Shown one piece after another: positions 1 through 64,000 of a stretch of 64,000 bases of DNA (positions are counted from its first letter, which is position 1; every line of letters starts with the position of its first letter). A model generated the notes under the pieces. That model was given only the letters and a program-made list of their open reading frames with translations, was not told the origin of the DNA and ran no database searches. The DNA is from an uncultured Candidatus Saccharibacteria bacterium. GTDB taxonomy: Bacteria > Patescibacteriota > Saccharimonadia > Saccharimonadales > JACDBH01. The translations under genes were made by a program, and so were the position numbers. The stretch covers positions 1,740-65,739 of the forward strand of contig CAYSJS010000001.1 in the NCBI GenBank assembly GCA_964431415.1. Reading direction: 5' to 3'.

Positions 1-1149
1 ATTGCAGCCGCGATTGAAGCCGACCAGAGCCGTGACGGCGTTAAAATCTTGAGTGTACTGAGCGCTGCAACCGCTCGCGGTATCCCGGTCAAGAGCTATG
101 GTGTCGACCCCGCAACCGGCCGTCTTGTCGCATCACGCCACCCAGTAGGTGTTATCGCCGCACAAAGTATCGGCGAGCCAGGTACGCAGCTAACTCTAAA
201 GACCTTCCATAGTGGTGGTGTGGCTGGTGCCGACATTACAACCGGTTTGCCGCGTGTTGAAGAGTTGTTTGAAGTACGCGCTCCAAAGGGTCAGGCGTAT
301 GTTTCTGACATCGATGGTGTGGCTAATGTATGGGAAGAGGGCGAAAACTACATTGTGCAGGTTACTGGTGACGAAAACCAAAAGGTTACCTTGCCGCTCG
401 AAGGCCGCACACCAAAAGTCGCCTCCGGATCCGACATTGCGATTGGTGATGTGATTGCCGAAGGTGCTAAGGGTGCAAGCCCGCTGATCGCGCCAATTGC
501 GGGTAAGGTTGACCTAACCGATAAAACAGCAACCATTAGCCCTGCAAAACAAGCGGTTGTGCGCTACGAAATCCCGGGCTTCAAACAAGTGGTTGTTAAA
601 GATGGCGACAAAGTAGTTGCAGGACAGAGATTGACGAACGGTTCTATTAACCTGCACGATCTCATGCGCCTCCAGGGTGTAGAGGCGACACAGCGCTACA
701 TCATGAACGAAATCTTGCGTATCTTCGCAAGCCAGGGTCAGAACATTGCCGACAAGCATTTAGAAATCATCGTGCGCCAAATGTTTGGCCGCGTACAGAT
801 TGAAGATGCGGGCGACAGCGACCTCGTTAACGGTGACGTTGCAAGCAAGCAAGCGGTGCTCGTACTCAACGAAGAGCTCGCTCGTGCAGGCAAGCAGCCA
901 GTGAAGTATAATCAGCTGCTGCTCGGTATTACGAAAGCAAGTCTTTCGACCGATTCGTTCTTGAGCGCTGCAAGCTTCCAAGATACAACGCGTGTGCTTA
1001 TCTCTGCCGCAACCAGTGGTCGCGTAGACTACCTGTACGGCTTGAAAGAAAACGTGATTCTTGGACGCCGCATTCCTGTGGGAACCGGTGCTAAATACAC
1101 CGAAGCCGAACAAGATCGCGCCGACGATCTCGTTACTCAGAACAGCTAA
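1..1149 (+). CDS. rpoC: DNA-directed RNA polymerase subunit beta' (C-terminal part; 5' end lies outside the window)
   Basis: Frame 1 is open from base 1. Translation carries conserved beta' C-terminal blocks (GEPGTQLTLKTFHSGGVAG, LLGITKASLSTDSFLSAASFQDTTRVL, ENVILGRRIPVGTG). Position upstream of rpsL-rpsG is typical. Confidence 0.93.
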   Translation: MAAAIEADQSRDGVKILSVLSAATARGIPVKSYGVDPATGRLVASRHPVGVIAAQSIGEPGTQLTLKTFHSGGVAGADITTGLPRVEELFEVRAPKGQAYVSDIDGVANVWEEGENYIVQVTGDENQKVTLPLEGRTPKVASGSDIAIGDVIAEGAKGASPLIAPIAGKVDLTDKTATISPAKQAVVRYEIPGFKQVVVKDGDKVVAGQRLTNGSINLHDLMRLQGVEATQRYIMNEILRIFASQGQNIADKHLEIIVRQMFGRVQIEDAGDSDLVNGDVASKQAVLVLNEELARAGKQPVKYNQLLLGITKASLSTDSFLSAASFQDTTRVLISAATSGRVDYLYGLKENVILGRRIPVGTGAKYTEAEQDRADDLVTQNS

Positions 1150-1172
1150 TTAGTAAACAAGTTAGCTGGGTG

Positions 1173-1222
1173 CAAGTGAGCAAGTGAAGACTTTTTATAA
1201 AGGGTTGGAACTTGCTCACTTG
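1173..1222 (+). terminator. Perfect 13-bp inverted repeat after rpoC (caagtgagcaagt / acttgctcacttg) with a 24-nt loop; no T-tract follows
   Basis: Read directly from the sequence: arms at 1173-1185 and 1210-1222. The function (terminator or processing site) is not established. Confidence 0.3.
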
Positions 1223-1256
1223 GTGTAAAAAGTAATATACAAGGTAGGATAACAAT

Positions 1257-1496
1257 ATGGGAATGACGATGAAGGGTCTACTTGATCCATATGTTTGTGA
1301 TTATGAATTGTGCCCAAATTTTCAGATAGCATTAGAAGGAGGCATGACTGACGATGAAGCGGCTGGTATTTGTTGTTCGGCTATGAAGCGCATTATAGGG
1401 GGAGACCCTGAAAGATCAGTTACTGCCGCTATGAATGGTGTAGAATGTGGACTTTTTCTAGCTCAAGTAGAAAATAATCAGCAAAAAGCTGAATGA
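1257..1496 (+). CDS. Hypothetical small Cys-rich protein (79 aa)
   Basis: ORF between rpoC and rpsL on the operon strand. No family recognised. Confidence 0.4.
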   Translation: MGMTMKGLLDPYVCDYELCPNFQIALEGGMTDDEAAGICCSAMKRIIGGDPERSVTAAMNGVECGLFLAQVENNQQKAE

Positions 1497-1566
1497 TTTT
1501 TATTTTCTGAAGCTGTTTACTGTGTAGGCTTGACAGATGTCCTAATACCACTTATGTCAATAGGAC

Positions 1567-1595
1567 TTGTGAACAACGAAACAATCTGTTAAAAT
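1567..1595 (+). promoter_or_regulatory. Candidate sigma-70-type promoter for rpsL (TTGTGA-N17-TAAAAT)
   Basis: Hexamers at 1567-1572 and 1590-1595 with a 17-nt spacer. The -35 is weak. Confidence 0.3.
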
Positions 1596-1692
1596 CTAGT
1601 GCAGAGTTTAAGTGTTATTAGATTCCTCGTGCTGAAGAAACTAATGACGCGACACAATTAATTAATAAGCCAGCGTATAGCGTGAGGCGTAT

Positions 1693-1739
1693 AGGGTGTA
1701 GGTAAACTACTTACCCCTAACACCTAACCGCTACACCCT
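1693..1739 (+). promoter_or_regulatory. rpsL leader element with two mutually exclusive pairings
   Basis: agggtgtaggtaa (1693-1705) can pair either with ttacccctaacacc (1711-1724) or with ctacaccct (1731-1739). The element lies just upstream of the GGAG RBS and the TTG start of rpsL. Confidence 0.3.
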
Positions 1740-1761
1740 GTTAAATCGGAGATTTAACACT

Positions 1762-2175
1762 TTGCCAACAATCAACCAACTTGTACGCAAGCCGCGTACC
1801 ATAACTAAGTCCAAGACCAAGAGTCCTGCGCTGCAGCGCGTGACGAACAGTCTTAAGACCAAGTCATACGAAAAAGCCGCTCCTTTTAAGCGCGGTGTTT
1901 GTATTAAAGTAACGACCAAAACACCAAAGAAACCAAACTCAGCCCTTCGCAAGGTTGCTCGTGTTCGTTTGAACAACGGCTACGAAGTGTGGGCATACAT
2001 CGGCGGTGAAGGTCACAACCTCCAGGAACACGCCGTGGTGCTTGTTCGTGGTGGACGCGTGCCGGATCTTCCAGGTGTTCGCTATCACATCGTTCGTGGG
2101 TCGCTTGACCTTCAGGGTGTTGCCAACCGCAAGCGCGGCCGCTCAAAGTACGGCGCAAAGAAGGACGGTAAGTAA
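1762..2175 (+). CDS. rpsL: 30S ribosomal protein S12
   Basis: PTINQLVRK..., [15 protein letters not shown] and [15 protein letters not shown] motifs. TTG start. Confidence 0.97.
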
Positions 2176-2176
2176 T

Positions 2177-2377
2177 ATGTCATACGACGCAAGAGAAGTA
2201 GAAGCCGCTTTAATTAATTATGATCCAGAAACGAGTGCCGCTAGACAGCGTAGGCTAGAGGCTCGAAATAGACTCGCTGCAGCTATGCTCGTTGAATCAA
2301 TTGAAGCTAGCGAAGTCGACAGGCAACAAAGTCCACTGCTTCCAGGTGTAGTGGTTGTCTTGGAAGGAGAAATGTAA
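2177..2377 (+). CDS. Orphan 66-aa protein inserted between rpsL and rpsG
   Basis: The ATG lies 1 nt after the rpsL TAA, and the ORF's own TAA overlaps the rpsG ATG (TAATG). The ORF fills the whole gap. No family recognised. Confidence 0.5.
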   Translation: MSYDAREVEAALINYDPETSAARQRRLEARNRLAAAMLVESIEASEVDRQQSPLLPGVVVVLEGEM

Positions 2378-2853
2378 TGCCACGTAAAGTAACCAAATCT
2401 CTCGTTCGAGAAGTCAAACCAGACCGTAAATACAACAACCAACAGGTAACACGTGTTATTAACCGCGTGATGCAAGATGGTAAAAAGCAAACTGCAGAAC
2501 GCCTTGTCTATGAGGGCATGGAAATTGCAGCCAAGAAGCTCAAAGTAGAAAACCCAGTTGAAGTGTTTGAAAAAGCGCTCAACAACATCAAACCATATCT
2601 AGAAACCCGGTCACGCCGCGTTGGTGGCGCAAACTACCAGATTCCTTTTGAAGTAAAAGGCCAGCGCCAGTATCACCTTATGACCATGTGGTTTGTACAA
2701 GCAGCCCGAAGCCGTAAAGGCATCGGCATGGCGGATCGTATTGCAATGGAACTCGTTGATGCCTTCAACGGCACAGGTACCGCTGTCAAGAAACGTGAAG
2801 ATGCGCACAAGATGGCAGAATCTAACCGAGCATTTGCACACTTTGCGAGGTAG
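2377..2853 (+). CDS. rpsG: 30S ribosomal protein S7
   Basis: MPRK... N-terminus, RVGGANYQIPFEV motif, synteny. Confidence 0.97.
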   Translation: MPRKVTKSLVREVKPDRKYNNQQVTRVINRVMQDGKKQTAERLVYEGMEIAAKKLKVENPVEVFEKALNNIKPYLETRSRRVGGANYQIPFEVKGQRQYHLMTMWFVQAARSRKGIGMADRIAMELVDAFNGTGTAVKKREDAHKMAESNRAFAHFAR

Positions 2854-2856
2854 AAA

Positions 2857-3093
2857 ATGGAAGTTCCTCAAAGTGTAATGAGTTTCGTCCAAAGACGGGT
2901 TGAAGCCGCAACGGGTAGACGTGAGATCTACGAAGGTCGCCTGTCTGTTGACCAAATGCATGGCCTTTCAGTGACGCCTGCTCAAGTTTTAATACGTGGC
3001 GCCCTTTGTACTTTGGAGGCTATTGCACAAGGCACAGAAGAATTTCTGACCTCAGATGAAAAGCTCGATGACTTATTTTCACGAAGAAAGTAA
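2857..3093 (+). CDS. Hypothetical 78-aa protein
   Basis: The ORF starts 3 nt after the rpsG stop on the same strand. No family recognised. Confidence 0.45.
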   Translation: MEVPQSVMSFVQRRVEAATGRREIYEGRLSVDQMHGLSVTPAQVLIRGALCTLEAIAQGTEEFLTSDEKLDDLFSRRK

Positions 3094-3134
3094 ACAGTAT
3101 ATGAAAATTATAAAGCCTGTATTGGCTTGAGGAT

Positions 3135-3344
3135 ATGATAATGAGTGAAGGTACGCCACAAAATGGATTTTCGCTTCTTCCTGAACGCTTCGCTCCGGAA
3201 GACCTTTCTGCGATCAGGGAGCTTGCAAGTGAACTCGATAATCCATCGATGGAAATCGTCAGGGCAGCCCTGGGAAGATTTGAGGAGCATATACTCAGAA
3301 GAAGAAATGAAGGTGGAGAAGGTACACCGCCCCCTACTATGTAG
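3135..3344 (+). CDS. Hypothetical 69-aa protein, weakly ribbon-helix-helix-like
   Basis: The segment FSLLPERFAPEDLSAIRELASELDNPSMEIVRAALGRF has a strand-helix-helix pattern (impression only). The start could instead be the ATG at 3141. Confidence 0.4.
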   Translation: MIMSEGTPQNGFSLLPERFAPEDLSAIRELASELDNPSMEIVRAALGRFEEHILRRRNEGGEGTPPPTM

Positions 3345-3367
3345 GTAGCACTACAGAAAGAAAAGCA

Positions 3368-3634
3368 ATGGCAGAAATTGGAGGAAGACTCAAAGACAAT
3401 GCGTTCACTAATGCTGGCTTTGCCGCTCTGGACGACATTGCTGCTGCAGCTCTAAGGAGAGGTCGTCAGGGCCGGGGCTGTGATATTGAACTGCAACTGG
3501 CTTCCACGGGCGATACGTATCCCCTCGACCCGAGCAGGATTTCAGCCATTCAAGACGCGGTTACCTCCACAACTCTGATGCCAGCTGACGCTGTTAGATG
3601 TGTCGCGATGATTGTTCATGGTGTCATAAAATAA
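3368..3634 (+). CDS. Hypothetical 88-aa protein
   Basis: Same-strand ORF. No family recognised. Confidence 0.4.
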   Translation: MAEIGGRLKDNAFTNAGFAALDDIAAAALRRGRQGRGCDIELQLASTGDTYPLDPSRISAIQDAVTSTTLMPADAVRCVAMIVHGVIK

Positions 3635-3716
3635 TAAAACATGCACGAGAATATCAAGAAGCGCTTTGAAGTGTGACGGCCGAGCATTACCTAATAAAAA
3701 AGTCAGGAGAAATACA

Positions 3717-4064
3717 GTGACACAGCAAGAAGCAGAAAATAGCAGAACCTCCCTTGTATTTGGCGTGTCCAGACAATCGGTAGAAGAGCAGTTTTTAAGC
3801 GGACAGGCCGAGAGTCCGTCGGCTATATATTTTGAGTTGTCGCGCCTCTACGTAGCACTTTCAGGATGTGTCGTAGTCGAGACCGACAATACGTTCTTGT
3901 CCGAAAGTGATTTGGCTACGGCCAAACGAGATGCAGAGGCGGCGCTTGCCTATAGTGTGGCGTATCGCAGTTTTTGCAGCGACACATTTCATAACGACAC
4001 CGTTCAACTTCAACTGCTTGCAGGCTATGTCGATAGCCTACTCAAGGCAAAAGACGAAAGCTAA
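3717..4064 (+). CDS. Hypothetical 115-aa acidic protein
   Basis: A GTG at 3717 is preceded by AGGAG (3704-3708). The longer ORF-track start at 3666 (TTG) lacks an RBS. Confidence 0.45.
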   Translation: MTQQEAENSRTSLVFGVSRQSVEEQFLSGQAESPSAIYFELSRLYVALSGCVVVETDNTFLSESDLATAKRDAEAALAYSVAYRSFCSDTFHNDTVQLQLLAGYVDSLLKAKDES

Positions 4065-4106
4065 AAGTATACGTAACTAGCCCTCCGGGCCAAAGGTAAG
4101 GACACC

Positions 4107-4135
4107 TTTACTACAGGGGTAAGCTGTAGTATAAT
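4107..4135 (+). promoter_or_regulatory. Candidate promoter for fusA (TTTACT-N17-TATAAT, preceded by gACACc)
   Basis: Hexamers at 4107-4112 and 4130-4135 with an exact 17-nt spacer. Confidence 0.5.
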
Positions 4136-4170
4136 AAGCCCCTGAAGGTACTAACGCAATAGATGCGGAA

Positions 4171-4256
4171 GTAGATAGTAGTTAGGAAGATGGCTCAAAG
4201 AAGGTTTTCTTTTATACGCCCTGTTCTATCTACCGCCTACTACCTACTAACTACTA
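4171..4256 (+). promoter_or_regulatory. fusA leader GTAG/CTAC inverted-repeat element
   Basis: gtagatagtagttagg (4171-4186) is complementary to ctatctac within 4226-4234 and to ctaactacta (4247-4256). The arm order A-B...A'-B' makes the two pairings competing or pseudoknot-like. Confidence 0.35.
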
Positions 4257-4274
4257 AATTACGAAGGAAGAACT

Positions 4275-6362
4275 ATGGCAGATAAAAAAACAGCAATGAA
4301 AATGATCCGCAACATGGGTATTATCGCTCATATTGACGCCGGTAAAACGACGACAACCGAAGGTATTTTGTACCGCACTGGCCTAAAGCACAAAATTGGC
4401 GCCGTGCACGAAGGCGAAACTACCACCGACTGGATGGCTCAGGAACGCGAGCGCGGTATTACTATTGTTTCTGCTGCAGTTACCTGTTACTGGAAGGGAC
4501 ACCAGATTAACATTATCGATACGCCGGGTCACATCGACTTTACAGTCGAGGTAGAACGTTCACTCCGCGTACTCGACGGAGCATGTGTTGTCTTTGACGG
4601 TAAAATGGGTGTTGAATCACAATCTGAGACGGTATGGCGCCAGGCTACCAAATACGGCGTGCCACGTATCTGCTTTATTAACAAGATTAACCAAACCGGC
4701 GGCGACTTCTACAAGAGCCTTGAATCTATTCATAACCGCCTCAGCAAGCGCGCATTCCCGGTCCACCTGCCAATTGGCTTTGAGCAGAGCATAAACGGTG
4801 TTGTCGACTTGGTTACAATGAAGGCGTACACCTACAAAGACTTTACCGATCACGAGCTGATCGAAGGCGAAATTCCCGCCGACATGATGGACGAGGTAAA
4901 GCGTTACCGCTCGCTTTTGATTGAAAATGCCGTTGCCGAAGACGAAGCAATGCTTGAAAAGTACTTCGAAGTGGGTGAAGAAGGTTTGAGCGAAGAAGAC
5001 ATCAAGCAGGCGATTCGTTCTGCGGTACTTTCTGGCAACTTCTTTGCAGTTACGGGCGGTGATGGTCGCGGAGTAATTGTAGAAAAACTTCTCGACATGT
5101 TTATGGACTACCTCCCAAGCCCGCTTGACCGCGGCAGCACATGGGGCACGCATCCAAAAACCGGTGACGAAATTGAGCGCCAGCCTGCTGAGGATCAGCC
5201 AATGGCCGGTCTTGCATTTAAGATCACAACCGACCCGTTTGTGGGTAAGCTTGCATATTTCCGTGTGTATTCTGGCAAGATTACGGCCGGGTCATATGTA
5301 CTCAACAGCTCAACAGGCGAAAAAGAGCGTATTGGACGCATTGTTCGTATGCAAGCAGACAAGCGCGAAGATGTGGCAGAAGTGTCTGCCGGTGACATCG
5401 CCGCAATCGTTGGCTTAAAAGGGACGACGACTGGCCACACATTGTGCGACCCAAATAATCCTATCGTACTTGAGAGCATTACCTTCCCAGAGCCTCCGGT
5501 TTCTATCGCTATCGAACCAAAGACAAAATCTGACCAAGAAAAAATGTCGATCGCTATGCAGCGCTTGGCTGAAGAAGATCCAACCTTCCGTATTAAAGTT
5601 GATGACGAAACCGGCCAGACGATCATCAGCGGCATGGGTGAGCTGCACCTAGAAATTATTGTTGACCGTATGAAGCGCGAATTTGACGTTGAAGCAAACA
5701 TTGGCGCACCGCAGGTTGCGTACCGCGAAACGATCCGTAAAGCCGATGTTGAAGCGCAAGGTAAGTTTATTCGTCAGTCTGGTGGACGCGGTCAGTACGG
5801 TGACGCATGGATCCGTATTTCGCCAAATGAGCAGGGTAAGGGCTTTGAATTTATTAACTCGATCAAGGGTGGTGTAATCCCTGGCGAGTACATTAAGCCT
5901 GTTGAAGCCGGTATTGTTGAAGCGATGACGACCGGTACGGTTGCTGGCTATCCGGTAGTAGATGTAATTGTTGAACTGTACGATGGTAGTTACCACGAAG
6001 TTGACTCCAACGAAATGGCCTTTAAGATTGCAGGGTCAATGGCCTTCCAGGAAGCAATGAAGAAAGCTAACCCGGTTTTGCTTGAGCCAATCATGAAAGT
6101 TGTTGTAATTACACCAGAAGAGTTCATGGGTGACGTAATCGGTGACTTAAACAGCAAGCGCGCTCGAATCGAGTCTATGGAAGATCTTCAAGCTGGAATC
6201 AAAGAGATAACCGCCTTTGTACCGCTTGGTGAAATGTTTGGCTACACGACTACGCTTAGAAGCTCTACAAAGGGCCGCGCAAGTTCAAGCATGGAGCTTG
6301 ACCACTACGCCGACGTGCCGAACCATGTTGCAGAGGCAATCGCCAGCAAACGCGCAAAATAA
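4275..6362 (+). CDS. fusA: Elongation factor G
   Basis: AHIDAGKTTTTE, DTPGHIDFT and NKINQ GTPase motifs. 695 aa, with full-length EF-G-like sequence. Confidence 0.97.
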   Translation: MADKKTAMKMIRNMGIIAHIDAGKTTTTEGILYRTGLKHKIGAVHEGETTTDWMAQERERGITIVSAAVTCYWKGHQINIIDTPGHIDFTVEVERSLRVLDGACVVFDGKMGVESQSETVWRQATKYGVPRICFINKINQTGGDFYKSLESIHNRLSKRAFPVHLPIGFEQSINGVVDLVTMKAYTYKDFTDHELIEGEIPADMMDEVKRYRSLLIENAVAEDEAMLEKYFEVGEEGLSEEDIKQAIRSAVLSGNFFAVTGGDGRGVIVEKLLDMFMDYLPSPLDRGSTWGTHPKTGDEIERQPAEDQPMAGLAFKITTDPFVGKLAYFRVYSGKITAGSYVLNSSTGEKERIGRIVRMQADKREDVAEVSAGDIAAIVGLKGTTTGHTLCDPNNPIVLESITFPEPPVSIAIEPKTKSDQEKMSIAMQRLAEEDPTFRIKVDDETGQTIISGMGELHLEIIVDRMKREFDVEANIGAPQVAYRETIRKADVEAQGKFIRQSGGRGQYGDAWIRISPNEQGKGFEFINSIKGGVIPGEYIKPVEAGIVEAMTTGTVAGYPVVDVIVELYDGSYHEVDSNEMAFKIAGSMAFQEAMKKANPVLLEPIMKVVVITPEEFMGDVIGDLNSKRARIESMEDLQAGIKEITAFVPLGEMFGYTTTLRSSTKGRASSSMELDHYADVPNHVAEAIASKRAK

Positions 6363-6363
6363 G

Positions 6364-6391
6364 TTGCATAATTCTTGATTGGTAGTATAGT
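6364..6391 (+). promoter_or_regulatory. Candidate promoter (TTGCAT-N16-TATAGT) placed 11 nt before the ATG at 6403
   Basis: Hexamers read from the sequence. The spacing implies a very short or absent 5' UTR. Confidence 0.3.
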
Positions 6392-6402
6392 TTCTTTCTA
6401 AA

Positions 6403-6999
6403 ATGGCAGAACGTGAAATTGTACGTCTACCGGATGAAATAGAAAATCGCGCACTCACGATCTTGTGCGAAGGCGTGTCGAGCATTCAGGTGTCAATGTC
6501 AAGGCGGAGCATTGCAGAAGTATTTGCGAGTCCTGATTACGACGTAATGGTCGACGGAATTAAAAAGCTAGAGGAGCTTTACAGCATACTCGATCCGCCG
6601 GCTATTGTACTAAGACCGTCTCAAGCTGAAGGTGTGGATATAGATAATCTTCCTTCTCACGACCTAGTCGCCAATGTCGCGAGCGCTATAGCTCTATCAC
6701 AGACCGCGACCTATGATCAAAGAATGGAACTACTAGAAACTTGGGCGGGTATATCGTCAGACGGTCCTTATAGGACTATGCCCTCGCCAGAAGCGGCTTG
6801 GGTTGTTGCACAGGAACAACTTATTGACCAACGGGAATGGGCGACGCTCTCCAGGAATGAGGGCAGGATATTCGAAACAACTGCAATGCTTGAAGAGATC
6901 TACGCGGCCGGTCATCGCCCGAATATAGTAAAACACCTTGGCATACTTGCGAGCGGTGTAATCGGTACACTTGCTCGCGCCGTTTGGTATAGACGTTAA
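6403..6999 (+). CDS. Hypothetical 198-aa protein
   Basis: ORF directly after fusA. No family recognised. Confidence 0.5.
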   Translation: MAEREIVRLPDEIENRALTILCEGVSSIQVSMSRRSIAEVFASPDYDVMVDGIKKLEELYSILDPPAIVLRPSQAEGVDIDNLPSHDLVANVASAIALSQTATYDQRMELLETWAGISSDGPYRTMPSPEAAWVVAQEQLIDQREWATLSRNEGRIFETTAMLEEIYAAGHRPNIVKHLGILASGVIGTLARAVWYRR

Positions 7000-7008
7000 T
7001 TTTTGTTC

Positions 7009-7037
7009 TTTACGGACAGTACAATAAAGCTTATACT
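7009..7037 (+). promoter_or_regulatory. Candidate promoter (TTTACG-N17-TATACT) ending 8 nt before the ATG at 7046
   Basis: Hexamers at 7009-7014 and 7032-7037. The geometry suggests a leaderless transcript. Confidence 0.3.
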
Positions 7038-7045
7038 TACTCGTA

Positions 7046-8278
7046 ATGAAGGGTAAAAGGGTAAAGTTTAACTGGCGCATGATAGCTTTGGCAGCAGCGC
7101 TGAGTTTGTCGGCGTTTATTAGACTGCCGGCAGCTGACGCAGCATGTCCTAACAATGCAGGCACGTATGGTTCTGTAAGCGGAAGCTTTACAATTCCAGC
7201 CGCTGGCACATATAAAGTGTGGAGCCGAATAATGCCCGATGCGTCATCGACTACAAACGATTCTTACACCTTAGAAATAGACGGCACCACCTGTGGGGTG
7301 ACGGTAGGTGATGCCGGTACTCTGCCCGCCAATACATGGACATGGGTTGATTACCAAAACGGCAACACTGCCAGCAAGGTTACGGTAACGCTCTCCGCCG
7401 GTACCCATACATACACGATGTTTGGACGAGAAAGCAATGTCATGGTTGATCGGGTTATCTTTGCTTCTAATGCAGCATGTGTAATTAGCGGTCTTGGCGA
7501 TAACTGCATACCTTCTGCTGGCGATACTACGTATCCTACGGTTTCTCTCACTGCGCCTACCAACGGAAGCACGGTGAGCAACACCGTTACCGTGACGGCG
7601 AACGCAGCTGACAACGTAGGAGTTGCCGCGGTTTCGTTTTACTTAGATGGCTCTGCGACGCCTTTTGCTACAGATTCAACCAGCCCATACAGCGTATCGT
7701 GGGTTACGTCTGGCGTGAGCAACGGCAGCCATACACTTACTGCCAAGGCAGCCGATACTTCCGGACTTGTAACTACTTCTTCCGGAGTGGCAGTTACTGT
7801 CGCAAACACGGTGCCTGACACCACCTCGCCTACCGTATCGTTCACTGCTCCTTCTGTGGGAGCAACCCTAAGCGGTACGACAACGGTTACTATGAACGCG
7901 AGTGACAATGTGGGTGTAACCAGAGTTGAACTCTATGCAGATGGCACGCTTATAGGCACAGATACACAGAGTCCGTATAACTTCAGCGTAAACACTACCA
8001 GCTATACAAATGGCAGCCATACATTTATGGCAAGAGCATATGATACTGCAAATAATACGCCGGGCCAGGCTTCGGTTACGGTAACAGTTAACAATGTTAT
8101 TGCAACGCCGAAGGCAGGTGATGTGAACGGTGACAACAAGATTGATGTGTTTGATGCCTCGATTTTGCTCTCGAACTGGGGCAAATCCGGGATGAGCAAG
8201 GCTCAAGGTGACCTGAATGCCGATGGAACCGTGAATGTGTTTGACGCTTCGATATTATTAGCAAACTGGGGGAAATAA
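7046..8278 (+). CDS. Secreted protein: signal peptide, CBM-like beta-sandwich, two Ig-like domains, C-terminal dockerin
   Basis: The N-terminal hydrophobic signal ends in AADA. Two tandem repeats of about 95 aa are present (PTVSLTAPTNGSTVSNTVTVTANAADNVGV... / PTVSFTAPSVGATLSGTTTVTMNASDNVGV...). The C-terminus has duplicated Ca-binding dockerin segments (GDVNGDNKIDVFDASILLSNWGK / GDLNADGTVNVFDASILLANWGK). Confidence 0.75.
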   Translation: MKGKRVKFNWRMIALAAALSLSAFIRLPAADAACPNNAGTYGSVSGSFTIPAAGTYKVWSRIMPDASSTTNDSYTLEIDGTTCGVTVGDAGTLPANTWTWVDYQNGNTASKVTVTLSAGTHTYTMFGRESNVMVDRVIFASNAACVISGLGDNCIPSAGDTTYPTVSLTAPTNGSTVSNTVTVTANAADNVGVAAVSFYLDGSATPFATDSTSPYSVSWVTSGVSNGSHTLTAKAADTSGLVTTSSGVAVTVANTVPDTTSPTVSFTAPSVGATLSGTTTVTMNASDNVGVTRVELYADGTLIGTDTQSPYNFSVNTTSYTNGSHTFMARAYDTANNTPGQASVTVTVNNVIATPKAGDVNGDNKIDVFDASILLSNWGKSGMSKAQGDLNADGTVNVFDASILLANWGK

Positions 8279-8281
8279 GGT

Positions 8282-9502
8282 ATGGGTGTGGTAAAACGAA
8301 CTAAAGCACTACTGCTTGCAGCGATTATGGTAGTCGTGCCGCTGTTCGCTTCTGGTCACGCAGCCGCTGCAGGCTCGGCAAGCTTTAGTTTGAGTCCAAC
8401 CGGCGGAAGCTTTGTGAAGGGCAGCACGCTTACTGTTACGGTTAATGTATCCAGTTCAGACCAGATCAATACCGTTCAAGCCGACATAACATATGACGCA
8501 GCAAAGCTGCAGTATGCTTCGATTGACGGCTCAGGCAGCGCGTTTGACTTCCCACTGGCTGCATCTGGCGGTGGCGGTTCGGTGCAAATCGCACGTGGAG
8601 TTTCTGGTGGCGCAACAGTAAGCGGAACCAAGAAACTTGCTTCAGTTAACTTCACTGTTTTGGTGTCCGGTACTACTGCAACACTGAGTTTTGCTTCCAG
8701 CTCGGCAATCTTGTCTCCTGGCGGCAGCGGTACGACAAACGTATGGAACGGTAATACTACGGGAGGTTCATATACTTTGACAGCTCCTGTTGAAAGTACG
8801 CCTCCACCAGCTAGCGGTTCATCCGGATCTTCGGGTTCTGGTTCAAGCGGTGGAAACAAGAATAATACGCCAGCCCAGCCCTCTAAGCCGGCACAGCCTG
8901 CCGCCCCCGCACAACCTGCTTCTCCCGAGCAGCCTGTTGTAACCAGCGCCCCAGCTGCGAATACCAAGCATCTTGTGGCAATCAAAGTCGTGGACAAAAA
9001 TGACAAAACCAAAAAATCGCTGGATGTGCGCTTGAACGGGGTGACTGTTAAGACTGATGACAAAGGTATTGCTAGCTTTTCTGATGTGCCAACCGGAACC
9101 CACACGGTGACGGTATTTACCTCAAAGGATGTTTCGACGGATATGACCATAGAGGTAAAAGACGGCGACACTACTGCGGTTCAAAGCTATACATTCAAAC
9201 TACCTCAGTCATCGAGCAAAAAATGGATGTATCTAATACTTATCATCCCTGCAGCAATCCTTATTGTTGGGTTGATTCTGGTGGTACGGAGTAAACTCAA
9301 AAATAAGTTAAAAAATGTATATCAAGGAACGGCTCCGGCTGCGTCGGCAATAACCGGTGATTTTGATGCACGTGCAGCCGGTGTACATAAATCATTAGCT
9401 GAAGAGGGTCAACCAGTGGCCCCGCCTGCAACCGTAATCCGTCCAACTGTAACCAACGAGACAGCCAACGAAACCGAGCACGAAAAAGAAAACGGAGAAT
9501 AA
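8282..9502 (+). CDS. Membrane-anchored cohesin-domain protein
   Basis: Domain order: signal peptide, cohesin-like module, linker, beta-sandwich segment, one TM helix. The cohesin-like module reads SASFSLSPTGGSFVKGSTLTVTVNV...VQADITYDAAKLQY...GTKKLASVNFTV. The linker is rich in Pro, Ala and Ser (PAQPSKPAQPAAPAQPASPEQP). The TM helix is WMYLILIIPAAILIVGLILVV. Confidence 0.7.
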   Translation: MGVVKRTKALLLAAIMVVVPLFASGHAAAAGSASFSLSPTGGSFVKGSTLTVTVNVSSSDQINTVQADITYDAAKLQYASIDGSGSAFDFPLAASGGGGSVQIARGVSGGATVSGTKKLASVNFTVLVSGTTATLSFASSSAILSPGGSGTTNVWNGNTTGGSYTLTAPVESTPPPASGSSGSSGSGSSGGNKNNTPAQPSKPAQPAAPAQPASPEQPVVTSAPAANTKHLVAIKVVDKNDKTKKSLDVRLNGVTVKTDDKGIASFSDVPTGTHTVTVFTSKDVSTDMTIEVKDGDTTAVQSYTFKLPQSSSKKWMYLILIIPAAILIVGLILVVRSKLKNKLKNVYQGTAPAASAITGDFDARAAGVHKSLAEEGQPVAPPATVIRPTVTNETANETEHEKENGE

Positions 9503-9504
9503 GA

Positions 9505-11892
9505 GTGCCGGTTCGGCAAATACAGCAGTCTCATCTTGCTGTTCGTAGAGTCATGACACGTTTTAACATATTCTATACAAGGAATAAGAGGTTTGTCGCG
9601 CCAGCTTTGTTTAGCATTGCCTTTGGTCTGCTTGGTCTTATTACGATTTTACTAACACAAGCGGCATCTACGGATTATTTGATAGAGCCGGAAACAGGGA
9701 CTCTCAGCGGAAATGCTGTATCGGTTAATGACGCCGGAGCATCAAATGGCTCCGCGGTTAAGTTTGCTGCAGCCAACGGCGGTAGCTGGAAGACACTAAA
9801 AATTGGCGCGGGTGGTTTTTTGACAGGGATAGATATGTCCAAAGACGGTACGACCCGTGTGGTCCGCACTGATACATACGGAGCATACATATGGCAAACA
9901 AACGAATGGAAGCAGCTGGTGACCAAATCCAGTATGCCGGCTGATGATATTTTGCCATTCACGGGCGGCGGGGTATTTGAAATCGCGGTCGCTCCATCTA
10001 ACGGTAATAGAATATATATGGCTTGGCACGGCACGGTATATATAAGCGAGAACAAAGGCTCTACCTGGTCTAAAACAACGCTAACCGGTAAGGTTTTTGA
10101 TGGCAATGACGGGTACAGAGTTAACGGCAGGAAGATGGTGGTCGATCCGATTAATCCGGACGTAGTCTACTTTGGAATCCCAAACGATGGCGTTTACGTA
10201 ACCACCAACAAAGGCTCTAGCTGGGCTAAGGTAAGTGCCATACCGGTTGCAAATGATGCAGGATACAGTGGCATGGCTTATTACGAAAACGGTGGCCAGA
10301 CTGCCGGAAAAACAAAGACCCTTATTATTCCGGTCTCTGGCGGTAGTGTATACCGTACTGCCGATGCGGGATCTACCTGGAGTAGCATAGGCGGAATCTC
10401 TGACATACAAACCGCTGCAATGTCTACCAATGGCACGTACTATGCTACGAGCTACCCGAACATTTACCGGTACAAGAATGGCGCTTGGTCTGTGATCCTT
10501 GCAAACACAAATGGAAATATGCATTCCGTAGCCGTGGATCCAAATGATCCAACTCATATTGTCTTAGGCCGTGAAAGCGGTGAGATCATCCAAAGCTATA
10601 ACGAGGGAGCTAGTTGGACGAACATCGCCTGGGACCTTAAACAGCGGGTTGCGACAGACATACCCTGGCTCGCCTGGACGGATGAAAATTACATGTCCAA
10701 TGGATTCATGATGTTTGACACGGCAGTACCAGACAAGCTTTGGTTTGCTCAAGGAATTGGCGTATGGCATCTTAAGCCATCGCAAAACGTAAACTCCTAC
10801 ACGTGGAACTCACAAAGCGCCGGAATTGAACAGTTAGTTATAAACGACATAATAAGTCCGCCTGGCGGTAAGCCGATTATTGCAGTATGGGACCGTGGAC
10901 ATTTTAGGATCAACGACCCCGACCAATACCCTGCGACCCACGGACCTACCAACGCTTTTGACAGCACCTGGGACTTGGATTATTCGGGGGGCACGCCTTC
11001 TTTCTTGGTTGCTAACTCCAGTAATTTTGTGCACAAAACAATCAATGCGGGTTATTCTAGCGATGGCGGTGTGACGTGGCAAAAGTTTGCATCAATGCCA
11101 GCCAATGCCGGAAATAACCCAGATATATATGGATATGGCGGCATTGCAGTTGGCGACACTAACCATATGGTATGGATGGGCGGATCAAGTAAGTGGCCTT
11201 ACTATACTGCCAACAGAGGAGCCTCATGGCAGCCCATATCTATGGCTGGTCTAAACCAAGCGACGGCCGATTTAAGCGGTTTTCAGTGGGGTATGTATTT
11301 GCATCGCCATACGGTCGCCTCCGACAAAGTTACTATGAATACTTTTTATCTGCTCTATCTTGCAGGCAACGACAATCAAATGGGTTTTTACCGTTCTACC
11401 GATGGAGGTGCCAACTGGTCCATTGTGGGCAGCATAGCAAATAACAGCGCAGTGTCTAATGATATACGATGGGCAAGCTATAATGCCGAACTTCAAGCCG
11501 TGCCAGGCAAAGCCGGCCACTTATTCTTTACGCCAGGACATTCCGGCACTAGTCCCGATTCGCTAACTCCTTCTGATCAAAAGTTCATACGCTCTACGGA
11601 TGGCGGAGCCACCTGGACGGCAGTCGGCAACGGCAGCGTAAAAGAAGTATATAAGTTTGGATATGGCAAAGCGAAGGACGCTGGCGGCTATCCTTCGATT
11701 TATATTATTGGATGGGTAAGCAACCAGTACGGCATATGGCGGTCAGATGATGAAGGAGTAACGTGGGCAAAGATTGGTGATTACCCAAACGACAGCCTTG
11801 ACTCCGTTGCGGCTATAAGTGGTGATATGAACACATATGGAACCGTCTACATCGGTCTGGGTGGCTCGGGTGCAGTGTATTACAAACTGTAA
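9505..11892 (+). CDS. BNR/Asp-box repeat beta-propeller protein (GH74/sortilin-like) with an N-terminal membrane anchor
   Basis: About nine Asp-box-like motifs are present (SENKGSTW, TTNKGSSW, TADAGSTW, SSDGGVTW, STDGGANW, STDGGATW, SDDEGVTW and others). GTG start with a GGAGA RBS. An ATG at 9553 is an alternative start. Confidence 0.7.
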   Translation: MPVRQIQQSHLAVRRVMTRFNIFYTRNKRFVAPALFSIAFGLLGLITILLTQAASTDYLIEPETGTLSGNAVSVNDAGASNGSAVKFAAANGGSWKTLKIGAGGFLTGIDMSKDGTTRVVRTDTYGAYIWQTNEWKQLVTKSSMPADDILPFTGGGVFEIAVAPSNGNRIYMAWHGTVYISENKGSTWSKTTLTGKVFDGNDGYRVNGRKMVVDPINPDVVYFGIPNDGVYVTTNKGSSWAKVSAIPVANDAGYSGMAYYENGGQTAGKTKTLIIPVSGGSVYRTADAGSTWSSIGGISDIQTAAMSTNGTYYATSYPNIYRYKNGAWSVILANTNGNMHSVAVDPNDPTHIVLGRESGEIIQSYNEGASWTNIAWDLKQRVATDIPWLAWTDENYMSNGFMMFDTAVPDKLWFAQGIGVWHLKPSQNVNSYTWNSQSAGIEQLVINDIISPPGGKPIIAVWDRGHFRINDPDQYPATHGPTNAFDSTWDLDYSGGTPSFLVANSSNFVHKTINAGYSSDGGVTWQKFASMPANAGNNPDIYGYGGIAVGDTNHMVWMGGSSKWPYYTANRGASWQPISMAGLNQATADLSGFQWGMYLHRHTVASDKVTMNTFYLLYLAGNDNQMGFYRSTDGGANWSIVGSIANNSAVSNDIRWASYNAELQAVPGKAGHLFFTPGHSGTSPDSLTPSDQKFIRSTDGGATWTAVGNGSVKEVYKFGYGKAKDAGGYPSIYIIGWVSNQYGIWRSDDEGVTWAKIGDYPNDSLDSVAAISGDMNTYGTVYIGLGGSGAVYYKL

Positions 11893-11960
11893 TTTGTCTG
11901 ATGCATATACACCTGTTCGCTTTATATCGTATGCATAAGATGCTACGCTAAAAACTGGTT

Positions 11961-12557
11961 ATGGCTAAAAATTTCTTAATGCCAACAAAATATGAAGCGG
12001 CAAGCATGTCGGCTTTTGCGGTGTTTGTTTTATTTGCCTTATCGGCTCCACCAATTATTAAACAATCAAATATAGATGTATATTTATTCTTAAGCGACCG
12101 TTTTAGCGGTTGGATTCACCTGCGCTTAGAAGGTCTCGATACGCCTCTTATTACTTCCGTTGTTACTTTCTTGCTTTGGTCGGTAGTGGGTGCACTCGTA
12201 TATATTCTTTTATGGGCAGGCGTAACGGTCGTGAAAGATCTCGATTCCCATATTTCGCCATTTAGACGACTCATGATCCCGAGAGATATAAAAGTCAAAA
12301 AAAGTATTGGGCTTGCACTTGCGCGTATAGGCGTTAGGTTGACGGCTTGCATTGCGCTTATTGCGTGGATTATCTATAGTTTTGAGGCTATTCTGCCGTA
12401 TGCCGTCTTGCTGTTTGGGAATGCATTTGTACGGATTGACCGCTACAGTCCTGTGCAGTTTATTATTGCGTTCTTGCTTACTATGGCGGTTTTTTATGTA
12501 TCCACTGTATTGGCGCGCTTGATTGCTCTTAGAAGCCGCGTGTTAAAAAGCAGTTAG
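11961..12557 (+). CDS. Hypothetical integral membrane protein (198 aa)
   Basis: Several hydrophobic segments in the translation. No family recognised. Confidence 0.5.
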   Translation: MAKNFLMPTKYEAASMSAFAVFVLFALSAPPIIKQSNIDVYLFLSDRFSGWIHLRLEGLDTPLITSVVTFLLWSVVGALVYILLWAGVTVVKDLDSHISPFRRLMIPRDIKVKKSIGLALARIGVRLTACIALIAWIIYSFEAILPYAVLLFGNAFVRIDRYSPVQFIIAFLLTMAVFYVSTVLARLIALRSRVLKSS

Positions 12558-12600
12558 GTGCGTTTCCAAAAGAAAAGCCTTAAAAGTTATTTGCTAACAC

Positions 12601-12629
12601 TTTACAAACCCTTTACGCTGCGGTATATT
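12601..12629 (+). promoter_or_regulatory. Candidate promoter upstream of tuf (TTTACA-N17-TATATT, preceded by AACAC)
   Basis: Hexamers at 12601-12606 and 12624-12629 with an exact 17-nt spacer. Confidence 0.5.
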
Positions 12630-12856
12630 TAATACATCTCGCGAGAGGGCATTGTTCGATTTGCTAACAAGTAGATCACAATATGGACCGCGAAAAGAAA
12701 ATTACAATATCAACTATCTAAACGATCTTTAATACATCGACACTAGAGACTGTTTTAAGGCCAAGAACTTGAAGGCATTTGCCAGTAAAGTCGCAGCTTT
12801 TGATACACTAGAGTGGGTGATGTAGTAGAATCGTTGAAGATAATAAAGGAGACAAA

Positions 12857-14041
12857 ATGGCAGATAGTTTTGATCGAACAAAGCCACACGTAAACGTCGG
12901 TACTATGGGTCACGTTGACCACGGTAAAACCACGCTTACGGCTGCAATTACAACCGTACTTGCAAAAAGAATGCCAACCGCTGTTAACAAGCCGGTTGCA
13001 TATGACCAAATTGACAATGCACCTGAAGAAAAAGCACGCGGTATAACCATCGCTACTTCTCACCAGGAATATGAGTCTGAAAAGCGCCACTACGCGCACG
13101 TCGACATGCCAGGTCACGCCGACTACGTTAAGAACATGATCACCGGTGCCGCTCAGATCGATGGCGCCATCTTGGTGGTTGCCGCAAACGACGGTCCGCT
13201 GCCACAAACCCGCGAACACGTTCTGCTTGCAAAGCAAGTGGGCGTACCATACATCTTGGTATTCATGAACAAGATGGACCTTGCAGATCCAGAGCTCATC
13301 GAGCTTGTAGAAATGGACATTCGCGAACTGCTTGCAAAGAACGGCTATGACGAAAACGCTCCAATCATCAAAGGTTCAGCAACCAAGGCTATGGCCGGTG
13401 ATGCTGAAGCTGAAGATGCAATCATGGAACTCGTTAAGGCTATGGATGACAACATTCCAGAACCAAAGCGCGAGCTCGACAAGCCATTTTTGATGAGTAT
13501 TGAAGACGTCTTTTCGATCAAGGGACGTGGAACAGTTGCTACCGGTCGTATTGACCAGGGTATCGTTAAGGTTAACGACGAAGTAGAAATCGTTGGTCTC
13601 CGCGACACCAAGAAGTCAGTTGTTACCGGTGTAGAAATGTTCAAAAAGAACCTCGACCAAGGTCAGGCCGGCGACAACGTTGGTATCTTGCTCCGCGGTA
13701 TCGAGCGTGAAGACATTGAGCGCGGTCAAGTTTTGGCAAAGCCAGGCTCGATCACTCCTCACACCGAATTCGAATCTGAAGTATATATCCTTACCAAAGA
13801 AGAAGGCGGTCGTCACACCCCATTCTTCAAGGGATACAAGCCTCAGTTCTACTTCCGTACAACGGATGTAACCGGCGAAGTTGAACTTCCTGCCGACAAA
13901 GAAATGGTTATGCCTGGTGATACTGTCACCTTTAAGGTAAAACTACTTGCTCCGATTGCTATGGAACAGGGTCTTAACTTTGCTATCCGCGAAGGTGGAC
14001 GTACTGTTGGTGCTGGTGTCGTAACTAAGATTACAAAATAG
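12857..14041 (+). CDS. tuf: Elongation factor Tu
   Basis: [21 protein letters not shown] and NKMD motifs. 394 aa. AAAGGAG RBS. Confidence 0.98.
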
Positions 14042-14065
14042 TCTTGCTGTAACGGCTCTAGCCAA

Positions 14066-14105
14066 AGAAGCCTCCTGGGATTTCCCCGGGAGGCTTCTTC
14101 TTTAA
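14066..14105 (+). terminator. Rho-independent terminator after tuf
   Basis: agaagcctcctggg / cccgggaggcttct form a 14-bp stem with one G-U pair, followed by ttctttaaa. Confidence 0.7.
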
Positions 14106-14158
14106 AGAGATACATTAAGCGCCGTTGTATAACTGGCTATTTATTATATATTATACCT

Positions 14159-14506
14159 ATGAATAATAATGAAATAAGCCCTGTTGCTTCGAATGCTGCA
14201 TTTCGGTTTGCAGAGCAAGGGACCATTGGTCGGACATTGGCGGCCACGATTATAGACACTCCTCAAAGCGAGAGAATTGCCCTGGCCGAGTCCTTGGCAA
14301 GTCTATCCGAGACACATGACGAAGAAGGTGTGCGTACGCGTGCCGGCTGGCTTGCCCGTCAGTTAGTCAAAGAAGTAATCGAAGAAGAACCTTTTTTGCA
14401 CTATGTAGCCGACAGAGAACCGACTTCGTATCGTGATAAACTCGGTAGGCGTGCATTTACGAATGGTCGGCATTCTTCAGGCTTTACACAGCACACCAGT
14501 CCTTAA
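14159..14506 (+). CDS. Hypothetical 115-aa protein
   Basis: ORF after the tuf terminator. No family recognised. Confidence 0.45.
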   Translation: MNNNEISPVASNAAFRFAEQGTIGRTLAATIIDTPQSERIALAESLASLSETHDEEGVRTRAGWLARQLVKEVIEEEPFLHYVADREPTSYRDKLGRRAFTNGRHSSGFTQHTSP

Positions 14507-14579
14507 CGAATACCGAAAAATCAGGCGGCTTATTACGTCATGGCGCTAAACTGTGCAAGCGTGTTATGCTTAAGCTTAA

Positions 14580-15290
14580 GTGAAAAAAGTTACAGCAAAC
14601 AATGTTTTGGCGTGCTTTTCGCCGCCTGTTATGATCGCGACCTTTCTCTTGGAAGGCATACTTGCTGTCTATACGTTCATGCAGTACCGCATGAGCACAA
14701 AGACCAGACTTATCATCCTATTACTTATTAATTTATCTTTGTTCCAGCTTGCTGAATTTTTGGTGTGCACAAACAGTAGTGTAGCCACGCAGGCATCGCG
14801 TTTTGGCTATGCATCGATCACCTTATTGCCGCCGCTCGGACTCTATTTGATGTCCGAGCTCACCTATCCAATGCGAAAAATAGCTGCATTGTTCATGTTT
14901 ATGAGTGCCGTAAGTATCATGGCTTACTTTCTGCTTTCTCCGTCTGCGTTTAACAGCTATCAGTGCACCGGCAATTACGTTATATTCCAGATCGGCACTT
15001 CGCAGATGCGTTTATATAGTCTGTACTACTTTGGTTTGATCGGGTTAAGTCTCTGGAAGGGCGCGCGGTTTTTGACCGAGCATCCAAAAGCCGCCAAAAA
15101 AGTTCGATCAGCCGTACGATGGTTTATAGCGGGGTATCTCGTCTTTATTGTGCCGGTTGCTGTGCTGGTAGTTTTTAACCCTAATACGAAAAAAGCGGTG
15201 CCATCTATCATGTGCGGTTTTGCCGTAAGCTTAGCCCTTATCTTAACGGCAAAAGTTGCACCCTATTCTCTTAAAAAACGGACAAACTAG
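14580..15290 (+). CDS. Hypothetical polytopic membrane protein (236 aa)
   Basis: About 6-7 hydrophobic helices. GTG start without a clear RBS, so the start is uncertain. Confidence 0.55.
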   Translation: MKKVTANNVLACFSPPVMIATFLLEGILAVYTFMQYRMSTKTRLIILLLINLSLFQLAEFLVCTNSSVATQASRFGYASITLLPPLGLYLMSELTYPMRKIAALFMFMSAVSIMAYFLLSPSAFNSYQCTGNYVIFQIGTSQMRLYSLYYFGLIGLSLWKGARFLTEHPKAAKKVRSAVRWFIAGYLVFIVPVAVLVVFNPNTKKAVPSIMCGFAVSLALILTAKVAPYSLKKRTN

Positions 15291-15352
15291 ATTTAATTAT
15301 GCTAAGCTTATCTATAAGAAAGATAAGCGTAAGCAATTAAGGAGAAAAAGCA

Positions 15353-15991
15353 GTGAACCCAGACGAACAAAACAACCAATCAGCTCCGGCGGCAGCACCG
15401 GTCGAGCCTTCTGTAAGCCCCGCTGGTCCACAGCCAGCGTCATATCAACCAGTGTCTACGCAGCCCACTACTGCCCCAAAGGGCAAGGGCAAAGGGTTGC
15501 TTATCGCTCTTTTAGCTCTGCTTCTCATCGGCGGCGGATCAGTGGCGGCATACCAAGTATTTATGAAAGATACAGACGAGAGCCCTGCGGCAAATAATAC
15601 CCAGACAACCGAACCTACCGACAGCACAGAGACAGGAGCAAGTTCGACTACGTTTAACGATTCCGCAAGACAAGCAGCGGTTACTGCATTAGTTGCGGAT
15701 CTTGAGCTCTACTATGGCAAGAAAGGTAATTACCCATCTGCTGCAGAAGTTACCAGCACGTCTTTTGCGTCATCGAGCCTGCCCACATTTAAAAAAGCAC
15801 AGGCGGCCTCAACCGAAACACAGGCAATGACGATTTCTGCCACTTTAAGCGACAGCACGTTTGCGTACAAGACAACGCCGGACGGATGCAACAACTCTTC
15901 AAAGCTCTGTAGTGCGTATGAAGTAAGCGTAAAAGTATCCGCGAAGCAAAAAGACGGCTCATACGTTTACAAAAAAGTATCCATGAACTAA
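15353..15991 (+). CDS. Membrane-anchored extracytoplasmic protein with a Pro-rich N-terminus; the segment after the TM helix is faintly pilin-like
   Basis: AAGGAG RBS and GTG start. TM helix LLIALLALLLIGGGSVAAY. ARQAAVTALVADLELYYGKKGNYPSA resembles the opening of pilin/pseudopilin globular domains (impression only). Confidence 0.5.
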   Translation: MNPDEQNNQSAPAAAPVEPSVSPAGPQPASYQPVSTQPTTAPKGKGKGLLIALLALLLIGGGSVAAYQVFMKDTDESPAANNTQTTEPTDSTETGASSTTFNDSARQAAVTALVADLELYYGKKGNYPSAAEVTSTSFASSSLPTFKKAQAASTETQAMTISATLSDSTFAYKTTPDGCNNSSKLCSAYEVSVKVSAKQKDGSYVYKKVSMN

Positions 15992-16006
15992 TCTCTGATA
16001 AAACAC

Positions 16007-16035
16007 TTTAAATACTTCAGCGAATGTTGTACAAT
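16007..16035 (+). promoter_or_regulatory. Candidate promoter for rpsJ (TTTAAA-N17-TACAAT, preceded by AACAC)
   Basis: Hexamers at 16007-16012 and 16030-16035 with a 17-nt spacer. Confidence 0.4.
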
Positions 16036-16114
16036 TAACCGGTAAACTAACGGTGATGACTAAAAGTCGTTACGAATGCTCTCTATAGCACCGTAAAGAT
16101 GTTACATCCACTTT

Positions 16115-16180
16115 GGTAGATAGAAGATAGTAGTAAGTAGATGGTTTAGACCAACTACTATCTACCAACTACTATCTACC
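16115..16180 (+). promoter_or_regulatory. Long imperfect hairpin in the rpsJ leader built from GTAGATAG/CTATCTAC units
   Basis: The 30-nt arms are 16115-16144 and 16151-16180, with loop tttaga. I count 22 of 30 positions complementary. The 3' arm is a tandem duplication of caactactatctac. The structure ends 12 nt before the AAAGGAG RBS. Confidence 0.5.
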
Positions 16181-16204
16181 TTGACACCTGAAAGGAGTCA
16201 TATT

Positions 16205-16555
16205 ATGGCGGAAGCCAAAAAACCAGCAGCACCAGCAGCTGCACCAGCACAAAAACAGCGAATTCGCATTCGTTTAAAGGCATATGACCATAAGGTCATC
16301 GACCAGTCTGCAAAGCAAATTGTCGACACTGCACTGCGTACCGGTGCAAGCATTGCCGGGCCAATTCCTTTGCCAACACGCCGCAATACGTTTACTGTGG
16401 TTAAAAGCCCGCACGTATTCAAAAAGGGCCGAGAGCAATTCGAAATGCGTATCCACAAGCGTCTTATTGACGTTTTTGAGCCAACACCAAAGACAATCGA
16501 CAGCCTCATGAACCTGAGCCTGCCAGCCGGCTGTGACGCCGAAATTAAGATGTAA
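16205..16555 (+). CDS. rpsJ: 30S ribosomal protein S10 with an Ala/Pro-rich N-terminal extension
   Basis: [18 protein letters not shown]... matches S10. The ATG at 16205 follows AAAGGAG. The ORF-track start at 16181 was trimmed. Confidence 0.95.
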
Positions 16556-16579
16556 ATAATCTTATGCAGTAAAGGGCTG

Positions 16580-16610
16580 AATCGGGTGGGGTTATCCACC
16601 CGATTTTTTT
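16580..16610 (+). terminator. Rho-independent terminator immediately after rpsJ
   Basis: aatcgggtgg / ccacccgatt form a perfect 10-bp stem with a 6-nt loop, followed by a 7-T run. Confidence 0.75.
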
Positions 16611-16637
16611 AACTAATTTACAGTAAAGGATGTAGAT

Positions 16638-17141
16638 ATGAGATCGAAACTAATGGTTACAGCAGCAGCTTTAACGGTAGGCGGTGGATTACTGACGGGT
16701 TGTAGTGAGCAACGTGCAAGCAGCAAGGAAGAGGCGAGTAACATGGCCTACGTAAGAGCGGTGGAAGACTTTCAAAAAGCAGACCATAAAGGAAGATATC
16801 GACAGCAGTTTCTAGATGATGATGCATATTTAGAACAAATAGGCGACGATGCTACGTGGTGGAAAAAAGGGAGCGACTGCTTGAGCGGTACAATCTACGA
16901 TACTGAGGCTGGCGCAGAACTCAGTACTGAAGACGATATTTTGATAGTGACACCAAATAGACACGGAGAAACGATACTGTACTTCACGGGAATCACACAT
17001 GCAGATACGGTATTAATCCCAGTTCCAGAAAAGGGTGTTGAAGAAATTTTAGAGAAGTTTAATTGCCCAGATGCATCTGACGTAAGAGAAGTAGCGTCGT
17101 ATGATCATCACCTGCTTGTCATAGATCCAAGAGACGAGTAA
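16638..17141 (+). CDS. Putative lipoprotein (167 aa)
   Basis: Signal peptide with lipobox LLTGC (MRSKLMVTAAALTVGGGLLTGCSEQ). Confidence 0.6.
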   Translation: MRSKLMVTAAALTVGGGLLTGCSEQRASSKEEASNMAYVRAVEDFQKADHKGRYRQQFLDDDAYLEQIGDDATWWKKGSDCLSGTIYDTEAGAELSTEDDILIVTPNRHGETILYFTGITHADTVLIPVPEKGVEEILEKFNCPDASDVREVASYDHHLLVIDPRDE

Positions 17142-17203
17142 GAGCATAGTTGTAATATGGTAGCAACGCTTTCGTCATTTTAGTTTTCTAGTAAACTAAG
17201 TGT

Positions 17204-18109
17204 ATGAATCATTTTGGCGCAAGCTTTTCGTTAATATATGCAAGGGAGATGCGGGTAGAACCAAAGGCCTGTCTTGAGGCGGCATTGGAAGACTTAGGAG
17301 TACGTAGGCTCAGATTAATGAGTTACTGGGACGTGCACGAAAAAACTCGCGGCAGCTATGACTTTACCGAATTAGACTGGCAAATTGACATGGCAGAACA
17401 GCATGGGGCAGAAGTATCGCTTTGTTTGGGCCTGCGTCAGCCGCGCTGGCCCGAAAGTCACTGGCCGGAGTGGGCGCTGCAGCTTCCAGATACAGAATGG
17501 CAAGCGGCTCTCTATAGCTTTATAGAAATAGTAGTAAAGAGATATAAAGACAGAAAGTGCATCATTAGCTATCAGCTTGAAAATGAGGCACTCCTAAAGT
17601 CATTTGGACTGCGGAGTAACTTCGACAGAAAAAGACTGGTACGAGAATTTAAACTCGTAAAGCAACTTGACCCATCTCGCCCGGTAATAATGACGACGTC
17701 CGATGCCTGGGGCATCCCGTGGCGCAGACCTTTGCCCGATATTGTCGGCTTTTCAATCTATCGCTACTTATTTGACGCAAAAAAGAACCGGTACGTAAAA
17801 AGCACAAGACGTGCAAGGTTTTATAGGTTCCGCGCTGTACTTATACGTATACTTCGTTTCAGAAAAACATATATCCATGAGCTGCAAGCCGAACCTTGGG
17901 GACCAAAAGCAACCATCGAATTGCCTGTAGATGAGCAGGCAAAAAGCATGAACCTTGCACATGTTCAGGAGGCCGTCCAGTACGCCCAAGATACAACCTT
18001 GCTTCCGGCAGATCTCTGGGGACTGGAATGGTGGTTCTGGCTGAAAACAAAACACGGCCAAACCGAAATATGGAATTACTTGAAACAAGTTTATAAAAGT
18101 ACACACTAA
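17204..18109 (+). CDS. Putative clan GH-A (TIM-barrel) glycoside hydrolase-like protein
   Basis: W..HE...G.YDF..LD.. opening and YQLENEA (a candidate acid/base NE motif) resemble GH5/GH42-type barrels. Assignment by motif only. Confidence 0.45.
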   Translation: MNHFGASFSLIYAREMRVEPKACLEAALEDLGVRRLRLMSYWDVHEKTRGSYDFTELDWQIDMAEQHGAEVSLCLGLRQPRWPESHWPEWALQLPDTEWQAALYSFIEIVVKRYKDRKCIISYQLENEALLKSFGLRSNFDRKRLVREFKLVKQLDPSRPVIMTTSDAWGIPWRRPLPDIVGFSIYRYLFDAKKNRYVKSTRRARFYRFRAVLIRILRFRKTYIHELQAEPWGPKATIELPVDEQAKSMNLAHVQEAVQYAQDTTLLPADLWGLEWWFWLKTKHGQTEIWNYLKQVYKSTH

Positions 18110-18131
18110 TACGTGTAGAATATACAACAGA

Positions 18132-18161
18132 TTGACAAGTGTTATGTTTCTATGCTAATCT
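18132..18161 (+). promoter_or_regulatory. Candidate promoter for rplC and downstream genes (TTGACA-N18-TAATCT with TG extension)
   Basis: Hexamers at 18132-18137 and 18156-18161. Confidence 0.35.
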
Positions 18162-18287
18162 GTATCAGTATATTAAATTGATGTGCCATTAGAACTTGGT
18201 AAATCAGTGAGTCCACCCCTGTTGGATACTGCTGGTCACCAAGATTTTTGATAGCGTGTCTCATAAAAAATAAGGTTTTATCCAACT

Positions 18288-18905
18288 ATGAAAGCTTTAC
18301 TTACGCGAAAGGTCGGCATGACAAGCCTCGTCTCTCCAGACGGTGTTATGACTGCTGTTACCTTGCTTTCCGCTAGTCCTTGTGTCATTACACAAGTAAA
18401 AACTGCTGAAGCCGATGGCTATCAAGCGGTACAGCTTGGCATGGAAATTGCTAAGCAGCCAACTAAAGCAGCCGAAGGCCATGCCAAAAAGGCTGAAGTT
18501 GCACCATCAAAAGTAGTCCGCGAAATTCGCGTAGACGAAATAACAGAAGATCTGACCGTCGGCACCGAACTTAAGGCCGACGTTTTTAGTGTCGGAGACG
18601 AAGTACAAGTAACTGGAACCTCAAAAGGTAAAGGTTTTGCTGGTACTATCAAACGCCACAACTTCCATCGCCAACGCAAAACACACGGTGGTAAGGGTGA
18701 TACACGTAAGGTTGGTTCAATCGGCTCAATGTACCCACAGCGCATTTTCCGCGGAAAGCGCATGGCCGGACGCATGGGTCATGACCAAGTAACCGTTAAG
18801 GGTCTTAAGGTTGCTCTTGTCGACACCGATCTTAACGTTATTGCCGTAACAGGCGCTGTACCTGGTCCGCGTCACAGCGTCGTTATTCTGAAAGGAGCCA
18901 AATAA
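18288..18905 (+). CDS. rplC: 50S ribosomal protein L3
   Basis: KVGMTS..., GKGFAGTIKRHNFHRQ motifs, synteny. Confidence 0.95.
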   Translation: MKALLTRKVGMTSLVSPDGVMTAVTLLSASPCVITQVKTAEADGYQAVQLGMEIAKQPTKAAEGHAKKAEVAPSKVVREIRVDEITEDLTVGTELKADVFSVGDEVQVTGTSKGKGFAGTIKRHNFHRQRKTHGGKGDTRKVGSIGSMYPQRIFRGKRMAGRMGHDQVTVKGLKVALVDTDLNVIAVTGAVPGPRHSVVILKGAK

Positions 18906-19609
18906 TGAGCGTTCCAACATTTACTAAGTCCGGCACAAAGGCTACAACTGCAGCAAAGCTGCCAAAAGGCATATTTGACCTAGAAGTTACTAATCATGAA
19001 CTTTTGAAGCAGGCTTACACTGCCTATATGTCAAACAGCCGCACTGTAAACGCACGCACACTCACTCGCGGCGAAGTTTCTGGTGGCGGCAAGAAGCCAT
19101 GGAAGCAAAAGGGTACAGGCCGTGCACGTTTCGGTTCAATCCGTGTTCCAATTTGGCGCGGTGGTGGTATTACTTTTGGTCCAACAGGCAACGAAAACTT
19201 CACGAAAGAACTCCCTGTAAAGACCAAGCGTCAAGCTATTCGTCAAGCACTCAGTGTTAAGAATGCAGCAATAATTGTTGTTGAAACATTTGACGTAAGC
19301 GCTGGCAAAGTGGCTCCAGTTGTTACGTTCTTAGAAAAGATTGGCGCAACTCGTAACGTACTCGTTGTTGTAGAAAGCAAAGATGCAATGACTACCCGTG
19401 CCACCAAGAACATCCCTAACCTTAAAGTGGTGCAGGCTCGATATCTGAATGTGTATGATCTGCTCAATGCCGACTCCATCGTAATGACAGAGAAGTCACT
19501 CGATATAGTAGCTGAATGGCTCACACCTACCGGCAAAGAGTTAGGAGACAAGAGTCAGGAGACAAGAGTGGCTTCAAAGATTAGTAAAACAGAGGAGAAA
19601 AACTCATGA
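18905..19609 (+). CDS. rplD: 50S ribosomal protein L4 (with a C-terminal extension)
   Basis: SGGGKKPWKQKGTGRARFGS motif. TAATG overlap with rplC. Confidence 0.95.
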   Translation: MSVPTFTKSGTKATTAAKLPKGIFDLEVTNHELLKQAYTAYMSNSRTVNARTLTRGEVSGGGKKPWKQKGTGRARFGSIRVPIWRGGGITFGPTGNENFTKELPVKTKRQAIRQALSVKNAAIIVVETFDVSAGKVAPVVTFLEKIGATRNVLVVVESKDAMTTRATKNIPNLKVVQARYLNVYDLLNADSIVMTEKSLDIVAEWLTPTGKELGDKSQETRVASKISKTEEKNS

Positions 19610-19655
19610 CTCACAACTCATGCCTCATAACTCTGCGACCAAAGGGAGCATTGTA

Positions 19656-20027
19656 ATGAAAGATTTACATATGATTCCGCGCATTAGCGAAAAGGCTTAC
19701 GCACAGAGCCAGCGCGAAAATATTAAGACATATGTCTTTGAAGTACCCGCTTCTTCAAACAAACACACGGTTGCACGTGCTATTACCGCCCAGTATGACG
19801 TGGTTGTTACAAGCGTAAGAACCACAACCGCAAAGGGTAAAGTGAAACAAAGTTACCGCAAAGGCGGCCGCCCAATCACTGGTGTACGTTCTGATGTAAA
19901 GAAAGCCTATGTTACCCTGCGCGCCGGCGATAGCTTACCGCTCTTTGTTGAAGAAGCCAAAGAAGAGGAAAAGCAAGTAAAGGCTGCGGCTAAGGCTGCC
20001 AAGAAAGCAAAGAAGGAGACAAAATAA
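19656..20027 (+). CDS. rplW: 50S ribosomal protein L23 (Lys-rich C-terminal tail)
   Basis: L23-like core (KTYVFEVPASSNKHTVARAI). The ATG at 19656 follows AAAGGGAG. The ORF-track start at 19620 was trimmed. Confidence 0.9.
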   Translation: MKDLHMIPRISEKAYAQSQRENIKTYVFEVPASSNKHTVARAITAQYDVVVTSVRTTTAKGKVKQSYRKGGRPITGVRSDVKKAYVTLRAGDSLPLFVEEAKEEEKQVKAAAKAAKKAKKETK

Positions 20028-20881
20028 TGGCTATAAAAGCATATCGCCCTACGACTCCTGGCCAGCGCGGCATGACCACGCAGGATTTTGACACGATTAC
20101 CACAAAGAAGCCGCTTAAGAGCTTAGTAGTGGTAAAGAAGAAGATTTCCGGCCGCAACAACATGGGCCGCATTACGACCCGTCACCAAGGTGGCGGCGTG
20201 CGTCAGTTTTATCGTCTCGTTAACTTTAATCTTCCTGCGGGCACTAAGGCCGTAGTAGAAGAAATAGAATACGACCCAAACCGCTCCGCACGTATTGCAC
20301 GCATTAAAGATCAAGACAATAAGTATCACTATATTTTAGCTGGCAGCGGTATCGTACAGGGCCGCACGGTTGAAGCGGGCGAAGATGCTCCTGTAGAAGC
20401 CGGCAATCGTTTGCCACTCAAAAGCATCCCTGTTGGTAGCACCATTTATGCGATTGAGCTTCAGGTTGGCCGCGGCGCACAGCTTGTTCGCAGCGCCGGA
20501 AATAATGCACAGCTTATGGCAAAAGAGGGCGAGTACGCTCAGGTTCGCTTGCCATCAGGCGAAATCCGCAAAGTACTTGTTGACTGCATGGCTACACTTG
20601 GCACCGTCGGTAACGAACAGCACCAAAACATCAAGATTGGTAAAGCTGGACGCAACCGCAAGAAGGGCATCCGCCCATCTGTACGTGGCGTTGTAATGAA
20701 CGCCGTTGATCACCCACACGGTGGTGGTGACGGTGGTCGTCACGGTGTTGGTGGTGGTAAAAACCATGGTGCTGCTCCACGCACACCTTGGGGTATCAAG
20801 ACTCTTGGCTATAAGACTCGCAAGCGTAAGTCAACCAGCAAGATGATCGTAAAGAGCCGACATGCGGCGAAGAGGAAATAA
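20027..20881 (+). CDS. rplB: 50S ribosomal protein L2
   Basis: GRNNMGRITTRHQGGG and HPHGGGDG motifs. Confidence 0.97.
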   Translation: MAIKAYRPTTPGQRGMTTQDFDTITTKKPLKSLVVVKKKISGRNNMGRITTRHQGGGVRQFYRLVNFNLPAGTKAVVEEIEYDPNRSARIARIKDQDNKYHYILAGSGIVQGRTVEAGEDAPVEAGNRLPLKSIPVGSTIYAIELQVGRGAQLVRSAGNNAQLMAKEGEYAQVRLPSGEIRKVLVDCMATLGTVGNEQHQNIKIGKAGRNRKKGIRPSVRGVVMNAVDHPHGGGDGGRHGVGGGKNHGAAPRTPWGIKTLGYKTRKRKSTSKMIVKSRHAAKRK

Positions 20882-20883
20882 TC

Positions 20884-21132
20884 ATGAGCACTTTTGAACA
20901 AACACCAGACAGTTGGAATGCAGGATTTGAAACTGCTCAATTATTTCCATCTACACCAACAAGTTTTGATCCTCAGCGCAGGTTATTTGCTGCCGCTTGT
21001 GAGGCTGCTCAATGCGGTGTCTCTGGCGTTCCTAACGGCGATAGTCTACTTACTGATCAAGAATTTATTGATGGATTCAGAACAGGTCTCATGCATACGA
21101 CCATAGCAGTAGAAGGAGAAGGAAATGTCTAG
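20884..21132 (+). CDS. Orphan 82-aa acidic protein inserted between rplB and rpsS
   Basis: The ATG is 2 nt after the rplB stop. Its 3' end overlaps the rpsS start by 8 nt and contains the rpsS RBS (GAAGGAGAAGG). No family recognised. Confidence 0.5.
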
Positions 21133-21394
21133 ATCATTAAAGAAAGGTCCATTTATCGACCCAAAGCTTGCAAAGAAAATTGCAGCTTTGGGCGCAGAAG
21201 ACCGCACAATCATCAAAACGTGGGCACGCAGCAGTGTGATTAGCCCTGACTTTGTCGGTCGTACACTTGCTATACATAACGGCAAAGTACATGTGCCGGT
21301 ATTCATTACCGAAAACATGGTTGGCCACAAACTTGGTGAATTTAGCCCAACACGTAAATTCCGCTCTCATGGCGGTAAGATGGCGAAAGGTTAA
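21125..21394 (+). CDS. rpsS: 30S ribosomal protein S19
   Basis: [12 protein letters not shown]..., [11 protein letters not shown]. Confidence 0.97.
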
Positions 21395-21399
21395 ACCAT

Positions 21400-21777
21400 A
21401 TGAGCGTTATAGCAATTGCAAAATCAGTCCGCATTAGCCCGCGCAAAGTAAGCGTGGTAGCTAGTTTGGTACGCGGACGAAGCGTTTCTGACGCCCTCGT
21501 GATCCTTTCACACACGCCGCGCAGTTCAGCTACACCAGTGCTTAAGACCATAAAAAGCGCAGCCGCCAATGCAGACCACAACCACAATTACCGCCCAGAC
21601 AGCTTGCGCATCGTTGAAATCAGTGTAACGCCTGGCCCACGCAGCAAGCGATTCCGTCCGGTTAGCCGTGGTATGGCACACCCGTACCAGAAGCGCACCA
21701 GCCACATTCGTGTTGTTGTTGACGGTGAGCAGCGCGCACCCAAGAAGCCGGTAGCGGCAAAGAAAGCGGAGAAATAA
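21400..21777 (+). CDS. rplV: 50S ribosomal protein L22
   Basis: ISPRKVSVVASLVRG motif, synteny. Confidence 0.95.
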   Translation: MSVIAIAKSVRISPRKVSVVASLVRGRSVSDALVILSHTPRSSATPVLKTIKSAAANADHNHNYRPDSLRIVEISVTPGPRSKRFRPVSRGMAHPYQKRTSHIRVVVDGEQRAPKKPVAAKKAEK

Positions 21778-21778
21778 T

Positions 21779-22408
21779 ATGGGACAAAAAGTAAACCCAG
21801 TCAGCATGCGTCTCCAGGTCAATAAAGACTGGCGCAGCAAATGGTTTGTTGGGAAGCGCGAATACGCCGACTACCTAACAAAGGACCTCGAAGTACGTCG
21901 CATGATCACCAAGAAGACCGGTTCACGCGCGGCAATTAACAAAGTAGACATTGAACGCAGCCCGAACCTCGTTACGGTCACTATAGTAACTGCAAAAGCC
22001 GGTGTTGTAATTGGCCGCGGCGGTGCAGGTGCTCAGGAGCTGAAAGCTGCTATTGAGCGCATCTATAAAGTACCGGTTCGCGTTAATATAGAAGAGATCA
22101 AGAAGCCGGAACTGTACGCAAAGCTTGTAGCCGAAAACATTGCACACCAGCTCGAACGACGTATCGCTTTCCGCCGCGCCATTAAGTCAGCTAGCGCTGC
22201 AACTATGCGTGCTGGTGCAAAGGGTATTCGTATACAGATGTCGGGTCGCTTAAACGGCGCCGAAATGAGCCGCCGCGAAAAAGAAGTACAGGGTTCCGTA
22301 CCGCTTCACACACTTCGTGCAGATATTGACTACGCGCAGGTTGACGCCCAGACACCAACCGGCATCATCGGTATTAAAGTCTGGATTTACAAAGGTGAGG
22401 TAGCCTAA
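21779..22408 (+). CDS. rpsC: 30S ribosomal protein S3
   Basis: MGQKVNP..., [10 protein letters not shown] motif. Confidence 0.97.
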
Positions 22409-22409
22409 T

Positions 22410-22823
22410 ATGTTGATGCCTAGCCGAACCAAGTACCGAAAAGTACGAAAAGGCAAGATCCGTGGTGTTGCTACCAGCGGTAACTACATCGCGCACGGTT
22501 CATTTGCCCTTCAGTCACAAGAAAATGCGCGCATCACCTCCCGCCAGATCGAAGCAGCTCGTCAGGCAATGACTCGCTACATCAAGCGTGGGGGACAGAT
22601 CTGGATCCGTATTTTCCCGCATACTCCTGTTACTAAAAAGCCACAGGACGTTAAGATGGGTAGCGGTAAAGGAAGCCCGGAATATTTTGCAGCTAAAGTC
22701 CACGCCGGCACCATTATGTTTGAAATGGACGGCATTAGCGAAGAAATCGCCCGCGAAGCAATGCGCCTCGCCGCACATAAACTACCTGTCAAGACGAAGT
22801 TTCTTGTCAAGGAGGTAAAATAA
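22410..22823 (+). CDS. rplP: 50S ribosomal protein L16
   Basis: [15 protein letters not shown]... N-terminus, synteny. Confidence 0.97.
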
Positions 22824-22825
22824 TC

Positions 22826-23026
22826 ATGAAAATTACTGATATCCGAAAGCAATCCACAACCGAACTCACCGCGCAAGCAACGGCACTCCGCGACGAAATC
22901 GCTGAGCTCAAGCGCCGCATGCATCTTGGCGAAGTTCAAAATGTGCGTGTTGTTCGCCTCAAGCGCAAGGATTTGGCCCGTATCTTAACCGTTCTGAGTG
23001 AGCAGCTCGCAAAGGAGAACATGTAA
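22826..23026 (+). CDS. rpmC: 50S ribosomal protein L29
   Basis: 66-aa helical protein in the L29 position (LRDEIAELKRRMHLGEVQN). Confidence 0.9.
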   Translation: MKITDIRKQSTTELTAQATALRDEIAELKRRMHLGEVQNVRVVRLKRKDLARILTVLSEQLAKENM

Positions 23027-23325
23027 TGGCACGCGTATTAATTGGGAATGTCACCAGCGACAAAGGCGATAAGACTATCGTTATTTCCGTGCATACCCGC
23101 AAAACCCATCCTATATATAAGAAACAGTATTCCGTGACGCAGAAGATTATGGCTCACGACGAAAAGAATGAAGCAAAAGAAGGTGACCGCGTAGAGGTTA
23201 CCGAATGCCGCCCGCTCAGTGCACGCAAGCGTTTCACGCTTACGAAGATCGTCGAAAAGGCTAAGATATTGCATGTTGAACCGGAAGCCACCGCTGAAGT
23301 AAGCAAAGAAGGCGAGGAGGCGTAA
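23026..23325 (+). CDS. rpsQ: 30S ribosomal protein S17
   Basis: [16 protein letters not shown]...[22 protein letters not shown]. Confidence 0.95.
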
Positions 23326-23326
23326 T

Positions 23327-23695
23327 ATGATTCAACAAGAAACACGTCTCGTTGTCGCCGACAACAGTGGCGCAAAGGAAATCCTTTGTATCCGCGTTTT
23401 GGGCGGTACACGACGCCGCTATGCACACGTTGGCGACATCATCGTTGCTACCGTTAAGCAAGCAAACCCAAGCGGCGCAGTCAAAAAGAAATCAGTTGTT
23501 AAGGCAGTAGTAGTACGAACCCGCAACGCCATTCGCCGACCAGACGGCTCAACCATTCGTTTTGACGACAATGCAGCGGTTATCATCGGTGAAGATAAAC
23601 TACCAAAAGGTACACGTATCTTTGGGCCAGTTCCACGCGAACTACGCGACCAAGGATATGCTAAGATCATCAGCCTTGCGCCGGAGGTCCTATAA
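23327..23695 (+). CDS. rplN: 50S ribosomal protein L14
   Basis: [18 protein letters not shown]... Confidence 0.98.
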
Positions 23696-24039
23696 TGAAT
23701 ACTCAAACCAAGAAACAAGCATTCAAGATTCGCCTTAAGGTCGGAGATACTGTTATTGTGCGAAGCGGTAAATACAAGGGTAAGACGGGTAAGATAACCG
23801 CTACTCATCCATTTGAAAACAAAGTTACCGTTGAAGGCATTAATATTGTCAAAAAGCATGTTAAGCCTAACCGCACACATCCCCAGGGCGACATTGTTGA
23901 AATTACCAAGCCTATTTGGGTAAGCAAGGTTGGGATCGTAGAGCCAACCAGCAAGAAAGCAAGCAAGATTGAGCACAAAGTTGACGCTAAAGGTGTAAAA
24001 ACCCGTGTATTCAAGCGCACCGGCAAGGAGATAAAGTAA
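23695..24039 (+). CDS. rplX: 50S ribosomal protein L24
   Basis: KVGDTVIVRSGKYKGKTGKI (KOW motif), synteny. Confidence 0.95.
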   Translation: MNTQTKKQAFKIRLKVGDTVIVRSGKYKGKTGKITATHPFENKVTVEGINIVKKHVKPNRTHPQGDIVEITKPIWVSKVGIVEPTSKKASKIEHKVDAKGVKTRVFKRTGKEIK

Positions 24040-24275
24040 TGGGTAGATTTGAAGTTCAATTGCAACCAGGTGAAGCTTGGGTAAGTGGCGGTTTAAGATA
24101 TGCCGATGGATATATAGGAGCTATGGATAGTAATGACCTAGATACTTTATACGTGCAAAGACGTGCTGCTGAAGAAAGACTAAGGGGTGAGCAGCCCAAC
24201 AATCCGGCTTTGCCGGATGATGGCGCGATGAGCGGGGATATTTCCCGCTCATGGGCCGATAAGGAGATCAAGTAA
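24039..24275 (+). CDS. Orphan 78-aa acidic protein inserted between rplX and rplE
   Basis: Both ends are TAATG overlaps: rplX stop with its own ATG at 24037-24041, and its own stop with the rplE ATG at 24273-24277. No family recognised. Confidence 0.55.
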   Translation: MGRFEVQLQPGEAWVSGGLRYADGYIGAMDSNDLDTLYVQRRAAEERLRGEQPNNPALPDDGAMSGDISRSWADKEIK

Positions 24276-24853
24276 TGGCCACTAAAACTACTACCGTTGC
24301 AACCGGCGCACGCTTAAAGAGTCTGTACAACGACAAATACGCCGCCGAACTCCTTAAGGAGCTTGAGCTTGCAAACGTACACCAGGTTCCTAAACTTCAG
24401 AAGATCACCATCAATGTTGGTCTTGGACGCGCAAAAGATGACAAAAAGTTGATTGAAGTGGCCGCAAATACACTCACTAAGATTACTGGCCAGCATCCTG
24501 TTGAAACCGTCGCCAAGCAGTCTATCGCAAGCTTTAAGCTCCGTGAAGGCAACAAAATTGGCCTTAAAGTTACTCTCCGCGGCGACCGCATGTACGAATT
24601 CATGGACAGACTTGTAAACATCGTACTGCCACGGCTTCGCGACTTCCACGGTGTCAGCGCAAAAGCGTTCGACCGCCAGGGCAACTACGCGCTTGGCCTA
24701 AGCGAACAGTCAGTTTTTCCTGAGCTTACCTTTGAAGAAACCACCACTCCACACGGATTGCAGGTACTATTCACAATTAAGTCAGAAGAACCAGCACATG
24801 CCAGGGCACTGCTCACAAAGTTTGGCATGCCATTTGAAAAGGAGAATAAATAA
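24275..24853 (+). CDS. rplE: 50S ribosomal protein L5
   Basis: [25 protein letters not shown]... Confidence 0.97.
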
Positions 24854-25122
24854 TGGCGAAGAAATCGATTATCGTACGCGATTTGAAGCGACAGAAAATG
24901 ATTAAGCAGTATGCCGCAAAGCGTGCAGAACTTAAAGCACTAGGTGACCTTGAAGGTTTGGCTAAATTGCCACGCAACTCAAGCCCAACCCGCTGGAAGA
25001 ACCGCTGTAGCGAAACCGGCCGTCCACGTGGCTATATGCGCACGTTTGGTCTCAGCCGTCTTAGCTTCCGTGAGCATGCAAGCAAGGGCGAAATCCCTGG
25101 TGTAACGAAAGCGAGCTGGTAA
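24853..25122 (+). CDS. rpsN: 30S ribosomal protein S14 (long form, lacking the Cys4 zinc motif)
   Basis: [24 protein letters not shown]. 89 aa with only one Cys. Confidence 0.95.
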
Positions 25123-25526
25123 TGAGTATAATCACAACCGATCCAATTGCAGACATGCTGACACGTATACGTAACGCCATTGGCGTACGTAAGAGCGTTG
25201 TCACTATGCCGCACAGCAAACTAAAAGAATCAGTAGCAGGCGTCTTAAAGACACAAAATTTTATTGACGACTTTTCTGCAGAAACATCTGACGCGGGCTA
25301 CAAAACTCTGCGCATCGTTATTAACAGCGAAAGCAGCAATGCTCGTATAACCGAAATCGAACGCCTCAGCCGTCCGGGTCGCCGCTGGTACTCTAGTGCC
25401 GACGAGATTCCAGTCGTTAAGCGCGGTCGCGGTATTGTTGTTGTGTCCACCAGCAAAGGCGTGATGACAGGCAAAGATGCCAAAAATCAGCGCTTAGGCG
25501 GTGAATTAATTTGTAAAGTGTACTAA
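25122..25526 (+). CDS. rpsH: 30S ribosomal protein S8
   Basis: TDPIADMLTRIRNA motif. Confidence 0.97.
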   Translation: MSIITTDPIADMLTRIRNAIGVRKSVVTMPHSKLKESVAGVLKTQNFIDDFSAETSDAGYKTLRIVINSESSNARITEIERLSRPGRRWYSSADEIPVVKRGRGIVVVSTSKGVMTGKDAKNQRLGGELICKVY

Positions 25527-25535
25527 GGAGAGCAT

Positions 25536-26075
25536 ATGAGTCGAATAGGAAAACTACCTATCCAAATACCATCCGGTGTGACAATCACTGTCGACCAAGG
25601 TGCTGTAACGGTCAGCGGTTCAAAAGGAACACTGAGTCAGGCATTATTGCCCGGCGTAACGGTTACAGTTAATGACAAAGAAGTAGTCGTAACAAGAGAT
25701 AACGACGAACCAAAAAACCGCGCAAAGCACGGTTTGATGCGTAGCCTCATTAATAATATGGTTGTTGGCGTATCCCAAGGTTTTAGCAAGCAGCTAGAAA
25801 TTAATGGCGTGGGTTATCGTGTTGCGACACAAGGTGCCAACCTCAAGCTTAACCTCGGCTTTTCGCACGATGTCATCTTCGCGATTCCTACGGGTATAAC
25901 AGCCGGAATTGAGCAGAACGTTATTACGATCAGCGGTATAGACAAACAGCAAGTTGGCCAGGTTGCCGCCGATATTCGTAAGCTCAAGAAGCCAGAACCG
26001 TATAAAGGCAAGGGCATTAAGTACGTCGGTGAGCGTATTATTCGCAAGTCCGGTAAGTCAGGTAAGGAAAAATAG
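25536..26075 (+). CDS. rplF: 50S ribosomal protein L6
   Basis: [15 protein letters not shown]... Confidence 0.97.
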
Positions 26076-26077
26076 CC

Positions 26078-26434
26078 ATGAATATTTTAGCTAAAAAATT
26101 ACACAATCGCCGCCAGCGCAAAGCTCGCATCCGAGCATCACTCAGTGGCACCGCTACACGTCCACGCCTGAGCATACACGTAAGTAACCTGCACGTAAGC
26201 GCACAGGTTATTGATGACACGACCGGCAGAACACTCGCAGCCGCAACCACAGTTGGACAAAAAGCACTGAAAGGTACTATGACCGAAAAAGCAACATGGG
26301 TAGGTACGGAAATAGCAAAGAAAGCAAAAGCCGCTAAGATCACACAAGTTGTATTTGACCGCAATGGTCGCGGATATCATGGCCGCGTTAAGGCACTGGC
26401 TGAAGCAGCACGTGCAGGAGGATTGGAGTTCTAA
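26078..26434 (+). CDS. rplR: 50S ribosomal protein L18
   Basis: [20 protein letters not shown]..., [19 protein letters not shown]. Confidence 0.95.
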
Positions 26435-26435
26435 T

Positions 26436-26996
26436 ATGCAACCATCACGAAACGACCACAGAAAACCACAAGAAGCTCCTGAAGAGAAGCAATTCGATGA
26501 AAGAATTATTCACGTTAACCGCGTGGCACGCGTTGTAAAAGGCGGCCGCCGCTTTAGATTCCAGGCGCTTGTCGTAGTTGGTGACAGAAAAAACAAAGTC
26601 GGTATTGGCGTAAGCAAGGGTGCTGACGTTACGGCTGCTGTGACCAAAGCAACCGACGTTGCTAAGAAACACATGATGACCGTAAACCTGTATAAAGGCA
26701 CTGTGCCGCACGAGACCTTTGGACGAGTTGGTGGCGCTAAGATTTTGATCAAACCTGCGGCTCCGGGTACCGGATTGATCGCCGGTGGCGTAGTGCGAAC
26801 TGTTTTGGAAGTAGCTGGTGTTAGCAACGTGCTGAGCAAATCACTTGGCTCAACAAACAAGATCAACACCGCATATGCGACCCTTGAAGCACTTGATGCA
26901 CTAGAACCAAGCAAAAACTGGGTCACGACCAAAAACAGCAAGCCAGCAAGCAAACCGGTCGCAAAAGAAAAAGCAGCCAAGGCAGAGGTAAAATAA
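26436..26996 (+). CDS. rpsE: 30S ribosomal protein S5
   Basis: VNRVARVVKGGRRFRFQALVVVGD. The ATG at 26436 comes right after the rplR stop. The ORF-track start at 26349 overlaps rplR and was trimmed. Confidence 0.95.
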   Translation: MQPSRNDHRKPQEAPEEKQFDERIIHVNRVARVVKGGRRFRFQALVVVGDRKNKVGIGVSKGADVTAAVTKATDVAKKHMMTVNLYKGTVPHETFGRVGGAKILIKPAAPGTGLIAGGVVRTVLEVAGVSNVLSKSLGSTNKINTAYATLEALDALEPSKNWVTTKNSKPASKPVAKEKAAKAEVK

Positions 26997-26997
26997 T

Positions 26998-27471
26998 ATG
27001 AAATTTCACGAACTAAAGACAGTTACCAAAGTAGGAAAAGGCAAGAGCCGCGTTGGTCGTGGTATTGCTGCCGGACAAGGTAAAACAGCTGGTCGCGGTA
27101 CTAAAGGATATGGCTCACGTACCGGCTCGACTCGCCGCCCAGGATTTGAAGGTGGACAGAATCCTCTTATGCAGCGTTTACCAAAACTCCGCGGTTTTGC
27201 AAGCAAGCACCCAAAGCCAGAACTTGTTAAGCTCAGTGATTTAGCAAAAATCAAAGGCACAGTTGACGCTTTTAGTGCATATGAAGCGGGAATTATCAGC
27301 AGTCCCTACGTCATTGTCAAACTGATTGGGAGCGGCACGGTCAGCGGCAAACACACCGTAAAACTTCCTTTGGCTACTAAATCTGCTATCGAAGCAGTCA
27401 CTAAGGCTGGCGGCACCTTTACGGTCACTCCACAGGTTGCACGCACTGCCAAAGAAACCGTCGAAGCCTAA
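26998..27471 (+). CDS. rplO: 50S ribosomal protein L15
   Basis: GRGIAAGQGKTAGRGTKG motif. Starts 1 nt after the rpsE stop, so there is no room for rpmD. Confidence 0.95.
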   Translation: MKFHELKTVTKVGKGKSRVGRGIAAGQGKTAGRGTKGYGSRTGSTRRPGFEGGQNPLMQRLPKLRGFASKHPKPELVKLSDLAKIKGTVDAFSAYEAGIISSPYVIVKLIGSGTVSGKHTVKLPLATKSAIEAVTKAGGTFTVTPQVARTAKETVEA

Positions 27472-27603
27472 AAAGAAAAGTCCTACGGCGAGGCAGGGTG
27501 TTGTTATTCTGTATAAGTACGCAACAAAAGTTTGGCTTTTTACTGATCGTACGGTTAAATAATTAGTAGATCTAAACTAGAGAAAAAGCGAGAGAGGGTT
27601 AAC

Positions 27604-29109
27604 GTGAACTGGAAAACCATTAGTTTGTCATTAAAAAACGGCGATATGCGAAAACGCATCTTTGCAGTCTTAGGCATGCTTTTGGTTTTTCGCTTTTTAG
27701 CACATATACCTATACCACTCAGCAACCCGGAAACACTGAAGCAAATCATAGAAAACGCTTTTAATTCTGCGCAATCCTCATCTTTCGTAAGCTTTATCAA
27801 TGTGCTGAGCGGCGGTGCGCTGGCTAACTTTTCTATAATGCTGGTTGGTATGGGGCCATATATTAATGCGTCCATTATTATTCAGCTTCTTACGCGTGCA
27901 ATTCCAAAGCTTGAAGCCCTCAATAAAGAAGGTGAGTTTGGACGCAAGAAGCTCAACCAATACACCCGCATGTTGGCGTTTCCGCTTGCCATCATCCAGT
28001 CTGTAGGCATGATCTACCTGGTTAGACAGGTCGCTAGCAGCTATAGTGGACTTGGCGATATTACGGCCGGTAGCAGCTTGGCGCAGTGGGTTCTGATGGT
28101 TGCAGCCCTCACCGGCGGGTCAATGATACTTATGTGGCTCGGCGAGTTGATTACCGAAAAAAGCGTTGGCAACGGTATAAGCTTAGTCATTACTGTAGGT
28201 ATTGTCAGCGGTCTTCCAAGCACTATTTCGAGCATTGTGAGCAGCGTATATGACAGCGCACATAAGTGGCACATACTCGGACTCAATCTACCTTTTAACC
28301 GAACGGCTTTTTATTATGCGCTCATTATGTTGGTGGCGGTCATAACCGTAACCTGGCTGGTGGTAAAAATAAATGAAGCCGCTCGCAATATTACTGTTAA
28401 CTACGCAAAACGCGTCCAAGGAAGCAGAGCTTACGGAGGCGTTACTACCACGCTGCCCATCAAGCTCATCGCAGCAGGAGTAATCCCGATTATCTTTGCG
28501 GTTGCCTTCTTAAGCGTACCAAGTTATGTCGGACAAATATTAACGTCCTCTACCACCGAAAAATGGTCAACCCTGGGTACAAACTTGGTTACCTGGTTCC
28601 AAAACCCAAGTTCAACCACCTTTGCGGCTGGCGGATTTACGCCGTACATATATCCGATCGTATACTTTGTGCTGGTAGTAGTTTTTACGTACTTCTATAC
28701 CAGCGTTACCTTTAACGCTAAAGAAATTGCCGAGAACCTGCAGCAGCAGGGCGGCTTTATAGGTGATGTGCGAGCCGGTAAACAGACTGAAAAGTACCTT
28801 ACTAAGGTCGTTAACCGACTTACCCTTTTTGGTTCGTTCAGTTTGGGCTTGCTGGCGCTCATGCCAATCTTAGCTCAGGCGTTCCTGAAAGTTAACATCG
28901 CTATCGGCGGTACAAGCATTCTCATCTTAGTTTCTGTCGCTCTTGAGACTCTGCGAGCAGTTGAATCCAGGGCACTGATGGTAACGTATGACCAGTATTC
29001 TGAACCGAGCTACCTTGTGGGTGAAGATGATGGGCCGGTTGAGAAAAAGCGTCGCTTCATGCGTTTTAAGACGAGATCGGCCAAGAAAAAACCGAAAGCT
29101 AAAAGCTAG
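27604..29109 (+). CDS. secY: Preprotein translocase subunit SecY (with a basic C-terminal extension)
   Basis: About ten hydrophobic helices. SecY-like blocks (LGMGPYINASIIIQLL, GNGISL). Synteny after rplO. Confidence 0.93.
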   Translation: MNWKTISLSLKNGDMRKRIFAVLGMLLVFRFLAHIPIPLSNPETLKQIIENAFNSAQSSSFVSFINVLSGGALANFSIMLVGMGPYINASIIIQLLTRAIPKLEALNKEGEFGRKKLNQYTRMLAFPLAIIQSVGMIYLVRQVASSYSGLGDITAGSSLAQWVLMVAALTGGSMILMWLGELITEKSVGNGISLVITVGIVSGLPSTISSIVSSVYDSAHKWHILGLNLPFNRTAFYYALIMLVAVITVTWLVVKINEAARNITVNYAKRVQGSRAYGGVTTTLPIKLIAAGVIPIIFAVAFLSVPSYVGQILTSSTTEKWSTLGTNLVTWFQNPSSTTFAAGGFTPYIYPIVYFVLVVVFTYFYTSVTFNAKEIAENLQQQGGFIGDVRAGKQTEKYLTKVVNRLTLFGSFSLGLLALMPILAQAFLKVNIAIGGTSILILVSVALETLRAVESRALMVTYDQYSEPSYLVGEDDGPVEKKRRFMRFKTRSAKKKPKAKS

Positions 29110-29133
29110 CTCGTTTTTAAGGTAATAAAACAC

Positions 29134-29163
29134 TTTACAAACAGCGGTTAACTCTGTTATAAT
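29134..29163 (+). promoter_or_regulatory. Candidate promoter for infA (TTTACA-N18-TATAAT, preceded by AACAC)
   Basis: Hexamers at 29134-29139 and 29158-29163. Confidence 0.5.
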
Positions 29164-29178
29164 CCCAAGTTGATATTT

Positions 29179-29400
29179 ATGGCCAAAAACAAGGAAGTCA
29201 TTGAGCTAGCCGGTACGATCACCGAGACATTACCGGGCACACAGTTTCGTGTCCAACTTGAGAATGGCCATCAAATCATAGCCCACGTTGCAGGCAAAAT
29301 GCGCAAGCACTTTATCCGCATCGTCCCGGGTGATAGCGTAACGGTTGAGTTAACCCCATACGACCTTACCAAAGGACGTATCACTTACCGTAAGAGCTAA
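29179..29400 (+). CDS. infA: Translation initiation factor IF-1
   Basis: [45 protein letters not shown]. The ATG at 29179 was chosen over the TTG at 29170. Confidence 0.95.
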
Positions 29401-29537
29401 AAGAGGTTAGTACTTTCACAGTTAGGCACCAGGGCTGGAGATTACACTCCGAATTGTGCCTTTTTGTGAAGATACTTTCAAAGTATTTATTAATAATTTA
29501 ACGCAGTGTGTCACTTCTTTAGAAAGGAGAGATCCGT

Positions 29538-29654
29538 ATGAAAGTACGTGCGAGCATCAAAAAGATCAGCCCGGACGACAAAATCGTTCGCCGCAAAGGA
29601 CGTTTATACGTCATAAACAAGTTTAAACCAAAGCATAAGCAGAGGCAGGGTTAA
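29538..29654 (+). CDS. rpmJ: 50S ribosomal protein L36 (38 aa; below the ORF-track cutoff)
   Basis: Manual translation gives [38 protein letters not shown]. An AAAGGAGAG RBS lies at 29523-29531. Located between infA and rpsM as expected. Confidence 0.9.
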
Positions 29655-29656
29655 AT

Positions 29657-30043
29657 ATGGCACGTATAGCTGGTGTAACCATTCCTTCAGAAAAGCAGAT
29701 TGGCATTGCCCTTACATATGTATACGGCATCGGTCCAAAAACTGCAGCAAGTGTCTTAGCAAAAGCAAAAGTCGACACGACAGTTCGCGTGAAGAATCTT
29801 ACCGACGATGAGCTAGGCCGTATTACTGATGTTATTGCCGCCGACCTCACCGTTGAAGGTGAGCTGCAGCGCATCGTAACTGCAAATATCAAGCGCCTTA
29901 AGGACATTAAAGCATATCGTGGCCTACGTCACGCCGCTAACCTTCCATCGCGCGGACAGCGCACGCGCACTAACGCGCGCACACGCCGCGGCAAGAAGGT
30001 TACTGTCGGTGGAACCGCTAAAAAAGTAGCTTCGAAGACTTAA
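29657..30043 (+). CDS. rpsM: 30S ribosomal protein S13
   Basis: MARIAGVTIP...YGIGPKTA...YRGLRH. Confidence 0.97.
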   Translation: MARIAGVTIPSEKQIGIALTYVYGIGPKTAASVLAKAKVDTTVRVKNLTDDELGRITDVIAADLTVEGELQRIVTANIKRLKDIKAYRGLRHAANLPSRGQRTRTNARTRRGKKVTVGGTAKKVASKT

Positions 30044-30061
30044 AAGGAAAGGAAATAGCAT

Positions 30062-30514
30062 ATGTCTGATACAACTCCCACCACTCCTGCAGAAGTCACG
30101 CCAGCTACCGTTGAAGCAGCAACTCCTGCCGTCGCCGCACCAAAACGCAAAAAACTGAAGCGCTCGGTGCCATTTGGTCAAGTACACATTCTTGCAACAT
30201 TTAACAATACCATCATTACCGTCACCGACCCTAAAGGCGGCGCATTGACTTTTTCTAGCGCCGGCGCATGCGGTTTCCGCGGCTCTAAAAAAGGTACTGC
30301 TTATGCAGCCCAGGTAGCAGCAGAAAAAGCACTCGGCGAAGCAAAACAGTCTCATGGACTCGTAAAAGCTGACGTGTACGTTCGCGGCATTGGTCTTGGC
30401 CGAGAAGCCGCTATCCGCGCAATGCAGGTAGCAGGTATAGCTGTAGAAGGTATACACGATGTAACCGGCGTGCCACACGGTGGTGTTCGCCCGAAGAAAG
30501 CACGAAGGGTTTAA
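30062..30514 (+). CDS. rpsK: 30S ribosomal protein S11 (Thr/Pro/Ala-rich N-terminal extension)
   Basis: HILATFNNTIITVTDPKG...GFRGSKKGT. Confidence 0.96.
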   Translation: MSDTTPTTPAEVTPATVEAATPAVAAPKRKKLKRSVPFGQVHILATFNNTIITVTDPKGGALTFSSAGACGFRGSKKGTAYAAQVAAEKALGEAKQSHGLVKADVYVRGIGLGREAAIRAMQVAGIAVEGIHDVTGVPHGGVRPKKARRV

Positions 30515-30517
30515 ACT

Positions 30518-31129
30518 ATGAGCAAAGCATCTATTGTTAAACAGAGCCGCCGCGAAGGTTACGCGCTGCACCCTAAAGCCCTAAAGGCAATGGTGAAGCG
30601 CACCAGTCTTCCTGGCGTACAGGGTGGACGCAACCAAAGAGCAAAATCAAGCCAGTACTCACTGCAGCTCCGTGAAAAGCAAAAAGTGAAGCGGCTGTAT
30701 GGGCTTTTGGAGAGACAGTTCGAAAATCTCATGAAAGAAGCCAGCCGTACTGAAGGTCAGTCAGGACAGACACTTCTTCGTTTTTTGGAGCAGAGACTTG
30801 ACAACGTTATCTACCGCGCAGGATTTGCGCCAAGCCGCCCAGCTGCTCGTCAGCTCGTGACTCACGGACACTTCATGCTGAATGGCCGCCGTGTTGACAT
30901 TCCTTCTATTCGCGTAAAGGCCGGCGACGAAATCGTTGCACGACCACATAGCGCTAACAACAGTTACTTCCAGCGGCTTGATGAAGTAAGCCCCAGCGCC
31001 GAAACAAGCCTCAGTTGGATGAAAGTGAATCGCAAGAAGCTAGCCGTTACTGTAACTGGCCAGCCGACAAGAGATGAAGCTGAACCTGAGATCAAAGAGC
31101 AATTAATTGTAGAATACTACTCACGCTAG
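30518..31129 (+). CDS. rpsD: 30S ribosomal protein S4
   Basis: S4-domain block LERRLDNVIYRAGFA...ARQLVTHGHF. Synteny. Confidence 0.96.
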   Translation: MSKASIVKQSRREGYALHPKALKAMVKRTSLPGVQGGRNQRAKSSQYSLQLREKQKVKRLYGLLERQFENLMKEASRTEGQSGQTLLRFLEQRLDNVIYRAGFAPSRPAARQLVTHGHFMLNGRRVDIPSIRVKAGDEIVARPHSANNSYFQRLDEVSPSAETSLSWMKVNRKKLAVTVTGQPTRDEAEPEIKEQLIVEYYSR

Positions 31130-31149
31130 GGAGGCGGGGAACAATCACT

Positions 31150-32088
31150 ATGTCAAAACAGATCCACACACCAACACTCAGCAAGGTCGACGACCACACT
31201 ACTACGAGCAGTACTTTCGTTATCGAACCTTTGCACACCGGCTACGGTATGACCCTCGGTAACTCTATCCGCCGCGTTTTGCTTTCAAGCATTGCCGGCG
31301 CAGCAATTACCGCTTTTAAGATCGAAGGCGCAACCCACGAGTTTACAACCGTTAAGGGCGTAAAAGAAGATGTCGTTGACATCATGCTGAACCTCAAGGG
31401 CGTTCGCTTCCGTGTATACAGCCAGGAACCACAAACCCTGCGTATTGTTAAAAAAGGTAAGGGCGTTGTTACTGCTAAAGATATTCAGCTGAATGCCGAT
31501 GTCGAAGTAGTAAACCCAGGCCATGTAATTGCTACGGTTGACGATGACAAGACCACCTTTACTATGGACCTCGTCGTCGAAACAGGCCGCGGCTACCGCT
31601 CTATAGACGAAAGCGCAGCCAAAAAGGCGAGCGATATGATCGCACTTGACGCAATCTTTAGCCCGGTACTCCGCGTTAGGTACAAGGTAGAGAACACCCG
31701 CGTTGGTCAAACCACTGACCTCGACAAGTTACTTCTTACTGTAGAGACTGACGGTTCGATCACCCCACGCGATGCCTTTGAAGAGGCAAATGCGATTTTG
31801 GTCAACCAATATACAGCTCTTGCTGGTCAGACCCGCGTTGAAGCACCTGCACCGTTAATCGACAGTGCTGCAAAAACCGGTGAAAGCGGCGACGAAGCAC
31901 CCGCACTCATGACTCCAATCGAAGACCTGAACCTGAGCGCACGCACTACCAACGCACTCATCAATAACGAAATTCACACACTGAAGGACTTATTTAGCCT
32001 TGGTGATGCCGAACTTCGCGACCTAAAAGGTTTTGGCAGCAAAGCACTTGATGAAGTCAAAGAAAAAATGGCGGAGTTGGAGCTTTAG
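31150..32088 (+). CDS. rpoA: DNA-directed RNA polymerase subunit alpha
   Basis: IEPLHTGYGMTLGNSIRRVLLSSI..., C-terminal domain LNLSARTTNAL. Synteny. Confidence 0.96.
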   Translation: MSKQIHTPTLSKVDDHTTTSSTFVIEPLHTGYGMTLGNSIRRVLLSSIAGAAITAFKIEGATHEFTTVKGVKEDVVDIMLNLKGVRFRVYSQEPQTLRIVKKGKGVVTAKDIQLNADVEVVNPGHVIATVDDDKTTFTMDLVVETGRGYRSIDESAAKKASDMIALDAIFSPVLRVRYKVENTRVGQTTDLDKLLLTVETDGSITPRDAFEEANAILVNQYTALAGQTRVEAPAPLIDSAAKTGESGDEAPALMTPIEDLNLSARTTNALINNEIHTLKDLFSLGDAELRDLKGFGSKALDEVKEKMAELEL

Positions 32089-32090
32089 AT

Positions 32091-32546
32091 ATGCATCGAC
32101 ACGGATATAAAGGCCGCAAATTCGGCCGTGAACGAGATCAGCGCGCCGCCCTCATTAAGGGCTTGGCTTCTGCGCTCGTTGATCATGGAGCAATAGAAAC
32201 CACACTTCCAAAAGCAAAAGCTGTAGTACCCTACACAGAAAAACTCATCACTAAAGCTAAGCGCGGCGATCTTCACAACCGCCGCCAAGTGATTAGCTCA
32301 CTAAACACGCTCGCGACCGCTCACAAGCTCGTTGACGAGATAGCACCAAAGCTAACCCACCGCGTAAGCGGACACTTGCGCATCGAAAAGATCGGCACAC
32401 GCCGCGGTGACAACAGCGACATGGCACGCGTAAGTTTTGTTGATGACCTAAAGCAGGCTCCGGTGGCAAAGCCAGCCGCGCCAGCAGAGTCAAGAGTCAA
32501 GAGTAAAGAGTCAAGAAAAGCTCCAAAGACAAAGGAGACGAAATAA
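32091..32546 (+). CDS. rplQ: 50S ribosomal protein L17 (C-terminal low-complexity extension)
   Basis: MHRHGYKGRKFGRERDQR...TTLPKAK. Confidence 0.95.
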   Translation: MHRHGYKGRKFGRERDQRAALIKGLASALVDHGAIETTLPKAKAVVPYTEKLITKAKRGDLHNRRQVISSLNTLATAHKLVDEIAPKLTHRVSGHLRIEKIGTRRGDNSDMARVSFVDDLKQAPVAKPAAPAESRVKSKESRKAPKTKETK

Positions 32547-32986
32547 TGAAGACTTATTCTGCTAAACCAAGTGACGTAACCCGAGCATGGTACATTGTTG
32601 ACGCTTCAGAAGCACCGCTCGGACGCGTTGCTACCAAGATCGCAACTCTGCTGACCGGCAAAGGTAAACCAATGTTTACAAAACACATCGACTGCGGCGA
32701 CTACGTTGTCGTCATTAACGCCGACAAAGTTGTGGTAACCGGCAAAAAAACCGAAGATAAGATGTACTACCACCACAGCCAATTCCCAGGTGGGTTAAAA
32801 GAGCTTCGCCTTAAAGAAGTTATGGTGAAGGATCCAACCAAGGTACTCACAGAAGCAGTTCGCGGCATGTTGCCTGTTAACAAACTTCGCCCAGAACGCT
32901 TGCAGCGTCTTAAAGTATATGCCGGTGCAGAACATAATCACGCCGCACAGCAACCCATTGCAGTGAGCGTGAAAGGAGATAAATAA
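32546..32986 (+). CDS. rplM: 50S ribosomal protein L13
   Basis: WYIVDASEAPLGRVATKIATLLTGKGKP... Confidence 0.96.
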   Translation: MKTYSAKPSDVTRAWYIVDASEAPLGRVATKIATLLTGKGKPMFTKHIDCGDYVVVINADKVVVTGKKTEDKMYYHHSQFPGGLKELRLKEVMVKDPTKVLTEAVRGMLPVNKLRPERLQRLKVYAGAEHNHAAQQPIAVSVKGDK

Positions 32987-32988
32987 TT

Positions 32989-33384
32989 ATGGCGAAAGAT
33001 ACCTATTTCTACGCTCTAGGCCGTCGTAAGCGCGCTACAGCTCGTGTCCGCCTCCAGAGCGGCAAAGGCTCTATTGTGATCAACGACAAGCCTGCAGAAG
33101 AATACTTGAGTGGCAGCGAATATCTGCTTACTGAGCTTAAGCAGCCATTTGCCGTGATTGAAAAAGATGCTTTTGACGTAACCGTCAGAGTTGACGGCGG
33201 CGGCTTGGCCGGCCAAGTTGATGCAATCCGCTTAGGAATTGCCAAGACTCTTGCTGCCATGAATGAAGATCTAAAAGGCACGTTGAAACGTGCAGAACTT
33301 CTTGGACGCGATCCTCGCGAGAAAGAACGCAAGAAGTTTGGTCTGAAGAAGGCCCGCAAGCAACGCCAGTTCACAAAACGCTAG
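32989..33384 (+). CDS. rpsI: 30S ribosomal protein S9
   Basis: GRRKRATARVRLQSGKGSIVIN... with C-terminal ...KKARKQRQFTKR. Confidence 0.96.
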   Translation: MAKDTYFYALGRRKRATARVRLQSGKGSIVINDKPAEEYLSGSEYLLTELKQPFAVIEKDAFDVTVRVDGGGLAGQVDAIRLGIAKTLAAMNEDLKGTLKRAELLGRDPREKERKKFGLKKARKQRQFTKR

Positions 33385-33435
33385 TTTGGCTTCATATTTT
33401 CGGCTGATAGCATTGTCTAATTCTGTGTTCCTCCT

Positions 33436-33455
33436 GGCTGTATAAATATACAGCC
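33436..33455 (+). other. Perfect 9-bp palindrome ggctgtata-aa-tatacagcc after rpsI
   Basis: Read directly from the sequence. No T-tract follows. Confidence 0.3.
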
Positions 33456-33487
33456 ACTTGCGGTACTCGAATTACCCGCGCTACAGC

Positions 33488-33566
33488 CAAAAATCTGTAA
33501 CCCAAACATCGCATTTTAGGAATAACCAACCATCAAAGAAATTTGATTGAGGTGGTTTTTTCTTTT
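33488..33566 (+). repeat. Unit A of a duplicated element of about 77 nt that ends in a terminator-like hairpin
   Basis: caaaaatctgtaacccaaacatcgcattttaggaataacc... is followed by an imperfect hairpin (aaccaaccatcaa / ttgattgaggtggtt) and a T-run. Confidence 0.5.
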
Positions 33567-33641
33567 GGCTTTGCTCAAATACGGCAAGCTGCGCTCAAAT
33601 CCACCAAGATTCCTTATCTTTTTGCAGCTCGTGATAACAAA

Positions 33642-33718
33642 CAAAAATCCGTAACCAAAAACACCGCATTTTAGGGAGAACCACCTCGAAGTAAAATACG
33701 GGGTGGTTCTTGTTTTTA
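33642..33718 (+). repeat. Unit B of the same duplicated element
   Basis: caaaaatccgtaaccaaaaacaccgcattttagggagaacc... is followed by a hairpin (agaaccacc / ggtggttct) and tgttttt. Confidence 0.5.
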
Positions 33719-33765
33719 TACGTAATACTATATACGAAATACGGCATACGTTTTATACTTTAGGT

Positions 33766-34029
33766 ATGTTTAAGCATGAGCGTATACGCGAAGAGGACTA
33801 CTGGCTCTTTCTTATTGTTTTTATCAATATTCTGTCTGGCGGGATTGCCATGTATGCTTCGGTTCTGACATTTCGTCTACCGGCTCTTATTTTGTTCTGT
33901 CTCGGTTTATGGTTCACTTCAAACAAGATCCGTAGAGACTACTCGCCAAAAAGAGGACGCATTCATGTTGTATCTACTATTTTGCTTTCCGCCCTCCTCA
34001 CGCTCGGCGTACACGTATTGACAAATTAA
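33766..34029 (+). CDS. Hypothetical small membrane protein (87 aa)
   Basis: The ATG at 33766 was chosen because the ORF-track start at 33703 lies inside repeat unit B. Two or three hydrophobic helices. Confidence 0.45.
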   Translation: MFKHERIREEDYWLFLIVFINILSGGIAMYASVLTFRLPALILFCLGLWFTSNKIRRDYSPKRGRIHVVSTILLSALLTLGVHVLTN

Positions 34030-34146
34030 TAGTATAGAAGTAAAGTTACGCATCATGACAGCACTGAACAAAAAAGCCTATTGGTTTACCGACACACTCG
34101 TGGCGGTTTGTTCTGTGCGCTCCTAAAATAAGAGAATATTGATTAC

Positions 34147-34172
34147 ACCGCCACCAAGCAAGGCGGTTTTTT
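34147..34172 (+). terminator. Candidate rho-independent terminator
   Basis: accgcc / ggcggt form a 6-bp stem with a 9-nt loop, followed by a T6 run. Confidence 0.45.
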
Positions 34173-34187
34173 AATTTTAAGGAGAAA

Positions 34188-34364
34188 ATGACGATGGAAT
34201 CAGTAGAAAAAGTACGAGAAGAACTAAACCCGGATCTGCGGCTTGCGGTTAACGCCGCGCTAGAAGATGTGCGTGTTACACCAGTAACACCAGAAGATCC
34301 GCAAGATTCGCTTAGACGCTCTGTCGGCGTAACGGGTACCACACTTTTTACGGTGGATATATAG
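34188..34364 (+). CDS. Hypothetical 58-aa protein (below the ORF-track cutoff)
   Basis: Manual translation gives MTMESVEKVREELNPDLRLAVNAALEDVRVTPVTPEDPQDSLRRSVGVTGTTLFTVDI. A strong AAGGAG RBS lies 6 nt upstream. Confidence 0.4.
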   Translation: MTMESVEKVREELNPDLRLAVNAALEDVRVTPVTPEDPQDSLRRSVGVTGTTLFTVDI

Positions 34365-34419
34365 CTAGAATGGCTGGATTAATCTTTAATGACAATAACT
34401 TACGTTATAATGAAAGCAT

Positions 34420-35592
34420 ATGAGTAAAAAAGTAATTTTAACAGGTATTAGAGCCAATAACGATCTTACGATCGGTAATTATTTTGGCGCAATTATGCCC
34501 ATTATAGACATGGCTAAAAGGCGTTCGGAAGAATATCAAGTTAATCTGTTCGTACCTGACCTTCATAGCTTCACAACGCCCATCGACCATGCGGCTCTGC
34601 AGGCTCAAATTATGCATAACTTACGCATTTTTGTTGCGGCTGGCTTACCCTTAGACAAACCGGATGTGCATATTTACCGCCAAAGTTATATCCCGGCCCA
34701 TAGCGAGCTCACCTGGATCTTGGATTGCTTTACAGGAATGGGTGAGCTGGAGCGCATGACGCAATATAAAGATAAATCAGGTTTCCAAAACAACTATGAA
34801 CAGGCTTTGATGGAGCAGTTAGCTGCCGGTGACTATGGGTTTGAAGTGAAGCAGTCGAGCACTCCGCAAAATCCTGATTTTGTTATCAGAGACGAAAACG
34901 GCAACTACTTGAGCGTAGAAATTAAAGTTAAAAGGCAGATTGGACCAAGTGTGGGGTTGTTTAATTATCCTGTGCTTATGGCCGCGGATATTCTGTTATA
35001 CGACACCACGTATGTACCGGTCGGCGAAGACCAGACACAGCACCTTGAATTTACCCGCGATATTGCTGAGCGTATGAACGCAAAGTTCGGCAAGCTATTC
35101 GTAATCCCAGAAGCAGTAAAAAAACAGCACGAGTTTTTCGGGAAGGACCAGGGGCTTCGCATTAAAGATCTGCAGGATCCGTCTAAAAAAATGAGTAAGA
35201 GTGACGAAACAGGCAAGGGTGTTATATTCCTGGGCGACACCCCGGAAGCTGCAGCAAAGAAAATTATGAGTGCTACCACAGACTCACTGGGAGCGATACA
35301 CTTTGACTGGCAAAATCAGCCGGGCATTACTAACTTATTGCAAATTCTGGCTCTTGCTACAGAGAGGCCGCAAGAAGACGTCGTGAAACAGTGGGAAGGT
35401 AAGGGCGCGTACGGCGAGCTAAAGAAAGCTGTTGCCGAAGCCGTGACTGGCTTTTTGCAAGGCCTTCAGGGTCAGTTAAACAATGTAGATAGTGCGGCTA
35501 TTACCAAGAAACTTGAAGAATCCGAGGAACGCATGTGCGAAAAAGCAGGGGAAACATTACTACGGGCACAGAAAGCAGTTGGCTTACGCTAA
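34420..35592 (+). CDS. trpS: Tryptophan--tRNA ligase with an internal insertion
   Basis: TIGNYFGA (HIGH-equivalent, as in E. coli TIGN), YPVLMAADILLY, VPVGEDQTQHLEFTRDIAERMN and KMSKS motifs. Confidence 0.9.
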   Translation: MSKKVILTGIRANNDLTIGNYFGAIMPIIDMAKRRSEEYQVNLFVPDLHSFTTPIDHAALQAQIMHNLRIFVAAGLPLDKPDVHIYRQSYIPAHSELTWILDCFTGMGELERMTQYKDKSGFQNNYEQALMEQLAAGDYGFEVKQSSTPQNPDFVIRDENGNYLSVEIKVKRQIGPSVGLFNYPVLMAADILLYDTTYVPVGEDQTQHLEFTRDIAERMNAKFGKLFVIPEAVKKQHEFFGKDQGLRIKDLQDPSKKMSKSDETGKGVIFLGDTPEAAAKKIMSATTDSLGAIHFDWQNQPGITNLLQILALATERPQEDVVKQWEGKGAYGELKKAVAEAVTGFLQGLQGQLNNVDSAAITKKLEESEERMCEKAGETLLRAQKAVGLR

Positions 35593-35602
35593 ATACAATC
35601 AT

Positions 35603-36472
35603 ATGCCAAGACAATGGATTACCGTTACCGAAGAATTAGCCGGCAAAAGAACTGACAAATTAATTGCCGACTATTTTCCGTCATATCCGCGAACAGCACT
35701 GCATAAACTGTTTGCAAGTGAGCACGTCCTTTTAAACGGCAAGGTAACTAAACCGGGAATCAAGGTACGCCTTAATGACACCCTACGGGTTGACCTTTCG
35801 CCGCTCGAAATTACCATTGCCGATATAGATCTGCCAATCCTCTACGAAGACAAGGATGTACTAGTGATAAATAAACCATCTGGTGTTATATCTCATGCAC
35901 GAGGCAGGTATTTTGACGAACCATCGGTTGCTTCATTCGTCCGCCAAAAAGTTGCCGAGCTAACCGGCGAGCGCAGCGGTATCGTCCACAGGCTCGACAG
36001 AGCAACCAGCGGCGTCATGATTTGTGCCAAGAACACCGATGCGCTGAGCTGGCTGCAAAGACAATTTAGCGAGCGAAAGGTGCAGAAAACGTATATGGCA
36101 GTCGTATTCGGCTCACTGCCCACAGAAGAGGGTTTAATAGACATGCCGATTGCCCGGAATCCTTTAAAACCAGTAACCTTCCACGTGCACGAAAGCGGAA
36201 AGCACGCCACCACTCACTACCGTGTTATAAGCCAGAATAACGGCTATAGTTTAGTGGAACTAAAACCAGTTACCGGCCGCACCCACCAGCTCAGAGTGCA
36301 TCTAGCTCAACTTGGTCATCCGATTGTGGGCGACGACCTATACCACGGCGAAAGCGCAGAACGTCTGATGCTGCATGCGCATTCGCTTACCATCGCCCTT
36401 CCATCAAAAGAAATAGTCACATTCGAGGCGCCGCTGCCCGAAGCATTTAACCGCTACTATGTAAGCCCATGA
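35603..36472 (+). CDS. RluA-family (RluD-like) pseudouridine synthase with an N-terminal S4 domain
   Basis: HRLDRATSGVMICAKN catalytic motif. The ATG at 35603 comes after the trpS stop. The longer ORF-track start overlaps trpS. Confidence 0.85.
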   Translation: MPRQWITVTEELAGKRTDKLIADYFPSYPRTALHKLFASEHVLLNGKVTKPGIKVRLNDTLRVDLSPLEITIADIDLPILYEDKDVLVINKPSGVISHARGRYFDEPSVASFVRQKVAELTGERSGIVHRLDRATSGVMICAKNTDALSWLQRQFSERKVQKTYMAVVFGSLPTEEGLIDMPIARNPLKPVTFHVHESGKHATTHYRVISQNNGYSLVELKPVTGRTHQLRVHLAQLGHPIVGDDLYHGESAERLMLHAHSLTIALPSKEIVTFEAPLPEAFNRYYVSP

Positions 36473-37344
36473 ACAGCCAGCTTCTTATTCATCCCCGGAC
36501 AGCCTCGCAGCTCAAAAGATTCATATTAGACCAACATCATGGTCTCATCCTTGCCGGGCCGGAAGGATCAGGCAAAGAAACACTTGCCATGCACGTAGCC
36601 GCCGAGTTGCTTGGTATTTCGCCAAAAGCATTACAACAGTACCCCTATTACACGGTGGTGAATCCAAAAGAGCAGTCTATATCGATCGACGAAGTAAGAG
36701 CCGCCCAGAAGTTACTCACTCTCCGCACCCCGCACACCGCTCAAGTAATCAGGCGCGTAATTCTGGTCATAAATGCCGAACGAATGCGCTCCGAAGCTCA
36801 AAATGCGTTCCTAAAGAGTTTAGAGGAACCACCCGAGGACACATGTATTATTTTTACGACCGCGTCCGTTACCGGTTTACTGGACACCATACGTTCCCGG
36901 ATGCGTACCATTGAAGTATTGCCCATCGACATAGTCGCAGCAAAAACACATTACCGCACAAAAGGAATCTCTGCCGAATCAGTAGAGAAGAATTATGCGC
37001 TATCACAGGGTCAGGCCGGACTACTTCATTCGCTACTAGACGGCAGCGAGGCGCATGAGCTAAAGGAGTGGGTCTTGGCCGCAAAACAACTGCTTGCCAA
37101 GACACCTGGCGAAAGGCTTATGGACATAGACGAGCTAAGTAAAGACAAGGGCTCGGTTTTGCTACTTTTAAATGCGCTTGGACGGATGACGCACGCTGCT
37201 TTGTTGCATGCCGGAAGAACCGGCGCCCGTGCCAGTATTGAAAGATGGAGCAAAAGTTCGGAGGCTGTACTTGCCGCCAAAGAATCAGTTCGGATGAACG
37301 TAAACACGAAACTCGTGCTTGATCAGCTTTTCCTTAATCTGTAA
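36469..37344 (+). CDS. holB: DNA polymerase III delta'-like AAA+ clamp-loader subunit
   Basis: LILAGPEGSGKETLA Walker-A-like motif and TIRSRMRTIEV (SRC-like) motif. Confidence 0.6.
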   Translation: MNSQLLIHPRTASQLKRFILDQHHGLILAGPEGSGKETLAMHVAAELLGISPKALQQYPYYTVVNPKEQSISIDEVRAAQKLLTLRTPHTAQVIRRVILVINAERMRSEAQNAFLKSLEEPPEDTCIIFTTASVTGLLDTIRSRMRTIEVLPIDIVAAKTHYRTKGISAESVEKNYALSQGQAGLLHSLLDGSEAHELKEWVLAAKQLLAKTPGERLMDIDELSKDKGSVLLLLNALGRMTHAALLHAGRTGARASIERWSKSSEAVLAAKESVRMNVNTKLVLDQLFLNL

Positions 37345-37408
37345 AAGACGTGGGCGCCGCCACAAGGAACGCTACCCTCTAAGCGTAAAATGCGATATAC
37401 TACCATAC

Positions 37409-38062
37409 ATGCTTGAATTAGCGTTTGTTGTTGGTTTTGGTTTTTTAGCCTTCCGCAGCTCTAAAGTTAAAGAAACCGAACTTTCTAATGTTTCTCTCCG
37501 TATTAGCGACCGTATGAGTAAACTCTGGGATATTGCCCAGGCAGGCATGCGTGAAAACCGCTTTCTCCGCGCCGAAAAGGCGTTGCTTACCATCCTAAAA
37601 ATCGACCAAAAAAATGCCGCTGCCTACAACCGACTCGGTATTTTGTACGCTAAACAAAAGGAATACAAGGATGCTATCGACTGCTTTGAGATCGCTAGCT
37701 CCATTCAACCGAGCGCATCTTCTCTCCATAACTTAGGTCTTATTTACTTCGAAACGGAAAACTATGAAAAGGCCGCTTTGGCATTTGAGATGGCTCTCAA
37801 TCTAGAAAGCAACCTTGCTGCCCGGCACATCGCCTATGCCAAAGTCCAGGAAAAGTTAGGCAACCAAAAACTGATGATTATCGAGCTCGAGAAGGCAAGT
37901 GAACTAGAACCCAACCCCGAAACGTTTGGCCTGCTGCTACGGGCATACGAGGCAAATGATATGCAGGCCGAGGCCGACGTAATCAAAGCAAAGCTAGACA
38001 AGCTAATCATGCCTGCCGGGAAGCCGCGCCGGGTACTACGACCGCGCAAGGTAGTAATATAG
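37409..38062 (+). CDS. TPR-repeat protein with an N-terminal TM helix
   Basis: Consecutive TPR-like 34-mers (AAAYNRLGILYAKQKEYKDAIDCFEIASSIQP...). The ATG at 37409 was chosen. Confidence 0.65.
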   Translation: MLELAFVVGFGFLAFRSSKVKETELSNVSLRISDRMSKLWDIAQAGMRENRFLRAEKALLTILKIDQKNAAAYNRLGILYAKQKEYKDAIDCFEIASSIQPSASSLHNLGLIYFETENYEKAALAFEMALNLESNLAARHIAYAKVQEKLGNQKLMIIELEKASELEPNPETFGLLLRAYEANDMQAEADVIKAKLDKLIMPAGKPRRVLRPRKVVI

Positions 38063-38143
38063 TCGGCATTATAACCGCGCTTCGATGATGTGGCTTGACC
38101 ATGTGCGTTTAACTAGGGTATAAGTTGTTCTAAAGGAAAGTAC

Positions 38144-39118
38144 ATGGAAAACCAAACACACTACATGCAAACGCCCTTGTGGGCAAACATAAAAAAACAG
38201 TATGGTTGGAAAAACTATCAAGTTGTTGTGCCCGAGCTTCCGGCCGGTTCGGTTACCGTCTATACAAGGCGGGTGCCCGGGCTTGGAACAGTGTGCTATG
38301 CTCCGGGTTTATACGGTATAAACGAGAAAAATGTTACAGCGCTTACCGAAGCCATCAAAAAAACGGCACCAAAAAGTGCTTTTGTGTTTCGGCTGGAGAG
38401 CAACGACCGTGCTTCCAATGAAGTTCTGTCGGCACTTCAGCAGGCAGCCTGGAAGAAAACCGCCAAGCACGTACAGTACCGGCATACGGTACAACTAGAT
38501 CTAACCCTGCCAGACAACGACTTATGGATGAGCCTAAAATCGCGCGGACGTTACGAAATTTTGCAAGCCGAGAAGTTTGGCGTAGTGCCAGAAGAAGTTG
38601 AAACAACAGACGAAAACCTCGAAAAGATGTATGAACTTATGCAGATAACCTCAAGCCGTAATGCATTTTTTATCCGGGATAAAGATTTTACCATGGCGTA
38701 TTGGAAAGCCTTCCGTGAAGCAGGCCAGCTGCGGCTATTTTTTGCCTCGCACGAAGCCGATACGCTTGCAGGCGCCGTCGTAATAACAAATGGTATACAT
38801 GCGTGGTATAAAGACGGTGGTTCGGTACGTCTTAAGTCTAAACTCATGGCCGCTCGATTACTCCAGTGGGACATTGTAAAAACACTCAAAAAACAAGGCT
38901 TCACACAGTATGACCTAGGCGGCATACCAGAACCCGACACACATCAAGACAGCTCAATGAAGGGTATTTACGTCTTTAAAACCGCCTATTCAAAGGACAC
39001 AATCTCATTATTACCGACACTGGAACTCCCGCTTTCCAAAAGTTACACATTGTGGCCAAAAGCAGAAAAACAGTGGCTCCGCGCCTATAACTTCTTCGCT
39101 CACAATCTTTGGTGGTAG
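38144..39118 (+). CDS. FemAB-family peptidoglycan interpeptide-bridge aminoacyltransferase-like protein
   Basis: Length and blocks (QTPLWANIKKQYGW..., RGRYEILQAEKFGV..., YKDGGS) resemble FemX/FemAB family proteins. Confidence 0.6.
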   Translation: MENQTHYMQTPLWANIKKQYGWKNYQVVVPELPAGSVTVYTRRVPGLGTVCYAPGLYGINEKNVTALTEAIKKTAPKSAFVFRLESNDRASNEVLSALQQAAWKKTAKHVQYRHTVQLDLTLPDNDLWMSLKSRGRYEILQAEKFGVVPEEVETTDENLEKMYELMQITSSRNAFFIRDKDFTMAYWKAFREAGQLRLFFASHEADTLAGAVVITNGIHAWYKDGGSVRLKSKLMAARLLQWDIVKTLKKQGFTQYDLGGIPEPDTHQDSSMKGIYVFKTAYSKDTISLLPTLELPLSKSYTLWPKAEKQWLRAYNFFAHNLWW

Positions 39119-39167
39119 ATGTTAATTAAGTATTGACTTAATTAAGCCATTTGCTTATCATGGGCAT

Positions 39168-39473
39168 ATGGATAAGTTTTACGCGCTCGCAGCCCCAATA
39201 CGCCGAGAAATCATCGCACTGTTATCGGACGGCGCACAACTAAACGCCACTACAATTGCCGAGAAGTTCGACCTTACCGCTCCGGCAATATCTCAGCACT
39301 TGAAAGTTTTACTCGACTGTAAACTGGTGCGTATGCACAAACAGGCGCAAAAACGAATTTATGAACTTAACCCCATTGCTATTGCCGAGGTAGAATCTTG
39401 GGCGCGCGAAATTGCAAAACATCTGAACCCACTCCCTAGCAGTTCCAGTCAAGACAATAGAAAAAGCGCATAA
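39168..39473 (+). CDS. ArsR/SmtB-family winged-helix transcriptional regulator
   Basis: LAAPIRREIIALLSDG...ATTIAEKFDLTAPAISQHLKVLLDCKLV. Confidence 0.85.
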   Translation: MDKFYALAAPIRREIIALLSDGAQLNATTIAEKFDLTAPAISQHLKVLLDCKLVRMHKQAQKRIYELNPIAIAEVESWAREIAKHLNPLPSSSSQDNRKSA

Positions 39474-39478
39474 ATCTT

Positions 39479-40675
39479 ATGTTAACTCTTCCCAATGAAA
39501 CTCCTTTTACGCACACCTCACAGGAGGCCACTCTGCCTGATGGCGTAACAAATGAGCTATTTGGTATTAATGTAGACGCTCTCTTACGATTTGGCAGAAT
39601 TGCCGTTGACTCTACTCTTATGCCAAGCGGCGTCGAGAGGGGACTGCGCTTATTACCGCAAGCCGTGAAATTCGTGCCACTTATAGAATCAATCCAAACC
39701 GGTTCTTCGCCAAGTCCAGAAGAACTCCAACCCTACAGACAAGTAGTCCGGGAAACGTTTGTTCCGATAGCATTCGTAGAAAAGGTTGCTGCAAAACTGG
39801 GCGAAAAGGTATCGGGTGCGCTTAACAACAAATTAGACGCAAAAATTGTTGCAAAAACCGAAGAAGCCACCTACAAAACAAGCGAAACTATCAAAGAACA
39901 CCTCGAAGACGTGCAGCATGTGGCCGGTTTTGAGAATCCAAGAGAACAGTTTGCAACCGAAATAAGCCTGCTCTCTCGTACGGTGAGCGCAGCCATACGC
40001 CAGGAACGCAATGCACGCATCAGTGGTGCCGTGAGCAAACAAGAAGCCATCCCTGGTTTTAAAGGAGTGGCGTTGAAAGTAATACAGAAAGTAAAAGGTT
40101 TCTTTAAGCGACTCTTTGGAAAAAAGGCACCTCAGACGGAGATCACTGCTTACGATGCGGGGCTCGGTATTCATAAAGTGGTGCAGCAGTTTAAAGAGTT
40201 CCCGGATGTTATGGGCAGCGAAAATAGATTTCCTCTTTTGAATCGATTTATTCAAAAAGCAATACCGAAAACGAGAACTGTCTATCCGGACTATTACGCA
40301 GTGGCAGCTCCGGAAATCTTAAGCTTCCTATATTCGGGCGGGCGCCCGGAAGATTATGACTCTGAACTGGTCGCAAGCATCACTCGTAACCCTCACGATG
40401 TACGGTTTATTACCCGGTACGGGCGTCTTGCTGATCGCTTAGCCAGGATCCGAAACGCATCACACACCCTTATCCCCGCTTTTAAAGAGTTACTACCTGA
40501 ATCTAACAAGCAGATTTTAGATGCGCTTCATAAAGCACAGGTATTCTTCCGTCCTAAACCATATTGTATCCCTGATGCCACGAACAAAGAAAACAATACA
40601 GCTCCGCAGCCAATAACCGCACGCGCTAAATCTTTCTTCGCCAGAATCGGTAAGAAGTTTAGACAAAAGAAATAA
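39479..40675 (+). CDS. Hypothetical 398-aa protein
   Basis: Long ORF 5 nt after the ArsR gene. No family recognised. Confidence 0.55.
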   Translation: MLTLPNETPFTHTSQEATLPDGVTNELFGINVDALLRFGRIAVDSTLMPSGVERGLRLLPQAVKFVPLIESIQTGSSPSPEELQPYRQVVRETFVPIAFVEKVAAKLGEKVSGALNNKLDAKIVAKTEEATYKTSETIKEHLEDVQHVAGFENPREQFATEISLLSRTVSAAIRQERNARISGAVSKQEAIPGFKGVALKVIQKVKGFFKRLFGKKAPQTEITAYDAGLGIHKVVQQFKEFPDVMGSENRFPLLNRFIQKAIPKTRTVYPDYYAVAAPEILSFLYSGGRPEDYDSELVASITRNPHDVRFITRYGRLADRLARIRNASHTLIPAFKELLPESNKQILDALHKAQVFFRPKPYCIPDATNKENNTAPQPITARAKSFFARIGKKFRQKK

Positions 40676-40676
40676 C

Positions 40677-41861
40677 TTAGCCGCCGGTGTAGCCGCCGAC
40701 AAACTGAATTAAGTAATAACACCAAAGCGCTGCATACACCGCCAAGACCGGCCCGTATAGTGCCTTGTAGCGGCGCAGAACCTCGAGAACCATCCAATGC
40801 AGCGGAAATGCCATAAGAATGTAGCGGCTAAATCCGTCAAAGTTACCACTAATAAGCGGCGTCAGCGCGTACAACATAAGATATATAACGTAGCTCCACC
40901 GCTTTCGCTTCACGAAGTACCAGACGCTCGCCATCAGCAGCAAGAAGCCGAGTACGCTGACCGCGCTTACAGTATCGCCCAGTGTGGCAAAATAGTTACT
41001 TCCAAAGCGGTTCCACGCCTTTTCGGCAACCAAAAATTGCAGCGGGTTCCCAAACTCTTTCATCAAGAAAACCATATACATACCAAGGGGTATAAGTCCG
41101 GCCAGCCCATACATAATAATCTTTCTCAGCTGATACTTTGCTTCTAGGAGCAGCAAAAGTACAAACAAGAGTAAGAAAAGCCCGTTGAGCCTTGTGGTGC
41201 ATGCGAAGGCTGCAAACCCCACTGCCCACACCGGCCGTTTCTGCAGAGCAAAATATATGGCTCCGAGCGCTAGTGCAGCAAATAAACTTTCCGTATAGAC
41301 GCCGACACTAAACACCGCTGTCGGAAAGAATAGAAATAGACAGGCCGCAATAATATAATCTTCTAGTTTTTTCAGACGAAATAGCCTGCTCACTATTTTT
41401 AAGTAAAAGTACACAGCAAAAACAAGACTCGCCCAGCTCACCAACGCAGCACCTAAAAGATACGAGCCGACAAAATACGACACGATGCTCCCGAGTAGTG
41501 GATAAAGCGGGAAAAAGGCGGTATGGACAGACTCAAGATAGCCATATTTGGCGATACTTAAATAAAATCTACTATCCCACTTGGCGAATGAGTTTAGAGA
41601 ATTAGTTACTTCATAGGGGTAATTTGCTGTAGCGGCAATATTCGAAGGCACAACATTTTTTGTATAAAGCCCCAGGCAAATCGTAAAGACAATATATAGT
41701 AGCGTAATTAAAAGGCTCAAAGACAGTATAGGGTGGCTTTTTACATACTCGAGCACTTGTTTTCTCATGCCAGACAGCGTGCTTTTCATATAGCGATAGT
41801 ATAAAGGGTGCGAAACGAATTCACGAATTTTCACTAGAATAGTATGGTTGTTTAGACGCAC
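40677..41861 (-). CDS. Polytopic membrane protein, GT-C/PIG-V-like glycosyltransferase candidate
   Basis: About 10 TM helices. The first loop contains KWDSRFYLSIAKYGY, reminiscent of PIG-V/mannosyltransferase-type GT-C enzymes. Confidence 0.45.
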   Translation of the reverse strand: MRLNNHTILVKIREFVSHPLYYRYMKSTLSGMRKQVLEYVKSHPILSLSLLITLLYIVFTICLGLYTKNVVPSNIAATANYPYEVTNSLNSFAKWDSRFYLSIAKYGYLESVHTAFFPLYPLLGSIVSYFVGSYLLGAALVSWASLVFAVYFYLKIVSRLFRLKKLEDYIIAACLFLFFPTAVFSVGVYTESLFAALALGAIYFALQKRPVWAVGFAAFACTTRLNGLFLLLFVLLLLLEAKYQLRKIIMYGLAGLIPLGMYMVFLMKEFGNPLQFLVAEKAWNRFGSNYFATLGDTVSAVSVLGFLLLMASVWYFVKRKRWSYVIYLMLYALTPLISGNFDGFSRYILMAFPLHWMVLEVLRRYKALYGPVLAVYAALWCYYLIQFVGGYTGG

Positions 41862-41919
41862 TTCAATCGTCGAGGCGCAACTTGGGAGAAGTAATCACTG
41901 GCAAGAAACGACTTCCTAA

Positions 41920-41948
41920 TTGTCAGCGGCCGCCACATCTGTTAAAAT
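41920..41948 (+). promoter_or_regulatory. Candidate promoter for the tRNA-Thr/Tyr pair (TTGTCA-N17-TAAAAT)
   Basis: Hexamers at 41920-41925 and 41943-41948. The tRNA begins 13 nt downstream. Confidence 0.45.
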
Positions 41949-41960
41949 GCCTCGGTACGC

Positions 41961-42035
41961 GCCGCCTTAGCTCAGTGGTAGAGCAACAGTTTTGTAAACT
42001 GTGGGTCGTCGGTTCAAATCCGACAGGCGGCTCCA
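41961..42035 (+). tRNA. tRNA-Thr (anticodon UGU), CCA encoded
   Basis: Manual cloverleaf: acceptor GCCGCCT/AGGCGGC, anticodon arm ACAGT-TTTGTAA-ACTGT, T arm GTCGG-TTCAAAT-CCGAC. Confidence 0.9.
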
Positions 42036-42051
42036 ATTACTTTAAAAATAT

Positions 42052-42137
42052 GCAGGGTTAGTGAAGCGGTCAAACACGACAGACTGTAAATCTGTTGGCA
42101 TTCGCCTTCGTAGGTTCGAATCCTACACCCTGCACCA
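42052..42137 (+). tRNA. tRNA-Tyr (anticodon GUA) with a long variable arm, CCA encoded
   Basis: Acceptor GCAGGGT/ACCCTGC, anticodon arm ACAGA-CTGTAAA-TCTGT, T arm GTAGG-TTCGAAT-CCTAC. Confidence 0.9.
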
Positions 42138-42182
42138 TATAGCTCATACATAGCGGACTTCTCTGTTTGTTATGATAAAGGC

Positions 42183-42653
42183 ATGAAGTATTTTGTCGTA
42201 AGACATGCACAAACCGATGCAAACAGAATAACTCGAGCTGCATTTGGCGTGGAAGGTGCGCCGATTAATGACACCGGCAAAGAACAAGCTAAATCATTAA
42301 AGCGCATATTACTAGAGAAAGGCATCGACCCCGAGACAGAACCCGTGGCAGTATCCGAGCTTTTACGAGCAAGACAGACAGCAGAGGTTGCTGGCTTCAA
42401 ACGGATTTTTATAAACGGTTTGCTTAATGAAGTAAACGCAGATAATCCGGAAAAGACTTTAGACCTAATCTCTCAAGCAAAAGTTCCGGAAATGGCAGCT
42501 AGAGCCGCTCAAGCACTTATAGCCAACCCGCCATCAGAACAAGTATGGGTAACCCACGGACTACTAATAGCAGCCCTTGAATCTGAATTAGGAATTTCTA
42601 ATATGGACAAGTTTATTCCGGACTATTGCGAAGTACGAGAAATTGAATTCTAA
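42183..42653 (+). CDS. Histidine phosphatase (phosphoglycerate mutase-like) family protein
   Basis: N-terminal VVRHAQTDAN (RHG-type motif) and later THG. Confidence 0.7.
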   Translation: MKYFVVRHAQTDANRITRAAFGVEGAPINDTGKEQAKSLKRILLEKGIDPETEPVAVSELLRARQTAEVAGFKRIFINGLLNEVNADNPEKTLDLISQAKVPEMAARAAQALIANPPSEQVWVTHGLLIAALESELGISNMDKFIPDYCEVREIEF

Positions 42654-42738
42654 GATAAAGAGCGATAACTTTTATCCTACTTGAGCATTAAACTCAAAAA
42701 AATTGTAATGTTATTGTCAAAATTATATAATTAGCTTT

Positions 42739-43086
42739 ATGTCAAAGCATGAAGTAAATGTAGATCGTATTGCCAGTTACTTAACAAGACACCGCAACGT
42801 GCCACCAGAGCGCGAAGGCTGGTTTTCGCCTTATGAAATTAGTGTGGGACTTCGACAAGATGAGGGGAGAGGAATAAGTTCTTTCAAGCTTTTTCCTGCG
42901 TTAGATCTTCTACTAGCGGCTGAACCGCCTGTCATAGAAGACACTTGGATGCAGACTGACTCAGAAGAAAACCCAATAACAGAAGTAAGGTTCACTCATC
43001 CGGATCAGCCAAAAGATGCGCGTCGATACTATCGAGCACTAGGGAATGTACAGAATTGCGTAACAGTAGTTAATCCGCCAAACTAA
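42739..43086 (+). CDS. Hypothetical 115-aa protein
   Basis: ORF only. No family recognised. Confidence 0.45.
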   Translation: MSKHEVNVDRIASYLTRHRNVPPEREGWFSPYEISVGLRQDEGRGISSFKLFPALDLLLAAEPPVIEDTWMQTDSEENPITEVRFTHPDQPKDARRYYRALGNVQNCVTVVNPPN

Positions 43087-43165
43087 ACTATAAACCTTGC
43101 ATGGTAATTATAGAACTATTTGCCACCGGTACCTCACTGCGATACGACCCTGGTATACTTAATGC

Positions 43166-43381
43166 ATGAACTGCCCTAGCTGTGAAAAACCAATGCGAAA
43201 AGTTCAGTGGGGAATAACCAATAACTTTAAAGTTGGCAAAGACTTTAAGGAATACGACAAGTTTACGTACGAATGTAAGGCTGATGACACCTGGGTAACG
43301 GTCGAGACGCCACTTGCTGAGAAAAAGTCCTCAAAACACACTGCAAGCCCGGCCCCCGAAAAGAGCAGTAAGCACAAATAA
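43166..43381 (+). CDS. Hypothetical 71-aa protein with an N-terminal CxxC
   Basis: MNCPSCEKPM... plus one later Cys (YECK). An incomplete zinc-ribbon-like pattern. Confidence 0.4.
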   Translation: MNCPSCEKPMRKVQWGITNNFKVGKDFKEYDKFTYECKADDTWVTVETPLAEKKSSKHTASPAPEKSSKHK

Positions 43382-43383
43382 TT

Positions 43384-43860
43384 ATGATCCACGCTGTCGC
43401 ATACATTTTATTTATACTTCCTTTTACTGCCTGGCTCGGACATGAGCTGAAACGCCCCTATATTTTGTATAAACACTGGGGCTGGTTGGCGGGCGCCTTC
43501 ACGACAGGCATTGTCGGCGCAGTGCTTTCATACGTCTATGATGATAAGTTCGGTAACTTTTTACTGCATGCTAGCGGCGGTTTTGCGAGTTGCTTGTTAT
43601 ATATATACCTGCTTAAAACATTAAAGCTGCGTTTTACCTGGTCGCTTACTATAGTATTACTATTTGGATTTGTCTCTGCTCTTGGCGTACTAAACGAGCT
43701 CTTTGAATACGCATATGAGCTACTACACTTAGGAACGATGAGTTTTGACACGCACGACACCTGGAGAGACTTCGTCGCAAACACCACAGGCGCTATATTC
43801 GCATGGATGCTTTACCGCGTTGTAATTTTGGCACGCCGTTCATTCGCTCATAAACGGTAA
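43384..43860 (+). CDS. Hypothetical membrane protein (158 aa)
   Basis: Four to five hydrophobic helices. Starts 2 nt after the previous ORF. Confidence 0.5.
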   Translation: MIHAVAYILFILPFTAWLGHELKRPYILYKHWGWLAGAFTTGIVGAVLSYVYDDKFGNFLLHASGGFASCLLYIYLLKTLKLRFTWSLTIVLLFGFVSALGVLNELFEYAYELLHLGTMSFDTHDTWRDFVANTTGAIFAWMLYRVVILARRSFAHKR

Positions 43861-43905
43861 TAACAACATGCGGGAAAGAAGGATTTACGGTTCAGGCTCA
43901 ACACC

Positions 43906-43934
43906 TTTCATAAAGGCGTCTAACACGGTATAAT
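43906..43934 (+). promoter_or_regulatory. Candidate promoter for tRNA-Thr(GGU) (TTTCAT-N17-TATAAT, preceded by AACACC)
   Basis: Hexamers at 43906-43911 and 43929-43934. The tRNA starts 16 nt downstream. Confidence 0.5.
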
Positions 43935-43949
43935 ATGCAGGTTATTTAG

Positions 43950-44024
<75 letters not shown>

Positions 44025-44082
44025 GTATAACTAATTTCAATGTTCGTTTTACCTATACTCGAAATGCCACTGGCATTTCTCC

Positions 44083-44119
44083 GGTCTCGGGTTCAAGTCC
44101 CGATCGTGGCTCCAGTATA
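44083..44119 (+). repeat. Exact 37-bp duplicate of the tRNA-Thr(GGU) 3' portion (variable region, T arm, 3' acceptor, CCA, plus 5 nt)
   Basis: ggtctcgggttcaagtcccgatcgtggctccagtata occurs at 43993-44029 and again at 44083-44119. It is preceded by a perfect 8-bp hairpin, gaaatgcc-act-ggcatttc (44061-44079). Confidence 0.85.
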
Positions 44120-44128
44120 CTTGTATAT

Positions 44129-44443
44129 ATGACTTCAGAATTCTTACCCATAGGAGACCCAATTCTTCAGGCCCGAGACATACAGCGTCACTCAGGTTGG
44201 GCTGCGCTTGGACTTTTGGGTACCGGAGCCGTGAGCATATGTGCCAGCGTGCGCTACGGTGACACTACTCTCGGTCTGTTAGGCATGGGGCTTGTTACTG
44301 GCGCGGGCATGGCTTTCGCACCCTGCGATGAAGCAACAGAATATACCGACAGACAGGTAGAGAGCGAGCTTACGGCACTTACAACCGACCCAAGCGAAAG
44401 AGCAGCGTGTGCATTACAAGTATGGGGCGTTCAAGAAAGCTAA
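44129..44443 (+). CDS. Hypothetical 104-aa protein with hydrophobic segments
   Basis: The ATG at 44129 was chosen. The ORF-track version (43964) reads through the tRNA and its duplicate. Confidence 0.4.
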   Translation: MTSEFLPIGDPILQARDIQRHSGWAALGLLGTGAVSICASVRYGDTTLGLLGMGLVTGAGMAFAPCDEATEYTDRQVESELTALTTDPSERAACALQVWGVQES

Positions 44444-44453
44444 GCGGCCCCTC

Positions 44454-44482
44454 TTGGCAAAGAGTAGCCGATCTGTTACAAT
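44454..44482 (+). promoter_or_regulatory. Candidate promoter for rpmG (TTGGCA-N17-TACAAT)
   Basis: Hexamers at 44454-44459 and 44477-44482. Confidence 0.4.
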
Positions 44483-44524
44483 AGCTGGTAAAGCTTTATT
44501 AATTTGAATATATAGGTAATAGTA

Positions 44525-44728
44525 ATGGCTAAAAAAGGCGAAAAACGGAAGATTATCGGTATGGTGAGCGAACTTTCTGGTCACCGCACGTACTACACAA
44601 CCAAAAATACCATGAACACTCCAGAGAAACTTCGTTTAAAGAAGTATGATCCGGTAGCACGCACCCATGCATGGTACGAAGAAACCAAGAAAAATCTTGG
44701 CCGAAACACCGTTAACCCAAAGAAATAA
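44525..44728 (+). CDS. rpmG: 50S ribosomal protein L33 (Cys-less form with a C-terminal extension)
   Basis: [46 protein letters not shown] aligns with the L33 core. The four zinc-binding Cys positions are replaced. Confidence 0.85.
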
Positions 44729-44746
44729 GTCGCGGATATCATAAGG

Positions 44747-44776
44747 AAAACCGAGCCATCGTGCTCGGTTTTTTAT
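44747..44776. terminator. Bidirectional rho-independent terminator between rpmG and zwf
   Basis: aaaaccgagc / gctcggtttt stem with a 6-nt loop, flanked by an A-run and a T-run. Confidence 0.75.
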
Positions 44777-44780
44777 TTCT

Positions 44781-46187
44781 TTACGGATATAGTACTGATA
44801 CATCCGGGCCCTTGCTGCCTTTTTCGTATTCTATAAGCCCATCGCTAGAACGCGTCCAGGCTTCTACCGCAGGCGTTACGACCCGCCAAGACTCACGTAT
44901 CTCATCCGCGGTCGCAAACAAGGTATGATCACCCCTAAAGGCATCTACAAGTACCCGCTCGTACGCCGTCGGCTTGAATTCTACGCCCTCAAAAGCGGTT
45001 TTATAATTAAAGTTCATTTCAACGTGCTGCACTTCGTCATCAAAACCGGGCTTTTTTACTCTTAGACTCAGTTCTATTCCTTCCTTGGGGAAGATACGAA
45101 AACTTAAGACGTCATGATGCGGCGAGTTTTTGGTCGGCTTGAATACGACATTTACTTCGCTGACTTTATGCTCAAGAGCCTTGCCTGAAGAAACAATCAG
45201 GGGTACATCGTGCCACCGCTCATCGCTTGACGTAAATCGAAAGGCCGCAAACGTCTCTATGCGGGAATCTGGATTAGACACCTCATCCTTGTAGCCAACG
45301 TACTGCCCCCTTACCGCATCCGTATGCGGATCGGCCTGGCTCAGCAGTTTAAGCGCCGCCAGCTTTTTGTTGTGTATGAGATCCGACGTGAGTTCGTCCG
45401 GCTGCTCCATAATAATAAGCGCCAATATCTGCAGCAGATGACTCTGAATAAGATCGCGTACCGCACCGGTTTGTTCATAAAACGCAACCCGGCCTTCTAT
45501 ATCTAAACGTTCGTTGGCAATTACCTCTATGTATTCGATGTAGTGCTTATTCCATAGCGGTTCAAAAATTGGGTTACTGAACCGAAAGGTGAGGAAGTTT
45601 TGGACAGTTTCTTTGGCGAGATAATGATCAATCCTGAAAATCTGCTCCTCAGAGAAATATTGAGCCGTTCTTTTTATGAGATCTTCAGCGTCTGCCAGGT
45701 TGCCGCCAAAAGGTTTTTCGGCCAACAGACGCGTTTGTGCGCTGCCAGACTGCGCAACTCCATGCAAGCCGTTTTGTCCTAGCTTTTCAATAATCTGTCC
45801 TGCTGCTGCCGGCGGCACAGACAGATAAAATAACCGGTTCATTGGCAGGCCATGCTCTGCTTCCACGGAATCTAAGTGCTGCTTAAGCTGCTGATAGGCT
45901 GCGTCATCCGCCACGTCCATATGACGAAGCGTTAAGCGCTTCTTTAGCTTTTGTACTGCTGCTGGGTCGCATATGCCATCCACCTCACTCACGCACAGTT
46001 CAATGCTCGCCAGGAGATCGTCTAATTGCATATCGCCTCTGGTAAGGCCAATAATCTCCGTGTGGTCGTCCAACATGTCATACTTTACGAGATGGTACAG
46101 AGAAGGAAGAATATACCGTTTAGCAAGATCGCCCGTGATCCCAAAGACGACTAATATGCCCGGTTCTACCACCTTTTCTGAACTCAT
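44781..46187 (-). CDS. zwf: Glucose-6-phosphate 1-dehydrogenase
   Basis: FGITGDLAKR, EKPFGGNLADAEDL and RIDHYLAKE motifs. Confidence 0.93.
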   Translation of the reverse strand: MSSEKVVEPGILVVFGITGDLAKRYILPSLYHLVKYDMLDDHTEIIGLTRGDMQLDDLLASIELCVSEVDGICDPAAVQKLKKRLTLRHMDVADDAAYQQLKQHLDSVEAEHGLPMNRLFYLSVPPAAAGQIIEKLGQNGLHGVAQSGSAQTRLLAEKPFGGNLADAEDLIKRTAQYFSEEQIFRIDHYLAKETVQNFLTFRFSNPIFEPLWNKHYIEYIEVIANERLDIEGRVAFYEQTGAVRDLIQSHLLQILALIIMEQPDELTSDLIHNKKLAALKLLSQADPHTDAVRGQYVGYKDEVSNPDSRIETFAAFRFTSSDERWHDVPLIVSSGKALEHKVSEVNVVFKPTKNSPHHDVLSFRIFPKEGIELSLRVKKPGFDDEVQHVEMNFNYKTAFEGVEFKPTAYERVLVDAFRGDHTLFATADEIRESWRVVTPAVEAWTRSSDGLIEYEKGSKGPDVSVLYP

Positions 46188-46189
46188 GG

Positions 46190-47149
46190 CTACGCTTCCT
46201 CTTTTTTTGAGCCGGTATTTAAAACCTGACCACTGGCTATAATCTCTTCCACATTTACCGCATGTCCGCCAAATTTGTTCCTGAGCGCCGCAAGCAGCTT
46301 AGTAGAAAAGTTCGTTGTGCCATTCTGGCTCTCCAGTCGCACATCAAAAGACGCCTGTATAGCCGCCAGAAGAACGCCTAATGCTTGTGCGGTTTCTAAC
46401 GCCCAGCGAGCTTCGCCACTTTCTGCCACAACTCCATCGTTACCGGTGAGCTCCGGATTTTCCCTGAGGACATCACGGCACAGCTCATTCAGCCAAGATG
46501 TTACGACGCTATGATGCTGCCAGACATCACCAGCCGCACCTAGGTCTATATTTTGGTATGGGCCTTCTTTTAGCAGCCTATATCCTTCTGCTAGGGACTC
46601 CATCATGCCGTATTCTACTGCGTTATGTACCATTTTTACGTATTGTCCGGCTCCGCTGTCACCGAAGCGAAAGTAAGCACCTTCCGGCTGAGCGAGCGTC
46701 TGAAATACTGGTTCTACCGCATTAAATGCAGCCTCTTCGCCGCCGATCATCATTGAAAAGCCGTTTTGGTACCCCCAGACCCCGCCACTCGTACCACTGT
46801 CTAAAAGTGTTGAACCGGCAGCAGCCACTTTTTCGGCACGCTGCCTGGTAAGACGATAGTCCGAGTTGCCGCCATCTATTATAATGCTCCCTTTTGGTAC
46901 TATGGCCAGCCATTCGTCTAACTGGGTATCTATGACATCAGCCGGGACCATAACCCACACAACAACCTGGGCGTCACCGAACGCGGCCACAGCATCCGCC
47001 TTCTGATAGGCAGCGGTCGCCCCATAGGTAACCGCCTCATCGACCTTATCTTTGCTGCGGTTGTGAGCGATCACGGTATGACCGCCTTCACTAAGCTTAC
47101 GCGCCACCTGCATTCCCATACGTCCCAGTCCGGCAACAGCTATTTTCAT
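46190..47149 (-). CDS. gnd: 6-phosphogluconate dehydrogenase, short (about 300 aa) decarboxylating type
   Basis: MKIAVAGLGRMGMQVARKL Rossmann N-terminus and GAGQYVKMVHNAVEYGMM block. Confidence 0.85.
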   Translation of the reverse strand: MKIAVAGLGRMGMQVARKLSEGGHTVIAHNRSKDKVDEAVTYGATAAYQKADAVAAFGDAQVVVWVMVPADVIDTQLDEWLAIVPKGSIIIDGGNSDYRLTRQRAEKVAAAGSTLLDSGTSGGVWGYQNGFSMMIGGEEAAFNAVEPVFQTLAQPEGAYFRFGDSGAGQYVKMVHNAVEYGMMESLAEGYRLLKEGPYQNIDLGAAGDVWQHHSVVTSWLNELCRDVLRENPELTGNDGVVAESGEARWALETAQALGVLLAAIQASFDVRLESQNGTTNFSTKLLAALRNKFGGHAVNVEEIIASGQVLNTGSKKEEA

Positions 47150-48288
47150 GAATTTTCCTTTGTGATTATGTTTGCCACCGTGCTCGCAACCCGAGGATCA
47201 AAAACACTGGGGATAATGCAGTCCGGCGTTGGATCATCAACTAAAGAGGCAATGGCTTTAGCGGCCAATAATTTATGGTTATCGGTAATTTTTCCAACCT
47301 TATTATCGAAAGCACCTCTAAATATTCCTGGAAAAACCAATACGTTGTTTACTTGGTTCGGAAAGTCGCTTCGCCCGGTTGCCACCACAAGCGCACCGGC
47401 ATTTTTTGCGTCTTCAGGCATAATTTCCGGAACAGGGTTCGCCATTGCAAAAATAATGGGGTTAGGCGCCATGGTTTTAATCATGTCACCGGTCAATAAC
47501 CCAGCCTGTGAAAGCCCGATGAATACATGCGCTCCTTTTAGAGCATCTTCAAGACTTCCATCTATCCCAGCAATGTTAAGATCAAGCAGCTTCTTTTTTT
47601 CGTCGTTTAGGTCGGTGCGCTTAGGACCAATAATTCCTTTGCTGTCCACCATCAAAATATCGGTAGCTCCGGCTTTTTCAATCAGCCGCGCAACTGCCGT
47701 ACCTGCGGCACCAGCGCCCACAACCACAATCCTGCATTCCTCCAGTTTATAGCCACCACTTTTGAGTTTTAATGCGTTATAAAGAGCGGCGAGGGTTACG
47801 ATAGCGGTTGCGTGCTGATCGTCATGCATAACCGGTATATTCAGGCTGGCTTTTAGCCTATCTTCTACTTCAAAGCAGATAGGTGCCGCAATATCTTCAA
47901 GGTTGATACCTCCAAAACTTGGCGCAATTGCTTGAACGGCAGCAACAATTTCGTCGGCCGTGTGGACATTTAAAACAATCGGCACCGCATCAACCCCGGC
48001 AAAGTGTTTAAAGAGCATCGCTTTGCCTTCCATCACCGGCATCGCACCTTCTGGCCCAATATCACCAAGCCCCAGCACTGCAGAACCGTCTGAAACAATT
48101 GCTACAAGATTGTTCGTCCAGGTATAGTCACGCAGGGTTTCGGGATGCTGTGCAACATAGCTCGAGACCGCTCCCACCCCCGGGGTATAAAAAAGTTTTA
48201 AGGTTTCCGGCGTCACCTCGCCGCGCAGCCCGGTAGTAATCTTGCCTTTTAGGTCTTTGTGAAGTTTTAGTGCAGCTTCTTCGTTCAT
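47146..48288 (-). CDS. NAD(P)-dependent malic enzyme (short form without a PTA domain)
   Basis: YTPGVGAVS, DGSAVLGLGDIGP, FGGINLEDI and VVGAGAAGTA motifs. Confidence 0.88.
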   Translation of the reverse strand: MNEEAALKLHKDLKGKITTGLRGEVTPETLKLFYTPGVGAVSSYVAQHPETLRDYTWTNNLVAIVSDGSAVLGLGDIGPEGAMPVMEGKAMLFKHFAGVDAVPIVLNVHTADEIVAAVQAIAPSFGGINLEDIAAPICFEVEDRLKASLNIPVMHDDQHATAIVTLAALYNALKLKSGGYKLEECRIVVVGAGAAGTAVARLIEKAGATDILMVDSKGIIGPKRTDLNDEKKKLLDLNIAGIDGSLEDALKGAHVFIGLSQAGLLTGDMIKTMAPNPIIFAMANPVPEIMPEDAKNAGALVVATGRSDFPNQVNNVLVFPGIFRGAFDNKVGKITDNHKLLAAKAIASLVDDPTPDCIIPSVFDPRVASTVANIITKENS

Positions 48289-48953
48289 AGTGCTCCTATT
48301 TGGTTATTGAATATGGTAACGCTGGGTAAATGTCGGAATATCTGGGCGGGCTGTTCATACAGAGGCACCATCTCATCGCGAAGGCGCTGCAGTGCAGGCA
48401 TCTTTTCTGGGCCGAATGCTCCCGCAAACGCTTCTTTAACATGCGACAGGGCAAAGGGAGTAAGCGTGATTCGCCGATACGTACCGGCGTCGTACCCCAC
48501 CACCCATTTTTCGTCCGCGGTAGCAGCGGGCGACTGCGGCAATATACCGGCAGTGTGTCCGTCTGCCCCCATCCCAAAGAACCCGATGATATGCTCGGCA
48601 TCTGTAAATGCGCGCGCATATGCGTCTTCGGCGTTTTGTACCGTTGTGTCAAAATCTTGGCCGGTAAGCATATCTTTAAACCGAGCACTACTTGGATCAA
48701 ACCCGGCCTTAATAAGCTGAGCATAGTTTGAATCCGGGTGACCGGGGCTACCGTAGCGTTCGTCGGTCAGCATGACCGTAAGGTGTGCGGTTAGTTCGGC
48801 TGCGATGTTATCCATAACGGCAACTGCAATCGCAATATTTGAGCCGCCTGGTATGAGCCACAGCACTTTTCTTTGCTGCGTCAAAGATTCATTTAGCGCC
48901 GCAAGTAATGCACGTTCTAGGCCTGCCGTTCCCTCACTTTTTTCAAACTGCAT
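48285..48953 (-). CDS. pgl: 6-phosphogluconolactonase
   Basis: LIPGGSN..., MLTDERYG and GADGHTAGILP motifs. Overlaps the malic-enzyme gene by 4 nt. Confidence 0.75.
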   Translation of the reverse strand: MQFEKSEGTAGLERALLAALNESLTQQRKVLWLIPGGSNIAIAVAVMDNIAAELTAHLTVMLTDERYGSPGHPDSNYAQLIKAGFDPSSARFKDMLTGQDFDTTVQNAEDAYARAFTDAEHIIGFFGMGADGHTAGILPQSPAATADEKWVVGYDAGTYRRITLTPFALSHVKEAFAGAFGPEKMPALQRLRDEMVPLYEQPAQIFRHLPSVTIFNNQIGAL

Positions 48954-49025
48954 GTATCTAGTGTACTACTATGACCCGCCCAACTGCTATACGTATTGCC
49001 GATAACGTTATACGATATAAAAAGC

Positions 49026-49424
49026 ATGGCAGGATACAGCGATAAACCCCTCATAGACAAGCTCGGCTTCAAGAAAGGGCAGCTTGTGTACTTCAAGAAT
49101 GCTCCACCAGAATACACGGATGCGCTTGGTAAAATTCCGGAGGGCATATTTATCGCTAAACGACTCAACCGACCGGTTGATGTGATGCACTGTTTTTATA
49201 CTCAGGCGAAAGATCTTGCGAAAGACACAACCGCATTTATGCAGTACCTTGAACTTAACGGCATGTTATGGGTAAGCTGGCCGAAGAAAAGTTCGGGCGT
49301 CAAAACGGACATTACCGAACAGACACTACGCGATATATTGTTGCCGCTTAATCTGGTGGATATAAAAGTATGCGCCGTTACCGATGTGTGGAGTGGTCTT
49401 AAATTTGTATGGAGAAAAAGTTGA
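49026..49424 (+). CDS. DUF3052-family protein
   Basis: YSDKPLIDKLGFKKGQ... and LWVSWPKKSSGVKTDITEQTLRD...VDIKVCAVTDVWSGLKFVWRK match my recollection of DUF3052. The ATG at 49026 was chosen. Confidence 0.65.
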   Translation: MAGYSDKPLIDKLGFKKGQLVYFKNAPPEYTDALGKIPEGIFIAKRLNRPVDVMHCFYTQAKDLAKDTTAFMQYLELNGMLWVSWPKKSSGVKTDITEQTLRDILLPLNLVDIKVCAVTDVWSGLKFVWRKS

Positions 49425-49807
49425 GCGGCGATCCGCTTGCCTCAATAACCCCTGAGTGGCTTTTCGTGTATTCCGTCGACCATGACGTACCCCCAGAACG
49501 ACTCAAGGACACCGAAAGACAGCTGCATGACTTTGACGCCTCGCTTCTGCCTTTAGGCGAGGGTCTTGTAAAGATGGCTCTGCATTCTTGTCTAGCAAGC
49601 CAAGCGGACGCACTTGCGGTCACCTATTACTCCCTGCGTATCGCTCTTCGGCGTGCAAACGCCGAACCAATAGAGATAACTGAAGTTTTTGCGCGGCACA
49701 TCAGCCATGAAACCTCTACCAGACGCCTCCCGCACGTCAAACTCTCCTCTATGCTGCCTCGCCTAGACTTTGAGTTTACTACCTTTGCTGACATAGAAGC
49801 TTTATAG
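49409..49807 (+). CDS. Hypothetical 132-aa protein
   Basis: Overlaps the upstream gene by 16 nt. No family recognised. Confidence 0.45.
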   Translation: MEKKLSGDPLASITPEWLFVYSVDHDVPPERLKDTERQLHDFDASLLPLGEGLVKMALHSCLASQADALAVTYYSLRIALRRANAEPIEITEVFARHISHETSTRRLPHVKLSSMLPRLDFEFTTFADIEAL

Positions 49808-49808
49808 C

Positions 49809-51155
49809 CTAAAAGTCCTTTACTGCACCAAAGGCGATGCGGTCGAGGATCTCGCCTTGCATATCCATCATGGTTGCCGGCGTCACTACAAACTCGCCGT
49901 AACGGTTATTTATGCCGTCTAGCGCATCACTCAGGCGGCGCTCGGCACTCATCGAACGCAGGCGCTTCACCTCGTTTGTCATAATACTTGTATCAACCGT
50001 CTCAAAAAGGTTCAGCTGTTCCGGGTCGACCGGCTCTAGGTCAAAAGCGGTAATCGCCATGCCGCGAACCTTGTTATATATCTCCGCTTGGTCGAGCAAG
50101 TGCTTGGCGGCCTGAAAAACGCTCGCCGTGCTATATATTCGGTATCCAACCTTCTCGCCATGATGCCACGCCCGCTTGCTGGCTAGGTTCTCGCCGCCTA
50201 AAAAGCCATTTGTTCGTTCGCCCATTTCCTGATAGTTTATAAAGCTCAAATACAAGTGGATGCCGCCAGCTGTTACACCCGACTTGCGGATACGCCGACC
50301 GACTTTTTCACATAGTTTAAGCAGGAGCCGCGCCAGCTCGTCGCGGTCCCAGGTTTTATGAGGCAGGGCATATTGATGCCCAATCTGCGTCCGCTTGCTC
50401 TCGTAACGGTCGACTTCGTACCCACGCAGGCGTAAGTACCAATGTCTCCCGTTGATACTCTGAAACACGACTTTTTGCAGCATACGCATGTCTGCATGCA
50501 AAAAGTCTAGCGGCGTCATAATGCCATACATCTGGAGCCGCCGTCTGTACCGCACGTTAATGCCAGGCAGGTCTACTAGATCCATGTTACAGTAACGGTC
50601 CTCTAGATTGGCGTGGTCAATGGTTAACATGCCGTCCGGTTTACCAAACCCAGCCGCGTACTTTGCCAAAAAGCGGTTGGGACCAATACCGATGTTTACC
50701 GTTACCGCTTCACCGAGCCGCTCACGGATCTTTTGCTTAATTTCGGTTCCAATTTCTTCCATCGTTTTCCCGCTGCGAAGAGCGGGTGAGCCGCTTAAGT
50801 CCAGCACAAATTCATCAATCGACTTCGGCACAACGTCGCTGGTGTATTCCAGCATGAGTTCTTTAAAACGCCGATGCGCTTCGCGGTACTTAGCTGGATC
50901 GGGCGTCATAATGACGATGCCCGGGCACATTTCCCGCGCCTCCCGCACATTAACCCCTAGCTTCACGCCAAGCCGCTTAGCCTCGTAGCTGGCCGCTAAA
51001 ACAAAACCCTTGGGCGTATCGTAAGCCGCCACCCCAATCGGCCGCCCTCGAAGCAATCGGTTGGCTTGTTGCTCGATAATGGCAAAGCACGAGTTAAGGT
51101 CAATATGCATGACCCGTGCTGGAGCAGTATTATATGAAAGCACATTATTGTTCAT
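49809..51155 (-). CDS. Y-family (UmuC/ImpB-like) translesion DNA polymerase
   Basis: MHIDLNSCFAIIEQQANRLLRGRPIGVAA (catalytic Asp block) and SIDEFVLDL (DE block). The N-terminal pattern is closer to UmuC than to DinB. Confidence 0.85.
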   Translation of the reverse strand: MNNNVLSYNTAPARVMHIDLNSCFAIIEQQANRLLRGRPIGVAAYDTPKGFVLAASYEAKRLGVKLGVNVREAREMCPGIVIMTPDPAKYREAHRRFKELMLEYTSDVVPKSIDEFVLDLSGSPALRSGKTMEEIGTEIKQKIRERLGEAVTVNIGIGPNRFLAKYAAGFGKPDGMLTIDHANLEDRYCNMDLVDLPGINVRYRRRLQMYGIMTPLDFLHADMRMLQKVVFQSINGRHWYLRLRGYEVDRYESKRTQIGHQYALPHKTWDRDELARLLLKLCEKVGRRIRKSGVTAGGIHLYLSFINYQEMGERTNGFLGGENLASKRAWHHGEKVGYRIYSTASVFQAAKHLLDQAEIYNKVRGMAITAFDLEPVDPEQLNLFETVDTSIMTNEVKRLRSMSAERRLSDALDGINNRYGEFVVTPATMMDMQGEILDRIAFGAVKDF

Positions 51156-51276
51156 AGTCGTACTTTGTTATTGAAGACGTCGCTGACCGCCCAAGACCAC
51201 CCGAAGGGCTTGGCATTATCACTCTAGAGATCTGCCGATTTGTGTTAGACCACACCATGCCCGTCGACACGCCCTC

Positions 51277-51468
51277 CTAACGTTCCTCTTTAGTCGCACC
51301 GGTTTCGATCGATTGACGGGCGCGCTGCATCACCTCGTTTAGCCGCAATACCGAATGACTCTCGGCCACATCTTCATAATGCAGGCGATAATCTTTAAGC
51401 TCGTTCCGCATGGCCGCCAGCATACGGCGCACTTCTTGACGCTGTGTTCTGTTTTTTCGGTTTTTCAT
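51277..51468 (-). CDS. Hypothetical 63-aa basic helical protein
   Basis: ORF co-oriented with, and 121 nt upstream of, the polymerase gene. Confidence 0.4.
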   Translation of the reverse strand: MKNRKNRTQRQEVRRMLAAMRNELKDYRLHYEDVAESHSVLRLNEVMQRARQSIETGATKEER

Positions 51469-51653
51469 AACTTTATCCTTCTTTCTTCCTTAGTATTTAC
51501 CCATCTGTCTAAACCGCTTCGTCTCATGCTGTTGTCCTTTCGTATTCAACTACGTACCTTACGTTGGTACTTGTAAGCAAACTGTTATGGGTGGATGTAG
51601 CCCAGGACGAAAGGCGAGCACCGGAGCGCAGCCTTTCGCCCGGAATACGCCGC

Positions 51654-51944
51654 TCATGCAGTTTGCCTATACTCAACGACCATATCGCTAGCTGTCATAT
51701 ATTCCTCCAATGTCCACTGTAACGTGTCGGTGTTGAGAGCAAGCTTAAAATACGCTTGCCCAAGTATGTCGGCGATAGAAAAGTGGTGAACAAGCAGATC
51801 ACCCTGTTTCGTCTTATGCCAAAAATCTATTTTTCCCAGCGCGTATTCCTGACCGTTCCAGTTCAGACGATGCGGCTTGAAGCTACGGCTTTTTGCGTTG
51901 TAGAACCATATAACACTTACGGGTTCATCTAAACTTTCCCTCAT
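51654..51944 (-). CDS. Unknown 96-aa protein, paralog A
   Basis: Shares the pattern W..Q.Y.LG...FW....G..LVHH......G.Y.F.LA..T..L.W.LE with the 52245-52556 product. The ATG at 51944 follows AAGGAGG. ATGA overlap with the upstream small ORF. Confidence 0.6.
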   Translation of the reverse strand: MRESLDEPVSVIWFYNAKSRSFKPHRLNWNGQEYALGKIDFWHKTKQGDLLVHHFSIADILGQAYFKLALNTDTLQWTLEEYMTASDMVVEYRQTA

Positions 51945-52132
51945 AATGACATGCACCTCCTTGTCCTGCTTCTTGGCAGAGCCAAGAACCCGCCAAGGAT
52001 TTTGCCATATCGCGGCGTTGCCGATTGTGCTGCTCGTTCACCGTATACTAAATACGCCTCACTGCGCTGCTCATCGGCGCCTAGCGCTATTGGCAAATGC
52101 ATGCCATTCTGCGCGAAAGTACTTTCTCTCAT
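51941..52132 (-). CDS. Hypothetical 63-aa protein coupled to paralog A
   Basis: Same 32-nt RBS and first-codon block as paralog A (MRES...). Its stop overlaps the start of paralog A. Confidence 0.4.
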   Translation of the reverse strand: MRESTFAQNGMHLPIALGADEQRSEAYLVYGERAAQSATPRYGKILGGFLALPRSRTRRCMSL

Positions 52133-52244
52133 GATGACACGCACCTCCTTGTGGAGATTGCAGGGTATAGCGGATAGCGTTTAGGGTTTAGCAAAGCCGC
52201 AGCTACTTCACCCTGACCGCTGCACGCCGCACGCTTGTCTTGGC

Positions 52245-52556
52245 TCATAATGCACCTACCAATCTCTGACTGTTCCAAAGCGGCGCCCGGCTAGGCGTAA
52301 GTGGCGTAGCCTTTTCGAGCTTCCAGGTAAGATTTTCCGTTTCCATGGCAAGCTGAAAGGTGTACGTACCGGCTGTATCACCCACTGTGTAGTGATGCAC
52401 TAACGCGTTGCCTTTGTGTTCGGCATACCAGAACTGCACACCGCCTAAATCATAATTTTCATCCTGCCAACGCAATTGCACAGGCCTGGTGTAACCGTCT
52501 ACAAAAGAGAAGTGAACTTCAACCCCAGAACTAGAATTTTTATTTATTTCCCACAT
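52245..52556 (-). CDS. Unknown 103-aa protein, paralog B
   Basis: The ATG at 52556 is 5 nt from GGAGG. Paralogous to the 51654-51944 product. Confidence 0.6.
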   Translation of the reverse strand: MWEINKNSSSGVEVHFSFVDGYTRPVQLRWQDENYDLGGVQFWYAEHKGNALVHHYTVGDTAGTYTFQLAMETENLTWKLEKATPLTPSRAPLWNSQRLVGAL

Positions 52557-52599
52557 AGAAACCTCCAAATATAACTAACCTTCTATGGCTCATGCAACT

Positions 52600-52636
52600 C
52601 ATCAGCAGTATCGGCAAAGCCGATCCTCAGCTGATG
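52600..52636 (-). promoter_or_regulatory. Nested stem-loop in the 5' region of the paralog/polymerase operon
   Basis: catcagc/gctgatg (7 bp) enclose atcggc/gccgat (6 bp). Read directly from the sequence. Confidence 0.35.
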
Positions 52637-52680
52637 ATCTTGGATAATCGCTGCGTTGGCTTACTGCGGTACTCACTTCA

Positions 52681-52696
52681 CCGTATTTGAATACGG
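52681..52696. promoter_or_regulatory. 16-bp palindrome CCGTATT-tg-AATACGG, a candidate operator
   Basis: 7+7 perfect inverted repeat, 125 nt upstream of the paralog B start. Confidence 0.3.
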
Positions 52697-53028
52697 CTCG
52701 TTGCGTTCCTCGTTGCCGCCTTGCGCTTATTCCAAGTGCAAAACCCATATTTTTAATGAAAGAAGTTGCCATTTTTAACAAAATGACGAAAAATATTTGG
52801 AAACTTGTATGTAGGAACCCTTTATGTCCCGGAGGACGGGAGCACATACATCGTTTGATGTAAGCCTGCAAGGAGGAGACTTTTAAAAGTAGCCCTCACA
52901 TGACTAGCTTTAGTATACACCCACACTAACCATATGCGTCAACACAAACATGGTTTAACTTTTACATCAATGATAGAGCAAAGCTGAACGCTTTTGGTTA
53001 TAAATATAGACGGTGATAAAGTACTGTT

Positions 53029-53802
53029 ATGTCTCCTAAAAAACGCGACCCAAAAGACGAAAATACCAAGAAAGAGCGAAACGTCAAGAAGGCTCTTGTA
53101 GAGTTACGTCAGACGGCACCCAGCAGCGAATTTAGTACAGATTTTATTGACAGAATGCTATTCCATATGGGCGGTCGTTCTTACGACAAATATGGCGCAG
53201 TAGCCGAAAGATACCCCAAGAAAGAGCAGGCGTTACAAAAGATAGTCGATCGTTTTACGAAATATTTGTACACACGCAACCGCAAGTTCCTTATAGACGC
53301 AGCAAACTTTAGCATGATTGAATTCATGCACCCCAGTATAGAAGGAGCATTCTTTGCCGGTACTGATTCAGATGCAAGTCCGGGCAGAATTATGGATGGC
53401 GGCGAACAAAGCGCCAGAAGGAACCAGGATATTGAGCAGGCAGTCACCGCCAAGCCCAACCCAATTAAAATAGTTATCGAGACAGAAACGCCCGACTCAG
53501 AGTATCAAGTATCATTCTTTCAGGGCATGATCAATAGAATGGGGGTATCATTTGCTAAATATGGTGCCGTTAAAGATGGCTATCCTTATGATGTAAATGC
53601 AGCCGAAAGCATACTGCTGAGAATCAAGAAATATGAAGATTCACAGAACACAGAGTTCCTTATAGACGTAGCTAACTTCTGTATGATCGAGTACATGTTC
53701 CCGTCATTGGTAAGGACGCACTATAATCCTATAGAAGACCTGAGTACGGTCGGCAGGGCTGCGGTGAGTAGTGTTGTTGCGCAAAATATCGCGACGATAT
53801 AG
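53029..53802 (+). CDS. Unknown 257-aa protein made of two tandem homologous helical domains
   Basis: Internal repeat: FIDRMLFHMGGRSYDKYGAVAERYP...NRKFLIDAANFSMIEFMHPS versus FFQGMINRMGVSFAKYGAVKDGYP...NTEFLIDVANFCMIEYMFPS. Confidence 0.6.
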   Translation: MSPKKRDPKDENTKKERNVKKALVELRQTAPSSEFSTDFIDRMLFHMGGRSYDKYGAVAERYPKKEQALQKIVDRFTKYLYTRNRKFLIDAANFSMIEFMHPSIEGAFFAGTDSDASPGRIMDGGEQSARRNQDIEQAVTAKPNPIKIVIETETPDSEYQVSFFQGMINRMGVSFAKYGAVKDGYPYDVNAAESILLRIKKYEDSQNTEFLIDVANFCMIEYMFPSLVRTHYNPIEDLSTVGRAAVSSVVAQNIATI

Positions 53803-53852
53803 CAGGTGACATTATTTTAAGTTTTCGGTACACTGTTACAGGTTACAAACAA

Positions 53853-53928
53853 AGGGGAGTAGCTCAGCTGGTAGAGTACCGGTCTCCAAAACCGATGGTC
53901 GCAGGTTCGATCCCTGTCTCCCCTGCCA
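53853..53928 (+). tRNA. tRNA-Trp (anticodon CCA), CCA encoded
   Basis: Acceptor AGGGGAG/CTCCCCT, anticodon arm CCGGT-CTCCAAA-ACCGA (one C-A mismatch), T arm GCAGG-TTCGATC-CCTGT. Confidence 0.88.
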
Positions 53929-53939
53929 AGCATAAGCAC
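53920..53939 (+). repeat. Copy 0 of the direct repeat (tRNA-Trp 3' end plus 11 nt): cccctgccaagcataagcac
   Basis: Read directly. Also forms the left arm of a hairpin, caagcataagcac/gtgtttgtgcttg (53927-53964). Confidence 0.7.
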
Positions 53940-53998
53940 TTTGACAATGGAGTGTTTGTGCTTGCAAGTTCTATTGCATACTGGTAACATTCATCCTT

Positions 53999-54289
53999 AT
54001 GGCAACACATGAATCAGTAAATGCCGCAATTATAGCGATAAATACATATCAAAAAGATCATCCAGTTAGAACAGCAACTTGGGCAGGCCAAGTTATTGGG
54101 GTAGTAGGAGTTAAGGCTGAAGACGGAACCCCAGGATATGGTATAGGCATAAGTGAATCTACTATGAGGCCACATACAGCCCTCTATGACAAAAGAATAT
54201 CTAGAATCTTGGCGAGTAAAGGACTAGCCGATGTATCGGTTCATGTTATAGAGGTGGATCCTTATTATTTGGATCCTAATTGGCAGTGA
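53999..54289 (+). CDS. Hypothetical 96-aa protein
   Basis: ORF only. Confidence 0.45.
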   Translation: MATHESVNAAIIAINTYQKDHPVRTATWAGQVIGVVGVKAEDGTPGYGIGISESTMRPHTALYDKRISRILASKGLADVSVHVIEVDPYYLDPNWQ

Positions 54290-54357
54290 TTTCTAATCCT
54301 TATATTGAATAAAGTTCCAAAAAGAGTCGACTAGCTCCTGCCAAATATAAGTAGTTT

Positions 54358-54387
54358 AAAAAGAACTTCGTCTGGAGTTCTTTTTTG
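54358..54387. terminator. Bidirectional terminator between convergent genes
   Basis: agaacttc / ggagttct form an 8-bp stem with one G-U pair and a 4-nt loop. Flanked by an A-run and a T6 run. Confidence 0.6.
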
Positions 54388-54390
54388 TTA

Positions 54391-54927
54391 TTATTTTACC
54401 AATAAAAAAGTAGATACGTTCCAAATAATAACTAGCAACAATAAAGGAGATTCCCAATACCCAGCTTTTAAGATACTTCTTAGTACATATTGCACTATTA
54501 AGAGGAGGACAGTAGAAACTATTATCACAATACTGATCGTGTTATTGATGGTATGAATTTGAAAAGTCAGTAAACACATACCCAGAGTTATTAAGGCAAC
54601 ACTGGCTTGAACTAGTTTTCTGTGAAGAATAATATGTTTTGTTACAACTATAGAAGAAGCTATCAAGAGAATGCTGCCAGCCAACATTAAACTACTGATT
54701 GCTTGTTTATGTTCAATGTTCAAAGTCTCAATAATATAGAGCGCATAAAAAAGCTGAAGGGTAGTAAATACAGAAATTACAACTATAAACCTTGTTTTAC
54801 TCCGCTTGCTCTTAGCTAAGGCCGAGATAGGTTTTTTTAATAAACTATATCTTTTATCTAACGATGCAAGCCATATTAAGCTCAAAACAATAAAGAGTAT
54901 ATTAAAAATACTAAGATAAACAAGCAT
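54391..54927 (-). CDS. Hypothetical polytopic membrane protein (178 aa) in a visibly AT-rich segment
   Basis: Five to six hydrophobic helices with Ile/Leu/Lys-rich, AT-biased codons. Confidence 0.5.
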   Translation of the reverse strand: MLVYLSIFNILFIVLSLIWLASLDKRYSLLKKPISALAKSKRSKTRFIVVISVFTTLQLFYALYIIETLNIEHKQAISSLMLAGSILLIASSIVVTKHIILHRKLVQASVALITLGMCLLTFQIHTINNTISIVIIVSTVLLLIVQYVLRSILKAGYWESPLLLLVIIWNVSTFLLVK

Positions 54928-55037
54928 TACGGATATAATACCAAAGCATCAGATAATGCTTAAGTTTCTTGCTATAACTACAATCTTAAACATTTCAAGC
55001 ATGTTTTTCTTAACAATGTTCCTTCTCATTCCTGCTT

Positions 55038-55057
55038 GCCCTACCAAGCATAAGCAC
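55038..55057 (+). repeat. Copy 1 of the tRNA-Trp 3'-end repeat: gccctaccaagcataagcac
   Basis: 18 of 20 nt identical to copy 0. Confidence 0.65.
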
Positions 55058-55130
55058 GTTGTGCAAGAACAAAGCATTTATGGCATAAGTTATGCTTTAC
55101 TATTAAGCCAGTATATTTTATAATATAAAT

Positions 55131-55523
55131 ATGTCACAAAATAGCTGGATACCGATGGGCGATTCTGAACGTTTATTCGACCTGACCGAAGGGGCGATTG
55201 TTAGCCATTTAGCTTTACCTCAAGGTACTGATATGGATCGAATCCTGGTGCATGGCGGCCGCCTAGAGAGATTAACGCGGTGGGCAGGCGCAAAACAATT
55301 AGTTTTAGCCGGGGCAGATTTAGGATACGAGCGTCCCGATATGGCCGATATAGATGCCGCCGCCGATGGAGTCACAACTTTAATAGGACTCAGAAAACAG
55401 CCGAAACAAGATTTATCGAGCCCTCAATACATCGACGACAACAATCCGGTTCGCAGAAACCCAGTTGACGGCTTGATGCGAGGAACGAACCAAATACCAA
55501 GCATGGTATTTGGCAGCTTATAA
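55131..55523 (+). CDS. Hypothetical 130-aa protein
   Basis: ORF only. Overlaps the next ORF by 14 nt. Confidence 0.45.
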   Translation: MSQNSWIPMGDSERLFDLTEGAIVSHLALPQGTDMDRILVHGGRLERLTRWAGAKQLVLAGADLGYERPDMADIDAAADGVTTLIGLRKQPKQDLSSPQYIDDNNPVRRNPVDGLMRGTNQIPSMVFGSL

Positions 55524-55974
55524 AGCAGATTCGTTGGTATTGCACTTAGATAAAGCCGGTTTGGCTGACCGAGTTAAAGATGACCCAAAAAATGAAAAAT
55601 CATTTATAGACGAAACGATTTGGGCCAAACATTTAGATAAAGAGGTTCGAAACGGTATTCTCACAGGAGCAGAAGCTAGATACGTTGGCGATCATCGGCT
55701 GAACGCCGCATTTCTTGCATTAGCTAATGCCTATTACATTAAGGACATCTACACTATGTTCACCACAGGCCAGCCGACAGGCTGGGGCATGGGTGTATTA
55801 GCCGCGAAGACTGTCCAGATGATGGTAGGCACTTATCGCATCAGAACAGGAGAAGCGACAGCGAGAGATCACAACTGGACAGCACTCATCATTCCAGAGT
55901 ATCGAACAGACAGGTTACTGATGACTGCGTTATGCTCTAAAATGGGCGGTAAAGTAATAAAAGCTGCTGCCTGA
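55510..55974 (+). CDS. Hypothetical 154-aa protein (TTG start)
   Basis: ORF only. Could be the 3' part of a frameshifted single gene together with 55131-55523. Confidence 0.4.
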   Translation: MAAYKADSLVLHLDKAGLADRVKDDPKNEKSFIDETIWAKHLDKEVRNGILTGAEARYVGDHRLNAAFLALANAYYIKDIYTMFTTGQPTGWGMGVLAAKTVQMMVGTYRIRTGEATARDHNWTALIIPEYRTDRLLMTALCSKMGGKVIKAAA

Positions 55975-55999
55975 AATTGTTACAAAAGCACTCGACTAA

Positions 56000-56019
56000 C
56001 CCCTGCCAAGCACAAACAG
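56000..56019 (+). repeat. Copy 2 of the tRNA-Trp 3'-end repeat: cccctgccaagcacaaacag
   Basis: 17 of 20 nt identical to copy 0. Confidence 0.6.
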
Positions 56020-56063
56020 CATAGAAGAGGACATCGTTAGGTCTCTTTTGGTATTATTAAGCT

Positions 56064-56459
56064 ATGCAAAACGGTCGGCTCATACGGCTCATTAGTTCAG
56101 AAGATCATGACATTTCCCGTGATGAATTAGTGAATATCATTAGAAAAACCGGCACAGACAGGTATGACCGGAGGCGGAAACATATATTTTTTGATTTTTA
56201 CGGCAAACACGACTTTGACTTTTTTGCCGGCAGATCTAGCACCGAGAGTCTCGAGGAAGATATTAAGGAAGCGGTACGTTTATTCCCCGAAAGAACCAAA
56301 GGCGACAGAGGCAATGCGGTACATCCAGACATCGTGATTATCTACGACAGCAGCAAGTGCACCGAACTAGACGGCGTCTATGATTATAAAAGCGGCAGCG
56401 ACTGTTTTAAGTTCAAAACAAACCCGCTCGATGCTTTGGTTGAGGTGAGGGTTGTTTAA
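56064..56459 (+). CDS. Hypothetical 131-aa protein
   Basis: ORF only. Its last 52 nt are repeated at 57703-57754. Confidence 0.5.
   Translation: MQNGRLIRLISSEDHDISRDELVNIIRKTGTDRYDRRRKHIFFDFYGKHDFDFFAGRSSTESLEEDIKEAVRLFPERTKGDRGNAVHPDIVIIYDSSKCTELDGVYDYKSGSDCFKFKTNPLDALVEVRVV
56401..56452 (+). repeat. 52-nt direct repeat, copy 1 (3' end of the 56064-56459 gene)
   Basis: actgttttaagttcaaaacaaacccgctcgatgctttggttgaggtgagggt. Confidence 0.8.
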
Positions 56460-56479
56460 GTCTGTCACGAGCCATTATG

Positions 56480-57565
56480 TTAATAGCTTTCGACAGCCCC
56501 ATCAGTGAGAGCACGAATGAAGTCATCAAGCTGCGTTTGCACGGCACTGGTATAGATGCCTTTACTTGCGTTAGCAAAATACGTTTTTACTTTACTGTCG
56601 TATATATTTTGTGCTTCTTGTGAACTTTCATTGAGTCCTTTTGCTTTTATTTCATCAAGTACGGTCTTATATAAAGCGTCAAATTCAGGATCGGTTGGCT
56701 TTAAGTTAGCATATACGACCTCGGTGTTCTCGCCATTAGTGGCTACAACGTACATTGTAAACTCAGTCAAACTAGTATCTAGGCTGCAACACGTATGGTG
56801 GGACGCAACAAGAACGCCCTTAAGACTTCCCGAGGTATTCATTACAGTTTCCATCCGTTGCATGTCTACAGGACCGTCGCTTGCCTGGAACAGCCACTGA
56901 AATTGTGGCCCATACTCTGCTAGTACATTCTTTTTATTCTCTGATACCTTGTTTAACAGATTGTATATGCTCTGATTACCAATACTTTTTTCACCTGCCG
57001 CATCATGCAATACATAGGTCGTTTTACTTCCAAGCATATTGAATTTCACCTCTCCATGCTTCTCTGAAGAATCGGTCAGCGATGTCTTGCTAACCATAAA
57101 ATAGGCATTCTCAGAGTCACTCGCATAATACACATTGCGTTTATAGTTCACTTTTGTCTCATACAGCCACTTTGAATTGGGTTTGAGTGTGAGTGATATT
57201 TTGTCTTTTTTTAAGATAACCGTCCCTGGAGATTTTACAAAACCCGCTTCAGTTTCTTCTTTGACTTTTTCTTTGGTTGCGCCATTCTGGTCAGCGTTCG
57301 AGCTAGTATCCGTCTCAACGTTTTGATCATTTGTTGCATCCGGCAGAATTACCTTGCTATCTGAGTTTTGAGATGCGTTTTTCCCGCCATATGCAATTAC
57401 TATAATCATTGCCACTACGAATAGTGATGCTATGACTGCAGCTACAATAAGCCTCTTTTTTGTAACAAGTTTTTTGAGTGGTTCAGACTTCGTAACCGGA
57501 TCCTTAACGAAACCGCTGCTTTGATCCAGAGCAGCATTTATATTCTCGTCGTTTTTATCCTCCAT
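56480..57565 (-). CDS. Hypothetical membrane-anchored extracytoplasmic protein (361 aa)
   Basis: Acidic N-terminus, single TM helix (LIVAAVIASLFVVAMIIVIAY), then a large C-terminal domain. Confidence 0.55.
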   Translation of the reverse strand: MEDKNDENINAALDQSSGFVKDPVTKSEPLKKLVTKKRLIVAAVIASLFVVAMIIVIAYGGKNASQNSDSKVILPDATNDQNVETDTSSNADQNGATKEKVKEETEAGFVKSPGTVILKKDKISLTLKPNSKWLYETKVNYKRNVYYASDSENAYFMVSKTSLTDSSEKHGEVKFNMLGSKTTYVLHDAAGEKSIGNQSIYNLLNKVSENKKNVLAEYGPQFQWLFQASDGPVDMQRMETVMNTSGSLKGVLVASHHTCCSLDTSLTEFTMYVVATNGENTEVVYANLKPTDPEFDALYKTVLDEIKAKGLNESSQEAQNIYDSKVKTYFANASKGIYTSAVQTQLDDFIRALTDGAVESY

Positions 57566-57702
57566 ATATAATCCGTATTTAAGTTTATACTGTCATATTA
57601 CCATAACCATCTTTAACACAATATGCATGAGGATAAACAGAACACTTACATTATCTTGGCTGACACCAGCAACCCACAAACAAGATGCCGCTTTACATAA
57701 AA

Positions 57703-57754
57703 ACTGTTTTAAGTTCACAACAAATCCGCTCGATGCTTTGGTTGAGGTAAGAGT
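57703..57754 (+). repeat. 52-nt direct repeat, copy 2 (4 mismatches), inside a short remnant ORF (57627-57809)
   Basis: actgttttaagttcacaacaaatccgctcgatgctttggttgaggtaagagt. Both copies translate to CFKF.TNPLDALVEVRV. Confidence 0.8.
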
Positions 57755-57856
57755 AATCCATTCAGAAAGAAAACACCAGACACAGTCATCCCCGCTTTCA
57801 CAAGGCTAGACAATACCTCTTTTGTTTAAAACAAACGGCATATGTATTCTTGAACT

Positions 57857-58693
57857 ATGTCAAACCCCAATGCCTACTTACAAAACCTTCATGCCCGGCT
57901 GGAAGAACTTCGGACTGGAGATAGGGCATACCAACTTGCTAGTGACGCAATAGTAGAAACCCTTCCCTATGTTCACGCAAACGCCGTTGAAACGGAAAAT
58001 CAACGTTTGCTCGACGTAGGCTGTGGCCTGGGTTTTTTATCTGTAAGACTGGCAGAACGGGAAAACGCCGAAGTGGTAGGCATAGATCCATCTGCCGAGG
58101 CTATTGAACTAGCAAGAAAAGAGCATGCACATGTTACTAATGTGAGGTATTACACCGCAGCAGCTGAAGAGTTTCCGGAGATGATGAAACGCCTTGGAGA
58201 AGAACCATTCGACAGGGCAGTTTTAAACATGGTACTACACTCTTTAGATGATAAAGCTTGTCTCGACGCCCTAAGCGGCGTACACCGAGCATTAGTTCCT
58301 TATGGAGGGGTTACACTTGTTGTACCCGACGAACTTTGGACAATGAGGAAGCTCATACAGCACGCCCAGCGCCAGGGAATGGAGCGCGACGAAGGCATGG
58401 CTTGGGTACGTGACATGCTTGGCGAAAAATCGGTCGAAATAGATATAGCAATACATGGTCATGAGCCATGGCCAGAACCTATTACAATATACAATCGTAG
58501 CGTTCAAGATTATGGCAGTTTGCTGAATGCTGCGAACTTTGGTTTCGAAATAGCTTTTGAAACCGAAACGGACGGAGTAGCAACGAGGACGACAAAGGAA
58601 GTCGACTACTGGGAGTTTAAAGACTACTTGAGTGGATTTGAACTAAGCATACACGATAGACACATTCTTGTAAGTGCGGCATGTCCTAAATAG
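57857..58693 (+). CDS. Class I SAM-dependent methyltransferase
   Basis: Motif I LLDVGCGLGFLS and post-I VVGIDPS. Confidence 0.75.
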   Translation: MSNPNAYLQNLHARLEELRTGDRAYQLASDAIVETLPYVHANAVETENQRLLDVGCGLGFLSVRLAERENAEVVGIDPSAEAIELARKEHAHVTNVRYYTAAAEEFPEMMKRLGEEPFDRAVLNMVLHSLDDKACLDALSGVHRALVPYGGVTLVVPDELWTMRKLIQHAQRQGMERDEGMAWVRDMLGEKSVEIDIAIHGHEPWPEPITIYNRSVQDYGSLLNAANFGFEIAFETETDGVATRTTKEVDYWEFKDYLSGFELSIHDRHILVSAACPK

Positions 58694-58789
58694 CTATGAA
58701 AAGCATTGAGTAGCGGTGCAGTCTCTTGGCATAGGCCGATTCGGAACTTTATTGCGCTAAACACATTCGTCAGATACCATACACTTATA

Positions 58790-59488
58790 ATGAATATAAC
58801 GAACAAAACAATCCTTATCAGTGGCGCTAGCGATGGTATAGGCAAATCTATAGCTCTCGCTTTGTCTAAATGTAATGTCAAACTCATACTTCTTGGCAGG
58901 GACGAAGCTAAGCTCTCTGACGTAAAAAACCAGTGTGAAGCCAATGGCTCGCAAGCAGAATACCACGCTTTTGATATCACCAACGGTGCAGCGCTTGAAG
59001 CAGCGGCCAATAACATAAAACAAAATGGCTCGGTAGATGTGATCATTAACAATGCAGGCATTTGGCACAAATCCACCCCGCTCGGGCAACTTGATCCAAC
59101 CCTTATTGAAAACGTTATCGCTACCAACCTTACTGCTCATATGCAGCTCACGCGGCTTTTTATCGACGACATGAAAAGCCAGGAAACGGCCATCATAAAT
59201 ATCGTCTCTAGCGCCGGAATGCAGGGCAAAGCAGGCCGAACAGCATACGCTGCCAGCAAGTATGGCGTACGCGGCTTTACTGAAGCGCTCAGGGACGAAA
59301 CGTATGGTGATCCGATTCGAATAGGTGCGGTATTTCAAGGCGGCACCAACACGCAGATGTTCAATAAAGCCGACGAACAGATGAACCTAGAAAAATACAC
59401 CAACCCGGATGACCTGGCTGATGTGATCGCATTTATGCTCACGCGCCCGCCAAAACTATGGATCAACGAAGTCCACGTGAGCTACTAA
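58790..59488 (+). CDS. Short-chain dehydrogenase/reductase (SDR) family oxidoreductase
   Basis: ISGASDGIGKS (TGxxxGxG-type), NNAG and YAASKYGVRG (YxxxK) motifs. The ATG at 58790 was chosen. Confidence 0.85.
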   Translation: MNITNKTILISGASDGIGKSIALALSKCNVKLILLGRDEAKLSDVKNQCEANGSQAEYHAFDITNGAALEAAANNIKQNGSVDVIINNAGIWHKSTPLGQLDPTLIENVIATNLTAHMQLTRLFIDDMKSQETAIINIVSSAGMQGKAGRTAYAASKYGVRGFTEALRDETYGDPIRIGAVFQGGTNTQMFNKADEQMNLEKYTNPDDLADVIAFMLTRPPKLWINEVHVSY

Positions 59489-59638
59489 GATGCCGCTTGA
59501 TATTGGGGTAGGACTACTGCTCGGGGCTGATAGCTGCCGTAGTATTTGCGTACTAACTCGTACTTAGGCGCGGGTTATGCTTGCAACACGAACACTTTAT
59601 GCGCTTTAATACAATCCAAACTATAAAAGGGATAAACC

Positions 59639-60028
59639 ATGGTAGAAATTTTTGAGCAAGGTCTTCCACAGATACCAGGAACTGTTAACAACGAAAACGT
59701 ACTGGTCGAAGCATCGGCAGATACAGCAGTCGAAGCAACAGTTTCGAGAAGGCCTACGCTTACTGAGCTACACCGGATCGCCGACGGGCTTCTGGAAGCA
59801 GACCCAGAGTCTCCTTACGTCCAACAAACCGCTAGCTCTCTGCTCCGCGCGGTAGAGCTGATAAAAACTTTTGGCCACCAAGGGAGCAGCGACGCAGAGG
59901 ATCTCCCCGTAGACGAAGCCGTATGTGCCCAAGGCATTCAAAGATTCCTTCATAGAGCTACCATCGAGGAAATGAGGGCATCCCATAGCGCCAAACCAGC
60001 ATTCCCATACGACATTTTTGACCTCTAG
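59639..60028 (+). CDS. Hypothetical 129-aa acidic protein
   Basis: ORF only. Confidence 0.45.
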   Translation: MVEIFEQGLPQIPGTVNNENVLVEASADTAVEATVSRRPTLTELHRIADGLLEADPESPYVQQTASSLLRAVELIKTFGHQGSSDAEDLPVDEAVCAQGIQRFLHRATIEEMRASHSAKPAFPYDIFDL

Positions 60029-60099
60029 AAGCGGACCCTGGCTCGTTACTCCGATTTCTTTCTTTATTTACTTTATGGCGCCCCATTCAAGCATTAAAA

Positions 60100-60921
60100 A
60101 TGCTTAAGGCTATTGCAATATTGTTCGATTGGCCAATAATAGGCAGCATGAAAACACAACATGTACTTACTTCAATAAAACGGGCGATCATATATTCTGT
60201 TGTGGTAGGCGGATCCTTGTTCGCATACAGCCACTATATTAGCGATAAACCGGTGGATTTCGAATGGGCGTGGTATGCAGCCGTCATTACATCATCGATG
60301 ATAGTAGTGGCAATCAGCGCCGTTTTGTGGAATAAAGTTTATAAAAAGTATGAATTTCTTACACAGGAGCATGGCTTCGACATAGACAACGCTTTAGTGG
60401 ACTACTATGCAGCGGATTGGGGGAAAAGTGTAATACCGCCAAAAAGCGCGGTAAACTCTGCCATTGAGCTTATCTTTGCAGAGCAGAACGGCGTGTTAAA
60501 ATTTATCGAAAAGTACCGAGATTCACAAAAAGTTATTAATACTTTTGAACTTCCGCTAACCGCTATCAAAAAAGTGCGTCAACGTCCCTCGACGACAGGC
60601 GATGGTGGTGGCGGAGCTTATGAACAGCTACTTTATATTGAGGGATTGTCGGAAAAACTCAGTGATACTACTCGATCACATGATCATTTAGTATGGGGGA
60701 ATATTGTACGAGACGACTTTAATATGGTGCATGCATCTGCGTTAATTTCAATTGGCAGGAACACAAGCACGCAAGCCTGTAAAAGAATTCTCATAAAGGG
60801 TATGGTACAAAAACTTAATATAGACTTTTCAACAAGACATAGCGGCATCCGTAGAGAGACGACATTTGAAAAAGAACATTTAAACGGCCAGGCCGACTTC
60901 TGGTCCGATTTGCGTCCGTAA
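60100..60921 (+). CDS. Hypothetical protein with two N-terminal TM helices (273 aa)
   Basis: ORF plus hydrophobic segments. An ATG at 60148 is an alternative start. Confidence 0.5.
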   Translation: MLKAIAILFDWPIIGSMKTQHVLTSIKRAIIYSVVVGGSLFAYSHYISDKPVDFEWAWYAAVITSSMIVVAISAVLWNKVYKKYEFLTQEHGFDIDNALVDYYAADWGKSVIPPKSAVNSAIELIFAEQNGVLKFIEKYRDSQKVINTFELPLTAIKKVRQRPSTTGDGGGGAYEQLLYIEGLSEKLSDTTRSHDHLVWGNIVRDDFNMVHASALISIGRNTSTQACKRILIKGMVQKLNIDFSTRHSGIRRETTFEKEHLNGQADFWSDLRP

Positions 60922-61118
60922 TGAATTAATTTTATACGATATCTCCCTTATACCAACACTTACGCATGCCCCTCGTATTCAAAAACGTTGAAGTGCTGCT
61001 TAAAGAAATTGACAAAATAGCCCGCGCCTTACGATCAGCGAGTTATGCCAAAACGGCGTAATATGCAGGGCTTTTTTGCTTATAACGAATATGCGAAAAA
61101 CAGTAATCATGTAGAATA

Positions 61119-61715
61119 ATGCTTATGGCGCTGCAAAACATACTAGACGAAGCATCGGACTATAAATTAATAGATGCCGTATCGTATGTTCGGCCAGCGG
61201 TTTTGGACCTTGGCCTATCACCAGAGCAGATAGCTTATGTGCTCCTTTCGAGAAACTTCTACATCTCCGCACTCTACGCGGGAGTAGTAGACTACCGCGC
61301 CTCATTTACAGCGCTCAGCAATAGTGATATGCATCGGCTCACGCAGCATATACACGAAATGGGCGTCAATATCGAAGAACAGACAATCCGCACGATACTC
61401 CTGAAAGAATCGGAGTATGCGAAAAGCATCAAAGCGGTACCGGACAATTATGTTGTTTTTGATCTGGACGAAAAGGAGTTGGAGGGACAAAAAGAACATG
61501 TAGTACCCCAAGAACTTCTTGGACAAGCCACGCCATTTTCGCGCATGGATGAAATCTTCCATTCTACAAAAGAGACACACGAAAAGACCGCTATAGAAGA
61601 TGACGCCACGCAACATGCAGCACTAAAATACATTATCGCCGGCGTCTTAATCGCGCTAATTGACTTTTTCTATATTATTCCAGGCCTAACCGATTTTATC
61701 GCGAGGAGATTATAA
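61119..61715 (+). CDS. Hypothetical 198-aa protein with a C-terminal TM helix
   Basis: ORF only. Tail-anchor-like ALKYIIAGVLIALIDFFYIIPGL. Confidence 0.5.
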   Translation: MLMALQNILDEASDYKLIDAVSYVRPAVLDLGLSPEQIAYVLLSRNFYISALYAGVVDYRASFTALSNSDMHRLTQHIHEMGVNIEEQTIRTILLKESEYAKSIKAVPDNYVVFDLDEKELEGQKEHVVPQELLGQATPFSRMDEIFHSTKETHEKTAIEDDATQHAALKYIIAGVLIALIDFFYIIPGLTDFIARRL

Positions 61716-61716
61716 A

Positions 61717-62145
61717 ATGAGCGTAGAAGACGTAAAGACGCGCGGTGAAATACGAGCTAAGAAGGCGTTTTATTCTTTCCTGGGGGTAATTCTTGTTATT
61801 ACTGTACTGGCAGTAGCAACCAACATATCCCACACTCGCTATTCCTTAAAGATACAAGAAGCAATTCCGAAGTTTTGCCCGGGAGCGACAAACTTAAAAG
61901 TGCACGTAAAATTTCATCGACGTCAATATTATGTAGAGAGTGTGGACTGGACTATGCCAGACCATGCATATATCCACTGGGAGCCATCTCAGCAGAAGAT
62001 GCCTAAGCCAATGCTACAAGCGATAGTTGACTGTCAACAGTATTGGGATAAGTGCGAAAAACAAGATCTGCAATTTGTATGCACAAGGAAAGACGGGCTA
62101 GAATACACCGAATCGATAGACGATTATATTCTTAATTATTTATAA
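61717..62145 (+). CDS. Hypothetical 142-aa protein with an N-terminal TM helix and a Cys-containing ectodomain
   Basis: Starts 1 nt after the previous stop. Confidence 0.5.
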   Translation: MSVEDVKTRGEIRAKKAFYSFLGVILVITVLAVATNISHTRYSLKIQEAIPKFCPGATNLKVHVKFHRRQYYVESVDWTMPDHAYIHWEPSQQKMPKPMLQAIVDCQQYWDKCEKQDLQFVCTRKDGLEYTESIDDYILNYL

Positions 62146-62179
62146 GTCAGTCCAGGCCAAAAACCACTTTAAACGTCGT

Positions 62180-62207
62180 TTGAAAATATTTTCATCTGTT
62201 ATACAAT
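62180..62207 (+). promoter_or_regulatory. Candidate promoter (TTGAAA-N16-TACAAT)
   Basis: Hexamers at 62180-62185 and 62202-62207. Implies a leader of about 105 nt before the 62320 ATG. Confidence 0.4.
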
Positions 62208-62319
62208 AGGTGAATGATACTATTCCCAAGCAGAAGAGTTGTGGCAACGCCTGTGAACTCCGACCATACTCTATCTTTTTGGAAAACACCGACACAAAGA
62301 AGGGAAGCGTAATACCAAA

Positions 62320-62982
62320 ATGGAAAAAATTGTGCCTGAAAAACCATGCTTAATACTCTTGTACGGCTTTCCTGGAGCAGGTAAAACATACTTTTCTCGC
62401 CAGTTCTGCGAAGAAGTTCAGGCAGCTCATCTAGAAGAAGATCGCATTCGGTTTGAGTTATTCGAGAAGCCGCGGTACACCAAGCAAGAAAACTACGCGC
62501 TTAGCCGCATTATGGAATATATGACCGGGGAGTTTTTGACCGCAGGCGTGAGCGTAGTGTACGACACAAACGCCATGCGCTTAAGTCAACGGCGAGCATT
62601 GCGAGAAATCGCCCGCAGGCAAAAAGCCGAGGTGCTGGTGGTATGGTTCCAGCTCGATGCCGACACAGCATTTATCCGCAACTACAAACGCGACAGACGG
62701 CGTCTAGACGATCGCTTTGCCGCAGGCTATAACGCCGATCAATTCAAAGAACTGGCGGCTCACATGCAACAACCCGAACCTACCGAAGATTTCGTAGTGA
62801 TAAGCGGCAAACACACCTATGTCTCCCAGCGCAGTGGCGTGATCAAAAAACTCTCTGACATGCGCGTCGTTCGCCCCTCGGCGGCAATGCATAAAATGAT
62901 CAAACCCGAGCTTGTGAATCTTATTCCGAACGGACAAAGACAACACCACCCCGACGGACGCCGGTCTATTACCCTTAACTAA
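62320..62982 (+). CDS. P-loop ATPase/kinase (AAA_33 / zeta-toxin-like fold class)
   Basis: Walker A in LLYGFPGAGKTYFSRQF. About 170-aa core followed by a basic tail. Confidence 0.6.
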   Translation: MEKIVPEKPCLILLYGFPGAGKTYFSRQFCEEVQAAHLEEDRIRFELFEKPRYTKQENYALSRIMEYMTGEFLTAGVSVVYDTNAMRLSQRRALREIARRQKAEVLVVWFQLDADTAFIRNYKRDRRRLDDRFAAGYNADQFKELAAHMQQPEPTEDFVVISGKHTYVSQRSGVIKKLSDMRVVRPSAAMHKMIKPELVNLIPNGQRQHHPDGRRSITLN

Positions 62983-62984
62983 TT

Positions 62985-63692
62985 ATGTCGAGTAAAGACG
63001 TCGAACTAGACGGCATAGGACTGGTTCGCATTATAAAGCGACGCGGGAGCCGTACTATTCGACTTACGTTTGACGAAAAGGGCGATGTGCGCGTCAGCAT
63101 ACCATACTGGATACCATTTAGCTCGGGAGTAGCTTTTGCCAAAGAACGGAAAGAATGGATAATAAAGCATCGCCCGGAGCGTGGTAGACTTTTTGCATCA
63201 GGGGACAAGATCGGCAAAGCTCATCATATGACGATCGAGGGCTCACCTGTGTACACCACCGTACAAGTGCGACTCAAAGGCAGCGAGATCCTGGTAAAAC
63301 ATCCAAGTTCAAAGGCTGCTAACGACCCAAGTGTGCAGGCCGCGGCCGAAAGAGGAGCCAAGAAAGCCCTCCTTAAAGAAGGTAACCGACTACTGCCGCA
63401 GCGTCTGAGCATTCTTGCCGAACAACACGGATTTCGGTTTCGCTCTGTTACGGTAAAGCAACTAAAAACCAAATGGGGCAGCTGTAACCAAAATCATGAA
63501 ATTACTTTAAATTACTACCTGCTGCAGCTCCCGTGGAACTTAATAGACTATGTACTTATCCATGAGCTCGTGCACACCGAGCACCTCAATCATAGCGAGG
63601 CATTTTGGCAGCGGTTTGAACAAGCGCTCCCGGGTGCCAAAAAAATCCGCAAAGAACTCCGCACATATAAAACATCCGTTATTGCAAAGTAG
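62985..63692 (+). CDS. YgjP/DUF45-type zinc metallohydrolase
   Basis: KWGSCN followed by the HExxH motif in VLIHELVHTEHLNHSEAFW. Confidence 0.75.
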   Translation: MSSKDVELDGIGLVRIIKRRGSRTIRLTFDEKGDVRVSIPYWIPFSSGVAFAKERKEWIIKHRPERGRLFASGDKIGKAHHMTIEGSPVYTTVQVRLKGSEILVKHPSSKAANDPSVQAAAERGAKKALLKEGNRLLPQRLSILAEQHGFRFRSVTVKQLKTKWGSCNQNHEITLNYYLLQLPWNLIDYVLIHELVHTEHLNHSEAFWQRFEQALPGAKKIRKELRTYKTSVIAK

Positions 63693-63697
63693 CGAGA

Positions 63698-63892
63698 TTA
63701 CCTTTGGGTTACAATTTTGACAAGATTATATAGTGAAAAGCCACCACCAATAAAAATGCATCCAGTGCCTAATTCTTGTAGTGCTTCACTATCTTGATTT
63801 TTTAGGATACATCCAAGCGCCACTACACCTAAACCCGCACATAAGGCCTTCCTATTTGTATAGCCACTATCGGCTGTGGGTTCTCTGTTCAT
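63698..63892 (-). CDS. Hypothetical small membrane protein (64 aa)
   Basis: Two hydrophobic segments. Convergent with the DUF45 gene. Confidence 0.4.
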   Translation of the reverse strand: MNREPTADSGYTNRKALCAGLGVVALGCILKNQDSEALQELGTGCIFIGGGFSLYNLVKIVTQR

Positions 63893-64000
63893 GACGCTAT
63901 ATTATTATATAATACCAAATCCTGCAAACTTATGTAGTTACCGGTGATATATCCGTAATCTAACAGGTCATCAGTCTATATTATCACTGTACTACTTGCA

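Follow-up and report, generated by a model that had tools for sequence, protein, structure and literature searches.

Introduction

The ribosomal gene cluster is normally compact. That the rpoBC-str-S10-spc cluster can be invaded between its operons is known (PMC8046335), and palindromic elements have been described in Rickettsia (PMC10969869). Here we analyze a 64,000-nt window of Saccharibacteria DNA in which the rpoC-str-S10-spc-alpha ribosomal gene cluster, from the end of rpoC to rpsI (1..33384, + strand), hosts numerous inserts; the lineage was assigned via a scan of genome contigs. Judged by sequence, the inserts appear to fall into two classes, operon-boundary inserts and tight intra-operon ORFs, and we consider it reasonably probable that two processes explain the interruptions, namely, gene turnover at operon boundaries and the acquisition of intra-operon bridging ORFs, one family of which carries a two-hairpin element. 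This conserved element, together with the persistence of intra-operon insertions as bridging ORFs, is the most interesting feature of the locus.

Results and Discussion

Gene Order and Extra ORFs

The whole cluster lies on the + strand with no gene reversed, in the order rpoC, rpsL, rpsG, fusA, tuf, rpsJ, rplC-D-W-B, rpsS, rplV, rpsC, rplP, rpmC, rpsQ, rplN-X-E, rpsN, rpsH, rplF-R, rpsE, rplO, secY, infA, rpmJ, rpsM-K-D, rpoA, rplQ-M, rpsI, as established from + strand translations, Pfam matches to S12 and S10, and Pfam labels on independent same-species assemblies. A preliminary description of this DNA had reported a ribosomal super-operon interrupted by extra ORFs, all on the operon strand, and this is borne out: 18 extra ORFs, 18/18 on the + strand and also present in independent contigs of the same species, sit within rpoC-rpsL-rpsG-fusA-tuf-rpsJ-rplC...rplE. 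They occupy rpoC/rpsL (i01), rpsL/rpsG (i02), rpsG/fusA (i03-i06), fusA/tuf (i07-i11, 6494 nt), tuf/rpsJ (i12-i14), rpsJ/rplC (i15, i16), rplB/rpsS (i17), and rplX/rplE (i18). The earlier counts of five, three, and two ORFs at fusA/tuf (given as 6.5 kb), tuf/rpsJ, and rpsJ/rplC are thus correct, while the nine interrupted junctions are actually eight, as in that description's own list, and rpsG/fusA holds four called ORFs rather than five. A fifth candidate there (3907-4080) overlaps i06 in another frame and was rejected.

All 18 inserts were gene-called in up to 19 independent contigs (ENA, Logan, NCBI), which match the window at 99.9-100% identity except at a few divergent contig ends. In all, 20 contigs from different samples share the layout, with 99.8-100% identity to the window apart from the divergent ends of L082 and L097. 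Because the same calls recur in independent, near-identical contigs, the inserts are not an assembly artefact. For comparison, we used about 70 Saccharibacteria loci, with gap statistics taken over 61 related species.

The earlier characterization of the inserts as mostly orphan holds as well. Pfam, PHROGs, and NCBIfam give no match for the nine small ORFs or for i07, i15 has no Pfam match, and the ten inserted ORFs that were looked up among 15 billion proteins fall into 90%-identity clusters of 1-2 members.

Inserts at Predicted Operon Boundaries

The large and multi-gene inserts, at rpoC/rpsL, fusA/tuf, tuf/rpsJ, and rpsJ/rplC, adjoin terminators, promoter-like sites, or conserved leaders; we note that the promoter-like sites are not commoner than in shuffled sequence. 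Directly 3' of the rpoC stop is a long hairpin with no clear T-run (1173..1222, +; folding z -7.8, sliding-window z -7.6), followed by i01 (1257..1496, +), a small acidic protein of 79 aa with four conserved Cys. L105/L106 encode an 85-aa homologue of i01 at this junction too (E 1.6e-13); for no other small insert does a relative have one. The rpsL upstream region (1581..1665, +) is a conserved non-coding leader or promoter region with 72-84% blastn identity to L105-L108, and a promoter-like site lies there at 1567-1595.

The fusA/tuf insert is led by i07 (6403..6999, +), an orphan of 198 aa. Behind it are i08 (7046..8278, +), a secreted protein of 410 aa that combines two Big_7 Ig domains with a dockerin (Pfam Big_7 3.4e-41, Dockerin_1 4e-8); i09 (8282..9502, +), a 406-aa cohesin-domain protein (Pfam Cohesin 3.7e-8) whose sequence indicates a C-terminal membrane anchor; i10 (9505..11892, +), a 795-aa BNR/sortilin-type beta-propeller (Pfam Sortilin-Vps10 2.2e-18, BNR 4.1e-9); and i11 (11961..12557, +), a multi-pass membrane protein of 198 aa that belongs to no family. 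The conserved non-coding tuf leader (12595..12699, +; blastn 76-81% identity to L001, L103, and L105-L108) holds a promoter-like site at 12601-12629.

An intrinsic terminator consisting of a 14-bp G+C-rich hairpin and a U-tract follows tuf (14066..14104, +; sliding-window z -8.9). The tuf/rpsJ inserts are the orphan i12 (115 aa; 14159..14506, +), the multi-pass membrane protein i13 (219 aa as called, 14631..15290, +, with the ORF open from 14580), and i14 (212 aa; 15353..15991, +), an orphan with a proline-rich N-terminus and then a membrane anchor. Homologues of i13 occur at tuf/rpsJ in L061 and at rpsJ/rplC in L053/L054 (E 3e-75 to 1.6e-45). The conserved non-coding rpsJ leader (16023..16109, +; blastn 73-84% identity to L003, L009, L015, and L105-L107) adjoins a structured stretch at ~16083-16215 immediately 5' of rpsJ (z -6 for 16083-16182).

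A strong intrinsic terminator with a 12-bp stem and a T-run (16579..16612, +) lies 24 nt past the rpsJ stop. It precedes i15 (16638..17141, +), an orphan predicted lipoprotein of 167 aa with an LTGC lipobox, and i16 (17204..18109, +), a glycoside-hydrolase-like TIM-barrel protein of 301 aa. The Pfam matches of i16 to GH42, GH10, and GH2_C are all weak, the first two above and the last below the curated cut-off. Related proteins in L001, L105, and L108, matched at E 1e-129 to 5e-141, mark it as a conserved resident of rpsJ/rplC within this subclade. The 175-nt conserved non-coding rplC leader (18110..18285, +) matches L103 and L105-L108 at 80-82% over 168-175 nt by blastn, with shorter matches in L003, L004, L009, L012, and L015.

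Across the related loci, a hairpin plus T-run follows tuf in 27/34, rpsJ in 24/38, rpsH in 21/50, rplO in 15/32, rpoC in 9/18, fusA in 9/33, rpsC in 5/57, and rpsI, the last gene of the cluster, in 3/3, with every remaining gene at no more than 2 of the loci examined; kilobase-sized gaps sit at the junctions of the terminator-bearing genes. Because lineage-wide terminators follow tuf and rpsJ, we regard rpoC/rpsL, fusA/tuf, tuf/rpsJ, and rpsJ/rplC as variable operon boundaries. The Saccharibacteria "super-operon" may accordingly be pictured as several transcription units and not one operon, cut by the terminators after tuf and rpsJ (in many species also rpoC, fusA, rpsH, and rplO) and by the rpsL, tuf, rpsJ, and rplC leaders. 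The gaps between these putative units would be hot spots for gain and loss of lineage-specific genes, such as those for surface cohesin/dockerin/BNR proteins, membrane proteins, and the GH-like enzyme, or NUDIX in relatives. We would assign i01 and i07-i16 to this class. The distal part of the rpsG/fusA block, which is less clear than the others, probably belongs here too. After i03, the block holds the orphan ORFs i04 (67 aa; 3141..3344, +), i05 (88 aa; 3368..3634, +), and i06 (115 aa; 3717..4064, +). Between i06 and fusA lie 210 nt of spacer, including a promoter-like site at 4107-4135.

The i18 Insertion and a Two-Hairpin Element

The 78-aa bridging ORF i18 (24039..24275, +) corresponds to a 236-nt insertion at rplX/rplE relative to L133 (L24 94% identical) and L101-L104, in which the site is empty. 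The junction itself is duplicated: the left copy, AAGGAGATAAAGTAATGG (24025..24042, +), and the right copy, AAGGAGATCAAGTAATGG (24261..24278, +), are identical at 17/18 nt, a score that 0/500 shuffles reach, and rplE takes its Shine-Dalgarno site and its start from the right copy. A junction duplication of 21/21 nt is seen at rplC/rplD in L002. The 3' half of i18 contains an 84-nt two-hairpin element of subfamily A (24178..24261, +), which is previously undescribed and for which Rfam holds no match; with covariance models, the window copy scores 101.5 bits (R1) and 89.7 bits (R2). The DNA alignment of the element resolves into two hairpins: paired cells make up 96.6%, compensatory changes occur in five pairs, and 0/500 shuffles attain the observed score; with nine copies, compensatory changes are found in 12/20 pairs.

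In other Saccharibacteria genomes, the element stands in front of rpsJ, rplD, rplW, rpsC, rplN, and rplE, and each copy with an available upstream side lies inside an ORF whose end falls on the start of the next gene or overlaps it. The C-terminal third of i18 matches small ORFs at rplX/rplE (L109, L111) and rplV/rpsC (L112). The invariant motifs of the element occur in four combinations of codon phase, and because the frame in which the conserved part of the i18 family is read varies, this part does not represent a protein domain. The 5' part of such inserts is 45% identical, which is the random level. We propose that i18 was created by the 236-nt insertion, which would have duplicated 18 nt of the junction and brought in the element, and that the element has spread to other ribosomal gene junctions in other Saccharibacteria. 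At least this one insert family, then, does not look like random filler.

The element may have a function, whether in the processing or stability of the mRNA or in the control of translation, or it may be selfish only. It is possible, if on balance unlikely, that it is a purely selfish, functionless palindromic repeat of the Rickettsia type, its conservation a product of recent horizontal spread and its open-frame bias a consequence of other insertions being lethal. Saccharibacteria genomes are reduced, as in Rickettsia, which counts for this explanation, as do the duplicated target sequence on both flanks, the use of different junctions in different genomes, with two copies in L002, the in-frame fusion of the L007 copy to the end of rpsQ, and a nucleotide identity of 89-90.5% between the window copy and those of L109 and L112, where the flanking genes reach 55-78%. 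However, the covariance models find copies on the sense strand only, each immediately 5' of a ribosomal protein gene start and, in every copy found, ending ~15-25 nt before the start codon. Moreover, two single-stranded motifs, GAGCAGC and GCGC(G/A)(A/U)UGAG, are invariant in the nine aligned copies despite the diverged hairpins of two subfamilies, which suggests sequence-specific recognition. Terminal inverted repeats are absent. The models find no copy outside ribosomal genes, either in the window, which has 30 kb of non-ribosomal DNA, or in the corresponding flanks of the other loci, and an exhaustive protein search gave none away from ribosomal junctions, although this apparent restriction is partly ascertainment because nearly all of the DNA examined consists of ribosomal loci.

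Bridging ORFs Inside Operons

The other tight inserts share the placement of i18. i02 (66 aa; 2177..2377, +) starts 1 nt past the rpsL stop, and its own stop overlaps the rpsG start (TAATG); its site is empty in L105 and L108 and holds an unrelated 73-aa ORF in L107. i03 (78 aa; 2857..3093, +) starts 3 nt past the rpsG stop and has no homologue among the relatives. The acidic i17 (82 aa; 20884..21132, +) uses what was ancestrally the start position of rpsS and has an 8-nt overlap with the start that rpsS has now; its site is empty in L101 and L103, and six other species carry unrelated ORFs at rplB/rpsS. Overall, the starts of i02, i03, i17, and i18 lie at -1 to +3 nt relative to the stop before them, and an overlap of 1-8 nt with the following start is seen for i02, i17, and i18. 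Neither a junction duplication nor a conserved element was found for i02, i03-i06, or i17.

From these arrangements, we propose that short DNA pieces now and then enter precisely where a stop and a start overlap, and that they survive only when they provide an open frame running from the upstream stop, or a position beside it, to the start of the next gene. Such a bridging frame would keep translation uninterrupted, and coupling and mRNA protection would therefore be maintained; ribosomes would translate the bridging ORFs, and selection would act against untranslated gaps. i02, i03, i17, and i18 are young, species-specific, and mostly acidic, with, their openness aside, no sequence conservation between species.

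It is doubtful that the small ORFs are instead functional, lineage-specific microproteins (e.g., acidic escorts of their basic neighbors) that are co-expressed with ribosomal proteins and evolve too fast to be recognized. They are tightly coupled to the ribosomal genes and predominantly acidic (25/32 junction ORFs with pI <6, median 4.8), and i01 with its four Cys is conserved in a relative. In a codon model trained on the non-ribosomal genes of the same window, with stop codons ignored, the annotated frame scores best for 13/18 inserts, i02 among them, and ranks second for i01, i08, i11, i13, and i17, all except i11 within 0.025 and i01 and i17 tying with another frame. Against this, i02, i17, and i18 are absent or replaced by unrelated ORFs in relatives with 84-94% identical S7 or L24, same-junction ORFs of different species have no similarity even by relaxed phmmer, and the i18 family has the frame-independent conserved part and random 5' part described above. 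For most inserts, the suggestion of lineage-specific ribosome-associated or co-regulated factors is not supported, given the same absences, with i01 as a possible exception, while that of a permissive landing pad is supported by the expansion of the same junctions in nearly all Saccharibacteria, with differing and mostly unrelated content. The proposed alignment with relatives yields locus homologues for i01, i13, and i16 only among the about 70 loci; a patchy distribution can come from recurrent gains as well as from recurrent precise losses over a direct repeat.

It is very improbable that the gaps are non-coding spacers whose ORFs arise by chance or as gene-caller artefacts. The ORFs are indeed short and without homologues, with codon scores below those of ribosomal genes and low GC3 in i01, i02, and i17, but their arrangement in intra-operon gaps exceeds chance: among 21 such gaps of 150-500 bp in the 61 species, 20 are spanned over at least 80% of their length by an open frame on the + strand, compared with a mean of 3.4 and a maximum of 7 in 200 shuffles and with 4 on the minus strand. 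Starts and stops land precisely on the neighbors' stops and starts, and insert lengths of 236, 197, 209, and 116 nt, all 2 mod 3, keep the bridging frame. Chimeric assembly or contamination of one metagenome bin, to which mismatch clusters at the ends of several contigs might point, can be dismissed given that the layout is shared by the contigs from different samples noted above, that the mismatches of L082 and L097 are confined to a divergent end, in rpsD and fusA and outside the inserts, and that related species carry the same kind of insert.

Comparison with Known Systems

The view that no known feature class explains these interruptions was too strong, since operon-boundary invasion and palindromic elements fit most of the larger inserts and i18, respectively. 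Lying at terminator- or leader-bounded operon boundaries, most of the larger inserts represent a phenomenon already recognized for the rpoBC-str-S10-spc cluster, namely, invasion between its operons (PMC8046335). i18 is comparable to the Rickettsia palindromic elements (PMC10969869) and behaves like a translated palindromic element.

Gene Order and Interruptions of the Ribosomal Cluster

Translation of the + strand gave the order rpoC (end), rpsL, rpsG, fusA, tuf, rpsJ, rplC-D-W-B, rpsS, rplV, rpsC, rplP, rpmC, rpsQ, and rplN-X-E, followed by rpsN, rpsH, rplF-R, rpsE, rplO, secY, infA, rpmJ, rpsM-K-D, rpoA, rplQ-M, and rpsI. The identities of S12 and S10 are backed by Pfam, and those of most other ribosomal genes by precomputed Pfam labels on identical public contigs. 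Extra ORFs, numbered i01 to i18, interrupt this order: i01 lies at rpoC/rpsL, i02 at rpsL/rpsG, i03-i06 at rpsG/fusA, i07-i11 in a 6.5-kb block at fusA/tuf, i12-i14 at tuf/rpsJ, i15-i16 at rpsJ/rplC, i17 at rplB/rpsS, and i18 at rplX/rplE. The preliminary description placed such interruptions at nine junctions, with five ORFs between rpsG and fusA. The interruptions themselves are borne out, with all 18 ORFs on the + strand, but we count eight junctions and only four ORFs at rpsG/fusA.

The same layout is found in 20 contigs from other samples, with every insert called by gene callers, and the interruptions are therefore real rather than an assembly artefact. These same-species contigs are 99.8-100% identical to the window, except for two with a divergent end (about 99%); they are identical or nearly so across the inserts, and mismatches cluster at contig ends. 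An L4 scan with one genome per species placed the window in Saccharibacteria (best species representative 70% in L4, CP025011 61%). Farther along, tRNA-Thr, tRNA-Tyr, and a second tRNA-Thr lie at window 41961-44024, about 28 kb downstream of tuf, whereas the tRNAs of the E. coli tufB operon lie upstream of tuf.

Coding Content of the Inserts

Pfam, PHROGs, and NCBIfam searches returned nothing for the nine small ORFs (66-115 aa) or for i07, and Pfam nothing for i15; no paralogy was found among the inserts or elsewhere in the window. All ten ORFs that were looked up fall into 90%-identity clusters of one or two members. The larger inserts are envelope proteins: i08 carries two Big_7 domains and a dockerin, i09 a cohesin domain, i10 a BNR/sortilin propeller, i15 a lipoprotein signal, and i16 a GH-like TIM barrel, and both i11 and i13 are multi-pass membrane proteins. 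The dockerin, cohesin, and BNR-propeller genes are adjacent (window 7046-11892, directly 3' of fusA), which suggests a cohesin-dockerin surface assembly in an episymbiont.

With a codon model trained on the non-ribosomal genes of the window and ignoring stop codons, the annotated frame scored best in 13 of the 18 inserts and second in i01, i08, i11, i13, and i17, all within 0.025 but i11. In base composition, nothing marks out a foreign island; i01, i02, i03, and i17 have a low GC3.

Turnover of the Inserts in Related Genomes

Using tblastn, we placed the ribosomal genes in 61 Saccharibacteria loci, each from a different species, and in 19 loci of outgroups, and tabulated all the gaps; contigs and loci used for comparison carry L numbers. 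The rpsJ/rplC gap is 0.6-5.5 kb in all Saccharibacteria loci where it is measurable, tuf/rpsJ, fusA/tuf, and rpsG/fusA are usually expanded as well, and rpsH/rplF is 0.7-4.4 kb in the animal-associated clade. Outgroup loci mostly have tens of bases at these junctions, with rpsJ/rplC reaching about 340 nt at most. Across the 61 species, the same junctions are expanded in nearly all cases and hold ORFs that are mostly unrelated from species to species while the flanking order stays, in agreement with the earlier suggestion that the locus acts as a landing pad.

The companion suggestion, that the inserts are ribosome-associated factors, was not supported, with i01 as a possible exception. Homologues at the locus were found for three inserts: for i13 in L053, L054, and L061, for i16 in L001, L105, and L108, and for i01 as an 85-aa protein with four conserved cysteines in L105/L106 (E 1.6e-13). 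For the other 15, neither tblastn (1e-4) against the 80 loci nor phmmer (E 0.1) with the relatives' gap ORFs gave any. A conserved ribosome-associated protein family is thus not supported, since orthologues at the same junction are missing for 15 of the 18 inserts and the sites are empty in the closest relatives. As to i01 itself (window 1257-1496), it has in common with its homologue (L105 7820-8077) the pattern CxxxCPNF...C...AM(K/R)RI(I/L)G...NG..CG, including the four cysteines, and the product of this gene between rpoC and rpsL may be a small protein of the metal-binding or disulfide type.

Closer relatives were reached via L24 and S7 homologues and exact-protein look-ups. In these, rplX directly overlaps rplE (L133, L24 94%; L101-L104, 87-88%), rplB is followed by rpsS at 2 nt (L101, L103), rpsL is followed by rpsG at 2 nt (L105/L106, S7 93%; L108), and fusA/tuf is compact, with 137 nt intergenic (L103/L108); L107 (S7 91%) has an unrelated 73-aa ORF at rpsL/rpsG. 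These empty or unrelated sites indicate that i02, i17, i18, and the 6.5-kb fusA/tuf block are recent and confined to this species or a very narrow group, and are not conserved ribosome-associated factors. The DNA of i02, i03-i06, i07, i15, and i17 has no similarity to any related locus, and i02, i03-i06, and i17 have no junction duplication, conserved element, or homologue. Among ORFs upstream of fusA, a shared family was seen only in the pair L011/L019 and in the near-identical 41-aa ORFs of L053/L054.

Two genes of the relatives are missing from the whole 64-kb window. One encodes an 88-124-aa membrane protein family (22 members, first clustering) present in the rpsJ/rplC gap of most Saccharibacteria (L001-L054; L108 17378-17662), and the other is a NUDIX gene, the companion of the GH-like gene in L105 and L107.

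Large Inserts and Probable Transcription Unit Boundaries

In the window, a 14-bp hairpin with a U-tract lies directly 3' of tuf and a 12-bp terminator lies 24 nt 3' of rpsJ; from rplC to rpsI there is no + strand terminator comparable to these. Non-coding stretches upstream of rpsL (1581-1665), tuf (12595-12699), and rpsJ (16023-16109) are conserved, with identities to relatives in the range of 72-84%. A fourth, of 175 nt, upstream of rplC (18110-18285) is 80-82% identical to L103 and L105-L108 and partially conserved in the more distant L003, L004, L009, L012, and L015, and has no Rfam match. Since the insert DNA adjoining these stretches has no detectable similarity to relatives, we take them to be conserved leaders or promoters; the one at 18110-18285 may belong to the rplC...rpsH operon as a leader so far unrecognised. 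The spacer just 5' of rpsJ (about 16083-16215) also holds a long hairpin, with z of about -6 in the best 100-nt window.

We then counted hairpin-plus-T-run sites at most 100 nt downstream of each gene in the related loci. Such a terminator-like site follows tuf in 27 of 34 loci, rpsJ in 24 of 38, rpsH in 21 of 50, rplO in 15 of 32, rpoC in 9 of 18, fusA in 9 of 33, rpsC in 5 of 57, and rpsI, the last gene of the cluster, in 3 of 3; all other genes have one in at most two loci each. The genes that score high are those with a kilobase-sized gap on their 3' side, and this coincidence argues that the Saccharibacteria "super-operon" is several transcription units. Inserts i01 and i12-i16 lie between such predicted units, with terminators 3' of tuf and rpsJ and conserved leaders 5' of rpsL, rpsJ, and rplC. 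For i07-i11 this is partly so, as the conserved tuf leader lies on their 3' side and no terminator follows fusA in the window; i02, i03, i17, and i18 are not between units. These results support a sharpened landing-pad reading, in which large inserts land at operon boundaries and the small ORFs inside operons at stop/start overlaps.

Bridging ORFs inside Operons

We use the term bridging ORF for a small intra-operon ORF that runs from the upstream stop to the downstream start, and count i02, i03, i17, and i18 among them. All four begin within -1 to +3 nt of the upstream stop. Three of them, i02, i17, and i18, share 1-8 nt with the next start, and their last codons hold the Shine-Dalgarno site of the next gene. 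The 61 species, an unbiased sample, contain 21 intra-operon gaps of 150-500 bp, and a + strand open frame covers at least 80% of the gap in 20 of these (mean 3.4 and maximum 7 in 200 shuffles; 4 on the minus strand). Most of these frames leave no more than a few bases of the gap uncovered. Their peptides are mutually unrelated and mostly acidic (pI <6 in 25 of 32). The simplest reading of these sequences is that an operon would tolerate an internal insertion only if translation carries on through it, all the way from one gene's stop to the next gene's start. No earlier description of such a rule appeared in the literature searched.

Small ORFs also occupy other junctions. A very acidic 60-aa ORF is called between rpoB and rpoC in the close relative L105 (3710-3892), and the bridging-ORF pattern may thus extend to the rpoBC operon. 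A 40-aa ORF fills rpmJ/rpsM in L101 (9274-9396), and rplN/rplX, uninterrupted in the window, holds ORFs of 95 aa in L109 (1061-1348) and 105 aa in L001. In L019, two copies of a 149-nt repeat (77% identity; 12789-12941 and 16236-16400) form bridging ORFs of 50 and 54 aa at rplV/rpsC and rpsN/rpsH, with peptides that are basic, not acidic. This repeat is different from the element in i18 described below, and junction-hopping sequences are therefore not confined to one family.

Insertion of i18 and a Two-Hairpin Element

Compared with L101-L103, where the site is empty, i18 corresponds to 236 inserted nucleotides, bounded by a direct repeat of the rplX/rplE junction, AAGGAGATAAAGTAATGG at 24025-24042 and AAGGAGATCAAGTAATGG at 24261-24278, whose score was reached in 0 of 500 shuffles, and because of this repeat i18 ends in KEIK-stop like L24. 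When all inserts were tested for junction duplication, it was significant only for i18 and for the rplC/rplD insert of L002, marginal for L016, and not found for i02, i03-i06, and i17. The L002 insert has the architecture of i18: its junction repeat is perfect over 21 nt, its period is 116 nt, and its ORF encodes 38 aa. In an exhaustive phmmer search of 1.84 billion representatives, three other small proteins match i18, each only in its C-terminal 30-40 residues; two are encoded at rplX/rplE (L109/L110, L111) and one at rplV/rpsC in the more distant L112/L113.

In the DNA, the match appears as a block of about 80 nt (84 nt in the window, 24178-24261, in the 3' half of i18) over which the window shares 89-90.5% identity with L109 or L112; identity falls to 55-78% in the ribosomal genes on either side and to 45-46%, the random level, in the insert's 5' part. 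The block folds into two hairpins. Over five sequences, 96.6% of cells pair and five pairs have compensatory changes; 0 of 500 shuffles reach the observed covariation, and slid controls pair at 35-54%. With nine sequences, compensatory changes are seen in 12 of 20 pairs, and GAGCAGC and GCGC(G/A)(A/U)UGAG are invariant. The invariant motifs are read in four codon-phase combinations, which places the conservation at the nucleotide or RNA level and not at that of the protein.

Covariance models and a motif scan brought the total to ten different copies, spread over nine genomes and in a few cases recovered from more than one contig; they lie before six different genes, and L002 has two of them. 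In L007/L126, the copy extends rpsQ in frame at its 3' end, before rplN. A more diverged subfamily B, as distinct from subfamily A of the window, comprises copies at rplC/rplD and rplX/rplE in L002, rplD/rplW in L006, rplC/rplD in L058, and in front of rpsJ in L014. All copies are on the sense strand, the element ends about 15-25 nt 5' of a ribosomal protein start codon, and wherever the upstream side is available, the copy sits in an ORF whose end falls on or overlaps the downstream start. The rpsJ of L014 (121-420), directly downstream of its copy, has a Lys/Ala-rich N-terminal extension of about 70 residues.

No further copy was found elsewhere in the 64-kb window; the other genomes were searched over 10-20 kb around the ribosomal loci. 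A metagenome pattern scan returned 19 hits, of which 18 are unrelated high-GC coding sequence, the pattern being degenerate, and L126 is the sole true copy. Two scans of viral contigs gave chance 18-mer matches only, with no covariance-model support. Rfam has no hit in the window at gathering score except four tRNAs, and at E up to 10 the region 23950-24350 gave three weak matches, all far below gathering scores. No earlier description of the element appeared in Rfam or in the literature searched.

Within the clade at 84-94% identity, the element at rplX/rplE is patchy, being present in the window, L109, and L111 and absent from L133 and L101-L104. This fits either repeated insertion or a single insertion followed by precise deletions across the 18-nt repeat.

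Two accounts of the element find support in the sequences. It may be functional, as its invariant single-stranded motifs, strict position, and orientation favour; it may also be a tolerated selfish repeat, and the high identity across distant genomes favours such a recent spread. Other origins of i18 were rejected. An attC cassette is at odds with GCCCAAC occurring in some copies only (GCACGAC in L111, absent from subfamily B) and with the lack, by eye, of a GTTRRRY partner. A classical MITE would have an inverted repeat across the insert ends, of which there is none, and a flanking direct repeat of 2-10 bp rather than 18-21 nt. A tandem duplication of the end of rplX (last 236 nt) fails because only the 18-nt junction is repeated and only KEIK is common with L24, and a conserved protein domain fails on the four codon-phase combinations of the invariant motifs.

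We tentatively propose, while thinking it somewhat likelier to be wrong in this full form than right, that the element (GAGCAGC ... GCGCGAUGAG) is a new sense-strand RNA class specific to Saccharibacteria ribosomal protein operons, which would copy itself into stop/start overlaps by junction duplication, be obligatorily translated through, and serve as a processing, stability, or translational operator site for the downstream cistron. If this proposal is true, de novo genes would arise naturally and repeatedly within the best-conserved gene cluster of bacteria, from the species-specific bridging ORFs that surround the element and from those at other junctions.

Implications

The str-S10-spc cluster is the textbook case of a frozen gene order and a backbone of genome-resolved phylogenies of uncultured bacteria. 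Its predicted division into terminator-bounded units with very fast gene turnover alters its use for synteny and binning checks in Saccharibacteria. It also puts surface proteins (the cohesin/dockerin/BNR set and a GH-like enzyme) beside the most highly expressed genes of an episymbiont. The proposed bridging-ORF rule supplies a tangible case in which selection for uninterrupted translation, and the birth of ORFs, can be put to the test. The two-hairpin element is a candidate for a new RNA family or a new mobile element, and cultivable Saccharibacteria allow direct tests of it. The rule and the element both merit experiments.

Comparison with Known Systems

De novo or overprinted short ORFs can be kept by translational coupling. 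Bridging ORFs resemble these in being species-specific, without homologues, and with starts and stops overlapping their neighbours, and differ in that they keep reappearing throughout one lineage, at numerous junctions within the gene cluster that is best conserved in bacteria.

REP/BIME, ERIC, and BOX elements are transcribed intercistronic hairpin repeats that can stabilise upstream mRNA or modulate downstream expression; they sit in untranslated spacers in hundreds of copies genome-wide. The two-hairpin element, unlike these, is embedded in a bridging ORF and is known in few copies.

Ribosomal protein mRNAs carry autoregulatory structures, an example being the S8 site at the rplX/rplE junction of the E. 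coli spc operon. The two-hairpin element is likewise a structured RNA just 5' of or overlapping a ribosomal cistron start, and one of its sites is the same rplX/rplE junction. As the same element stands before six different genes, it is not a classical single-operator site; it further differs from the autoregulatory structures, which are surveyed in PMC3616713, in having no Rfam match.

Rickettsia palindromic elements (RPEs) encode a conserved peptide in a single frame and insert into many unrelated genes (PMC10969869). Like RPEs and translated MITE-like repeats (PMC10969869), the two-hairpin element is a short hairpin-forming repeat of a reduced genome, tolerated in translated sequence, as an in-frame C-terminal extension of S17 in L007 and as the bulk of a mini-ORF elsewhere. 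It also occupies several unrelated sites, and its hairpins show compensatory changes. In place of a conserved peptide in one frame, it is read in several frames, and every copy found in the loci searched occupies a ribosomal gene junction in sense orientation. Its single-stranded motifs are invariant, it has no terminal inverted repeats, and it is flanked by an 18-21-nt junction duplication rather than a target-site duplication of 2-10 bp.

In Gammaproteobacteria and Bacilli, the rpoBC-str-S10-spc-alpha cluster is invaded between operons: a few unrelated genes lie between concatenated translation operons, such as tusDCB at rpoBC/str and bfd-bfr at str/S10, and such content is later lost or replaced (PMC8046335, PMC6735719). 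The large inserts of the window at rpoC/rpsL and tuf/rpsJ follow the same pattern. There are more boundaries here, with tuf, rpsJ, and rplC each having its own leader or terminator, and turnover is far faster, the content differing in almost every species. Insertions inside operons at stop/start overlaps, also present here, are not described in the passages of that work that were consulted. Most of the finding is a variation on known kinds, operon-cluster invasion together with translated palindromic elements (PMC8046335, PMC10969869).

Follow-up and report, generated by a model that had tools for sequence, protein, structure and literature searches.

In Escherichia coli the synthesis of ribosomal protein S7 is mostly coupled to the translation of S12 (PMC3616713). 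The S7 operator lies between rpsL and rpsG; extended distances between these two genes are common in bacteria, and the S7-binding RNA of the region is reported to be confined to Gammaproteobacteria (PMC3616713). Ribosomal-protein operons are usually seen as frozen. Phage morons, small accessory genes inserted between conserved ones, usually bring along a promoter and a terminator and belong to phage genomes. Among bacterial genes without homologues, species-specific orphans typically encode more basic products than do conserved genes (Vakirlis and Kupczok 2024, PMC11293555).

Here we describe a 66-codon open reading frame (orf66) that occupies the rpsL–rpsG junction of a Saccharibacteria genome, and show that the conserved junctions of this reduced genome and its relatives have repeatedly taken up unrelated sequence. 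The window referred to throughout is the whole stretch of DNA analyzed (64 kb).

Results

An open reading frame flush with both neighbors

The gene for ribosomal protein S12, rpsL, occupies positions 1762..2175 of the forward strand, starts with TTG and ends with TAA at 2173–2175 (Pfam Ribosom_S12_S23, PF00164, E=2.8e-36). A single spacer base (T2176) separates this stop from the ATG of orf66 at 2177–2179, giving the 5′ junction TAA-T-ATG (2173..2179, forward strand). orf66 itself extends over 2177..2377 on the same strand and consists of 66 sense codons (2177–2374; the product includes the peptide EVEAALINYDPETSAAR) followed by TAA at 2375–2377. A2377 closes this stop and at the same time opens the rpsG start codon, and the one-base overlap forms a TAATG junction (2375..2379, forward strand) with the gene for ribosomal protein S7 (2377..2853, forward strand; Ribosomal_S7, PF00177, E=4.7e-53). 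The exact fit and the TAATG coupling were both reported in a preliminary description of the locus; sequence and ORF list agree with it. The same stop–start overlap occurs at nine further sites (18903, 20025, 23024, 23693, 24037, 24273, 24851, 25120 and 32544), and the motif is, as had been proposed, native to these operons.

Shine-Dalgarno (SD) motifs complete the picture of coupled cistrons. That of rpsG, GGAAGGAG (2362..2369, forward strand), lies 7 nt upstream of the rpsG ATG and forms part of the terminal codons of orf66 (…L-E-G-E-M). The terminal codons of rpsL contain GAAGGA (2160–2165), 11 nt upstream of the orf66 ATG, a rather long spacer for an SD. Each end of orf66 consequently shows the features by which coupled cistrons are recognized: a stop that overlaps or falls within a few nucleotides of the next start, and an SD for the following gene carried near the 3′-end by the preceding reading frame (orf66 in one case, rpsL in the other). 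The orf66 frame is open further upstream, to a GTG at 2006 within rpsL; of the two starts, it is the ATG at 2177 that agrees with the geometry of coupling, and gene callers picked it too, annotating orf66 on all nine of the same-strain contigs inspected in detail, out of 19. No internal promoter was found at the locus, nor were tandem, flanking direct or inverted repeats detected in or around orf66.

The predicted product has a pI of 4.52 and a net charge of −5. Given this sequence alone, AlphaFold2 predicts two helices (residues 5–13 and 17–48) and a disordered C-terminal tail (mean pLDDT 77), in keeping with the earlier characterization of the peptide as acidic and helical. A Foldseek search of this model against the PDB gave no meaningful match. 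Codon use is atypical: GC3 is 0.32 versus 0.48 in the genes of the window, and the codon score falls at the 23rd percentile of real-gene windows.

orf66 is an orphan

The peptide had been called unrecognizable, and larger searches leave it so: both a word-indexed search of 5.8 billion protein clusters and a full phmmer search of 1.84 billion representatives returned only the self-match. There was no match in Pfam, NCBIfam or PHROGs, the best PDB sequence was noise (E=2.6), and neither back-translated scans of JGI metagenomes and IMG/VR nor tblastn against phages and plasmids returned anything. A donor by local duplication was sought in the 64-kb window by blastn and six-frame tblastn and none was found; comparison of the small orphan ORFs of the window with each other revealed no convincing paralogy. 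The sequence is identical, without a single SNP, across same-strain contigs L001–L009 (L176 and L177 belong to the same strain too).

Nor does orf66 resemble the reading frames that occupy the same junction in other genomes (hereafter fillers). One of the nearest relatives, L090, has an S7 that is 96% identical, yet carries a non-homologous filler of similar length. Hidden orthology with the fillers of the nearest relatives (L090, L091, L010, L093 and L094) was rejected (Smith-Waterman shuffle p=0.17–0.71), and a local DNA alignment of orf66 with L090 (p=0.007) reduced to a 20-nt match at non-corresponding positions that we judged to be chance. An HMM of the DGQVIREIIPGG (DGQ) filler family scored E=0.53 against orf66 in a database of 169 sequences (hmmsearch), which is not significant, and an HMM built from the L038, L115 and L120 fillers showed no link. 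With no homologue outside the species and no ORF at the corresponding outgroup site, orf66 qualifies as an orphan gene.

The rpsL–rpsG junction across Saccharimonadales

We compared 99 distinct Saccharimonadales loci in which S7 is at least 70% identical to that of the window. In 62 (L095 and 61 others) the junction is direct, with a gap of no more than 3 nt or a 1-nt overlap, and hence lacks orf66; no locus has a gap of 4–59 nt; the remaining 37 have gaps of at least 60 nt, ranging from 74 to 337 nt. In more distant Saccharibacteria (S7 60–70% identical) all 22 loci are direct. The ancestral state is direct coupling with no intercistronic region. It follows that orf66 is an insertion into a coupled junction and that no operator of the E. 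coli type was replaced.

Most of the expanded junctions share one organization. If an ORF counts as flush when its start falls −4 to +5 nt from the rpsL stop and its end −3 to +13 nt around the ATG of rpsG, 33 of the 37 gaps are filled by one such ORF on the same (forward) strand, as against 1.26 expected from shuffles of the gap interior. orf66 is therefore neither a chance ORF nor unique. All gaps longer than 136 nt are filled in this way. Untranslated gaps of 74–136 nt occur in one clade (L045/L123, L057, L119/L121), which shows that translation across the gap is not strictly needed. Where junction sequences were listed, nearly all related fillers have a GGAG-like motif at the position matching GGAAGGAG. 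The size of the rpsL–rpsG gap shows no link to that of the rpsG–fusA gap (Spearman rho=0.15, p=0.19).

Fillers are scattered patchily over the S12+S7 tree and, save for a few pairs and small groups, are mutually unrelated: the 33 sequences form roughly 27 unrelated groups. Pairwise similarity is modestly above that of shuffles (16 pairs score at least 35, versus 7.3 ± 2.5), and the fillers of L038, L115 and L120 have the conserved motif …RE[IL]…G……[KR]KF in common. The check on frame loss in relatives, which the preliminary description had named among its refuting observations, does not refute it: the junction is open and flush in 33 of 37 expanded cases, and the only homologous filler pair in the window's own clade (L010/L091) differs by indels of 3 and 6 nt.

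Composition and selection

Although unrelated in sequence, the fillers are alike in chemistry. Of those with at least 50 residues, 26 of 27 have a pI below 5.5. Pooled, they contain 17.0% D+E, a share that would be 7.4% in random frames free of stops and is 11.0% in the non-ribosomal genes of the window, a background that is neutral. Pooled fillers also show coding-like periodicity, with G at 39% of first codon positions, the same as in the flanking genes. Together acidity and periodicity indicate selection on the chemistry of the product, something not expected of a purely passive spacer.

Evidence on sequence-level constraint differs among groups. Between L132 and L134 the filler DNA, which is built from 7-nt tandem repeats, is 79% identical, with compensated frameshifts and a dN/dS of ∼1.4; for L053/L137 the ratio is ∼0.67. 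In both pairs the filler DNA is more conserved than synonymous sites of the flanking genes. For the L010/L091 fillers, from the same clade as the window, dN is 0.53, and synonymous divergence of the flanking genes is 0.40–0.55. At the other extreme is the DGQVIREIIPGG…RSRFVP (DGQ) family of the rpsL–rpsG junction (P0002–P0009, L046, L055), with eight cluster representatives: the six members examined for context all have it at this junction, and it shows clear purifying selection, with pN 0.07–0.42 versus pS 0.35–0.98 and a dN/dS of ∼0.2 where calculable. DGQ-clade fillers remain 79% identical at an S12+S7 divergence comparable to that separating the window from L090. The purifying selection on this family means that fillers can be working proteins. 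Across fillers dN/dS ranges from ∼0.2 in the DGQ family to ∼1.4, with frameshifts, in L132/L134; orf66 itself has no variants.

Sister fillers and other small ORFs in the window

Two further fillers occur among the ribosomal-protein genes of the window. orf82 (20884..21132, forward strand) encodes an 82-residue orphan of pI 4.05 between rplB, which ends at 20881, and rpsS, which starts at 21125 and is overlapped by 8 nt. The insert lies within codon 2 of the ancestral rpsS and supplies a new SD and ATG. orf78b (24039..24275, forward strand) separates rplX from rplE, is joined to each by TAATG, and encodes a 78-residue orphan of pI 4.50; on its two sides stand copies of a 24-nt junction (ACCGGCAAGGAGATAAAGTAATGG versus GCCGATAAGGAGATCAAGTAATGG, 20 of 24 positions identical) that is single copy in relatives. 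Relatives L180 and L181 lack orf82, and L178, L180 and L181 lack orf78b; uL24 of these relatives is 87–94% identical. All three flush fillers of the window are acidic. No donor of orf82 or orf78b was found in the six frames of the 64-kb window.

The rpsG–fusA interval (2857..4064) holds four small orphan ORFs on the forward strand (2857..3093, 3135..3344, 3368..3634 and 3666..4064) that are not mutually flush, and most have an SD-like motif of their own. A close relative, L158, whose contig covers 90 residues of S7 at 98% identity, has a different rpsG–fusA ORF, common to the distant L010 and L053. This points to replacement rather than drift.

Little sign of a regulatory RNA

The position of orf66 invites comparison with the E. 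coli operator, and the preliminary description raised the idea that the ORF replaces an S7 autoregulatory region of that type. This idea is not supported: the ancestral junction is direct, as in the 62 and 22 loci noted above, the S7-binding RNA is reported from Gammaproteobacteria only (PMC3616713), no Rfam family matches the orf66 region either with the gathering threshold or when hits with E as high as 5 are admitted, and its folding energy is no better than that of shuffles (z=+0.68). An alternative, by which the 200 nt between rpsL and rpsG serve untranslated as a regulatory spacer (for example an S7 operator or an attenuator) and the open frame is incidental, is close to refuted. It draws on the location of the E. 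coli operator, on the frequency of long rpsL–rpsG distances in bacteria (PMC3616713) and on a weak 7-bp hairpin with a T-rich tail at 2333–2354, just upstream of the rpsG SD. Set against these are the excess of flush ORFs over the 1.26 expected, the lack of Rfam matches and of folding signal, the coding periodicity of the pooled fillers, and gaps whose DNA shows no conservation between species. A regulatory leader peptide or attenuator was likewise rejected (66 codons, no excess structure, one weak 7-bp hairpin, nothing conserved between species), as was an untranslated intercistronic leader RNA, the region being an ORF flush at both ends.

Discussion

A proposed translated bridge between rpsL and rpsG

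When DNA is gained at the tight junctions of Saccharibacteria it almost always takes the form of an open, flush and acidic mini-gene of unrelated sequence. For orf66 the reading that we prefer, and to which we give about an even chance of being right, is that it is a really translated, young, species-specific mini-gene that arose by recent in-frame insertion and is kept open so that ribosomes can move on to rpsG after rpsL; the peptide itself probably faces few demands other than to be acidic and do no harm. On the simplest reconstruction, ∼200 nt would have been inserted into a junction once joined stop-to-start, at breakpoints that we infer from comparison with relatives. The former start codon of rpsG, together with the GAAGGA at the end of rpsL, would now start orf66, as the sequence of L095 (…GGTAAATAATCATGCCAAGG) suggests for the ATG, and rpsG would have received its present SD (GGAAGGAG) and ATG from the 3′-end of the insert, along with the stop of orf66. 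Ribosomes that have completed S12 would restart on orf66 and reach the rpsG start by termination–reinitiation, as at other junctions of the operon, making rpsG dependent on orf66 translation. Selection would then act mainly on an open and flush frame, such that rpsG stays coupled to rpsL and no untranslated stretch is exposed in a very highly expressed mRNA; it appears to hold the by-product peptide harmless (acidic and soluble), though probably not to a specific amino-acid sequence. In favor of the bridge we count the openness that outlasts loss of protein sequence in the frameshifted L132/L134 pair, the high dN of the L010/L091 fillers, the atypical codon use of orf66, the gain of two further flush acidic orphans at other ribosomal-protein junctions of the same genome, and the E. 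coli precedent of S7 synthesis coupled to S12. Against it we count the good SD that rpsG has of its own, the selected chemistry of the fillers, the constrained DGQ family and the clade with untranslated gaps.

That orf66 is instead a working small acidic protein is possible but on balance doubtful. It would be an accessory gene of the str operon, obtaining stoichiometric expression at the level of ribosomal proteins, its flushness being no more than normal tight packing; it could possibly serve as a polyanionic escort or assembly helper of the very basic S12 and S7, or possibly as a fast-evolving factor in the interplay with its bacterial host or with phage. The acidity of 26 of 27 mutually unrelated fillers of at least 50 residues, and of all three in the window, against a neutral gene background, counts in favor of this reading, as does the report that species-specific bacterial orphans are typically more basic than conserved genes (PMC11293555). 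The protein-like composition of the pooled fillers, the DGQ family at the same junction (dN/dS ∼0.2), the motif common to L038, L115 and L120, the excess of similar filler pairs (16 versus 7.3 ± 2.5) and the long helix confidently predicted for orf66 point the same way. However, orf66 has no homologue even in a relative whose S7 is 96% identical, whereas DGQ-clade fillers remain 79% identical at similar divergence, and short fillers tolerate frameshifts. Most related species manage the same S12 and S7 with no filler at all, so there is no general requirement for one. Three unrelated functional proteins gained by one genome at three ribosomal-protein junctions are also less economical than a mutational process combined with a selection filter.

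A further possibility concerns origin and is compatible with either a bridge or a working protein: flush fillers may be small mobile cassettes, each one operon period long (the body of one gene and the start of the following one), which recombination at short similar junction sequences would copy from one SD…TAATG junction to another, in the same or in a different Saccharibacteria genome, the source of orf66 being unsampled. The two junction copies around orf78b (20/24 identical; single copy in relatives), the rplB–rpsS insert in codon 2 of ancestral rpsS with its new SD and ATG, the rpsG–fusA ORF that L158 has in common with distant L010 and L053, and the patchy distribution of fillers on the tree all fit such copying. 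We nonetheless consider it improbable: no donor of orf66, orf82 or orf78b was found in the six frames of the 64-kb window, nor any in protein collections, phages or plasmids; neither direct nor inverted repeats flank orf66; and in 32 rpsL–rpsG fillers the junction pair of one locus shows no greater similarity than junctions drawn from different loci (permutation p=0.58). Insertion of a transposable or other mobile element at orf66 was rejected, there being no flanking repeats and no second copy in the window, where only the filler at 24039..24275 has a duplicated junction.

A broader reading of these data, speculative and in our view rather unlikely, is that the junctions of Saccharimonadales ribosomal-protein operons are landing pads, or cradles, for new mini-genes. 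Sequence arriving there would be forced into translation at the level of ribosomal proteins and survive only if open, in phase, acidic and harmless; some arrivals, such as the DGQVIREIIPGG family, would go on to become constrained proteins, possibly polyanionic escorts of the adjacent basic ribosomal proteins, with orf66 and its two sisters representing the youngest stage. If true, nature would here have run, many times over, an experiment on how bacterial proteins are born.

The survival rule evident in the data (a filler is open, flush and acidic) makes the fillers a replicated system for asking how far bacterial expression depends on the hand-over of ribosomes from cistron to cistron, and which properties allow a random-like peptide to be tolerated when it is very highly expressed. 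They offer the same for the beginnings of orphan proteins, spanning the range from seemingly unconstrained, frameshifted sequences to a family with a dN/dS of ∼0.2. There is also a practical aspect: pipelines that concatenate ribosomal proteins, and annotators that drop small ORFs, should expect inserts in Saccharibacteria metagenome assemblies.

Comparison with known systems

orf66 closely resembles the coupled cistrons of ribosomal-protein operons: it begins 1 nt beyond the rpsL stop, meets rpsG in a TAATG overlap and carries the SD of the next gene near its own 3′-end, with a motif identical to that of native junctions such as 18903, 20025, 24851 and 25120. The difference is that orf66 is not a conserved member of the operon, but an orphan between partners that are directly coupled in most relatives. 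With the E. coli S7 operator it has in common its genomic position and a bearing on coupled S12-to-S7 translation; the operator, however, is a structured RNA that binds S7, is not translated and is reported from Gammaproteobacteria only (PMC3616713), whereas orf66 is an ORF with no structure signal or Rfam match.

Like the orphan and de novo genes of bacteria (PMC11293555), orf66 is short, has no homologue, uses fewer optimal codons and is absent from the outgroup site. Bacterial orphans nevertheless have a higher isoelectric point than conserved genes (PMC11293555), whereas the fillers are strongly acidic; fillers also differ in lying in the most conserved and most expressed operons, flush at both ends, and in that their site is filled by unrelated ORFs in many separate lineages. 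As regards a strict de novo origin, the directly joined ancestral site offered no non-coding DNA, and the six frames of the 64-kb window yielded no donor. Phage morons provide a final parallel: fillers are likewise small, unrelated, lineage-specific ORFs in one slot between conserved neighbors, and the evidence for replacement at the rpsG–fusA slot adds to the likeness. Unlike morons, the fillers seem to lack a promoter and terminator of their own and to rely on transcription of the host operon and on coupling; they have no phage or plasmid matches.

Geometry and orphan status of orf66

The chromosome segment examined belongs to Saccharibacteria (TM7, Saccharimonadales) and carries rpoC', the str operon and the S10/spc/alpha ribosomal-protein clusters. 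The 66-codon orf66 (2177..2377, + strand) sits exactly between rpsL (1762..2175, + strand; TTG start, TAA at 2173-2175) and rpsG (2377..2853, + strand): its ATG lies one base (T2176) past the rpsL stop, and the last base of its TAA (2375-2377), A2377, is also the first base of the rpsG ATG. The Shine-Dalgarno (SD) sequence of rpsG, GGAAGGAG (2362-2369), lies within the last five codons of orf66, 7 nt 5′ of the rpsG ATG, and a GAAGGA within rpsL (2160-2165) lies 11 nt 5′ of the orf66 ATG. Native TAATG overlaps are found elsewhere in the operons at 18903, 20025, 23024, 23693, 24037, 24273, 24851, 25120 and 32544. The preliminary description of this junction was correct in every detail of sequence, ORF coordinates and TAATG sites.

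Orf66 encodes an acidic product (pI 4.52, net charge −5), for which single-sequence structure prediction gives a short helix, a second helix of 32 residues and then a disordered tail (pLDDT 77), in keeping with the acidic, helical peptide originally proposed. On the codon model of the window orf66 falls at the 23rd percentile of real-gene windows and in the top 14% of shadow ORFs; its GC3 is 0.32, as against 0.48 for the window's genes. A weak hairpin (2333..2354), with a stem of 7 bp, a loop of 8 nt and TTGTCTTGG after it, is present within the 3′ end of orf66, just 5′ of the rpsG SD, and was scored as terminator-like by a simple scan; a function for it is improbable, and ribosomes translating orf66 would melt it.

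That the product is unrecognisable, as first stated, was borne out by every search. A word-indexed search of 5.8 billion protein clusters returned only orf66 itself (one cluster, one member sequence, carried by 19 contigs read in the look-up), as did full phmmer against 1.84 billion representatives. There was no match to back-translated orf66 in JGI metagenomes or IMG/VR, none by tblastn in phage and plasmid collections, none by Foldseek in the PDB, and no significant match in Pfam, PHROGs, NCBIfam or PDB sequences. Orf66 is a true orphan. Contigs of the same strain contain no SNPs within it. One of these (L004, ∼2990..3319) matches the window without difference as far as 4693 and then shows 41 differences in ∼170 nt within fusA (window 4694..4866), which may reflect either recombination or a chimeric assembly.

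The ancestral junction

Using S7 as a handle, we located the rpsL stop and rpsG start in 80 species-representative genome loci and 80 metagenome loci. Among 99 distinct loci with S7 identity of 70% or more, 62 had a gap of 3 nt or less (a direct junction), none a gap of 4-59 nt, and 37 a gap of 60 nt or more (74-337 nt); all 22 distinct loci from more distant Saccharibacteria (60-70% identity) had a gap of 3 nt or less, with none in either larger class. The commonest direct form, both identity groups combined, is the TAATG-type 1-nt overlap (39 loci), and a direct junction is also found in L095, a locus of the same clade as the window. Judged from these counts, the ancestral state is direct stop-start coupling with no intercistronic region.

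It had been suggested that orf66 replaces an S7 autoregulatory region of the E. coli type. Since the ancestral junction was direct, there was nothing to replace, and the suggestion does not hold. Moreover, the S7-binding RNA of E. coli is reported as restricted to Gammaproteobacteria (PMC3616713), Rfam gave no match on the rpsL-rpsG stretch of the window, and the orf66 stretch folds no better than its shuffles (z=+0.68).

Most expanded junctions are filled by flush reading frames

Of the 37 expanded gaps, 33 are occupied over at least 97% of their length by a + strand ORF of 38-112 aa (hereafter a filler). All 33 open with ATG, at −4 to +5 nt relative to the rpsL stop, and close between −3 and +13 nt of the rpsG ATG. 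Shuffling the gap interior only, with both junctions kept, predicts 1.26 flush ORFs. The 3′ flushness is partly automatic, because the first rpsG codons hold stops in both alternative frames, a contribution already covered by this control; the alternative frames of the fillers themselves are rich in stops (5.6 and 9.4 per 100 codons). No gap above 136 nt lacks a filler. Only four gaps (74-136 nt) do, all from a single clade and related in their DNA; these untranslated spacers (L045/L123, L057, L119/L121), which have a strong SD, could be a conserved non-coding leader. The open frame of the fillers is kept by selection across the clade, and by extension from this class a chance origin of the orf66 frame is very unlikely.

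Fillers are diverse in sequence and alike in acidity

All-against-all blastp linked only L010-L091, L046-L055, L053-L137 and L132-L134/135, with a weaker motif family in L038, L115 and L120. On a neighbour-joining tree of S12+S7 the fillers are scattered among direct-junction lineages, which implies many gains or replacements. The nearest relatives of the window (L090, L091, L010, L093 and L094; S7 identity 96%, 93% and 91% for the first three) all carry a filler of comparable size (201-226 nt), none of them with detectable similarity to orf66 (protein shuffle p=0.17-0.71). A 20-nt DNA match between orf66 and the L090 filler was rejected, as it sits at non-corresponding positions.

The shared property is acidity: pI is below 5.5 in 26 of 27 fillers of 50 aa or longer. 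Pooled fillers contain 17.0% D+E and 7.8% K+R, against 7.4% and 14.2% in a random stop-free frame of the same base composition and 11.0% and 10.6% in the non-ribosomal genes of the window. Typical species-specific orphans of bacteria have been reported as more basic than conserved genes (PMC11293555), so acidity is no default property of orphans. Codon-position composition is coding-like (position-1 G 39%, equal to flanking genes), with third positions AT-richer than those of ribosomal-protein genes.

From kept frame to constrained protein

The window and L090 have already reached a synonymous divergence of ∼0.9-1.3, such that unconstrained sequence would be unrecognisable and sequence alone cannot rule out orthology. 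Homologous filler pairs give a mixed picture. The L132 and L134 fillers are 79% identical in DNA, with 7-nt tandem repeats and compensated frameshifts, and remain open and flush throughout at dN/dS ∼1.4; for L053/L137 dN/dS is ∼0.67, and in both pairs filler DNA is more conserved than synonymous sites of the flanking genes. In these short fillers the frame is kept, not the peptide. The short fillers (L132, L134 and L135, 116 nt; L053 and L137, 133-136 nt) consist of 7-nt tandem repeats (GTTTACA ×3.5, CTCAAAA ×4) or low-complexity A/C-rich sequence. Within the clade of the window, the L010 and L091 fillers differ by indels of 3 and 6 nt and have a conserved N-terminal part and a diverged remainder (dN 0.53, against flanking-gene synonymous divergence of 0.40-0.55).

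The DGQ family (motif DGQVIREIIPGG…RSRFVP…DDG; 82-108 aa) comprises eight cluster representatives, is recorded at loci L046, L055 and L170-L175, and has no Pfam domain. It lies between rpsL and rpsG, overlapping both neighbours, in all six members whose context was examined. With pN of 0.07-0.42 against pS of 0.35-0.98, and dN/dS ∼0.2 where calculable, it is clearly under purifying selection. Fillers thus range from those in which only the frame matters to constrained proteins. DGQ fillers are still 79% identical at an S12+S7 divergence like that of the window and L090, whose fillers show random-level identity; orf66 is therefore either unconstrained or non-orthologous to its neighbours' fillers.

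Two sister fillers in the S10/spc cluster

Two further flush, acidic orphans without Pfam matches fill junctions of the window: one of 82 aa (20884..21132; pI 4.05) between rplB and rpsS, and one of 78 aa (24039..24275; pI 4.50), with TAATG at both ends, between rplX and rplE. In relatives the rplX-rplE junction is a direct single TAATG (L178, L180 and L181; uL24 94%, 88% and 87% identical) and the rplB-rpsS gap is 2 nt (L180 and L181), so both sister fillers are species-specific insertions too. The ancestral rplX-rplE junction occurs twice, as ACCGGCAAGGAGATAAAGTAATGG ahead of the filler and as GCCGATAAGGAGATCAAGTAATGG behind it (20/24 identical); the last residues of the 78-aa filler consequently repeat the uL24 C-terminus (KEIK*). 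The rplB-rpsS insert lies within codon 2 of ancestral rpsS and brings a new SD and ATG; Ser-2 is TCT in the window and AGT in relatives. On sequence grounds each of the three inserts looks like one operon period. A six-frame search of the window found no donor, and at the 32 rpsL-rpsG fillers the pair of junctions flanking one filler resembled each other no more than junctions taken from different loci (p=0.58).

The rpsG-fusA gap and other small ORFs

The rpsG-fusA gap (140-2071 nt in ∼70 related species) is nearly always filled by + strand ORFs, the first usually beginning 0-10 nt past the rpsG stop; in gaps of 300 nt or more mean coverage is 0.90 on the + strand against 0.42 on the − strand. 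In the window it holds four co-directional orphan ORFs (2857..4064; 78, 69, 88 and 132 aa), not mutually flush and mostly with their own SD-like motif. In relatives (L010-L169) most are mutually unrelated, and several start with CxxC or CPxxC motifs; their acidity is less uniform (median pI 5.3) than that of the flush rpsL-rpsG fillers. Pooling small ORFs from both gaps, 109 of 160 are singletons by blastp. L158, whose contig covers 90 S7 residues at 98% identity to the window (L158 1..1652 compared with window 2854..4274), has a 377-nt gap with a single 119-aa ORF, homologous to ORFs of the distant L010 and L053 and to none of the window's four. This comparison suggests cassette replacement at the site rather than drift or divergence.

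Other non-ribosomal ORFs lie nearby. Two genes between rpsJ and rplC (16638..18109) break the usual S10 operon order, one of 167 aa without family match and one of 301 aa with weak glycosyl-hydrolase TIM-barrel matches, and a 115-aa orphan (14159..14506) lies downstream of tuf. Two acidic orphans have no family match: one of 79 aa, rich in Cys (1257..1496), separates rpoC from rpsL, and one of 198 aa (6403..6999) comes directly after fusA. Searching relatives by tblastn recovered neither at the corresponding position, except for one weak L136 match (28% identity) to the 198-aa ORF.

Origin and role of orf66

Together the above analyses identify orf66 as a real feature that was inserted where rpsL and rpsG had ancestrally been joined directly, that is flush and has an SD at each end, and that belongs to a class with selected open frame and acidity. 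In the simplest reading the old rpsG ATG would now serve as the orf66 start, with the 3′ end of the insert providing SD, TAA and new ATG for rpsG. Ribosomes finishing S12 would then reinitiate on orf66 and pass to rpsG, selection mainly keeping this relay open and its by-product harmless rather than preserving a specific peptide sequence; we place about even confidence in this account.

The main rival account makes orf66 a working small acidic protein. Fillers can be, or become, real proteins, as the DGQ family and the acidity common to the class show; for orf66 we regard a working protein as possible, though less likely than the relay. Transfer as a cassette, as suggested for the rpsG-fusA site, is an improbable origin, and would be compatible with either a relay or a working protein. 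An untranslated regulatory spacer between rpsL and rpsG is close to excluded.

The searchable literature yielded no report of recurrent flush acidic orphans in ribosomal-protein operons, which is absence of evidence only. Orphan small ORFs and translational coupling are known kinds, here combined; what is new is their recurrence, the flush rule, their acidity and their location within ribosomal-protein operons.

Follow-up and report, generated by a model that had tools for sequence, protein, structure and literature searches.

Cohesin–dockerin pairing is the assembly principle of cellulosomes. The two modules also occur elsewhere: non-cellulosomal cohesins and dockerins, one or few at a time and on varied cargo, are found in organisms without a cellulosome (Peer et al. 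2009, as cited in other work), and ANME archaea provide a further case (PMC9012536). Earlier annotations of SR1 and OD1 genomes include dockerin-like and 'cellulosome anchoring' proteins (Kantor et al. 2013, PMC3812714). In addition, SEML1_0315, a dockerin-domain envelope protein, matters for the growth of Southlakia epibionticum on its host (Wang et al. 2023, PMC10633639). Both of these reports stay at the level of annotation, and neither proposes a partner cohesin in Saccharibacteria; none of the terms cohesin, PF00963, PF00404 and scaffoldin occurs in the supplementary material of the latter study. Little is understood of the way in which Saccharibacteria and other bacteria of candidate phyla assemble and decorate their surface, although it is the surface that decides epibiotic life.

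The window analyzed here is a stretch of 64 kb of DNA. Its EF-Tu is 90–94% identical to that of named MAGs, which identifies the organism as a member of Saccharibacteria (Saccharimonadales). A six-frame motif scan together with custom HMMs located a single dockerin and a single cohesin across the whole window, encoded by adjacent genes. Both open reading frames lie where a preliminary description of this DNA had placed them (7046–8278 and 8282–9502). These genes, their parts and a third, tightly packed gene are as follows.

7046–8278, + strand: dockerin-bearing cargo gene, 410 aa, stop codon within the coordinates (list of open reading frames)
7046–7141, + strand: Sec-type signal peptide, aa 1–32, ending in A-D-A (read from sequence)
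7142–7525, + strand: N-terminal beta-sandwich module, CBM6/CBM35/GH115_C-like at sub-threshold level (family profile, AF2)
7526–8116, + strand: two Big_7 immunoglobulin-like spacer modules (Pfam, PDB, Foldseek, AF2)
8117–8275, + strand: dockerin, two 23-aa repeats (calcium loop plus helix) joined by the linker SGMSKAQ (Pfam, PDB, AF2)
8282–9502, + strand: membrane-anchored cohesin gene, 406 aa, stop codon within the coordinates (list of open reading frames; Pfam Cohesin, 34.1 bits)
8282–8371, + strand: signal peptide, aa 1–30, with KRTK, a hydrophobic core and AAAA-G (read from sequence; AF2 helix 3–22)
8372–8800, + strand: cohesin module, aa 31–173 (AF2, Foldseek, phmmer)
8801–8965, + strand: Pro/Ser/Gly/Ala-rich linker, aa 174–228, predicted to be disordered (AF2 pLDDT below 50 for 178–227)
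8966–9223, + strand: Ig-like stalk domain, CarboxypepD_reg-like, sub-threshold here (Pfam, AF2)
9224–9286, + strand: transmembrane helix WMYLILIIPAAILIVGLILVV, aa 315–335, within AF2 helix 313–343
9287–9499, + strand: predicted cytoplasmic tail, aa 336–406, 71 aa (disordered in AF2)
9505–11892, + strand: GH74-family neighbor gene, tightly packed (phmmer against PDB)

We propose that the first two genes are translationally coupled and encode a non-cellulosomal cohesin–dockerin pair, by which the Saccharimonadales cell presents a protein on its surface. We estimate the probability of this reading at about 0.72.

The product of the first gene begins with a signal peptide in which a basic n-region (KGKRVK), a hydrophobic core and an AxA site can be read from the sequence; AF2 models a helix at 11–24 with low confidence. 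The module that follows has four invariant cysteines (C34, C83, C145 and C154) and an AF2 pLDDT of about 80–85. GH115_C was matched in nine of nine family members (best E 6e-5) but stayed below threshold, at 21.3 bits against a cut-off of 24.1. Also below threshold were CBM_6, matched in four of the nine members (best E 2.8e-4), and the comparison of the family profile with PDB, which returned CBM35 structures 2wz8 (E 0.0018) and 2vzp and CBM6 structure 1uxz. Foldseek with the full-length cargo model was dominated by Ig/FN3 matches and did not identify the N-terminal module. In the next region, Big_7 was found in two copies at 140.2 bits, above the curated Pfam cut-off; the modules match 9x9r, 3pdd and 9kvu by sequence and 3pdd, 9kvu and 3pe9 by Foldseek, with pLDDT above 90 (mean for the whole protein, 83). 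Pfam detected no catalytic domain in the cargo.

The cargo closes with a dockerin, as had been proposed from its duplicated calcium-binding segment. Dockerin_1 (PF00404) covers aa 357–404 with 33.8 bits, over the gathering cut-off of 22.9. The region has the organization of a type I dockerin, that is, two tandem segments of ~22 residues, each consisting of a calcium loop (Asp or Asn at positions 1, 3, 5, 9 and 12) and a helix. The two repeats, aa 358–380 (nt 8117–8185) and aa 388–410 (nt 8207–8275), have the same residue at 16 of 23 positions, and the pattern D-x-N-x-D-x-x-x-[DN]-x-x-D is present in both. At the five loop positions, the repeat GDVNGDNKIDVFD... has D-N-D-D-D and the repeat GDLNADGTVNVFD... 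has D-N-D-N-D. AF2 places helices at 368–376 and 398–406 with pLDDT of 85–95. Matches to dockerins in PDB were weak (2y3n_B, E 3e-4; 1daq; 2mte).

The second gene had been described as encoding a cohesin-like module, a Pro-rich linker and a TM anchor, and all three elements were recovered. Cohesin (PF00963) scored 34.1 bits over aa 46–148 against a gathering cut-off of 24.1, so that both profiles named for verification in the preliminary description, cohesin and Dockerin_1, exceed their curated thresholds. The cohesin passes by only about 10 bits, and in homologous anchors the same Pfam profile either scores 24.0–27.9 bits or misses the module, several of them falling below threshold. This cohesin subfamily lies at the detection limit of Pfam and is probably under-annotated. 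The AF2 model is all-beta, with pLDDT of 80–93 over aa 30–170, and nearly all of its top 50 Foldseek matches in PDB are cohesins, with E-values down to 1e-8 and TM-scores of 0.70–0.78. Among them are 6kgf_C (TM 0.78), 5nrm_A, 4uyp, 2xdh and 1ohz_A. The model and these matches agree with the nine-stranded flattened beta-sandwich (jelly-roll) of cohesins, and the model can be superposed on solved structures. A phmmer search of PDB with the whole protein returned no cohesin, only a low-complexity match on the Pro-rich linker.

The remaining parts of the anchor also recur among its homologs. An N-terminal hydrophobic segment is common to most members of the family, and equivalent low-complexity linkers are present in all of the homologs. 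The Ig-like stalk (AF2 beta strands 230–306, pLDDT 74–81) gave 18.8 bits with Pfam CarboxypepD_reg, under the cut-off; at the equivalent position, the L027 anchor reaches 52.7 bits with this profile and the L034 anchor 36.4 bits. Directly after the transmembrane segment comes RSKLKNKLKN, in agreement with the positive-inside rule. The tail contains the family motif TVIRP (nt 9431–9445), and 67 of 110 tails have the general form of this motif, [IV][IVL]xP, compared to 17.8 ± 3.5 in shuffles.

Could the two modules have diverged so far that their interaction is lost, the cohesin-like one being an Ig-like element of the stalk and the dockerin-like one a calcium-stabilized C-terminal cap? Modest HMM scores and the several homologous anchors under the Pfam cohesin threshold would fit such a scenario, and the literature is rich in non-cellulosomal modules without known function. 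However, the dockerin retains two intact copies of the calcium-loop pattern, the cohesin model fits solved cohesins at TM-scores of 0.70–0.78, and gene linkage is strictly conserved. In addition, the dockerin is retained on very different cargo proteins, in some of them at the N-terminus, as expected of a portable docking tag. We regard decay of the modules as very improbable.

The cohesin gene starts 3 nt past the stop of the dockerin gene, with the purine-rich GGGGGAAATAAGG ahead of its start and inside the 3′ end of the dockerin gene. After a further gap of 2 nt, the GH74 gene begins with GTG at 9505, and GGAG is found 8 nt ahead. At both gaps, then, Shine-Dalgarno-like sequences sit within the end of the upstream gene. 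A promoter and terminator scan of 6000–13000 found sites no more common than in shuffled sequence and did not inform the operon limits. Two flanking open reading frames, 6403–6999 and 11961–12557, were considered as parts of the system and rejected: both are devoid of Pfam domains and absent beside the pair in other loci. The latter is conserved beside tuf in a locus without cohesin or dockerin (L016).

The adjacency of the two modules is widespread. In all eight loci reached via protein homologs, the cohesin-anchor gene adjoins at least one dockerin gene, while the genomic surroundings of these loci are otherwise unrelated. For a metagenome scan, we used a profile of a closer 8-sequence alignment, a 13-sequence alignment (A1) being too divergent. 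Cohesin and dockerin were encoded by neighboring genes in 12 of 19 loci and fused in a single protein in four; the other three were too short for judgment. In GTDB, a scan yielded a single related locus. In L007, a cargo made of an uncharacterized N-terminal region, two Big_7 modules and a dockerin is followed by the anchor gene, and in L013 and L014, cargo orthologs precede anchors built as signal peptide, cohesin and TM helix. In L010 and L011, the dockerin and cohesin genes overlap by 4 nt, and L008 and L012 contain clusters of several dockerin and cohesin genes. The cargo differs among loci (a CE4 deacetylase with CBM_4_9, a GDSL esterase, a beta-helix and, here, a CBM-like module), yet the dockerin and the anchor are constant. 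Anchors with two cohesins, and adaptors, are also present in some related loci. A phmmer search with the cohesin module detected 1,639 related representative clusters; single-cohesin proteins account for 109 of the best 150 of these, and a C-terminal hydrophobic helix is present in 101 of the 109. The pair is no oddity of one genome but belongs, as its simplest form, to a large family in which adaptors and multi-cohesin anchors are also found. Recurring adjacency amid unrelated neighbors provides independent support for the proposed pairing, and these comparisons are the strongest of the new evidence.

The same comparison bears on whether the two neighbors are cognate. Each might have its partner elsewhere, or even on another cell, with adjacency reflecting only co-regulation. 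Some related loci encode several dockerins per cohesin, or adaptors with both modules, so that the correspondence is not always one-to-one; the window spans only 64 kb, and cohesins or dockerins elsewhere in the genome could change the pairing. Moreover, SEML1_0315, the only dockerin protein of Saccharibacteria for which a phenotype has been reported, has no adjacent cohesin gene. Against this stand the adjacency or overlap of the genes across many unrelated contexts in which all other neighbors differ, the presence of only one module of each kind within the window, and the presumed translational coupling, an arrangement typical of stoichiometric partners. On balance, a non-cognate pair seems improbable, although less so than decay of the modules.

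If the two proteins are indeed partners, the following mechanism can be proposed. The cargo would be exported by Sec. It would carry a CBM6/35-like module that putatively binds glycans, then two Ig spacers and, at the C-terminus, a type-I-like dockerin, whose two near-identical repeats are expected to bind calcium. The anchor would be a type I membrane protein, with its N-terminal cohesin spaced from the membrane by the Ig-like domain and a presumably disordered linker of ~55 residues, and fixed by its one transmembrane helix together with a basic tail in the cytoplasm. The dockerin would then bind the cohesin, probably in a calcium-dependent manner as in cellulosomes, which would place the lectin-like cargo on the end of a stalk rooted in the membrane. 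The analysis itself establishes what the modules are, the cohesin fold, the predicted elements of topology, the packing of the genes and their conserved adjacency; we infer that the two proteins bind each other, that calcium is required, which glycan is the ligand and what the pair does for the cell.

The third gene may add a catalytic component. The preliminary description had noted an Asp-box propeller without a dockerin. The absence of a dockerin holds, since neither Pfam nor our custom HMMs matched a dockerin or a cohesin, but the propeller turned out to be anything but anonymous: it is a GH74-type protein with its own N-terminal membrane anchor (aa 30–54). In a phmmer search of PDB, it matched 6p2m_A with an E-value of 1.3e-56 over aa 87–792, spanning both seven-bladed propeller domains, and about 15 further GH74 chains, with GH74 xyloglucanases at 1e-34 to 1e-24. 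For the first catalytic Asp of GH74, VRTDTYGAY of the window protein aligns with RTD of 6mgj, which reads RTA in the mutant 6mgl. The GD motif of 6mgj and 6p2m has its counterpart in AVWDRGHF, whose Asp is presumably the second catalytic Asp of GH74. Compared to the GH74 proteins of Caldicellulosiruptor lactoaceticus (6p2m), Paenibacillus odorifer (6mgj) and C. thermocellum (Xgh74A, 2cn2), the window protein aligns over both propellers and keeps RTD, but it is held by an N-terminal membrane helix and lacks a CBM or dockerin. Xgh74A is a cellulosomal enzyme bearing a dockerin.

Because the third product is a membrane-anchored GH74-type hydrolase, the tight cluster of three genes resembles a unit for targeting glycans at the surface. 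A separately anchored GH74-type beta-glucanase/xyloglucanase suggests that the unit may capture and cleave a beta-glucan-type polysaccharide at the surface. The functional link of GH74 to the pair is weak, however, since GH74 is absent beside the pair in the other loci. A different role of the same tether would be one in which the CBM-like module acts as an adhesin tip that attaches an epibiont to host-cell glycans, with no polysaccharide harvesting. Cultivated Saccharibacteria are epibionts, the cargo in the window has no catalytic domain, and a dockerin-domain surface protein is essential in Southlakia epibionticum co-culture, for which host glycans have been suggested (PMC10633639). Nevertheless, the adjacent gene belongs to a family known for xyloglucan and beta-1,4-glucan, related cassettes carry mostly carbohydrate-active enzymes, and the sequenced relatives come from environmental metagenomes. 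We consider host attachment unlikely, though far from negligible.

A broader and quite tentative extension is that TM-anchored single-cohesin proteins might serve Saccharibacteria and related bacteria with small genomes as a general socket for surface display, open to any dockerin-bearing secreted protein, with the tail motif [IV][IVL]xP contacting an intracellular partner. The plugged-in proteins would be enzymes, lectins, giant Ig-repeat proteins and adaptors. If this were true, dockerin proteins essential to the epibiotic lifestyle would depend on such an anchor, and the intracellular partner of the tail motif would serve positioning or signaling. In any case, the cassette offers a testable hypothesis in which cargo proteins with a dockerin tag can be exchanged on a cohesin socket rooted in the membrane, and the locus supplies a candidate partner family for the dockerin proteins flagged as important in a cultivated Saccharibacterium.

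The principle of cohesin–dockerin docking, non-cellulosomal cases included, is already established, and the gain here is in scope and not in concept. We found no description of a cassette of two genes, cargo–dockerin and cohesin–TM, in the searchable literature. The closest cellulosomal counterparts are OlpA/OlpC of Clostridium thermocellum (3ul4, 4dh2) and the CipA–Cel48S complex (1ohz), which share module families and predicted folds with the window proteins and whose structures are among the Foldseek matches of the cohesin model. As in cellulosomal type I dockerins, the window's dockerin has two duplicated calcium-binding repeats. Just as a single cohesin on cell-bound OlpA/OlpC can hold one dockerin-bearing protein, the window's anchor carries one cohesin; it differs from them in having a C-terminal TM helix and a cytoplasmic tail. 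Cellulosomal attachment is through SLH domains or sortase, but Pfam detected no SLH domain in the anchor, no sortase signal was noticed by eye, and the TM helix with its 71-aa tail is unlike LPXTG with a short tail. A cellulosome relies on a multi-cohesin scaffoldin that gathers several dockerin-bearing enzymes, whereas the window has a single module of each kind, its cargo is CBM-like and non-catalytic, and the host is a small-genome Saccharibacterium instead of a cellulolytic Firmicute. Among non-cellulosomal modules, the Archaeoglobus fulgidus cohesin (2xdh) and the cohesins of Clostridium perfringens glycosidases (2jh2/2vo8) are structural matches of the window cohesin by Foldseek. What sets the present system apart from the non-cellulosomal modules known is the fixed cassette of two genes, cargo–dockerin followed by cohesin–TM anchor, which recurs in many loci.

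Examination of the window ORFs placed the dockerin-bearing gene, the cohesin gene and a third gene as a tightly packed trio within the str region, among genes for ribosomal proteins and elongation factors:

end of rpoC, then rpsL and rpsG
2857-4064, four small ORFs (78, 69, 88 and 132 aa)
4275-6362, fusA
ORF of 198 aa
7046-8278 (+), dockerin-bearing cargo protein, 410 aa
8282-9502 (+), membrane-anchored cohesin protein (anchor), 406 aa
9505-11892 (+), GH74-like protein
11961-12557, membrane ORF, 198 aa
12857-14041, tuf

The cohesin gene starts 3 nt past the dockerin-gene stop, and a purine-rich stretch (GGGGGAAATAAGG) precedes it within the 3′ end of the dockerin gene. The GTG start of the third gene lies 2 nt past the cohesin-gene stop, with GGAG 8 nt upstream. 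A consensus promoter and terminator scan around the trio was uninformative. EF-Tu of the window shares 90–94% identity with proteins that bear the names Candidatus Saccharibacteria or Saccharimonadales, and among GTDB representatives the only related locus is in a Saccharimonadales MAG, which assigns the window to a Saccharibacterium. In two related Saccharimonadales genomes (L015 and L016), the fusA–tuf interval is filled by other genes and contains no cohesin, dockerin or GH74. The trio is therefore accessory and specific to its lineage, occupying a variable slot in an operon that is conserved elsewhere.

The slot (window 6363-12856) holds 59-aa and 199-aa ORFs in L015 (8052-9000), and a DUF1996 protein plus a homologue of the window membrane ORF in L016 (6320-9000). 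Gene calls exist for the four small ORFs between rpsG and fusA in identical contigs (L001, L003 and L005), where no Pfam match is recorded; they do not resemble the L015 set of four small ORFs at the equivalent site, and L016 has none there. A 301-aa protein between rpsJ and rplC (17204-18109), with weak matches to GH42/GH10 TIM-barrel glycosidases, is kept in the same place in L015 (13648-14541; 65% identity).

The preliminary description had proposed a duplicated dockerin at the end of the cargo and, in the next gene, a cohesin on a linker and TM anchor, and its suggested HMM check bore out both modules above the Pfam curated cut-offs. In the cargo, Dockerin_1 (33.8 bits against a cut-off of 22.9; aa 357–404) follows two copies of Big_7 (140.2 bits). 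The two dockerin segments (aa 358–380 and 388–410) agree in 16 of their 23 residues, and both have D/N at calcium-loop positions 1, 3, 5, 9 and 12. PDB dockerins matched weakly. The AF2 model (mean pLDDT 83) has two short helices in the dockerin, with pLDDT of 85–95. At the sites presumed, from complexes of the family, to contact the cohesin, the two repeats are near-identical, which may permit a dual binding mode. The N-terminal module (aa 33–160) contains four invariant cysteines, and its matches to the CBM6/CBM35/GH115_C group are consistent but all sub-threshold; a carbohydrate-binding module is a reasonable reading.

For the anchor, Pfam Cohesin scored 34.1 bits against a cut-off of 24.1 (aa 46–148). 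A phmmer search of the whole protein against PDB returned nothing useful. Modelled by AF2 from 13 homologues, the protein shows a confident β-sandwich at aa 30–170 (pLDDT 80–93), then a disordered linker (178–227), a second β domain (230–306), a predicted helix (313–343) and a disordered tail. Foldseek matches in PDB were almost exclusively cohesins (TM 0.70–0.78), including type I cohesins of Clostridium acetobutylicum, Acetivibrio and C. thermocellum, as well as non-cellulosomal ones of Archaeoglobus and C. perfringens. The helix covers a hydrophobic stretch (WMYLILIIPAAILIVGLILVV, aa 315–335) directly followed by RSKLKNKLKN, so by the positive-inside rule the tail is predicted to be cytoplasmic. 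That tail (9287-9499) contains TVIRP (9431-9445), an instance of the motif [IV][IVL]xP, which takes the forms VITPQNK, VIHP and VIQP in other TM-anchored cohesins (P0002, P0265–P0408); of 110 tails, 67 have it, compared with 17.8 ± 3.5 in residue shuffles.

As to the third gene, aa 87–792 of its product align with GH74 (6p2m_A, E 1.3e-56; xyloglucanases, ~1e-34). The Asp of the RTD motif is kept in VRTDTYGAY, which aligns with RTD of wild-type 6mgj versus RTA of the 6mgl mutant; opposite the second conserved motif, GD, the window protein has WD. It bears a hydrophobic anchor at its N-terminus and, as described for this Asp-box propeller, no dockerin by custom HMMs. Since GH74 does not accompany the cohesin–dockerin pair in the other loci compared, it is a neighbour and no core part, one that points to putative β-glucan or xyloglucan-type substrates. 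Right behind its membrane anchor, a 33-aa segment (STDYLIEPETGTLSGNAVSVNDAGASNGSAVKF, 9667-9765) shares 39% identity with the corresponding position of the unrelated DUF1996 protein in the same slot of L016 (6436-7686), and may represent a common juxtamembrane element.

How widespread is this anchor? When 1.84 billion representative proteins were searched by phmmer with the cohesin module as query, 1,639 clusters passed E ≤ 1e-3, of which 538 also passed E ≤ 1e-10. In the best 150 of the 1,639, a single cohesin is present in 109, with a hydrophobic segment C-terminal to it in 101; the other 41 have two to four cohesins, 12 of them with a dockerin as well. Pfam detects this subfamily only marginally: among the anchors of seven homologous loci (L007, L008, L010–L014), those matched scored 24.0–27.9 bits and those of L008, L010 and L012 gave no match, although a family HMM gave E 1e-45 or better. 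Scores of just 24–34 bits against the 24.1 cut-off probably account for how rarely the subfamily is annotated, and such anchors are probably overlooked in routine work.

All the homologues are built alike, with signal peptide, cohesin, low-complexity linker, at least one Ig-like domain, TM helix and tail. Their genomic contexts are mutually unrelated, and a dockerin gene adjoins every time:

L007, 681-aa protein (N-terminal region without Pfam match, two Big_7, dockerin), ending 2 nt ahead of the anchor
L010, 1,522-aa β-helix/Ig/dockerin protein, overlapping the anchor by 4 nt
L011, dockerin protein of 511 aa sharing its N-terminal module with the window cargo; 4-nt overlap with the anchor
L012 (1915-6600), two-cohesin anchor next to a cohesin–dockerin adaptor; also a CBM60–cohesin protein
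L008 (1749-12858), two cohesin genes and six dockerin genes (dockerin N-terminal in five)

The reciprocal search from the dockerin side had the same outcome: directly downstream of two full-length cargo orthologues (P0100 and P0091) is a 327-aa or 337-aa protein with signal peptide, cohesin and TM helix. Scanning metagenomes with cohesin peptide patterns added 19 loci, 12 with cohesin and dockerin in neighbouring genes, four with both in a single ~340–500-aa protein and three interrupted by a contig end. In several of the metagenome loci (among L022 and L024–L028), ~340-aa adaptors (cohesin, Big_7, dockerin) adjoin TM-anchored cohesins. The window has one dockerin gene in ~60 genes; the adjacency, recurring with all other neighbours different, is far beyond chance. 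Cargo differs by cassette (CE4 deacetylase with CBM_4_9, GDSL esterase, β-helix, the CBM-like module of the window), with dockerin and downstream anchor constant, the pattern that a docking tag and its socket should show.

These observations argue, with a probability of roughly 0.7, for a non-cellulosomal cohesin–dockerin pair displaying cargo on the Saccharimonadales cell surface, binding itself being what we infer. The cargo would be secreted and its dockerin would bind the cohesin of the membrane-rooted anchor, so that a stalk of linker and Ig domain would carry a lectin-like module at its tip; the GH74 enzyme would sit alongside, anchored separately. With the same tethering, the role might, less probably, be host adhesion instead of polysaccharide harvesting. 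That dockerin and cohesin each have a partner encoded elsewhere is unlikely: motif scanning in all six frames, together with custom HMMs, revealed no second dockerin or cohesin in the 64 kb, whose only two such modules lie in adjacent genes. Non-interacting relics, set beside two repeats with intact loop patterns, are very improbable.

Cellulosome assembly rests on cohesin–dockerin docking. The window locus is not a cellulosome: it lacks a multi-cohesin scaffoldin and a set of dockerin enzymes, and has no SLH domain by Pfam and no sortase signal visible by eye. Non-cellulosomal cohesin and dockerin modules are reported from all three domains of life. Cellulosome-like genes in candidate-phyla genomes were remarked on in 2013 (PMC3812714), and an essential dockerin-domain envelope protein is described in a cultivated Saccharibacterium, with no cohesin partner named (PMC10633639); that gene is not adjacent to a cohesin gene. 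In the literature searched, whose coverage is incomplete, we found no description of a cassette of cargo-dockerin followed by TM-anchored cohesin. The finding would matter more if the anchor family were the general socket for dockerin proteins on which epibiotic life depends, or if the tail motif, conserved as it is, had a function. A real non-cellulosomal surface-display pair, with binding as its presumed basis, is well supported; it represents, in its simplest form, a large and under-annotated family, in which relatives such as L008 and L012 carry richer cohesin–dockerin systems.
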